DNA of 26,212 bases, taken from positions 1 to 26,212 of the forward strand of contig JBDRFY010000056.1 in assembly GCA_043818275.1 (NCBI GenBank), read 5' to 3'. Position numbers and translations under genes: made by a program. The notes below the pieces were generated by a model. That model saw only the letters and a program-made list of their open reading frames with translations, was not told the origin of the DNA and did not search any database. Of this stretch, positions 1 through 26,212 are shown piece after piece; positions within the stretch are counted from its first letter, which is position 1; each line of letters starts with the position of its first letter. The stretch comes from a bacterium. GTDB lineage: Bacteria; Babelota; Babeliae; Babelales; JAUWHS01.

Positions 1-191
1 ATACATTGTTACAAAGAGAAAGGTTTAAGCGTAAAAAGATAAATCTTTTATCAGGAAAATTAAAAACGGAAGTATATAAAAAGACAAAACTTCACTTTTT
101 TGGTATTTAATATATCTTTAAGTTTTAATAATTAAGGCTTGTTTGGTTATTTCTTATTATTTTTTTAACAAGAATCAAGGAAAAGAAAACA

Positions 192-1262
192 GTGAATCTT
201 TCTGATGTTATCGATGCGCTTGTCGAAGAGCGCGGTTTAGATAAAGAGCAAATTGCGACAATTGTATGCGAAGGAATGCGCGCGGCTTATTCCAAAAAAT
301 ATCCAGAATTAAATTTTGTGGTTATTTATAATAAAAAAAGCGGGCAAGTTGAAGTTTTTACAGAAAAAACAGTTGTTTCATCTGCTCAGGACAAAGAAAA
401 AGAAATTTCGTTAAAGAAGGCAAAGGTTATAAACCCCAAAGCCAAAATAGGTTCAGTTTTACCCGTTCCTTTTGAACAGGCAATAGGCAGAATTGAAATT
501 TTGGTGGCCAAACAGGTTATTGCAAATAAGATACGTGAATTAGAACAATCAGTTGTTTATGAAGAGTATAAAGATCAGTTGGGTGACATTATTAGTGGCG
601 TTCTTCATAAGAAAGAGCGTGGTGGTTTTGTTATAAAAATTAATGACGTTATGGCTTTACTGCCAAAAGAAGGTTTGATACCAGGTGAAAATTTAGTTAT
701 AGGTCATCCTGTAAAGGTTTTATTGAAAGAAGTTCTTTCTGTTGGCCGTGGTGATTTTCAATTGATTTTGGATAGGGCTTCTGCTGATTTTGTACGTAAA
801 TTAATAAAGCTTGAAATACCAGAGGTCTTTGAAGGTTTAGTTGAAATAAAGAAAATTGTCAGAATTCCTGGTTATAAAACTAAAGCGGTTGTTGTTTCTA
901 AAGGGAAAGATATAGATCCCGTTGGAACTTGTATTGGAGTTGGTGGTGCAAGAATAAAACCTATACTAAAAGAATTAGATAAAGAAAAAATTGATTTAAT
1001 TGAATGGACTGATGTAACAGAAGATTTGGTCAAGCGAAGTTTAAAACCCGCTGAAATTGATCGGGTTGTTTTGTCTGATGATAAAAAATCTGCGACTGTC
1101 TGGTTAAGTCAGGACCAACGTTCTTTTGCGATTGGTAAAATGGGACAAAATATTTTACTTGCTTCAAAGCTTGTAGGGCTTGATTTACAATTACAAGATG
1201 TTTCTTCAAATGGGGAAAATGAGTCTGAAAAATTAACCGAAGATAATCGTTTAGATAATTAA
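192..1262 (+). CDS. nusA: Transcription termination/antitermination factor NusA (short form, no C-terminal AR repeats)
   Basis: GTG start. NusA N-terminal domain, S1 domain and KH motifs (RIPGYKTK, DPVGTCIGVGGARI, AIGKMGQN). Directly upstream of infB. Confidence 0.97.
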   Translation: MNLSDVIDALVEERGLDKEQIATIVCEGMRAAYSKKYPELNFVVIYNKKSGQVEVFTEKTVVSSAQDKEKEISLKKAKVINPKAKIGSVLPVPFEQAIGRIEILVAKQVIANKIRELEQSVVYEEYKDQLGDIISGVLHKKERGGFVIKINDVMALLPKEGLIPGENLVIGHPVKVLLKEVLSVGRGDFQLILDRASADFVRKLIKLEIPEVFEGLVEIKKIVRIPGYKTKAVVVSKGKDIDPVGTCIGVGGARIKPILKELDKEKIDLIEWTDVTEDLVKRSLKPAEIDRVVLSDDKKSATVWLSQDQRSFAIGKMGQNILLASKLVGLDLQLQDVSSNGENESEKLTEDNRLDN

Positions 1263-1300
1263 AATTATTGCTTGGTAGTTTAAATTATTTTGGAGAGAAC

Positions 1301-3481
1301 ATGCGTGTACATGAATATGCAAAAAAAATTAAAATTTCTAGCAAAGATCTTTTAAATAAACTAGCAAGCGGAGGATTTGATGTTGCCAGTCATATGTCAG
1401 TTCTTTCTTCTGAGGCTGAAGAATATTTAAATAAAGAATTCAATAAAGCTAAAAATGTTGTTTCTACAAAATCTACAGAACTTCAAAAAAAGGGCACAAA
1501 AATAATTGATTCAAAAAAAGTAATTGAAAAACAAGTTCCCAAAAAAGAAATTATTCTTGAGGAATTGGAGGATGAAGAGGTGTTGAAAACTCCAGTTTCT
1601 TCTAAAATTATTCCCCTAAAAAGAGAAAAAATTTTTTCTCCAAAAACGCCTACGGTTTTATCTAAAAATAAATTTGAAAAAAATAGATTTAACGAAAAAG
1701 TATTACCAAGAGTTGTCACAGAAATAAATATTAAAGGTTCTTTATCATTAAATGAAGTAGCTAATTTAATGAATAAATCGGCTGGAGATTTAATTTATGT
1801 TCTTTTAAAAAAAGGAATAGTTTGTAACATAAATTCAATTTTGTCTGAAGATACGATTAAAATTCTGGCCCAGGAGTTTAATATTACGGTTGTTACTCCT
1901 CAGGAAAAAGATTTTATTGCTGAAATTGAGAAAAGATTTGAAAAAAATAAAACGGGACAAATTCGTTGGCCAATTGTCGTTGTCATGGGACATGTTGATC
2001 ATGGTAAAACCACGCTATTGGATTTTTTGAGAAAGAAGAATGTTGCGGCAAAAGAAAAGGGTGGTATAACCCAACACCTGGGAGCTTACGAGGTTGATAG
2101 CACTCATGGGAAAATGGTTTTTTTAGATACCCCTGGTCACGAAGCTTTTTCTTATATGCGGCAAAAAGGCGCAAGAATTACAGATATAGCAATTTTAGTA
2201 GTGGCTGCGGATGATGGAGTTAAACCTCAAACTATTGAGGCTATAAAACACGCCAAAGAAGCAGGCGTTCCTATTATTGTAGCGATTAATAAAATTGATA
2301 AGCCTGGAGCTAAATCCGGAATTGAGTCGATTAAAAGACAATTGGCGCAGCATGATTTAGTAACAGAAGATTGGGGAGGGCAAACAATTTGTGTTCCAAT
2401 TTCTGCTAAAACAGGTGAAGGGGTGGAAGAGTTATTAGAAATGATTACGTTGCAATCTGAAATTATGGAGTTAAAGGCCGAATCTGATTTGCCGGCGCGC
2501 GCATTTATTTTGGAATCAAAAATGGAAAAAGGGTTTGGTCCGGTTGCTACAGTAATTGTTGTGCAGGGAACTTTGCGACAAGGTGATTTTTTTATTTGTG
2601 GTAGTGGAAGTGGGACAGGTAAAATTCGTTTATTGGTAGATAGTTTTGGTAAAAAAATAACTCAGGCTGGTCCATCGACTCCTGTTAAAATTGTTGGATT
2701 TGACAGTTTTGTGTCTCTTGGTGACTGGTTACAGGTTATAGACAGGCAGGAATATTTAAAAGCTAAATCATCTGGAATTTCAAAAGGAAAAATTCAGGAT
2801 TCTTCGTTAGATGTCTCAGAAGTTTCATTAACAGAACAAGGCCCTTTGGTTGGTAAATGTTTAAATATAATTATAAAAACGGATACTCAAGGTTCAAGGG
2901 AAGCTATTGTTAATAGTTTGGCAAAGTTATCCAAGCAAAAAAAAGATATGCATTATCCAATCCGGATAATTTCTACCGGTATCGGTGATATCACAGAGGG
3001 GGATATTCTCTCTGCCGCTGATACACATTCTTTAATTCTTGGTCTTCATGTAAAACCTGAAAAAAATGCTTTTATTTTGGCTAAAGAAAAAAATATAGAT
3101 TTAAAAATTTTTGATGTTATTTATCACATGATAGAAGAACTTGAAAAACTTTTACTAAGCAAAAAAGAAGCTGTTATTACATGGAAAAAAACAGGTGAAC
3201 TTGAAGTACGAAAAGTTTTTGATATAAAAAAAGTTGGTGTAATTGCTGGTTGTTATGTTAGAGATGGCATTATTACCCGAAATAGCAAGGTTGAATGTAT
3301 TCGTTACGGTAAAAAGATGGGTGAAGGCAAAATAACCAGTTTGCAGAAAGAAAAAAAGACGGTAAAAGAGGTTCACTCCGGACATGAATGTGGATTTGTT
3401 TCTGAAAGTTTTCATGATTGGCAGGTAGGGGATACTGTTAATGTTTATACTGCGATAAAAGAAATCCAAGGTGAAGCTTAA
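1301..3481 (+). CDS. infB: Translation initiation factor IF-2
   Basis: GTPase motifs GHVDHGKT, DTPGHEAF, NKID and IF2 C-terminal domains. The ORF track opens at 1268, but ATG 1301 (MRVHEYAK, typical IF2 N-terminus) follows a GGAGAG RBS. Confidence 0.97.
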   Translation: MRVHEYAKKIKISSKDLLNKLASGGFDVASHMSVLSSEAEEYLNKEFNKAKNVVSTKSTELQKKGTKIIDSKKVIEKQVPKKEIILEELEDEEVLKTPVSSKIIPLKREKIFSPKTPTVLSKNKFEKNRFNEKVLPRVVTEINIKGSLSLNEVANLMNKSAGDLIYVLLKKGIVCNINSILSEDTIKILAQEFNITVVTPQEKDFIAEIEKRFEKNKTGQIRWPIVVVMGHVDHGKTTLLDFLRKKNVAAKEKGGITQHLGAYEVDSTHGKMVFLDTPGHEAFSYMRQKGARITDIAILVVAADDGVKPQTIEAIKHAKEAGVPIIVAINKIDKPGAKSGIESIKRQLAQHDLVTEDWGGQTICVPISAKTGEGVEELLEMITLQSEIMELKAESDLPARAFILESKMEKGFGPVATVIVVQGTLRQGDFFICGSGSGTGKIRLLVDSFGKKITQAGPSTPVKIVGFDSFVSLGDWLQVIDRQEYLKAKSSGISKGKIQDSSLDVSEVSLTEQGPLVGKCLNIIIKTDTQGSREAIVNSLAKLSKQKKDMHYPIRIISTGIGDITEGDILSAADTHSLILGLHVKPEKNAFILAKEKNIDLKIFDVIYHMIEELEKLLLSKKEAVITWKKTGELEVRKVFDIKKVGVIAGCYVRDGIITRNSKVECIRYGKKMGEGKITSLQKEKKTVKEVHSGHECGFVSESFHDWQVGDTVNVYTAIKEIQGEA

Positions 3482-4598
3482 GCAAAAAATTTCTTTTTAT
3501 TTTACAAGCTTCTGGAATCGATCAGATAAAGTTTCAAATTTATCTTTTTTGGAAAAAACTCTTTTTATTTTTCTTATTTTTATAGAAAAAATATATATTG
3601 TTTGTTTTAAAACGGTTTCTTTTTTTAAAAAAAAATTGGGGAATAAAAGAGTTCCTTTTAAGGTTATTTCTGTTGGAAATCTTTCTGTTGGCGGAACAGG
3701 AAAATCCGTTTTTATTCAATTTCTTGCTAAAAACTTAAAACAATCATGTGCTGTTATAACCAGAGGTTATGGGGCAACATTTGAAAAAAAATCAAACAGC
3801 ACAATTGTGGAAAACGGTGAAGAAACTTTTTTTACTGCAAAAGAGGTTGGTGATGAACCTTATATGCTTGCGAAAAATTTAAAAATTCCTGTTGTTGTTG
3901 GAAAAAACAGATTCAATTCTGCAAAATTATTGCAACTTAATTTTAGTTTTATTTCTACAATATTACTTGATGATGCGTATCAAAATTATTCGTTAAAAAA
4001 AGATTTTGAAATTTTACTTTTGGATGCAAGAAAACCTTTTGGAAATAATCATTGTCTGCCTGCGGGCATTTTAAGAGAAAAAGATATTTCTCGCGCGGAT
4101 GTTATTATTTTTACTCATGCAGATAAAATTAAAGATATAAATAATTTATCAAAAATTTCAGATAAACCGATATTTTTTGGAAGACATAAAACTTCTAAAA
4201 TTTTACTTTTGGGCGATAAAGAAATTGATTCTGTAAAACTTAAAGATAATAAATTTTTAGTTTTTGCCGGAATTGGAAAATTTAATTATTTTATTGAATC
4301 GATAAAAAAATTAAATTTAAATGTTGTAAAAAAAATTGAGTATCCAGATCACCATCATTTTTCACAACAAGATCTACGAAATATTTTAGATGTTTTTAAA
4401 CAAAGTTATTGTGATTGCATCATAACTACAAGTAAAGATTGGGTTAAAATTTTACCGCTATTAAAAAGTATTAAGGATTGGCAAAGGTTGCCAATTTATG
4501 TTTTAGAAGTAGAATTTGAATTCTTAAATAATAAAGAAAAGATTAAATTTTTAAATTTGATTGAAACGATTTTTATAGAAGGGGGCGGGAAAAAATAA
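3471..4598 (+). CDS. lpxK: Tetraacyldisaccharide 4'-kinase (lipid A 4'-kinase)
   Basis: VISVGNLSVGGTGKS P-loop, TRGYG, GDEP, LLDDAYQ, LPAGILRE, FAGIG, YPDHH and TTSKD motifs. GTG start overlaps the end of infB. Confidence 0.92.
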   Translation: MKLKQKISFYFTSFWNRSDKVSNLSFLEKTLFIFLIFIEKIYIVCFKTVSFFKKKLGNKRVPFKVISVGNLSVGGTGKSVFIQFLAKNLKQSCAVITRGYGATFEKKSNSTIVENGEETFFTAKEVGDEPYMLAKNLKIPVVVGKNRFNSAKLLQLNFSFISTILLDDAYQNYSLKKDFEILLLDARKPFGNNHCLPAGILREKDISRADVIIFTHADKIKDINNLSKISDKPIFFGRHKTSKILLLGDKEIDSVKLKDNKFLVFAGIGKFNYFIESIKKLNLNVVKKIEYPDHHHFSQQDLRNILDVFKQSYCDCIITTSKDWVKILPLLKSIKDWQRLPIYVLEVEFEFLNNKEKIKFLNLIETIFIEGGGKK

Positions 4599-4612
4599 AA
4601 GGAGATGGAATA

Positions 4613-5602
4613 ATGTTTTTTATTTTATTTCGTCATGTGGTTGCTTTTCTTTTTTCTTTCTCTTTTATCATTTACCTGGTTCCAATGGTCATAAAAACGG
4701 CTAAAAAGTTTGGAATAGTTGATGTTCCTGATGGTAAATTGAAAACTCATCAACGATCGACTCCTTATCTTGGGGGTCTAGCTATTTATCTTTCTTTTAT
4801 TGCAACAATGATGCTTACTTATCCTGTTGTAAATAATATTTTATGGCTTTTTTTAGGCATTACTTTATTAATGTTTATTGGTCTTGTTGATGATTTTCAT
4901 GTATTAAGCCCGAAGCAAAAATTTTTGGGACAATTTATTGCTGTTATTGGTTTTTTGAAAAGTGGTTATTCATTAAAAACAATATTTTTTAATGACTGGG
5001 TTAATATTTTTATTTCTGCTTTTTGGCTGCTTACTGTGATTAACGCGTTTAATTTAATTGATGTTATGGATGGACTTGCAACAACAATTGCGATTATGAG
5101 TTCTCTAACCTTTTTTATTATCGCAATTGTATTGCAGGAATATTTTTTGAGTTTGTTATTAATTATTTTTCTTGGCGCGTTACTTGGTTTTTTATATTTT
5201 AATAAATCGCCAGCCAAAATTTATTTGGGTGATGCAGGTTCTTTATTAATTGGAGGCTTTTTAGCTGCTGTTCCACTACTTTTCCCATGGAGTTCTGTTG
5301 ATTGGCAAGCTTATTACACTCCAGTTGTTATTTTGGCTATTCCGTTATTGGAAGTAGGTTTTTTGGTGTTAATCAGAACGTATAAAAGGTTGCCATTTTA
5401 TAACGGAAGCCCTCATCATTTTTGTATTTATTTAAAAAATAAAGGATGGAATATTACAAAAATTTTACTTTTTACCATTTTTGCTTCAATAATTTTATCA
5501 ACAATTGCATTACTATTTTTATTTAATGTAATATCTTTTTTGTTATTATTTATTTTGTGTTTCATCTTTTTACTTTTTTGGATTTTTATTATTTATATTT
5601 AA
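4613..5602 (+). CDS. MraY/WecA-like glycosyltransferase family 4 (polyprenyl-phosphate HexNAc-1-phosphate transferase)
   Basis: Multi-TM protein with TPYLGGLAI, GLVDD, NAFNLIDVMDGL and YLGDAGS motifs. AAGGAG RBS upstream. Confidence 0.88.
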   Translation: MFFILFRHVVAFLFSFSFIIYLVPMVIKTAKKFGIVDVPDGKLKTHQRSTPYLGGLAIYLSFIATMMLTYPVVNNILWLFLGITLLMFIGLVDDFHVLSPKQKFLGQFIAVIGFLKSGYSLKTIFFNDWVNIFISAFWLLTVINAFNLIDVMDGLATTIAIMSSLTFFIIAIVLQEYFLSLLLIIFLGALLGFLYFNKSPAKIYLGDAGSLLIGGFLAAVPLLFPWSSVDWQAYYTPVVILAIPLLEVGFLVLIRTYKRLPFYNGSPHHFCIYLKNKGWNITKILLFTIFASIILSTIALLFLFNVISFLLLFILCFIFLLFWIFIIYI

Positions 5603-5613
5603 CGGGGGCTTAA

Positions 5614-5994
5614 ATGCTTGGTTTTTTGTATTTATTTTTAGGTGGCGGCATTGGAACTGTTTGCAGATATTTTGTTTATGTTCTGACAAGTAACAGCGGA
5701 ATTACTATTCTGGGAACTTTGATTATAAATTTAATTGGATCTTTTTTAGTTGGTTTTTTCTATTCTTTTTTTAATCAATTCAAATTTTCTACCGATGTGA
5801 AAAATGGTGTCATTCTTGGATTAATTGGTGGGTTTTCTACTCTTGCAGCTCTTAATTTGGAAGGTTTTTTATTTCTACAAAAAGGCAAATTTTTAATTCC
5901 TTTTTTCTATATCACAGCAACAATAATTTTTGGACTTTTATTGGTTTATCTAGGCATGTTATTTTTCGATTTTTTGGTCAAATTTGTTAAATAA
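5614..5994 (+). CDS. crcB: Fluc/CrcB-family membrane protein (atypical pore motif)
   Basis: 126 aa with 4 predicted TM segments. GGGIGTVCRY, GTLIINLIGSF and GLIGGFST motifs. Confidence 0.8.
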   Translation: MLGFLYLFLGGGIGTVCRYFVYVLTSNSGITILGTLIINLIGSFLVGFFYSFFNQFKFSTDVKNGVILGLIGGFSTLAALNLEGFLFLQKGKFLIPFFYITATIIFGLLLVYLGMLFFDFLVKFVK

Positions 5995-6852
5995 TTACTC
6001 AGCCCATTTTTTTAGCAACGTTAATTCTTCTTTGTATTCTTTTAAATCTGAATCGGTTGGTGTTTCTAAAATTTTTGGCACTTTTTTAAATCTTTTATCT
6101 TTCATTAAAAGTTGAAACGATAGTTTTGGAATTTTGCCGTTGCCAATATTTGCATGTCGATCTTTTCTGGATCCAAGTTCAGTTTTTGAATCATTAAGGT
6201 GAATTGCTTTTAAATTTTTTAATCCTAAAATTTCATCAAATTCTTTGATTGTTTTTTTATAACCTTTTTCGGTTCCGATATTATATCCAGCAGAATAAAC
6301 GTGGCATGTGTCAAAGCAAAAACCTATTAATTTTTTGTGTTTGCATAAATCTCGAATTTCCTTTAATTGTTCAAATTTGTATCCAAGATTTGTTCCCTGG
6401 CCTGCCATTGTTTCGAGTAAAATCATAGTGTTGCCAGATGCAGAATTTAAAACCATATCTAAATTTTTTGCGATTTTTTTTATTCCCTCTTTCTCTCCCT
6501 GGCCTGTATGTGAGCCTGGGTGTAAAACTAAATATGGAATTTCTAGTTGTTCACATCGAGATAATTCTTCTTTTAATGATGCTATTGATTTATTTTCCGT
6601 TTCTGGATTCTTTGAACAAATATTAATTAAATAAGAGGTATGCGCTACAACTTTTTCAATGGTTGAATTTTTTTGAGTTTTTTTAAAGTTTTCAATTTCT
6701 GTTTTTGTTAGTTTTTTTGCGAAATAAGATTTGTTATTTTTTGTAAAAATTTGAATTGCTGTACAGCCAATTGATTGACCAATTTCAATTGCTTTATCAA
6801 GACCTTTACTTATGGTTATGTGCGCGCCTAGTAATAATTTATTTTTAATCAT
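5995..6852 (-). CDS. nfo: Endonuclease IV (AP endonuclease family 2)
   Basis: GAH, QIFTKN, HTSYLIN, HPGS, LETMAGQG, CFDTCH, HLNDSK, DRH and ILETP zinc-ligand motifs. Confidence 0.96.
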   Translation of the reverse strand: MIKNKLLLGAHITISKGLDKAIEIGQSIGCTAIQIFTKNNKSYFAKKLTKTEIENFKKTQKNSTIEKVVAHTSYLINICSKNPETENKSIASLKEELSRCEQLEIPYLVLHPGSHTGQGEKEGIKKIAKNLDMVLNSASGNTMILLETMAGQGTNLGYKFEQLKEIRDLCKHKKLIGFCFDTCHVYSAGYNIGTEKGYKKTIKEFDEILGLKNLKAIHLNDSKTELGSRKDRHANIGNGKIPKLSFQLLMKDKRFKKVPKILETPTDSDLKEYKEELTLLKKWAE

Positions 6853-7029
6853 AAAAAATCCTTGATTTTGTAGGTTAAATTTGTTTTTTACACCTAAGAG
6901 AGTATATAATACTAAGTTATTATGTTTGAAATGTGTATTAGCGCTTAAGTTATATTTATTTCGTTATGCTAAGTCTTATTATTATAAATAATCTGTTGAA
7001 GCTTAAGTAATTTAATTGAAAGGTTGTTT

Positions 7030-7458
7030 ATGCCTGATTTCCAGGATGAGCAAAATAAAAAATCAAATGTTCCTCCAAATGTGAAAAGTGAGCAGCTCGC
7101 AAATTATGTAGAAAAGGTGTGGGGGCATGAAGAATGGATTGTTAACAATCTAAAATATTGCGGAAAAAAACTGGTTGTAAAAAAAGGTTATCGTATTTCC
7201 ATGCATTACCACAAAATGAAAGAGGAAACTTTTTATGTTTTATCGGGAAAGATTTTAGCCGAAACAGAATTTGAAGATAAAAAAGAAAGCAGATTAATGA
7301 CCCCTGGTGATGTTTTGCATGTAAAACCTTACATGTGGCACCGAATTACCGGTATTGCTGATTCTGAAGTTATAGAATTTTCAACTTTCCATATGGATGA
7401 AGATTCTTATCGTAAAACAAAAAGTGAAGCAGTTGATCTTAAGGAACTTGGTTTTTGA
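7030..7458 (+). CDS. Cupin-domain protein (mannose-6-phosphate isomerase/sugar isomerase-like)
   Basis: KVWGHEEWI..YCGK, SMHYHKMKEETF and WHRI cupin metal-binding pattern. ATG 7030 preferred over TTG 7024. Confidence 0.75.
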   Translation: MPDFQDEQNKKSNVPPNVKSEQLANYVEKVWGHEEWIVNNLKYCGKKLVVKKGYRISMHYHKMKEETFYVLSGKILAETEFEDKKESRLMTPGDVLHVKPYMWHRITGIADSEVIEFSTFHMDEDSYRKTKSEAVDLKELGF

Positions 7459-8015
7459 TGCGTTACTTTTTTATATTTGTTGTATTTATTGCGTTTATAT
7501 CCGGATCTGCTTTATTTTTAATCAATCGGGAATTAATTGTTGTTAAATGGAATGGCGATTTTTTTAATCAACATGAAGAAGTTGACGAGACCAAAAAAAA
7601 TTTAATTTTGAGAAAAAATTTGAATTTGTATTATTGGCAGGATGAAAAATTTAATATTGAGATAATTAATACAGTCTGGTTTTCACAAAAATCAGAGAAC
7701 ATCAAACATATCGTAAATCAATGGCTTTCTTTTTTACATGATGAAAGAATAATTGATAAAAAAATCTATCTTGAATCCGCGAGTTTGACAGAAACTGAAC
7801 AGGAGGTTTATTTATCTTTTGATCAAATACCCCTTTTGCGGGACTGGTCTATTTTTAATAAACTTTGTTTTATTCAGTCCTTGTTAAAAACGATTAATAA
7901 ATCTGGCATTGGTATTCAAAAAGTTTTTTTTCTGGTTGATCATCAAGTTATGGAAGATGATCATTTGGATTTTTCAGCTTTTTGGTCGATAGATGGTTTT
8001 TTGGGAGAAATGTGA
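7458..8015 (+). CDS. Membrane-anchored protein, possibly GerMN-like domain
   Basis: N-terminal TM. The C-terminal pattern (YLSFD..., SLLKTI...IQKVFFLVD...HLD) resembles GerMN by eye. TGATG coupling to the cupin gene. Confidence 0.5.
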   Translation: MRYFFIFVVFIAFISGSALFLINRELIVVKWNGDFFNQHEEVDETKKNLILRKNLNLYYWQDEKFNIEIINTVWFSQKSENIKHIVNQWLSFLHDERIIDKKIYLESASLTETEQEVYLSFDQIPLLRDWSIFNKLCFIQSLLKTINKSGIGIQKVFFLVDHQVMEDDHLDFSAFWSIDGFLGEM

Positions 8016-8458
8016 TGATGCGATTTTTTAAATATTTTGTGTTTTTAGTTGTTTTAACTGTAAATGCAACAAGTGACTTTGTTGTTGTATCTCAAAACGT
8101 TGATTCCGAATTAAAAGGAAAATTAACAACCTCTTTTATTTTGTCTGCAATAAGTAATGTTTGTCATGAGGTTGCAAAAATTTCAGCAGCTGAGGACCAA
8201 AAAGAAAAACTTGAAGGAACTTTAAATATTGTTGCCACAGCTTTGGAAGTTGCCGCACAGGCTGCTTCAAAAGAAGAGAAAAAAGAAACAAAAAATGTCG
8301 ATATTGATATCAAAAAAGCAATAACATTTTTACTGGAATTATTTATTTTGATAGATAAAAATAACGAACAAATTGAATTTATAACAGATAAGCAAACAAT
8401 TCAGGAAATTAAAGATGCTATTTTGGTTTTAAATGAATGGTTGGAGAAAAATAATTAA
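8015..8458 (+). CDS. Hypothetical exported protein
   Basis: ORF track 7982..8458. ATG 8015 overlaps the upstream TGA and gives a signal-peptide-like MMRFFKYFVFLVVLTVNA. Confidence 0.6.
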   Translation: MMRFFKYFVFLVVLTVNATSDFVVVSQNVDSELKGKLTTSFILSAISNVCHEVAKISAAEDQKEKLEGTLNIVATALEVAAQAASKEEKKETKNVDIDIKKAITFLLELFILIDKNNEQIEFITDKQTIQEIKDAILVLNEWLEKNN

Positions 8459-8460
8459 AA

Positions 8461-9465
8461 ATGGAAAATAACAAAAAGAATGTTTATTTCTTTGACCAGC
8501 GTGGAAAACTTGTTGAAGAAAAAATCGAATGGAAGTTATTTTTAAATTTTATTTATAAAAATAAAATAGGTCTTTTTTTTAGAAAAATTTTAAATAAATC
8601 GTTTGCAAGTAAAATTTTTGGTTTTTTTCAAAACAGATTTTTTAGTAAATACAGAATCAAGTCTTTTATAAAAAAATATAATATTGATGAATCTGAATTT
8701 GAAAAAAATATAAATGAAATTAAAAGTTTTAATGATTTCTTCACAAGAAAACTCAAACCAGGATCCCGGCAGATAGACAAAAATAATTTTTCTAGCGTGA
8801 TTTCACCAGCTGATAGTAAAATTTTCGTTATTCCCCAAATTTATTCGAATTTGAAATTTAATGTTAAAAACTGTCAGTTTGATCTGAAAAAATTTCTTGG
8901 TGATAAGAAATTGGCTCAAAACTATGAAAATGGGTCAATGTTAATTTTCAGACTTGCTCCGTATGATTATCATCGATATCATTTCCCCATTGATTGTTTT
9001 GTGGAAAAAGCAAAATTAATAAATGGTTTGTATGATTCGGTAAATCCATTGGTTTTTAGCGATGATGTTAAACCATTAACTGAAAATGAACGGAAACTTA
9101 TAATTTTAACCCCCCTTCGCCAAGGCTTCCCGCTTCGCCAAAGCTTCGCAGGACATGTCGGAGGGCAAGAAAGTGAAAAATTCGCTGACGTTTTAATGGT
9201 TGTTATTGGTGCAATGATGGTTGGAAAGATTAAATTGACATATAAACCTGATGAAAAATATAAAAAGGGTGATGAGTGTGGTTATTTTGAATTTGGCGCA
9301 TCTTCGATTGCATTATTATTTAAAAAAAATGAAATAAAAATAAACGATGTTTTTATAAAAAATTCCGCAAAAGGGTTTGAAACAGAAATTAAAATGGGGC
9401 AAGTTGTGGGCAGCTTTTTTGAAAATATAAAAAAAGTTAGAGATCCTGAATCAAGTTCAGGATGA
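8461..9465 (+). CDS. psd: Phosphatidylserine decarboxylase proenzyme, with a 20-aa repeat-derived insertion and a repeat-derived C-terminus
   Basis: SFNDFFTRKLK, SPAD, RLAPYDYHRYHFP, NER, GAMMVG and KGDECGYFEFGASS (cleavage-site region). Confidence 0.93.
   Translation: MENNKKNVYFFDQRGKLVEEKIEWKLFLNFIYKNKIGLFFRKILNKSFASKIFGFFQNRFFSKYRIKSFIKKYNIDESEFEKNINEIKSFNDFFTRKLKPGSRQIDKNNFSSVISPADSKIFVIPQIYSNLKFNVKNCQFDLKKFLGDKKLAQNYENGSMLIFRLAPYDYHRYHFPIDCFVEKAKLINGLYDSVNPLVFSDDVKPLTENERKLIILTPLRQGFPLRQSFAGHVGGQESEKFADVLMVVIGAMMVGKIKLTYKPDEKYKKGDECGYFEFGASSIALLFKKNEIKINDVFIKNSAKGFETEIKMGQVVGSFFENIKKVRDPESSSG
9110..9169 (+). repeat. Nested pair of 30-bp GC-rich palindromic elements inserted in frame in psd (inner copy 9128-9157)
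   Basis: 39/60 nt are G+C in an AT-rich gene. The rejoined outer unit CCCCCCTTCGCCAAGGCTTCGGAGGGCAAG and inner unit TCCCGCTTCGCCAAAGCTTCGCAGGACATG match at 24/30 positions. Encodes TPLRQGFPLRQSFAGHVGGQ. Confidence 0.85.
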
Positions 9466-9520
9466 CAAAATAGAGAATCTTAATTTTTCTTTGTTATCCT
9501 GAACTTGATTCAGGATCTCT
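9439..9520. repeat. Inverted doublet of a 31-bp TGTC-tagged REP-like palindrome (9439-9469 and 9490-9520, 20-nt spacer)
   Basis: AGAGATCCTGAATCAAGTTCAGGATGACAAA and its reverse complement with 1 mismatch. Each copy has an internal ATCCTGAA/TTCAGGAT stem. Confidence 0.9.
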
Positions 9521-9558
9521 GGTTTTAATAATTTTTCATATTAATTTAAAGGGTAGTT

Positions 9559-10206
9559 ATGGAAATTTATCCATCTTTAATTTCTTCAGATTTATTAAAT
9601 TTGCAAAAAACAATAAATATTCTGCAACCAGTTGTTGATGGTTTTCACATTGATGTTATGGATGATCATTTTGTTCCAAATCTAACCTGGGGTCCAGCGT
9701 TTGTTGATGCAATTGTTGGTGCAACTGAAAAACCATTACATGTACACATAATGGTTGATAACCCTACAATATGGACAAAAAGAATAAAATTATTACGAGA
9801 TCGTGACACTTTAATTTTTCATTATGAAGCAATTGATTGTAAAAAAATTCCAAAACTTATTGAAGAAATTAAAAATCAAAATGTAAATGTTGGTATTGCA
9901 ATAAATCCAAAAACTGATATTAATGTTGTTTTTGATTTTTTACCTGATTTAAATAATGTTTTAATTATGTCTGTTAATCCAGGTTTTTCAGGGCAACGAT
10001 TTATGCCGCAAGTTATGGATAAAATAACTCCGTTATTTGAATATAGAGAAAAAAATAATTTTAATTTTAAAATTAGTATGGATGGAGGAATTGGTCAGAG
10101 TAATATTAAAAATCTGGTTGATTTGGGCGTGGATCAGTTTGGAATTGCTTGCGCAATTTTTTCACAAAAAGATTGGATTGCAGCAGTTGAAAATTTGAAA
10201 GTTTAA
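9559..10206 (+). CDS. rpe: Ribulose-phosphate 3-epimerase
   Basis: PSLISSD, HIDVMDDHFVPNLTWG, HVHIMV, MSVNPGFSGQ and MDGG motifs. Confidence 0.95.
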   Translation: MEIYPSLISSDLLNLQKTINILQPVVDGFHIDVMDDHFVPNLTWGPAFVDAIVGATEKPLHVHIMVDNPTIWTKRIKLLRDRDTLIFHYEAIDCKKIPKLIEEIKNQNVNVGIAINPKTDINVVFDFLPDLNNVLIMSVNPGFSGQRFMPQVMDKITPLFEYREKNNFNFKISMDGGIGQSNIKNLVDLGVDQFGIACAIFSQKDWIAAVENLKV

Positions 10207-10208
10207 AA

Positions 10209-10514
10209 ATGAAATATTTGATTTTTAGTTTTTTAGTAATTTCTATATTTAGTATTTCTAATTTGCGCGCAAATAACATTCTAACTTTTCGTTTACATGA
10301 TTCTGAAGCCAAATTACCAGATGATGTTTGTTTTGTTCAGGAAAAAGATAATTGTATTGTTAAGTATGAATATAAAAAAATTAAAACTACTATTATTTCC
10401 AAAGAAGAAGTTGGGTTTATTAATTTTTTAGATGAAAAGATTAATAAATTTTTAGGATATATTTTGGGTATTAAAAAAGGTGAGTTTAATTTGGTTGATG
10501 GGGAATTTGATTAA
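10209..10514 (+). CDS. Small hypothetical exported protein (paralog A)
   Basis: Signal-peptide-like MKYLIFSFLVISIFSISNLRA. Gapless similarity to the next ORF. Confidence 0.7.
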   Translation: MKYLIFSFLVISIFSISNLRANNILTFRLHDSEAKLPDDVCFVQEKDNCIVKYEYKKIKTTIISKEEVGFINFLDEKINKFLGYILGIKKGEFNLVDGEFD

Positions 10515-10597
10515 AGGTGTGAAATAGTTAAGAGTTATTGTGTTGATTTTTTCACGAAGAGATTGTATGAAAAATGTTAAGGGATGGGGAGAGTTAG

Positions 10598-10855
10598 CTG
10601 AGGTATTTTTTGGGGGGTGTATTATTTTTTTTATTTTTTTATATTTCGAATTTAAATGCAAGAAAAAGAATAAATATTTATTGGGAAAATAATGATGCTG
10701 GTATTCCAGAAAATATTTGTATTATTAAAAAAGAAAAAGGTTTGATTTTTAAGTACATATATAAAAAAGAGGTCATGGCTAAAGTGCAATTATATGAGCA
10801 ATATTTAGAAAAATCAGATTTAAATATATATTTGAATTTGCCTTCAGATAAATAA
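10598..10855 (+). CDS. Small hypothetical exported protein (paralog B), probable CTG start
   Basis: ORF track starts at TTG 10610. In-frame CTG 10598 lies 6 nt after GGAG and aligns with the ATG of paralog A. Confidence 0.6.
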   Translation: MRYFLGGVLFFLFFYISNLNARKRINIYWENNDAGIPENICIIKKEKGLIFKYIYKKEVMAKVQLYEQYLEKSDLNIYLNLPSDK

Positions 10856-10918
10856 TTTTTATTTTAAAAAATAAATATGATTTAAACGGACAATGTTTAA
10901 AATATTGAAAGGTTTTTT

Positions 10919-12091
10919 GTGTCAGAAGGTGCTAGTGTTTCAAAATTAAGAGTAGGTGTTTTTTTTGGCGGAAAGGGAATAGAGAGAGAAGTTTCTTTTA
11001 ATTCTGGCAGAACGATTTGTGATCACATAAATGAATTTGAGTATGACACAGTTCCTATTTTTCAGCGATTTGATGGAGAGCTTTTTATTTTGCCATGGCA
11101 TTTTATGCACAGAGGTAAAATTTCTGATTTTATTAACAGGTTAGAAACAGAGGCAAAAAAAATATCCTGGGATGAGCTTAAAAATTTAATTGATTTTATG
11201 TACATTGCAACTCATGGAAGATTTGGTGAGGATGGGACAGTACAGGGATTTCTTGAAATTTTAGGAATTCCGTATCTTGGGGCAAAAGTTTTTGGCAGTT
11301 CTTTGGGGATGAATAAAATAATGCAGAAAACTTTTTTTCGGACCAATGGGATAGATGTGGCAAAAGATGTTTTTTTTTCCGCTTATGAAATTAAAAACTT
11401 ATCCAATGAAATAATTTTAAAAAAATTAAAAGAAAATAAAATAGATTTATCATGCGTTGTAAAACCAAATAATGAAGGTTCAAGTTTTGGTGTTGCGGTT
11501 GTTGAAAAAAAAGATGATTTATTAAATGCTATAAAAAAAACGTCAAAATGTGATAACCGATTTGAGCAGGATGTTATTGTTGAAGAAAAAATAGAAGGGA
11601 TGGAATTTGTTTGTGTTTGTTTGCAGAAAATAAATAAGAATGATAGCCCTACTTCGCATAAAGCTTCCGGTTTCGTACCGCAAAATAGCGGCACTTCGCC
11701 GGACGTGTCTTCGGGCATGTCTTCGACATGGTTTGCGTTGCCGATAACACAAGTTATTCCTGAAGATGGTTCAAAATTTTATGATTACGATCAAAAATAT
11801 ATGCCGGGTCGGGCATCAAAAATAACTCCTGCAAACTGTAGTGCGCAAGATCAGAAAAAAATTCAGGATGTTTGTATAAAAGCAACTGAAATTTTAGATT
11901 TTTCCACGATTTCACGTATTGATGGTTTTTTAACTAAAGATGGCAAAGTAGTATTGATTGATCCGAATGCTTTAACCGGAATGGCTCCAGCAACCTTTTT
12001 ATTTCATCAGGCTGCAGAAATTGGTATGAGTCATACTCAACTTATTAATTATTTAATTGAAGTTGAATTGCAAAATTACAAAAGAGGTTAA
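10919..12091 (+). CDS. ddl: D-alanine--D-alanine ligase family protein, copy 1, with a repeat-derived insertion of about 24-28 aa
   Basis: FGG..EREVS, HGRFGEDGTVQG, VKPNNEGSSFG, FYDYDQKY and RIDGF ATP-grasp motifs. Confidence 0.88.
   Translation: MSEGASVSKLRVGVFFGGKGIEREVSFNSGRTICDHINEFEYDTVPIFQRFDGELFILPWHFMHRGKISDFINRLETEAKKISWDELKNLIDFMYIATHGRFGEDGTVQGFLEILGIPYLGAKVFGSSLGMNKIMQKTFFRTNGIDVAKDVFFSAYEIKNLSNEIILKKLKENKIDLSCVVKPNNEGSSFGVAVVEKKDDLLNAIKKTSKCDNRFEQDVIVEEKIEGMEFVCVCLQKINKNDSPTSHKASGFVPQNSGTSPDVSSGMSSTWFALPITQVIPEDGSKFYDYDQKYMPGRASKITPANCSAQDQKKIQDVCIKATEILDFSTISRIDGFLTKDGKVVLIDPNALTGMAPATFLFHQAAEIGMSHTQLINYLIEVELQNYKRG
11647..11730 (+). repeat. Nested GC-rich palindromic elements in frame in ddl copy 1 (outer 11647-11719, inner 11666-11707, trailing CATGTC-TTC-GACATG hairpin 11716-11730)
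   Basis: The outer CCCTACTTCGCATAAAGCT^TCTTCGGGCATG is interrupted by the 42-nt TCCGG-TTTCG-hairpin-CTTCG-CCGGA-CGTG. No counterpart at the equivalent position of ddl copy 2. Confidence 0.85.
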
Positions 12092-12094
12092 AAA

Positions 12095-13225
12095 ATGAAT
12101 AAAAAAATTAAAGTCGCTGTTTTGTTGGGGGGAAATACAAATGAACGTGAAATTTCATTAGAATCAGGACGAAATATTTGTTACAAATTAAATACGGAAA
12201 AATATGAAGTGTTACCAATTTTTGTTGATGACAAAATGGAGCTTTATAGATTAGATCAAAAATTATTAGTTCAAAATTCAACGCGTGAAATTGAAAAAAA
12301 AGTAACAGAAGAAATAAAAGTTAATTGGTCCGGCTTATCTGAAATTTGTGATTTTGTTTTTATTGCACTTCATGGAGGATTTGGTGAAAATGGGGCGGTC
12401 CAGGGAACATTAGAAATGCTTGGCCTTCCTTATAATGGTTCTGGAGTGTTAACGAGTGCAATTTGTATGGACAAAGTAAAAACGACAGATTTTTTGAGGG
12501 CTCATGGTTTTGATGTTCCTAATTCTTTTTTGATTCAAAAAAATGTTTGGCAGGAACAAAAAGATGAAAAACAAAAAGAAGATTTTTTAAAAAAATTATT
12601 AAAAGATTTTGAATTTCCTGTAATTGTAAAACCGCATGATGATGGATGCAGTTTTGGGGTTGCAAAAATTGAAAATATTTTTGAAACAATAAAACAAATT
12701 GATAATTTTTTTGTTAACTACAAAAAGGATTCAGTTTTGATCGAAGAATTAATAAAAGGGATGGAACTTACTTGCGGTGTAATTGGAAATGATAAAGTAA
12801 TTGCGTTGCCTCCAAGCAAAGCCGTTGCAGCGCAAGGAATTTTATCAATCGAAGAAAAATTTCTACCAGGCGCGGGAGAAAATATTACTCCGGCCCCGTT
12901 GCCCGAAGAATCATTAAAATTTGTTCAAAAAACAATGCAAGATGTTTATTCAACTTTAAATTGCAAAGGTTACGCTCGCGTTGATTGTTTTTTTCAAAAT
13001 GCGCAAGAAAGTAAAACGAAAAAAGACAGAGTTGTAATTTTAGAAATTAACAGTCTTCCCGGCATGACTCCGGCAACATGTATTTTTCATCAAGCGGCGG
13101 AAATTGGAATAAGACCGATGGAATTTGTGGATAAAATTGTTGAACTTGGTTTTGAAAATCACAAACAAGTTAAAACGGATATTAAAAATAAAATTTATGA
13201 AAAAATAAAACAAACAAATGTTTAA
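12095..13225 (+). CDS. ddl: D-alanine--D-alanine ligase family protein, copy 2 (divergent specificity residues)
   Basis: LGG..EREIS, LHGGFGENGAVQG, VKPHDDGCSFG, ARVD and LEINSLPGMT motifs. Confidence 0.88.
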   Translation: MNKKIKVAVLLGGNTNEREISLESGRNICYKLNTEKYEVLPIFVDDKMELYRLDQKLLVQNSTREIEKKVTEEIKVNWSGLSEICDFVFIALHGGFGENGAVQGTLEMLGLPYNGSGVLTSAICMDKVKTTDFLRAHGFDVPNSFLIQKNVWQEQKDEKQKEDFLKKLLKDFEFPVIVKPHDDGCSFGVAKIENIFETIKQIDNFFVNYKKDSVLIEELIKGMELTCGVIGNDKVIALPPSKAVAAQGILSIEEKFLPGAGENITPAPLPEESLKFVQKTMQDVYSTLNCKGYARVDCFFQNAQESKTKKDRVVILEINSLPGMTPATCIFHQAAEIGIRPMEFVDKIVELGFENHKQVKTDIKNKIYEKIKQTNV

Positions 13226-14577
13226 TTTTGCGAAAAAAAAGAAGGACGTATATTTATTGCTTCAATATTAAATTGACCATTGTTGTCTGTTGTTAGTTTC
13301 ATAAATGTTGGGTAGTAAGTTATTGCATGGTTCTCACATTGAATTGTTGCTGAGATTAATGTAATTATTTTTTCGGTTAAGTTTGTTACTCCTGATGTGA
13401 AATCTGGGGTGAATTCTTCGTACAAAATTGATTTTTTTGGTAATTCATGTTGATGTCCACGAATAAATTTTAAAAAGTTATTTTCTAATTGATATTCTTT
13501 AAGGACTTCGTTTAAAAATAATTCATTGTATTTAATAAATGCTGGACCACGTACTGTATTATTTTGAACAATCGGATAGCTTTCATCTGTATACAAAATA
13601 TCTGCCCATAAAAAATTAATAAAAGGATTATTTAGTGTAAACTGATCAAAAAGAGGTTGTTCCAAAGTTTTTCCATAAATTTGTAGTATTTTTGGCGCAT
13701 CATCAAAATCAACTAATTCTAATGGATTAAATTGTAATTTGAAATTATTTAGTACCGCTAAAAAATTTTTAGGGTTATATCTAAATTCAAAGCCTGCATG
13801 GCTTAAATGAATAAATTTTTGTTTATCTGATGTAAGGTAAACTGCGGCTGGCATTAACGCATAAGATGTTTTTAATTGATTAACAAATTGAAGATTGAAT
13901 TTTTTAAATTTATTTGCTAGCTCTTTTAAAAAACCATAGTTTAAATTTATATTTATATCTTCATGATTGCCCCGAATTAAAACAACATTGTATGGATTAA
14001 TTATTTTTAAAAGCATAATGGTTGTTAAAGTTTCCAGACCCATTTCCCCTCGGTCTGTATAATCTCCTAGAAATATTAAATTGGCATTATGCAATTTTAA
14101 ATTTGTATCTAATACAGAAGTAGTTTTATCAATAAATAAATGTTTTTCTCTTTTAATTATATAATTTAATATTTCAAAGAGATCATTAAAATTTCCGTGT
14201 AGATCTCCAATTACATAAGTTTTTTCTAAGTTATTTGTGAATAATGCGCAAGTATGAAATGTTTTATCGATTTGTTTAATTGGTCGTGAAATTATTATCC
14301 CTTTTAAAGGGATAATAATTTCATTTGTTCTTTGTTTTATAGGCCAATATTTTTGTTTAGTGAAAATTTTTGAGCATGTAGTATTAAATTTAGTAATTAT
14401 TTCTATGAAAGTTTCTTCACGGATCTTTTTTTCGTTTAATTGATCACGCCACTCATAAAAATTTAAGTTTTTTAAATTTTCTATATCTATGTCGAAGGAA
14501 TTTAGTTTTGTTTGGTGGGACAACAAAATTAAAAAAAGAGATAAAAAAAGGATATTTAATTTTTTTGTTTTTTTCAT
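13222..14577 (-). CDS. PPP-family Ser/Thr phosphatase-like metallophosphoesterase with predicted signal peptide
   Basis: GDLHG, GDYTDRG, RGNHE, SHAG, LWAD and IRGHQ motifs. N-terminus MKKTKKLNILFLSLFLILL. Confidence 0.85.
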   Translation of the reverse strand: MKKTKKLNILFLSLFLILLSHQTKLNSFDIDIENLKNLNFYEWRDQLNEKKIREETFIEIITKFNTTCSKIFTKQKYWPIKQRTNEIIIPLKGIIISRPIKQIDKTFHTCALFTNNLEKTYVIGDLHGNFNDLFEILNYIIKREKHLFIDKTTSVLDTNLKLHNANLIFLGDYTDRGEMGLETLTTIMLLKIINPYNVVLIRGNHEDININLNYGFLKELANKFKKFNLQFVNQLKTSYALMPAAVYLTSDKQKFIHLSHAGFEFRYNPKNFLAVLNNFKLQFNPLELVDFDDAPKILQIYGKTLEQPLFDQFTLNNPFINFLWADILYTDESYPIVQNNTVRGPAFIKYNELFLNEVLKEYQLENNFLKFIRGHQHELPKKSILYEEFTPDFTSGVTNLTEKIITLISATIQCENHAITYYPTFMKLTTDNNGQFNIEAINIRPSFFSQN

Positions 14578-14672
14578 AATTAAAAAATTTTCTAGTTTAA
14601 AAAAGATTTTTTGTATAAAAACAACTGATCTTATTATAAAAACTATATTTTTATCGTCAAAAAGTTTCAGTC

Positions 14673-15281
14673 TTAAAGTTTACTTCCAGATAAAAAAGAC
14701 AATGCGGATCTTATTAATTTATCCAATGGGTAATTTTGATCAGAATATTTTTCTGTTAAATACATCATCGCTTTTGAAATTTCCGGTTTTGAATAATTTA
14801 ATGAGACTAAAACATCATTAATATTTTGCCAGTGTGTAAAATCTTGTTGTTGTTCACTTAGATTTATTTGACCGGAAGAAAGAAGTTTTGAAATTTTATG
14901 CTTTAATTGCACAATAATTTGTTCTGCTTTTTTTTCACCAATTCCGCTAATTGAGCTTAAAGCATCTTCATTCTGCGTTGTTATAACTTCTATAAATCTC
15001 CCCGGACTCATTTGCGATAAAATACTAAGCGCAATACTTGGACCAATTTTTGGGCAATCAATTATCATTAAGAATATTTGTCTTTCTGTTTCATCCTTAA
15101 AACCATAAAAACTTGGTCCTTTTTCCTGATTCCAGTGCATATACGTATATATTTTTTCTTCTTTGTCTTTTGAAAAATTTTTTGTATTTGGAACATGTAA
15201 CTGAAAACCCATTCCATTTGTAACGATAGTTAAATTTTTTTCACCGATATTTTCAATTTTGCCTATTAAATAATTAATCAT
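14673..15281 (-). CDS. ruvA: Holliday junction branch migration protein RuvA
   Basis: MINYLIG, YGF...ER, HhH motifs (KIGPSIA, GIGEKKAEQI) and C-terminal LVSLNY. ruvB/ruvC are not adjacent. Confidence 0.93.
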   Translation of the reverse strand: MINYLIGKIENIGEKNLTIVTNGMGFQLHVPNTKNFSKDKEEKIYTYMHWNQEKGPSFYGFKDETERQIFLMIIDCPKIGPSIALSILSQMSPGRFIEVITTQNEDALSSISGIGEKKAEQIIVQLKHKISKLLSSGQINLSEQQQDFTHWQNINDVLVSLNYSKPEISKAMMYLTEKYSDQNYPLDKLIRSALSFLSGSKL

Positions 15282-15469
15282 TTTTTTCTCCTTTTTATTA
15301 TGGCTATTTGAATTAAAATGGTCTAATGTGTCAGTTTTTTGAAGCTTTTGTGTTTTTAATTAATTAATTTATATTTACAGCTATATTTTAATTAGTTTTT
15401 TATGGTTGTTCCATTAATTAATAATAATTGAACTAATGATAATAGTTTTGGGGTTGGGGTTTTATAATT

Positions 15470-16135
15470 ATGAAATTCTTTAATTACATCTTAATTTTAG
15501 TTTTATCATTTTTATGTTTAAAAAATTCTTTTTCTGGTGTTATTGAAAATCAAACTTCAACAGCGAATTTTTCTATAGCCGCGCCTTGGTCAAAATCATC
15601 AGATTATACCTCATATCATGAATCGGGACATTTTTTATTTGCCTCCTTATTGAATAACAAGAGAATTGAAAGTGAAATAGTCGAAGAATTTTCTTTTTTT
15701 GTATTTTCAGATTTTACAGGTTCTACAAGCACCTATTTTCCAAATGATTTTTCAATAACTTTGGAACAAGAATTGGACCGAATTTGTTTTTATTTAGCCG
15801 GGGGTATCGCAACAGAAATTATTTACGGATCTAAAAATGGTGTTTCTGATGATGAGGCGCAAGTTGAAAAACATATTAAAAATTTGCTTGAGAAATATAA
15901 GAACGATTCCGTTCCTTTAAATAAAATTAAAGATTATTTTGGTTTATCCATTTTTACAAAAGAAGATTTTAATTTTAAGTGTTTAAAAGGTGAGTGTTAT
16001 AAAAAAACCGAAAAAATTATTTCTGAAAATATAGAATTATTGAAACTTATCGCAAATAAATTAGAAGACAAAAGGAAATTGGATTATGAAGAGATGGAAA
16101 AATTGATTTGTGATTTTGAAAGTATTGAGATTTAA
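15470..16135 (+). CDS. Exported stand-alone peptidase M41 (FtsH protease domain)-like protein, paralog 1
   Basis: Signal peptide, YHESGH (HEXXH), LAGGIATEIIYG and GVSDD. No AAA+ domain. Confidence 0.7.
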   Translation: MKFFNYILILVLSFLCLKNSFSGVIENQTSTANFSIAAPWSKSSDYTSYHESGHFLFASLLNNKRIESEIVEEFSFFVFSDFTGSTSTYFPNDFSITLEQELDRICFYLAGGIATEIIYGSKNGVSDDEAQVEKHIKNLLEKYKNDSVPLNKIKDYFGLSIFTKEDFNFKCLKGECYKKTEKIISENIELLKLIANKLEDKRKLDYEEMEKLICDFESIEI

Positions 16136-16161
16136 ATATTTAGTATTAAATGGGGGTTGAC

Positions 16162-16914
16162 ATGTTCAAACTTAAAAATAAATTTTTAATAATTATATCT
16201 TTTTTAATATTCTCTAATGTTTTTTCGCTTAGTGTTTTACAACGTTTAACTAATACTTTTCAGGGACCGGCTTTATATATTGTGCAAAATCAAAAAGAGG
16301 TGAAAAAAGGTATTAAGGAACCTTTTTATTGGATTACAACCAATTCTAGCGATAGTTTGGATTCGGCTGTTTGTCATGAAGTTTCTCATACTCTGGTTGG
16401 ATATAAATTGGGATTTAGAATAACAAACGCTTCTGTCTACAAAGACTCTCTTCTTCGCTACGCTTACGTTGGTAAAACCGAATTTGAATTAGGTGGCGAA
16501 GAATTTAAAAATAAAACAGAAATTGATCAGGACGTTTTAAATCAATTAAGCGATGAAGTTTTAAAAAATTTGATTTGTATGGCTTTAGCTGGTGGCTTAG
16601 GAACAGAAATTATTTATGGTCAGGATTATGGTATGTCAGGTGATGATGGAGTGATAGATATCATTGGAGCAGAATTAATTAAAAGAGAAAATAATTCATT
16701 ATTGGATAAAGTTTTATTAGCCACTAAAGATTTATCATTTATTTCCAAGAATGATTTTAAAGCTAAAGTAAAAGAGATTAAAAAAGAATGTTACGAAAAA
16801 ACAAAGACTTTACTTATTGAAAATAGAGATACCCTTGAGAAATTAAGCAAACGATTAAAAAATAGTTCGGATAAAATTTTGAATGAAGATCAGATTAAAG
16901 AAATAATTGGATAA
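16162..16914 (+). CDS. Exported stand-alone peptidase M41-like protein, paralog 2
   Basis: Signal peptide, CHEVSH, LAGGLGTEIIYG, GMSGD and ECYEKTKTLLIEN (ECYKKTEKIISEN in paralog 1). ATG 16162 follows GGGGG. Confidence 0.7.
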   Translation: MFKLKNKFLIIISFLIFSNVFSLSVLQRLTNTFQGPALYIVQNQKEVKKGIKEPFYWITTNSSDSLDSAVCHEVSHTLVGYKLGFRITNASVYKDSLLRYAYVGKTEFELGGEEFKNKTEIDQDVLNQLSDEVLKNLICMALAGGLGTEIIYGQDYGMSGDDGVIDIIGAELIKRENNSLLDKVLLATKDLSFISKNDFKAKVKEIKKECYEKTKTLLIENRDTLEKLSKRLKNSSDKILNEDQIKEIIG

Positions 16915-16921
16915 AAAGTTT

Positions 16922-16952
16922 AAGGCCCCAAATTTATTGGGGCCTTTTTTTT
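16922..16952 (+). terminator. Intrinsic terminator between convergent genes
   Basis: AAGGCCCCAA-attta-TTGGGGCCTT stem with a T-run at 16945-16952. Confidence 0.8.
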
Positions 16953-17565
16953 AAACTGTGAAGTTTCTTTTTTGATTAGGATTGTTTTTATCTACAAGCT
17001 TTAAATTTAATTGATATAAATCAACATTTTTATTAACAAACATTAACTTATTAATTTTACTCTTTGATTTTATTTTTATTTCTTCATGTGGATAAATAGC
17101 CTTTAAATCAAAATCATGGTTTAAATCTTTGTTATAGTCTTTTGATTTTATTCCATCAACCGCGGCTCCAATAAAAAGCGGCCAGAAAAATAATCCGCCA
17201 GCGCACCAGGCCGCGACTCTTAAAGAAGTATTGCGATGGAGGTTTTTAGCTACTTGGCTAGGTTCTTCTATTTGTATGTTCATATCATCTGAATAAATAG
17301 AATAATTTTGATCAGTTTTATTTTTAATACTTAAAAGAATAGGTTTATAACCTTTTTGTGATAATTTTTGACTGGCACTTTTGCCAAAAATTTCTCTTGA
17401 TTCTTTTTCGTTTAGAATTTTTTTATGAACCGTTATGCCTTCTATATTTTGCTTTTGCCCATTAATTTTTGGCAAAGGTTTTGAATGGTATTTTGCGCAA
17501 CTAGCCAATAAAACAAGCAATAAAACGGGCAATATTCTTTTTGATATTTGTTTCCTAATTTTCAT
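16951..17565 (-). CDS. Hypothetical lipoprotein
   Basis: MKIRKQISKRILPVLLLVLLASC lipobox (LASC) and an internal hydrophobic Gly/Ala-rich segment. ATG 17565 follows a G-rich RBS. Confidence 0.7.
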   Translation of the reverse strand: MKIRKQISKRILPVLLLVLLASCAKYHSKPLPKINGQKQNIEGITVHKKILNEKESREIFGKSASQKLSQKGYKPILLSIKNKTDQNYSIYSDDMNIQIEEPSQVAKNLHRNTSLRVAAWCAGGLFFWPLFIGAAVDGIKSKDYNKDLNHDFDLKAIYPHEEIKIKSKSKINKLMFVNKNVDLYQLNLKLVDKNNPNQKRNFTV

Positions 17566-17891
17566 GAAAATTCCCCCCAAAAAAAGCTTTTAGAATTAGA
17601 TGTTAAAAAACTTATTTCAACTATAAAATAAATCTACAAAAAGAATTTTTATTTGTAAAAAGCCTTTTGATTAGAGATCGAATAAAATTTCATCTGTTAA
17701 ATCATTTGAATTAACTAATTTAAGTGAAAATATGCCAAAATATCCTTTTTTTAGGTGTAAAAATAAGTTTAATTAAATTTTTCTTAGGGGGAATTATTAT
17801 TTTTTGCATTAGATTTATCGTTTGTGTTTTGAAATTTTGTTTCACTTTGAAATTATAATTTTTACTTTTATCCTTTATTTTTACAGGGTTA

Positions 17892-18491
17892 TCACTTTTT
17901 ATATTTATTCATATAGTTTATTATTTTCTTTTTTGCCCCTATTTCGGGATATCCCCAAGGGAAATAAAAGTATCTCCATTTTTTGTTTGGTGAAAATTTA
18001 GAATCTAGAAAATATTTAATTTTTTCTGGAAAATTTTTAGGTTTTGTTTTTAGTATTTCATTAATGTGCGGTGTATACTGTTTTATTCTTAAACTTGGGG
18101 TTCCACCAAGTCTAAATCTAAAAATAATTTTATTTATTTTGTTCCATGGAATAAATGTGCTTTTTTTTAATCCAATATTGCAAACCAAAGCCCCTTCAAT
18201 TGCGTTGTAGATGTACATTCCTTCAGGGGTTAATTTTATAAGGGGGATATATTTTTTACCCTTGAAAGGATAATTTTTGTAGTTCATATACAAAGATATA
18301 ATTTCCACACATATAAAAATAACATACATAAGAAAAAGAACTGTAAGAATTGGTATAGAAAATTCAAATAAAAATATAGGTACTATTACAAATAAAATTA
18401 TTCCTATGATAATAACGAATAGAAAGTCAAAAAAATATGTTTTATTTGAGTATATTTTCATTGAATGTATTATTTCTTCTTCTTCTCTCAT
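17892..18491 (-). CDS. Hypothetical membrane protein (two N-terminal TM helices)
   Basis: 199-aa ORF immediately downstream of gatB with two hydrophobic segments. No family recognised. Confidence 0.6.
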   Translation of the reverse strand: MREEEEIIHSMKIYSNKTYFFDFLFVIIIGIILFVIVPIFLFEFSIPILTVLFLMYVIFICVEIISLYMNYKNYPFKGKKYIPLIKLTPEGMYIYNAIEGALVCNIGLKKSTFIPWNKINKIIFRFRLGGTPSLRIKQYTPHINEILKTKPKNFPEKIKYFLDSKFSPNKKWRYFYFPWGYPEIGAKKKIINYMNKYKK

Positions 18492-18519
18492 TACGTTATC
18501 CTTTTTTTTATCTAGAAAT

Positions 18520-19962
18520 TTATTTCAGATGTTTTTCGTATAATTTTTGAATAATAACAGGATTTCCTTTGCCCTTTGTTTCTTTCATTGCAAGACCGAC
18601 AAAAAATTTAATTAATCTATCGTTTCCTGAGAGATATTTTGCTTTTTGGTCAGGGTTGTCATTGATAATTTTAAGAACAATTTTTTCCAATTCTTTTTCA
18701 TCGCTAACTTGTTCCAAGCCTTTTTCTTTAATTATCTCAATAGGTGATTTTCCTGTTTTTGCCATTGTTTCGAAAACTTCTTGTGCAATTTTTGTATTAA
18801 TAGAACCATTATCAATTTCCTGAATTAATTGAGCAAAATTTTGTGGCGTGATTTTAGCTTCTTCAAGTGTAATCTTTTGTGCCTTTAAATAGCCAAGAAC
18901 ATCTCTTAAAAGCCAATTACAAATTTGTTTTGGTAAATTTATAATTTTTACTGTTTGCTCAAAAAAAACGGCAAGTTTTACATCTTCAGACATAATTGAT
19001 GCTTCATCATATGATAAAGAATAATTTTTTTGAAAGCGGTTAATTTTTTCATGTGGAAGTTCCGGAATTTGTTTTTTTATTTCATTTATCCATTTTTGAT
19101 CAACATCAATTACTGGCATATCTGGATCGGTAAAATATCGATAATCTTGCGCTTCTTCTTTTGAACGCATAAAAACGGTTTTGTGTTCTTTTGTGTCCCA
19201 GGTTCTTGTTTCCTGTTTTATTTTTTCATTGTTTTGTAGTTTTTTAATTTGGCGTTCAATTTCGTATTCAATAGCATGAGCAACAAATTTAAATGAATTA
19301 ACATTTTTAATTTCAACTTTTGTTCCCAGTTTTGTTTCATTTTTTTTTCGGACTGAAACATTTACATCTGCGCGAAAAGAACCCTCATCCATATTTGCAT
19401 CACTTATATCCAGATATCTTAAGATAGAGTGCAAACGAATTAAGTATTTTCTTGCTTCATCTGCTGAGTTCATGTCAGGTTTACTGACAATTTCGAGTAA
19501 TGGTGTACCACTTCTGTTTAAATCAATTAAACTTTTATTGTTTTTTCCATGAATCATTTTTCCAGCATCTTCTTCCATGTGAATTCGTTCCAGATGTATT
19601 TTTTTTGTTTTATTATCATCAATTTCTATTGGAATAAAACCATCACGACAAATTGGATTTTCTCCTTGTGTAATCTGATAATTTTTAGGTGTGTCCGGAT
19701 AAATATAATGTTTTCTTGCAAAATCTGATTCGGGTTGAATTTTACAATTTGTCGCAAGGCCTAACATGATTGCAAAATCCACAACTTTTTTATTTAAAAC
19801 TGGAAGTGTTCCTGGGTGTCCCGCGCATATAACGCAAATATTTGTATTTGGTTTGTCTCCAAATTTATTTGAACAAGAACAATAAATTTTTGATTTTGTT
19901 TTTAATTGTGTGTGAACTTCTATTCCAATAACCGCTTTGTAATCAGGAAATTTTTCTAACAT
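18520..19962 (-). CDS. gatB: Asp-tRNA(Asn)/Glu-tRNA(Gln) amidotransferase subunit B
   Basis: IGIEVHTQL, PGTLPVLN, RKHYIYPDTPKNYQITQ, HMEEDAGK, NRSGTPLLEIV, EIKNVNS and DYRYF motifs. Confidence 0.97.
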   Translation of the reverse strand: MLEKFPDYKAVIGIEVHTQLKTKSKIYCSCSNKFGDKPNTNICVICAGHPGTLPVLNKKVVDFAIMLGLATNCKIQPESDFARKHYIYPDTPKNYQITQGENPICRDGFIPIEIDDNKTKKIHLERIHMEEDAGKMIHGKNNKSLIDLNRSGTPLLEIVSKPDMNSADEARKYLIRLHSILRYLDISDANMDEGSFRADVNVSVRKKNETKLGTKVEIKNVNSFKFVAHAIEYEIERQIKKLQNNEKIKQETRTWDTKEHKTVFMRSKEEAQDYRYFTDPDMPVIDVDQKWINEIKKQIPELPHEKINRFQKNYSLSYDEASIMSEDVKLAVFFEQTVKIINLPKQICNWLLRDVLGYLKAQKITLEEAKITPQNFAQLIQEIDNGSINTKIAQEVFETMAKTGKSPIEIIKEKGLEQVSDEKELEKIVLKIINDNPDQKAKYLSGNDRLIKFFVGLAMKETKGKGNPVIIQKLYEKHLK

Positions 19963-19982
19963 TTAAAATTCTTTCATAATAT

Positions 19983-20040
19983 AGATCCTGAAACTTCTCG
20001 ACAATCCCGCTATTTGCGGGACGAAGTTCAGGATGACAAA
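19983..20040. repeat. TGTC-tagged REP-like palindrome with a GC-rich hairpin module inserted in its loop
   Basis: AGATCCTGAA...TTCAGGATGACAAA arms are identical to the 9439 copy. The loop is replaced by ACTTCTCGACAA-TCCCGC-TATTT-GCGGGA-CGAAG. Confidence 0.85.
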
Positions 20041-20067
20041 TAGGTTTAAATTTTTTTATGGTTGTAA

Positions 20068-21582
20068 TTATTCAACATAAATTTTTGATTGTTTATCAGT
20101 CAGTGATGCATCACTTTCTAAAATAATTTTTGCGTTTAATTCTTTTTCTAATTCTAAAATTGATGTGTATTCATTATGAATTAAATAATTAAATATTTTT
20201 GGTGATATTGCCAGGTCTATGGTTCCCTTGTAATTATTTCTGAGGCAATCTTCTTTAAAGTCTTTTAATATTTCATATGTGTTGGTTGTATCTGATTTTA
20301 CAAAACCATAGGAATGACAATTTGGGCAAACTGTTGTTAGTTGCTGAATAAGCGTTTTTCCGGATCTTTTTCTTGTCATTTGAACAAGACCAAATTCAGA
20401 AATTTTTAAAATAACTGATTGATATTTATCTCTTTCTTTGAGCATTTTTTCTAAATGTCTGGATAATTTTTGTTTATTTGTGTGGCTTGCCATATCAATA
20501 AAATCTATAACAATTAATCCACCAATATTTCTTAATCTTAATTGTCTTACTATTTCTTCAGCTGCTTCCAGATTTGTTTGTAAAATTGTTTCTTCCATTG
20601 AACCCTGACCTGTAAATTTACCGGTGTTTACGTCAATTACGGTCATTGCTTCTGTTGTTTCAATAATCAAAGAACCGCCAGATCTTAATGGAACTTTTTT
20701 TTCTAACGTTGCTTCAATTTGTTCATCAATTTTATATTTATCAAAAAGAGAAGGGAAATTGTCATGATATTTAATTTTTGAGATAAGTTCAGGGGTATAA
20801 TATTTTACAAATCTTATTATTGCTGCCTGATCTTGTTTATTATCTGTTATTACTTCAGTAATATCTTCATCCAAATGTTCTCTGATAACCCGAATTGTTA
20901 CAGGTAAATCTTCGTAAATTTTCTCGCCAATTTGTGCTTTTTTATATTTTTTTAAAATGGCTTTCCATGTAGATATTAAAAAGCCGAGATCTTTTTTTAT
21001 GTCTTTTGCACTTCTGCCTTCAGCAGTAGTTCTAATTATAGCACCCATATGAATTGGTAAATTTGTTGTTAAAATTTCTTTTAAACGCGTTCTTTCTTCC
21101 CGGTCTTCAATTTTTTTTGAAACACCAATTTGTGGAATATTTGGCATTAAAACTACAAATTTTCCTGGTAACGTAAAACAGGTTGTCAGCTTGGCTCCTT
21201 TTTCATAAACTGGTTCTTTTAAAACCTGAATAAGAATACTTTCACCTTCTCTTACTATTTTTTCTATTGAGATTGCTTTTTTTAATTTTTTATCAATTGC
21301 TTCCTGTTCTTTTGTTTCATCTATTTGTAGTGATTCGGCTGTTTTTTCAATAGCTAATGCCCGATCAATTTCTGTTATATGCAAGAAACCTGATTTGGTT
21401 TGTCCGATGTCAACAAAAGCGGTTTGAATACCTGGAAGAACTTTAGAAACTTTTCCCTTAAAAAAAGAACGTTCAAGTTCTTCTTTTAAATTGGATTCGA
21501 AATAAATATCTCGTAATTTATCATTTTGTAATATAGCAACCCTTGTTTGCCAGGGTTCTTTGTTTATTAAAATTTTTTTCAA
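20068..21582 (-). CDS. rng: Rne/Rng family ribonuclease (RNase G-sized)
   Basis: VLPGIQTAFVDIG, S1 domain, IIRT, VIDVNTG, RQLRLRNIGGLIVIDFIDM and CPNC. The likely start is TTG 21582 after GGGGA (ORF track opens at 21639). Confidence 0.92.
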   Translation of the reverse strand: MKKILINKEPWQTRVAILQNDKLRDIYFESNLKEELERSFFKGKVSKVLPGIQTAFVDIGQTKSGFLHITEIDRALAIEKTAESLQIDETKEQEAIDKKLKKAISIEKIVREGESILIQVLKEPVYEKGAKLTTCFTLPGKFVVLMPNIPQIGVSKKIEDREERTRLKEILTTNLPIHMGAIIRTTAEGRSAKDIKKDLGFLISTWKAILKKYKKAQIGEKIYEDLPVTIRVIREHLDEDITEVITDNKQDQAAIIRFVKYYTPELISKIKYHDNFPSLFDKYKIDEQIEATLEKKVPLRSGGSLIIETTEAMTVIDVNTGKFTGQGSMEETILQTNLEAAEEIVRQLRLRNIGGLIVIDFIDMASHTNKQKLSRHLEKMLKERDKYQSVILKISEFGLVQMTRKRSGKTLIQQLTTVCPNCHSYGFVKSDTTNTYEILKDFKEDCLRNNYKGTIDLAISPKIFNYLIHNEYTSILELEKELNAKIILESDASLTDKQSKIYVE

Positions 21583-21771
21583 TTTTGTCCCCACTAAAAA
21601 CTTTTTAAATTTTTCCTTTTTCCTTGTACTTATAGTCAAGATTATGAAATAAAGTTTATTATAAACAAATTTAATCAGAATTAGTAGGAAATTACCAAGA
21701 TTTGTGATAATATATTACCGTGTTCGTTAAAAAAATGTACTTTTTTGTGGATGATTTTTGGGAGTATTAAC

Positions 21772-22518
21772 ATGAAGTTTCGAAGTTTTTCTTTAAAGTC
21801 TTTTCTTCCTGTATTAATTTTATTTGCTCTTTTGTTCGTAGGTTGTGGTAAGAAAAAAGAAGATTCTTCACCAAAATTAGAAAAGGGCAAAAAAATTGCA
21901 CAAATTGAGAATACAGAGTTGATGGCAGAAAGCGGAATTCCTCTTTATGACGAAGAAATAGAAGATTTTGATGATTCGATTTCCGATTTTGCTGTTGTTG
22001 AGAATGATGATTACTCAAATTTTGAAGATTTAAAACAGGAAGATTCATTTAAAATTGCTGATTTAAGCCAGGATGATATTTTTATTAAAGATGAAATGGA
22101 TGATGTTGATTGGGAAGATGAGGAGTTACTTGCTCTTGAAGAAGAAACTGAAATTATTGATGACTATAAATTTAAAAATGTTCAGTTTGCGTTAAATAAA
22201 TATGGAGTCAGAACAGATCAGAAAAATATCCTTGATGAAAATTTAAGGTTGGCAAAGCGTGCCTCAGAAGAAGGTAAAAATTTAACAATTATTGGTCATG
22301 CTTGTCAGCTTGGAGATGCGGCATATAATATGCCTTTATCAGAAAATAGAGCAAAAGCTATTAAAAATCTTTTTGTGAAAAATGGTATATCCCATGATAA
22401 GATAAAAGTTATAGGAATGGGTCAGGAAAGACCGCTTGTTTGGAGTAATGAAACAGAAAAAGAAAAATTAATTGATGATTTGGCTCCAAACAGACGTGTT
22501 GAAATTTTAATAAATTAA
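21772..22518 (+). CDS. OmpA-family (Pal-like) peptidoglycan-binding lipoprotein with a long acidic linker
   Basis: Lipobox FVGC and C-terminal OmpA motifs (GHAC..G...YNMPLSENRA, GMGQERP, NRRVEI). ATG 21772 follows GGGAG. Confidence 0.85.
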   Translation: MKFRSFSLKSFLPVLILFALLFVGCGKKKEDSSPKLEKGKKIAQIENTELMAESGIPLYDEEIEDFDDSISDFAVVENDDYSNFEDLKQEDSFKIADLSQDDIFIKDEMDDVDWEDEELLALEEETEIIDDYKFKNVQFALNKYGVRTDQKNILDENLRLAKRASEEGKNLTIIGHACQLGDAAYNMPLSENRAKAIKNLFVKNGISHDKIKVIGMGQERPLVWSNETEKEKLIDDLAPNRRVEILIN

Positions 22519-22541
22519 GAAATATTTTGTAAATAAAATTT

Positions 22542-22567
22542 AAGGCTCTCGAAAGAGAGCCTTTTTT
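22542..22567 (+). terminator. Intrinsic terminator between convergent genes
   Basis: AAGGCTCTC-GAAA-GAGAGCCTT stem followed by a T-run. Confidence 0.8.
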
Positions 22568-22982
22568 AAATAAGCTTCGTTTTTATTTGATCAACTATTT
22601 TTTTCATGAGCAGGTAGTGTTTTTCGATTCTATTATTTAGTTCTTCTGCAAATTCTTCATGATATGTGTGAGAAGACAAATTGCGATCATCAACTATATT
22701 TAATAATTGTTTTGCCTCTTCTTCATTAACCAGACCAGCCTTAAAACAATAACGAAAAGTTGGTTTTGGACCAGGTTCAAGATCAACACCATAAATTTTT
22801 TTGAAATAAAGTCTTAAAAATTTCCATAGCGTATCTACGCAAAATTCAAAACTTTGTATTTTAGAGTTTCTTAAATGCTCTAAGTATTCCTTTTCTTGTA
22901 ATGTTTCAAAATCATTTATTGCTTTTTTCAAAAAGGTTAGTGTTTTTTCAGCTGTATTGAAGCGTTCTTTTATTTTTTCCAT
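22566..22982 (-). CDS. HEPN toxin (HI0074-family nucleotidyltransferase substrate-binding protein)
   Basis: IQSFEFC..LWK, DDRNLSSHTY (R-X4-H-X-Y). Overlaps the upstream MNT gene. Confidence 0.88.
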   Translation of the reverse strand: MEKIKERFNTAEKTLTFLKKAINDFETLQEKEYLEHLRNSKIQSFEFCVDTLWKFLRLYFKKIYGVDLEPGPKPTFRYCFKAGLVNEEEAKQLLNIVDDRNLSSHTYHEEFAEELNNRIEKHYLLMKKIVDQIKTKLI

Positions 22983-23260
22983 ATAATTCTTTCCTTTAAT
23001 ATTCGGGATTTCATTGTTGGTGAAATTGAATTAAAATCAATTATATCGATGTCCAGTGGAATATTAAGATCATCAATTGATAAGCGAATTGAGGCTATTT
23101 TCTCTTTTTCTATTTTTTCCCCTGCATCCAAAGCTATATCTATATCCGAATATTGACTATATTCTCCTGTTGCGCGAGACCCAAATAAATAAATTTTTGC
23201 TTCAGGTAAATATTTATTTATAAGTTTTATTAATTTTTCTTTATATTCTTTTTTTACCAT
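22970..23260 (-). CDS. Minimal nucleotidyltransferase (MNT) antitoxin
   Basis: YLFGSRATGEYSQYSDID matches G-S-X10-D-X-D. 96 aa. Confidence 0.9.
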   Translation of the reverse strand: MVKKEYKEKLIKLINKYLPEAKIYLFGSRATGEYSQYSDIDIALDAGEKIEKEKIASIRLSIDDLNIPLDIDIIDFNSISPTMKSRILKERIIWKK

Positions 23261-23361
23261 TTTTTAAGCTTGCCCGTTTTAAAGATCAAAAAATTCAATG
23301 ATAATGTACATTTTAGCTTCCAATGATTGATAAAACAAGTATTTTACTCTTAAGATTTTTT

Positions 23362-25380
23362 TTATTGAGTTGGTACGATAAAAATACTGCTTTTGAATTT
23401 TTGAAGGTTAATATTTTTTAATATTTCGTGAACAGATTTAAAATCTTTTGCTTTTATAAAAATTTGTCTGCATTCGGTTTTTTGAATTTTGTAAATTATT
23501 GGTTTTGATGGACCTAGTATTTTCAAATTTAAATTTTGATTTTTATTTTTTAGGATATTTGTAAGTTGATTTGAATCCGCTTCCAATTGTTCAATGTTAT
23601 CATTTTTCAATTCTATCTGAACAAGCCGGCCAAAGGGTGGATAATTTATTATTTTTCTATTTTCCTTTTCATATTGGCAAAATTCAAGATATTTTGTTTC
23701 ATCTAAAAAATTAAAGATTTCATGTTTCTGCATTGCCTGAACAATAACGTTTCCGGTTTTTTCGCCTCTTCCAGTTCTTCCTGCTACCTGAATTAATTTT
23801 TGCAGACATGTTTCAGTTGCGTTAAAAACAGGAAAATGCAGATTTAGATCAGCCCATAAAATTCCAACCAACGTTACATTTGGAAAGTGATAACCTTTTG
23901 TAATAACTTGTGTGCCGACTAAAATATCAATTTCTCCATCATTAAATTTTTGTACGGTTTCGTTCCATTTTCTTTTTTTTGTTGTTGTGTCCATATCTGC
24001 GCGTTCAATTATGGCAGTTGGAAACATTTCTTGTAATATTTTAACCGTTTGTTGTGTTCCGATTCCTTTTTTTAAAAAATTTTTTTCAGATGTTTTACAC
24101 TCTGGGCAGGCTGCAGGTAAGTTTTTTTTGTGATCACAATAATGACAACACAGTTTTTTTTGTTCCTCGTTATTATGCAGCGTTAGGCTGACAGAACAGT
24201 TAGGGCATTCAAAAATGAAACCACAGTTTTTACATTGAACAAAAAAGCTAAATCCACGACGGTTTATGTAAATTATGGTTTGTTCTTTTTTTTCCAGTTT
24301 TTCTTTTATTTGTTGTTCAAGTTCTGTTGTTATCCAAAAATTTTTGCGACGTTTTGTGGACCCCGGCGTAGCTTTATGCGTAGACGGGTTTTCATTGAAA
24401 TAAACAAATTTTATTTCTGGAAAATTTCCACCAAATCTTTTTTTTAGCTGAAAAAATTTCCAGTTATTTTTTTCAATATTGTATAAAGAATTTAAAGAGG
24501 GGGTTGCAGATCCTAAAAGTATTGGAATTTTATAAAAATTTGCGCGCCAAATTGCAAGTTCTTTACTGTTAAGTTTAGGATGTTTTTTTTCCTGAAATCC
24601 TGTTTCGTGTTCTTCGTCAACTATTATTAATCCCAGATTTGAAATTGGGAGTAGTATTGGTAAATGCACCCCAATTATTAAAATTGGTTTGCCTAAAATA
24701 AGTGAGTTCCACAATTCTTTTTTTTCTTTTTCCTTGCTCGCAGAATGAAATCCAAAGATTTCAATGCCTGAAGGAAGTTGTTTTTTTAATAAGTTTTGAA
24801 ATTGCAGACTTAATGTTACTTCTGGCAACAACAAAATAGTTGTTTTTTGTTCGTTAAAATTTTGCAAGATTAAATTTTTATAAATTTCTGTTTTTCCTGA
24901 ACCTGTAACTCCATGAAGTAAAGTTGGCGAATAATCTGAATTTCGAATAAACCCTTCAAGGTAATTAATTACTGTTTGTTGTTCTTTTGTCAGGTTTATT
25001 TCAATACTTTTTGTTTTTTCAAATTCATTTTTCCATGGAATTTGTTCACGGTCTTCTTCTTTATTATTTTTGAGCAAAAAATTTCTTATCCGTTGATGGA
25101 AATGAATTGGTTTTACGAAGTAAAATTCAGAAATTTTTTTAATGAAATCATAATAAAATGGATCCATTGGCATTTTTTCAAGATCAATTGCCTCTCTAAT
25201 TTCAAAATCTATGTTTTGAGGCTTTATTTTATGCTGATAAATAACAAGAGCCGGTAAAAGTTTGTTTTTTAATGGAACCTTAACTACTTTTCCAACTAAA
25301 AACTGATTTTTAAGCTTTGGTGGAATTTTGTAGGTCAGCTCTCTTGAAAATCCTTTAAGTAGTCTGACTAATATGTACAT
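23362..25380 (-). CDS. priA: Primosomal protein N' (replication restart helicase), with a short repeat-derived insertion
   Basis: GVTGSGKT, DEEH, GSATP, NRRG, four CxxC pairs, GTQ and QVAGRTGR. The likely start is ATG 25380 (ORF track 25413). Confidence 0.95.
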   Translation of the reverse strand: MYILVRLLKGFSRELTYKIPPKLKNQFLVGKVVKVPLKNKLLPALVIYQHKIKPQNIDFEIREAIDLEKMPMDPFYYDFIKKISEFYFVKPIHFHQRIRNFLLKNNKEEDREQIPWKNEFEKTKSIEINLTKEQQTVINYLEGFIRNSDYSPTLLHGVTGSGKTEIYKNLILQNFNEQKTTILLLPEVTLSLQFQNLLKKQLPSGIEIFGFHSASKEKEKKELWNSLILGKPILIIGVHLPILLPISNLGLIIVDEEHETGFQEKKHPKLNSKELAIWRANFYKIPILLGSATPSLNSLYNIEKNNWKFFQLKKRFGGNFPEIKFVYFNENPSTHKATPGSTKRRKNFWITTELEQQIKEKLEKKEQTIIYINRRGFSFFVQCKNCGFIFECPNCSVSLTLHNNEEQKKLCCHYCDHKKNLPAACPECKTSEKNFLKKGIGTQQTVKILQEMFPTAIIERADMDTTTKKRKWNETVQKFNDGEIDILVGTQVITKGYHFPNVTLVGILWADLNLHFPVFNATETCLQKLIQVAGRTGRGEKTGNVIVQAMQKHEIFNFLDETKYLEFCQYEKENRKIINYPPFGRLVQIELKNDNIEQLEADSNQLTNILKNKNQNLNLKILGPSKPIIYKIQKTECRQIFIKAKDFKSVHEILKNINLQKFKSSIFIVPTQ
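24356..24388 (-). repeat. Single GC-rich palindromic element in frame in priA
   Basis: Minus strand CCC-GT-CTACG-CATAAAG-CTACG-CC-GGG-GTCCAC, encoding (N)PSTHKATPGST. Same core as the ddl outer element (PTSHKAS). The distal boundary is approximate. Confidence 0.75.
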
Positions 25381-26014
25381 TATTTGGCTTTTCGAAGTTT
25401 TTGTAAGCATCAATTGATGGAATTATTGGTTGGTGAACCTTTATGCTTATTTTTGTAAATGGAAGAGGTATTTTAAATTGATCCCAACTTTTTGTTATTT
25501 TTATAGCGCTTTGAGTTTTACATTCAACAAAAACAAGAGGCAGTTTTGATTTTGCTGCTAAATAAATCACTCCTCTTTGCAACTGAAATGCCGGTCCTCG
25601 TGAACCATCTCCAACAATACAAATTTTTTTATTTGCGTCTAAAATTTCCAGACCTTGTCTGATGAGTTGTACCGATTTTTTATAAGCTGAACCATATAAA
25701 ACTTTAAAGCCCAATTTTTGTAAAACATATCCAATAATTTTTCCATCATTGCTTGGGCTTACAATACTGTATCCAACACTTTTTTGTTTAAAAAAGAAGA
25801 ACATCGCCGCGATTATATTTTGATGCCAAAAATAAAAAACCCCATTCCATTTACTCATAGGCATTTCTAATTTTTCATCAACTTCAATTTCAAGGCGATA
25901 AGTTTTAAATATTAATTTGGCAACTATTACAAGGAAGTTTTTAACTAGATAGCTGAGTAGCCTGTTATTTTTTAGAATTTTAAATATAAATTTTAAAGAT
26001 TTGGGTGTTTGCAT
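25355..26014 (-). CDS. DUF374 / lysophospholipid acyltransferase family protein
   Basis: FWHQN, SPSNDG, YGS, DGSRGP and SWDQFKIPLPF motifs. Confidence 0.85.
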   Translation of the reverse strand: MQTPKSLKFIFKILKNNRLLSYLVKNFLVIVAKLIFKTYRLEIEVDEKLEMPMSKWNGVFYFWHQNIIAAMFFFFKQKSVGYSIVSPSNDGKIIGYVLQKLGFKVLYGSAYKKSVQLIRQGLEILDANKKICIVGDGSRGPAFQLQRGVIYLAAKSKLPLVFVECKTQSAIKITKSWDQFKIPLPFTKISIKVHQPIIPSIDAYKNFEKPNNVHISQTT

Positions 26015-26049
26015 GAAGGGTCCTGAAAGGTTAATTATTATTTTTTATT

Positions 26050-26070
26050 AGAGATTCTGAATCAAGTTCA
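26050..26070. repeat. Truncated copy of the TGTC-tagged palindrome
   Basis: AGAGATTCTGAATCAAGTTCA matches the first 21 nt of the 9439 copy at 20/21 positions. The right end is lost. Confidence 0.75.
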
Positions 26071-26139
26071 CAACTGTCCGAAGTGTTTTTAAATTTTAAC
26101 GTTTGCATTTGTACGTTAAGTTTATAATTACATTGACAA

Positions 26140-26200
26140 GCCCATGAAATGGGCGGCTTTTAGTAGCCCAGTGCAAAACGCAAAGCGTTGCAGCTCTGGG
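26140..26200 (+). repeat. GC-rich hairpin cluster including a GTAG-tagged REP-like stem (26163-26200)
   Basis: GCCCAT-GAA-ATGGGC, then GTAG-CCCAG-T-GC-AA-AACGC-AAA-GCGTT-GCA-GC-T-CTGGG. Single copy in the window. Confidence 0.5.
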
Positions 26201-26212
26201 TAAAAATAATAC

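Follow-up and report, generated by a model that had tools for sequence, protein, structure and literature searches.

A 30-nt hairpin nested in its own kind within a bacterial phosphatidylserine decarboxylase gene: a probable gene-less mobile element with a candidate GIY-YIG nuclease

In a bacterium of the Babelales, the gene of the phosphatidylserine decarboxylase proenzyme (psd, 8461-9465 on the plus strand, 334 aa) carries a 60-nt block at 9110-9169 that probably consists of two copies of a gene-less mobile DNA hairpin, inserted one after the other, with a small GIY-YIG nuclease as the candidate motor. The window analysed here is the whole stretch of 26,212 nt (contig JBDRFY010000056.1, assembly GCA_043818275.1), in which an earlier note had described one 30-nt element inside another. 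This description is accurate: excising the inner unit (9128-9157, plus strand), a complete 30-nt copy with a 6-bp stem, a 3x3 internal loop, a short apical stem and a 4-nt CANG tag, restores an outer unit from its left part (9110-9127, plus strand, unit positions 1-18, with GCT as its 3' end) and its right part (9158-9169, plus strand, unit positions 19-30, tag included), and the two units match at 24 of 30 positions with no gap. The inner boundary is uncertain by one T, since excision of 9129-9158 scores equally. The mismatches fall at unit positions 1, 5, 15, 22, 26 and 29; four of them form the two compensatory pairs that had been noticed, 1:26 (C-G vs T-A) and 5:22 (C-G vs G-C), and the remaining differences lie in the loop (15) and in the 3' tag (29). 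The units also have in common a C4.A23 mismatch, which folds as G.T or G.U on the minus strand. The G+C content of the block is 65%, against 27% in the remainder of psd.

psd is present in 24 of the 61 genomes searched, and 23 relatives were compared with the psd of the window. Judged from these alignments, the block is a true insertion, because all 23 orthologs are empty at the site (a 20-residue gap in 22 and a 19-residue gap in one). Assembly error is an unlikely origin of the block, and a 175-nt contig assembled separately from a public run spans 9065-9239 with no difference and no gap, at a depth of 2 and from a run that may be that of the source sample. The resemblance of the psd units to sites dispersed in the genome is not chance: at up to 8 mismatches the inner unit finds 28 sites and the outer unit 37 (the inner copy itself being in both counts), and each of 20 shuffled unit queries finds none in the same genome.

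Both psd units are thus members of a dispersed family of 30-nt hairpins, of which a 42-nt long-loop form also exists. A profile search returns 96 sites in this genome at 18 bits or more and none in the reversed genome even at 14 bits, and 55 full-length units with the 3' CANG tag can be counted, 47 of them distinct. The tag reads CANG on the plus and CNTG on the minus strand; it was built into one of the collecting patterns and was found independently by the profile search, in which it was not fixed. Free-standing near-copies, which the earlier note's reading presupposed, do exist in this genome, the closest being 3 mismatches from the inner and 4 from the outer unit; beyond this genome, nested copies lie 2 (inner) and 1 (outer) mismatches away and free-standing outer-like copies 2. 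A 16-nt core of the unit is present in 42 of the 61 related genomes and, more widely, in at least 123 genome stretches from many phyla and in 114 viral stretches, and copies are found in both orientations and in all reading frames. The paired changes of the two psd units also persist in a larger alignment: 69 distinct units give a covariation score of 0.352 vs 0.102 +/- 0.013, for an input of 76 of 80 loci plus the inner unit of the window, a pattern that partly fixed positions 6-21 and the tag, and a score that does not model phylogeny. In this alignment 93.7% of stem cells are paired and double changes occur at 1:26 (31), 3:24 (8), 4:23 (26), 5:22 (14) and 12:15 (21), and the stem is conserved as pairing and not as sequence.

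Which strand folds is suggested by the loops and by the mismatches. On the minus strand the apical loops of the units read CTTG and TTTA, and YYYR loops are described, in passages of PMC9975016, as the type II kind of DNA loop; the fit to this class points to the minus strand as the folded one, which we hold with moderate confidence. The earlier note had drawn attention to the wobble; C4.A23 does pair as G.T on the minus strand, yet few units have it (4 of 182 distinct ones), and it lends moderate support. In unbiased sets, stem mismatches of the C.A/A.C kind, which become G.T on the minus strand, number 43 vs 21 of the T.G/G.T kind; the stronger bias of the nested set, 38 vs 4, is set aside in favour of these figures, and pyrimidine-pyrimidine (39) and purine-purine (37) mismatches are about as frequent as wobbles. 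No published description of this family was found in the literature searched; for PMC3733652 and PMC11893778 the search covered running text, and the repeat may be listed in their figures or supplements.

Insertion of the unit is blunt, with neither duplication nor loss of target. For 27 of the 55 full units the genome also holds an empty paralog of the site, and exact removal of 30 nt restores it in 21 of the 27; the psd inner junction has three such empty paralogs. Target-site duplication of the MITE type was accordingly not found, removal of 30 nt being what recreates the empty paralogs. CAGG was considered as a 4-nt target duplication, an idea that fails on two counts: its two copies are found on the same side, and the host flank is constant where the tag varies. 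Resident hairpin repeats are each invaded at one register. One host family is present in 48 empty and 17 filled copies, all filled at one position and with 13 different inner stems; a second, TGTC-tagged family, the one that ends psd, has 18 empty and 4 filled copies; a repeat that flanks Y1 genes has 13 empty and 3 filled; and the unit is its own host in this genome, with 38 plain and 2 nested copies. GCT stands directly 5' of 21 of the 55 units here, of 13 of 81 in other genomes and of 7 of 82 on viral contigs, against a background of 1.6%, and CT precedes 29 of the 55 here; conversely, 68 of the 81 units of other genomes are not preceded by GCT, and the outer psd site is A+T-rich and has neither GCT nor a hairpin (z -0.8). 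Insertion at a GCT junction inside hairpins, those of its own kind included, is therefore a preference and no rule. Self-nests make up 7 of 215 units in unbiased sets, with insertion after position 18 in four and after positions 11, 12 and 14 in one each. Pre-insertion sites are predicted to fold in 8 of 49 cases vs 14 of 150 random ones, with an energy model that does not score mismatch-rich hairpins.

Other conserved genes have gained residues in frame relative to their orthologs: dnaK 10 aa (4 orthologs), a GTPase 19 aa (5 orthologs) and priA 9 aa (compared with the sister genome of the same genus, G001). By its motifs we take the GTPase to be MnmE-like. The priA element (24362-24388, minus strand) is a 27-nt tagless hairpin of the family with a 5-nt loop, absent from G001; with a tag it would be 31 nt long and shift the frame. 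Two genes with a full unit show smaller gains, of 3-5 extra residues in uvrC (G000:C38, L581) and about 0-4 in alaS (G000:C19, L575), where host codons may have been replaced on insertion or the proteins compacted later. Units also occur within short tandem repeats with a period of about 6-7 nt, in several phyla and on viral contigs (L309, L351, L321, L465, L477, L489), and head-to-tail arrays with a 31-nt period (G023:C12:27113-27221, G023:C32:5469-5546, L371) display a mode of growth unlike nesting.

The window holds further repeats. An inverted dimer of the second hairpin family (9423-9536; TGTC-tagged, CGTC-like), absent from G001, lies at the end of psd, which reads into its left arm and stops there, so that the dimer supplies the stop codon and extends the C-terminus. 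A second nest of the 30-nt family is in frame in a D-Ala-D-Ala ligase-like gene (11647-11730, plus strand), with a left arm that has a 5-nt loop, a 42-nt long-loop inner unit (11666-11707) and two degenerate right arms. The G001 ortholog (L546) has a nest at the corresponding site, the two species of the genus sharing the 5-nt-loop kind of outer arm; their inner units differ, that of the window being 42 nt long and that of G001 30 nt. In an ortholog from further away, the loop is shorter by 28-29 residues. G001 and five other relatives seem to have a single ORF of about 800 aa in place of the two ligase-like ORFs at 10919-13225. A partial hairpin of the TGTC family lies at about 26050-26070, and the contig end (26130-26206) is a repeat almost identical to the one that precedes a Y1 transposase gene on contig C36.

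How did the psd nest arise? The earlier note proposed two separate insertions and no slippage duplication, and the order of the parts agrees: they run left-left-right-right, and a single tandem duplication would leave left-right-left-right. Sequential insertion is the best reading, and we consider it likely in the following form. The outer copy would have landed in psd at an A+T-rich site with no structure, and would have persisted because 30 nt leave the frame intact, the frame in use has no stops and the site forms a surface turn; it would then have offered a new preferred target, in which a variant circulating in the genus inserted at the GCT junction. Such a variant can be traced: the inner stem of psd, C4.A23 included, recurs twice in G001, in the ligase-like gene and in valS, both in frame, within units that are 27-28/30 identical to the psd inner unit. 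Counting psd, the same inner variant therefore sits in three different outers, which favours sequential insertion. The intermediate step is less visible. Of the 0-, 30- and 60-nt alleles that the earlier note proposed to look for, the empty form is that of all 23 orthologs and the 30-nt form was found neither among them (61 genomes, with one genome of the same genus) nor in 47 metagenome psd loci, where none was close and the best segment was about 50% identical; in four public runs, all represented by low-depth contigs, no joint skips 30 or 60 nt of the block.

The missing 30-nt allele is also what would be expected if the nest had been built elsewhere and a single 60-nt composite had then moved into psd. 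Such nests, with the same register as in psd, are indeed widespread (at least 116 stretches), composites with 52/60 identity to that of psd are found in valS of G001 and in three sequences from other phyla, and in one host family of this genome a composite has been amplified whole (6 filled vs 1 empty). This history is nevertheless improbable in our view, given that no second copy of the psd composite was found in the genome, that plain units prevail over nested ones here, and that the inner variant occurs in the three outers just described. Nests elsewhere tell more about the process. From 81 matches, 78 distinct nests were retained, with one row left out, and at the 87 columns that distinguish inner from outer stems, pairing holds outer to outer in 54 and inner to inner in 63, and crossed pairing in 12 and 25; 20 of the 78 are nested deeper than two levels. 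In the set of 61 related genomes, 4 contain nests, 9 in all, and in 6 of the 9 the outer starts with CCA behind what looks by eye like the 3' end of a tRNA, as sequential insertion would predict. In 24 of the 78 nests the left stem of the inner unit is the same as that of the outer, vs a shuffled mean of 7.3 and maximum of 17, an excess inflated by genome-specific variants because the shuffle mixes genomes. Local copying does contribute to some nests elsewhere, and one might imagine a single insertion in psd, then self-copying by hairpin-driven slippage or template switching, and divergence afterwards. Homogeneous deep nests do occur, and the rare C4.A23 is common to both psd units, as such copying would have it. 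Yet the psd inner unit is closer to the two G001 copies than to its own outer (24/30), and four of the six differences are paired changes that match variants of the family; for psd we regard self-copying as very unlikely and retain the successive arrival of two copies.

What the insert does to the protein appears limited. Each unit measures 30 nt and psd stays in frame, as the earlier note had it, with the correction that each junction splits a codon (phase 1) and that non-coding copies, too, are mostly 30 nt long. Frame preservation is therefore a property of the family combined with a survival filter, with no sign of design; in the frame used by psd, none of 175 distinct units has a stop codon. 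Residues D118, D169/H171/H174 and G279-A280-S281-S282 of the protein align with maturation residues of E. coli PSD as given in passages of PMC7952604, D118, D169, H171 and S281 corresponding to D90, D142, H144 and S254 (S281 by motif). The cleavage motif (residues 279-282, 9295-9306) is G-A-S-S here and in G001 and G-G-S-T in most orthologs; in E. coli PSD, G253A is described as slowing cleavage and not abolishing it (PMC7952604, in part). The structure model (mean pLDDT 85.9) matches E. coli PSD and places the insert in a loop (223-238, pLDDT below 50) between strands 211-218 and 244-249, outside the catalytic motifs; the C-terminal tail is disordered in the model. Compared with its G001 ortholog, psd has a dN of 0.20 and a dS of 1.23 and is, by this estimate, under purifying selection. 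One could then ask whether the nest is kept as a regulatory RNA structure or a functional peptide, and the 60 nt do fold as mRNA, at a predicted -16.7 kcal/mol. We consider this extremely unlikely: the insert is absent from 23 of 23 orthologs, no Rfam family reaches threshold over 9110-9169 (weak miRNA-type matches lie on the long palindrome 9423-9536), copies elsewhere are in both orientations and all frames, and the loop is unstructured in the model. Most likely the 20 residues are tolerated baggage with no function for Psd.

The candidate motor of the unit is a single-domain GIY-YIG nuclease of 80 aa (PF01541; G000:C50:67836-68078), beside whose gene units are found. A search with one 80-aa GIY-YIG protein gave 465 relatives, of which the best 80, drawn from many phyla and with Dependentiae and Babeliales records among the top matches, were surveyed. 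Of these best 80 loci, 57 contain units, mostly upstream of the gene and in some cases flanking it on either side; 60 contain a tRNA or tmRNA gene, and in 33 a unit starts at the CCA end of the tRNA or tmRNA. The controls were 0/80 for the reversed loci, 0/17 for Y1 loci and 1/70 for psd loci, the single metagenome psd locus with a unit not being recovered by a stricter pattern. In this genome, which has six small GIY-YIG matches besides UvrC and six Y1 matches, 19 of 46 tRNA or tmRNA ends bear such a hairpin. Across the 61 genomes, unit and nuclease are found together in 33, the unit only in 9, the nuclease only in 4 and neither in 15, an odds ratio of 13.75 by hand tally that is partly trivial, the unit flanking the gene, and that comes from kin and not from independent genomes. 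Among proteins of solved structure, the nuclease has its best relatives in Slx1 and UPF0213. Small GIY-YIG genes of a second clade (G000:C75:30805-31020, C18:20566-20778; L032, L031), which groups away from the unit-linked one, are flanked by inverted copies of the hairpin family most often invaded by the 30-nt unit.

From these elements we propose how the unit could move. The recognised object would probably be a single-stranded hairpin of the minus strand, with its purine-rich 3x3 internal loop, its CTTG or TTTA apical loop and its 5' CNTG tag. More tentatively, and because of the analogy with SsnA, the small GIY-YIG nuclease might nick such hairpins in exposed single-stranded DNA, and host repair might patch the unit in, as a released piece or as a copy from a filled site; a fresh target would thereby be rebuilt inside, and nests would grow inward. 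Because GIY-YIG domains are hydrolytic, blunt insertion at unrelated sites would also need a joining step.

A transposase would bring the joining, and the same element might have made the same two steps in trans with a Y1/HUH transposase (IS200/IS605 or RAYT) or an IS110 recombinase, the GIY-YIG gene merely sharing the hairpin. The absence of target duplication and the CT bias of the junctions here agree with it, TnpA(REP) being described in passages of PMC8266576 as cutting single-stranded DNA between C and T with strand transfer; the six Y1 matches are at hand, and the unit has entered the Y1-flanking repeat. Against this stand the absence of units at the 17 Y1 loci, a control from one Y1 query and type whose loci are distant (32-41% identical save one short match), the local picture, in which one of the six Y1 genes of this genome has units nearby and the other five have none within 700 nt, the lack of a GTAG tag and the many targets that lack CT. 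We judge movement by such an enzyme rather unlikely, though a serious rival, and keep the GIY-YIG nuclease as candidate. In its broadest form the proposal would be a mobile DNA free of transposase and recombinase, in which a hairpin-specific 80-residue GIY-YIG nickase at tRNA and tmRNA ends and host repair together spread a 30-nt single-stranded hairpin. Since this unit would carry its own cut site, it would home into itself and into other selfish hairpins, and the resulting telescoped nests would be translated as parts of proteins across many phyla; we hold this form as rather doubtful.

The psd loop by itself is modest: ever since the Rickettsia elements, bacterial proteins have been known to contain in-frame palindromes. 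Less ordinary are a defined 30-nt substrate with a preferred junction, a candidate enzyme and, within a single genome, empty and filled sites that correspond to the base. The spread of short palindromic repeats is called poorly understood in passages of PMC8266576, and CGTC-type repeats are said, in parts of PMC3733652, to have no dedicated transposase; with one small protein and a few oligonucleotides, the question of how hairpins spread becomes testable. If a GIY-YIG nickase and host repair do move the unit, coding palindromes would gain a named motor, and the unit-linked nucleases may represent a second family of single-strand hairpin nucleases beside Ssn. The hairpin family also explains spurious loops of 10 and 20 residues in proteins of uncultured bacteria.

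Several known systems resemble parts of this picture. The GC clusters of yeast mitochondrial DNA are short, G+C-rich mobile palindromes in an A+T-rich genome and are sometimes in frame; they are organellar, unlike the 30-nt unit, and the likeness is one of description and not of sequence. We know of no nuclease of the small GIY-YIG kind linked to them. Rickettsia palindromic elements (RPEs) and intragenic REPs are, in the portions of PMC10969869 and PMC3733652 that describe them, in-frame palindromes in unrelated housekeeping genes of a small-genome bacterium that become part of the protein, with double inserts of 20-30 residues. Like RPEs, the 30-nt unit is multi-copy and dispersed (55 full copies, 47 distinct, none in the reversed genome) and, by predicted translation, in frame in unrelated conserved genes whose orthologs lack it. 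It differs in its minus-strand CNTG tag, which is neither CGTC (TGTC, CCTC) nor GTAG and sets it apart from the RPE-1 to RPE-10 and the CGTC or GTAG REP families, a comparison of tags and not of consensus sequences, in its 3x3 internal loop, in nesting copy in copy where RPEs form side-by-side dimers, and in its linked candidate enzyme.

The Ssn system is the closest to the proposed motor: a single-domain GIY-YIG gene of 80-95 aa beside oriented NTS/SRM hairpins that are also dispersed genome-wide, each hairpin bearing a short tag on the 5' side of its base (Chenal et al., 2025, PMC11893778, in its main text). SsnA cuts single-stranded DNA immediately upstream of the hairpin and restricts its cutting to one strand (same source). 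Here too a small single-domain GIY-YIG gene, a candidate nuclease by its sequence, is flanked by a hairpin. Nevertheless, the SRM pattern matches none of 80 unit cores and nothing in this genome, and it is found at 3 of 80 nuclease loci (best 80 of 465) vs 1 in the reversed control. The unit-linked nucleases form a clade separate from the SRM-flanked ones, split (95/98) from six others, three of them flanked by SRM, in a tree of 28 rows that omits SsnA and 17 loci with no picked short ORF. They also lie at tRNA and tmRNA ends, a term absent from the main text of PMC11893778, which reports cutting and not insertion.

REPtrons (RAYT/TnpA-REP) and the non-autonomous ends of IS200-IS605 share with the unit, as they appear in passages of PMC8266576, recognition of a single-strand hairpin (proposed here), junctions after CT (here in part of the units), no target duplication (here at 21 of the 27 sites with an empty paralog) and a tetranucleotide tag; unlike them, the unit has no GTAG and no linkage to the Y1 genes sampled, and the whole mobile unit is one 30-nt hairpin. 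Finally, REPs within other palindromes are described as regular, empty target palindromes not having been found in two species, in the part of PMC3733652 that treats them. Here, in contrast, empty and filled forms coexist in several host families, each invaded at one register, and the 30-nt unit hosts itself, to a depth above two.

Follow-up and report, generated by a model that had tools for sequence, protein, structure and literature searches.

Three conserved enzymes of a Dependentiae bacterium, Psd, Ddl and PriA, are lengthened by 9 to 28 residues through GC-rich repeat copies, and on balance we favor the reading that these inserts represent in-frame copies of a REP-like hairpin repeat some 30 nt long, likely selfish, whose solo copies would be spread by a tRNA-linked GIY-YIG nuclease. 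The organism is host-dependent and has an AT-rich, reduced genome of 1.3 Mb with 31% GC. The three genes lie in a stretch of 26 212 nt that was analyzed as a whole (hereafter the window), and the repeat was then followed through the genome, its relatives and bacteria at large.

The host ORFs are psd (8461..9465, forward strand), encoding a phosphatidylserine decarboxylase of 334 aa (Pfam PS_Dcarbxylase, E = 1.4e-48); ddl (10919..12091, forward strand), the first of two tandem D-Ala-D-Ala ligase genes, with a product of 390 aa matched by Pfam Dala_Dala_lig_N/C, the C-terminal domain in two stretches; and priA (23362..25413, reverse strand), encoding the primosomal helicase PriA of 683 aa with six PriA/helicase Pfam domains. 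They carry a 60-nt insert, an 84-nt composite insert and a 27-nt insert, respectively. The original prediction, made from the letters of the window, had described GC-rich islands in these genes that break down into five units, an outer and an inner one each in psd and ddl and one in priA, with all host ORFs left open; the islands, the five-unit parse, the added peptides that it quoted, the use of two different reading frames and the open state of all three ORFs in the ORF list were confirmed, as were the protein identities by Pfam. Its priA island (24356-24388) was correctly located but began too early, taking in six flanking bases; the unit itself occupies 24362-24388.

The psd insert (9110..9169, forward strand), with a GC fraction of 0.65 against 0.27-0.37 beside it, consists of two nested 30-nt units and encodes TPLRQGFPLRQSFAGHVGGQ. 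The outer unit (9110-9127 and 9158-9169; CCCCC-CTTCG-CCAAGG-CT / TCG-GAGGG-CAAG) is split within its 3' pentamer (CT^TCG) by the 30-nt inner unit (9128..9157; TCCCG-CTTCG-CCAAAG-CTTCG-CAGGA-CATG), and excising the latter restores a complete outer unit. The inner unit has the rare spacer CCAAAG; with CTAAAG, the commonest form, a TAA stop would arise in frame. In the AlphaFold model of Psd, which has a mean pLDDT of 85.7, the insert is modeled as coil with pLDDT below 50 between strands 211-218 and 244-249. The ddl composite (11647..11730, forward strand) has four pieces, namely the 5' part of an outer unit (11647-11665; CCCTA-CTTCG-CATAAAG-CT), a 42-nt inner unit with an 18-nt hairpin spacer (11666-11707), the degenerate 3' part of the outer unit (11708-11719; TCT-TCGGG-CATG), whose second pentamer reads CTTCT, and an 11-nt remnant (11720-11730). 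The single priA unit (24362..24388, reverse strand; CCCGT-CTACG-CATAAAG-CTACG-CCGGG) encodes most of PSTHKATPG and falls between the DEAD domain (residues 144-309) and the Zn ribbon (403-430). The other GC-rich islands of the window (2473-2505, 6493-6522, 12803-12898 and 17188-17226) were rejected as units and resemble ordinary coding sequence.

That the inserts mark empty sites in orthologs held for psd and priA, and for ddl only in part. In psd, exactly the 60 nt of the two nested units are missing from a same-genus genome (G001), whose sequence ..IIMLKSDIF.. fits the empty site LIILKSEKF that had been predicted, and the 20 added residues are absent from 15 of 15 orthologs. The priA insert coincides with a 27-nt gap in the same-genus ortholog and is lacking in all 11 orthologs. 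The ddl insert is absent from 9 of 11 orthologs, but at the same site G001 carries the same outer unit with a nested 30-nt inner unit of spacer CCAAGG; this nested pair, being common to both same-genus genomes, appears to be older. At about 70-75% protein identity, the same-genus relative is too distant to date the psd and priA inserts. The inserts are discrete extra DNA, 60 nt in psd and 27 nt in priA, and three other repeats of this genome that host a unit contain insertions of 30, 30 and 31 nt; at psd, priA and these three intra-repeat sites no target-site duplication of 3 nt or more was found, and no single target motif for insertion was seen. A MITE would show such a duplication and terminal inverted repeats matching an insertion sequence, whereas the whole unit is a single hairpin.

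We regard it as scarcely credible that the islands arose as assembly chimeras or through ordinary lineage-specific expansion of loops with no link to a repeat family. The assembly is fragmented and of metagenome type (92 contigs), and ddl has a variable loop at the insert position in another relative (G024); against this, a 16-nt core of the unit recurs 36 times in the genome, the independent genome G001 has the ddl insert at the same site, and a public contig, which may stem from the source sample, spans 9065-9239 without a difference. Among the public contigs searched, whose cover was patchy, neither an empty-site allele nor a joint skipping an insert was found.

The repeat to which the inserts belong has a well-defined structure. 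Each unit comprises a 5-bp stem, CTWCG, a mini-hairpin spacer, a second CTWCG, the complementary stem and a tail CAGG, and measures 30 nt with a 6-nt spacer and 27-42 nt overall. Folded, it forms a hairpin with a covarying outer stem of 5-6 bp, a conserved TWC/TWC mismatch bubble, a 2-bp inner stem, a YAAR-type loop and the unpaired tail, which is CAGG in 19 and CAAG in 17 of 80 units. Within the genome, each of the five flanking positions is paired in 63-90 of the 117 core matches, compared with 14-22 further out, and across phyla 97-110 of 120 pair, compared with 8-13 when the partner is slid. The units had been called palindromic, a loose term; the covariation backs a hairpin, while folding energy lends it no support, since shuffled sequences reach predicted single-stranded DNA energies just as good (z from -1.4 to +0.8), so that energy is evidence neither for nor against.

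Stem-flanked CTWCG..CTWCG occurs 107 times in the genome, as against 4-33 times for five scrambled pentamers, and the strict 16-mer core is present in 36 copies, whereas its reversed control was found once in all 121 genomes searched. Depending on the definition, the genome holds about 80-117 units, mostly intergenic, which bears out the high genome-wide copy number that had been expected; copies also occur in relatives. The 28 perfect stems of solo units include 12 distinct 5-mers; identical solo copies of clearly recent origin were not seen, which leaves present-day mobility conjectural. Two further ideas were rejected. General nesting of units in units was seen in 1 of 80 by a strict excision test, against 0-7 in displaced controls, and copying of the stems from the target as an inverted target duplication is ruled out by the GC-rich stems of the psd units in an AT-rich target and by the different stems of units in the same host repeat.

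Although the coding fraction of the genome is 0.87, 71 of the 107 units are intergenic. Beyond psd, ddl and priA, at least 13 recognizable genes have in-frame copies, with Pfam identities including MnmE, asparagine synthase, a heparinase II/III-like protein, UvrC (two copies), a class-I tRNA synthetase, a PP-loop ATPase (TilS-like), GlmS (SIS and GATase), MnmA, MurB and Fic. The genic copies lie in both orientations (11 sense and 7 antisense) and in all three frames. They are enriched for variants that are stop-free in all six frames (8 of 18 genic versus 4 of 62 intergenic units; Fisher p = 4e-4), and from this stop avoidance and the open frames we infer that they are probably translated. A proposed test of whether insert lengths are multiples of 3 was weakly positive, the spacer length being divisible by 3 in 13 of 18 genic and 32 of 62 intergenic units, an overall difference short of significance (p = 0.18); among hairpin spacers, those of 18 nt account for 3 of 3 genic and 2 of 13 intergenic units (p = 0.018). 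The orthologs and the genome-wide copies together support the earlier view of a dispersed non-coding mini-element family from which conserved proteins acquire extra peptide segments.

In the REPIN/RAYT system, a domesticated nuclease or transposase present as a single copy disperses short hairpin repeats, and the original prediction had suggested a RAYT/IS200-like HUH nuclease flanked by the units. The genome does contain Y1_Tnp genes, five of them intact with products of about 150 aa and one a fragment, the intact ones each standing alone and flanked by palindromes, as in REPIN/RAYT, and one of these genes (contig C59) has units nearby. The flanking palindrome (GGGTTATAGTTAATAGCC..GGGTTTTAACCCGTGG), however, is a different one, so the HUH partner is unsupported: it belongs to a separate family in which the units occur only as nested insertions of 30-31 nt. 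The units are imperfect palindromes of 20-40 bp in many dispersed copies (107 structured units with covarying stems), as REPs are, but a terminal GTAG tag is absent from the unit listing, the conserved unpaired end being ..GGR-CAGG. That the units are REPs or REPINs moved in trans by the RAYT-type (IS200-like, Y1) transposases of the genome is therefore, in our judgment, very unlikely.

A small GIY-YIG nuclease is the better-supported candidate partner. Six small GIY-YIG ORFs of about 80 aa, with Pfam scores above the cut-off, are encoded in the genome and have units in their flanks; NCBIfam gave nothing above its cut-offs for them, and the nearest solved structures by sequence are SLX1 and UPF0213 proteins. 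Of 121 genomes in the order, 75 have class-2 GIY-YIG homologs, which are present in several copies, some with stops. At 30 nuclease loci, a tRNA or tmRNA gene lies just upstream in 22 and a unit within 500 nt upstream in 19, and 7 have a unit starting on the 3' end of the tRNA. Of the 75 genomes with a class-2 nuclease, 67 contain the strict core, as do 16 of the 46 without (Fisher p = 5e-10, relatives not being independent), so that 16 genomes without a detected class-2 nuclease carry units and 8 with one carry none. Mobilization of the units by this nuclease is what we infer from these associations.

A different reading is that the unit primarily serves as an RNA or DNA structure under selection, for instance as the 3'-trailer of a tRNA, a terminator or a signal for processing, and that the genic copies are accidental by-products. 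The CCA end of tRNA genes is where many units begin, and many tRNA and tmRNA genes carry a unit pairing with this end, with another small hairpin and a run of T after it; the stems covary across phyla, and Di Nocera et al. argued that many REPs act as RNA elements (PMC3733652). We nevertheless consider this reading unlikely, given that the strict core is missing in 38 of 121 genomes of the same order, that the strict unit is found at only 8 of 46 tRNA/tmRNA genes, that genic copies run in both orientations, that units also lie inside three other kinds of repeat and that unit presence tracks a multi-copy, partly decayed nuclease gene. In addition, no Rfam family matches the units, the sub-threshold generic hairpin matches all falling on an inverted repeat at 9428-9535.

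The repeat is not confined to this order. At least 119 exact matches to a 27-nt unit pattern were found across bacteria, where by our own estimate about 1 would be expected by chance, and the matches listed lie in Patescibacteria, Alphaproteobacteria, Verrucomicrobiota, Acidobacteriota, Bacteroidota, Planctomycetota and others. A literature text search gave no match to six sequence or peptide strings of the unit, and among the papers listed for Dependentiae and repeat insertions none dealt with such repeats in this phylum.

The units share features with Rickettsia palindromic elements (RPEs), being likewise palindromic and probably selfish repeats in a host-dependent AT-rich bacterium that are inserted in frame into conserved genes left open, with the inserts absent from orthologs. 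RPE-1 is about 100-150 bp long. The units, at 27-42 nt, are set apart by description from RPE-1, which is several times longer; the host phylum and sequence differ too, and the units nest and are common to many phyla. The peptide added by RPEs forms extra loops (PMC3733652), as appears to be the case here.

In-frame intragenic REP and RPE elements are already in print (PMC3733652). According to that source, REPs of the GTAG- and CGTC-tagged superfamilies are palindromes of 20-40 bp found mainly between genes, some are contained entirely within ORFs of known proteins and add 10-30 residues to the product, the hosts of intragenic REPs are often replication or repair genes, and dimers and grouped units occur (PMC3733652). 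The units resemble these elements in size, intergenic bias and in-frame copies, with hosts that include priA and uvrC. The same source describes CGTC repeats (families CGTC-1 to -4) without a known transposase, whose tag allows TGTC or CCTC (PMC3733652). The 4-5-nt loop of the units fits these families as described there, but the stem differs: the units have 5-6 GC-rich bp, a conserved 3x3 mismatch bubble and 2 bp, against an unbroken stem of 8-9 bp in the CGTC families that opens with two A-T pairs. The unpaired end of the units reads YYTG(T/C)CC on the reverse strand; at the variable position, 69 of 120 units across phyla have A and 51 have G, giving TGTC or TGCC. Four supplementary files of PMC3733652 contain none of six sequence or peptide strings of the unit.

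A close parallel for the nuclease link is the system of Ssn-related motifs (SRM/NTS), in which hundreds of hairpin repeats of about 30 nt with an oriented non-palindromic flank are spatially and phyletically tied to a small single-domain GIY-YIG nuclease gene that they flank, and are enriched in symbionts (PMC11893778). Its Ssn nucleases, of the cd10448 clade, cut single-stranded DNA at the repeat (PMC11893778). Our units are alike in hairpin size, oriented flank, the small GIY-YIG gene that they flank, co-occurrence and symbiont enrichment, although 0 of 80 units and no other site in the genome fit the published SRM search motif, and the text of PMC11893778 has neither the word tRNA nor intragenic copies.

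A mechanism consistent with these observations would run as follows. The GIY-YIG protein of about 80 aa would recognize the hairpin, probably as single-stranded DNA, and its nicks may cause the unit to be copied to new locations, frequently within or next to other hairpins. Insertions would land anywhere, and those that break the frame or bring a stop would be purged; the 30-nt length would make survival in ORFs likely, and the surviving inserts would be translated as tolerated surface loops. More speculatively, it is possible, if doubtful, that the hairpin, present in more than 10 phyla, is the recognition sequence and end-piece of a minimal homing cassette, in which a GIY-YIG gene of about 80 residues targets the tRNA CCA end and spreads gene-less hairpin copies in trans, the 30-nt copies surviving in essential genes as a steady source of new loops; such a cassette would supply the missing mobilizing enzyme for transposase-less REPs.

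The finding explains one frequent origin of odd GC-rich 'hypothetical' peptides in AT-rich genomes. It also warns annotators that such GC-rich islands are inserts and not errors. Essential enzymes, including Psd, Ddl, PriA, UvrC, GlmS, MnmE, MnmA and MurB, appear to tolerate a 30-nt selfish hairpin and to gain surface loops from it, and a unit that is conserved across phyla and tracks a tiny nuclease gene offers a concrete, testable candidate for how transposase-less REP-type repeats may spread.

The genome containing the window as its contig C56 comprised 1,325,288 bases in 92 contigs with a GC content of 30.8%, and the three islands were distinct in composition, as the original prediction had described, with for example a GC fraction of 0.65 at 9110–9169 against ~0.3 in the surroundings. 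All of the islands were located within open ORFs, identified by Pfam as phosphatidylserine decarboxylase (psd), D-Ala-D-Ala ligase (ddl) and PriA, and the single repeat architecture proposed for them parsed all three. Each unit is composed of a 5-nt stem, CTWCG (W = A or T), a spacer, a second CTWCG, the complementary 5-nt stem and a tail of CAGG, CAAG or CATG. The spacer is itself a mini-hairpin of the form C-TAAA-G, C-CAAG-G, C-ATAAA-G, T-TAAA-A, T-GTAAA-A or the longer TACCGC-AAATA-GCGGTA, and a unit with a 6-nt spacer is exactly 30 nt long. In psd (9110–9169), one 30-nt unit lies inside the 3' pentamer of another (CT^TCG), and in-silico excision of the inner unit regained a complete outer unit. 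The ddl insert (11647–11730) consists of an outer unit, an inner unit of 42 nt lodged within it and a degenerate remainder at the end; that of priA (24362–24388, reverse strand) is a single 27-nt unit with no tail.

Empty sites were sought by ortholog alignment and were found for psd, where the 20 residues were absent in 15/15 orthologs from the order, and for priA, where the segment was absent in 11/11; at the DNA level, exactly 60 and 27 nt, respectively, were missing in a relative of the same genus (G001). For ddl, the expectation of an empty site held in 9 of the 11 orthologs but not in G001, which carried the same outer unit at the same position, in this case enclosing a 30-nt inner unit with the spacer CCAAGG; in another genome of the order (G024) a longer loop unrelated to the insert was found. 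The ddl insertion is therefore older than the divergence of the two species; its inner loop has been altered since then. Within the genome, three 'empty'/'filled' pairs of other repeats had length differences of 30, 30 and 31 nt, each corresponding to one unit, which shows that the unit inserts as a discrete module. The tandem ddl genes of the window are two separate ORFs (10919–12091 and 12095–13225), whereas the corresponding open frame in most relatives of the order is a fused double Ddl of 740–800 aa.

The prediction of further copies was borne out genome-wide, as the stem-flanked pattern matched 107 times compared with 4–33 times for scrambled pentamers, and 80 units were left after stricter filters. 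Folded as single-stranded DNA, the units had predicted energies no better than those of shuffled sequences, since the model penalises the conserved TWC/TWC bubble. The predicted hairpin is nevertheless supported by covariation: among 117 core matches chosen without any stem filter, each of the five positions beside the core was paired in 63–90, compared with 14–22 at positions 6–8 and 8–56 with the partner slid, and the 28 perfect stems included 12 different 5-mers.

Of the 107 units, 71 were intergenic, 31 were within ORFs and 5 extended across ORF ends, in a genome where ORFs of at least 100 aa occupy 87% of the sequence. Other in-frame hosts included ORFs with the Pfam domains of MnmE, asparagine synthase, a heparinase-like protein, UvrC (two copies), a class-I tRNA synthetase, a PP-loop ATPase, GlmS, MnmA, MurB and Fic, and three had no assigned family. 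The genic copies, 11 sense and 7 antisense, used all three reading frames. They are filtered: 8 of 18 genic units were stop-free in all six frames compared with 4 of 62 intergenic units (p = 4e-4), and hairpin spacers were 18 nt long in 3/3 genic versus 2/13 intergenic units (p = 0.018). The suggested preference for multiples of 3 was not significant for spacer length overall (13/18 versus 32/62, p = 0.18). In the AlphaFold model of Psd (mean pLDDT 85.7, pTM 0.86), the insert formed a coil between strands 211–218 and 244–249, with pLDDT below 50 at residues 226–239.

Other repeats were also found in this genome. A ~95-nt inverted repeat at 9437–9531 crosses the psd stop codon and provides the last psd codons (..RDPESSSG*); each arm is a hairpin, GATCCTGAAnCAAGTTCAGGATGACAA, that looks like a CGTC/TGTC-tagged REP, and the arm motif occurred in 22 copies, some with a nested 30-nt unit. 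Depth on public contigs was very high at this repeat, as expected from its wide spread. A larger composite repeat of several units (..GAATTCTTCTGCATCCTTCGCATAAAGCTTCGGAGCACCCTGCGAAG..) was found at many contig ends (C12, C41, C72, C74, C86, C90 and others) and so probably breaks the assembly.

Across the order, the strict 16-nt core was present in 83 of 121 genomes, and its reversed control had one match in all 121. At least 119 matches to a 27-nt pattern were obtained in contigs taken from one genome per species, where we estimate ~1 by chance. By record titles, the matches listed came from Patescibacteria, Alphaproteobacteria (Bradyrhizobium, Mesorhizobium, Caulobacter), Verrucomicrobiota, Kiritimatiellia, Acidobacteriota, Omnitrophota, Bacteroidota, Planctomycetota, Elusimicrobia, Dependentiae and others. 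Among 120 of the matches listed, the two free stem positions were paired in 97–99 and a sixth pair (T-A or C-G) was present in 110, with 8–13 in slid controls. This pattern leaves out the tRNA-end form by design, and its 0/121 at tRNA ends is uninformative on tRNA association elsewhere.

The study of Di Nocera et al. 2013 (PMC3733652) describes REPs within ORFs, often of replication and repair genes, and the absence of a transposase for CGTC-tagged REPs; one such family, dRS3/NTS, is tied to Ssn GIY-YIG single-strand nucleases by Chenal et al. 2025 (PMC11893778). The stem of the unit does not have the features that define the CGTC families, the SRM motif, an Ssn-related hairpin repeat taken from PMC11893778, fits 0/80 units, and the GTAG tag is absent. 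Unit strings had no match in the searchable literature or in the supplement files of PMC3733652 that were searched. From comparison with this searchable text, the unit is best filed as a new family of a kind already known.

A RAYT had been proposed as the mobiliser, and this partner was rejected because the five intact Y1_Tnp genes of the genome have another palindrome in their flanks. RAYT-like Y1 transposase genes of ~150 aa (C36:2823, C59:425, C60:13535 and C76:3903) have their own palindrome family, GGGTTATAGTTAATAGCC..GGGTTTTAACCCGTGG, and form a separate REP system, the second in this small genome.

Excluding UvrC, six small GIY-YIG ORFs were found. Two had a longer palindrome (CCGCTCG..TCCTTCGACTACGCT..AGGACGAGCGG) in their flanks, often with a unit nested in it, and the other four (class 2, ~80 aa) were located 100–400 nt behind tRNA genes. 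One class-2 gene lies at C18:26387–26626. The nearest solved structures to the nuclease were SLX1 and UPF0213 proteins. At one locus in another genome of the order (L061, G112:C6), the class-2 gene lies between two 26-nt units that are identical and equally oriented, a layout resembling the NTS-ssnA-NTS arrangement. On contigs C5, C13, C62 and C69 of the window's genome, a different conserved trailer, CCA-tcctacgccttcactttcgaagtttagcaaaag.., follows tRNA-Ile, Leu, Tyr and Phe and may be another element family targeting tRNA ends. Strict units were found on the 3' end of 8 of the 46 tRNA/tmRNA genes of this genome, and degenerate units were seen by eye on many more. At its class-2 loci, the tRNA CCA end carried a unit, and another in reverse orientation was often present 23–42 nt ahead of the start codon. 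Class-2 homologs occurred in 75 of the 121 genomes, most often as multiple copies, and some contained stops. Of 30 class-2 loci, 22 were immediately preceded by a tRNA or tmRNA, 19 had a unit at most 500 nt upstream, and in 7 the unit began on the 3' end of the tRNA. The strict core was present in 67 of the 75 genomes with the nuclease compared with 16 of the 46 without it (Fisher p = 5e-10, with relatives not being independent). We infer that the class-2 GIY-YIG nuclease mobilises the unit.
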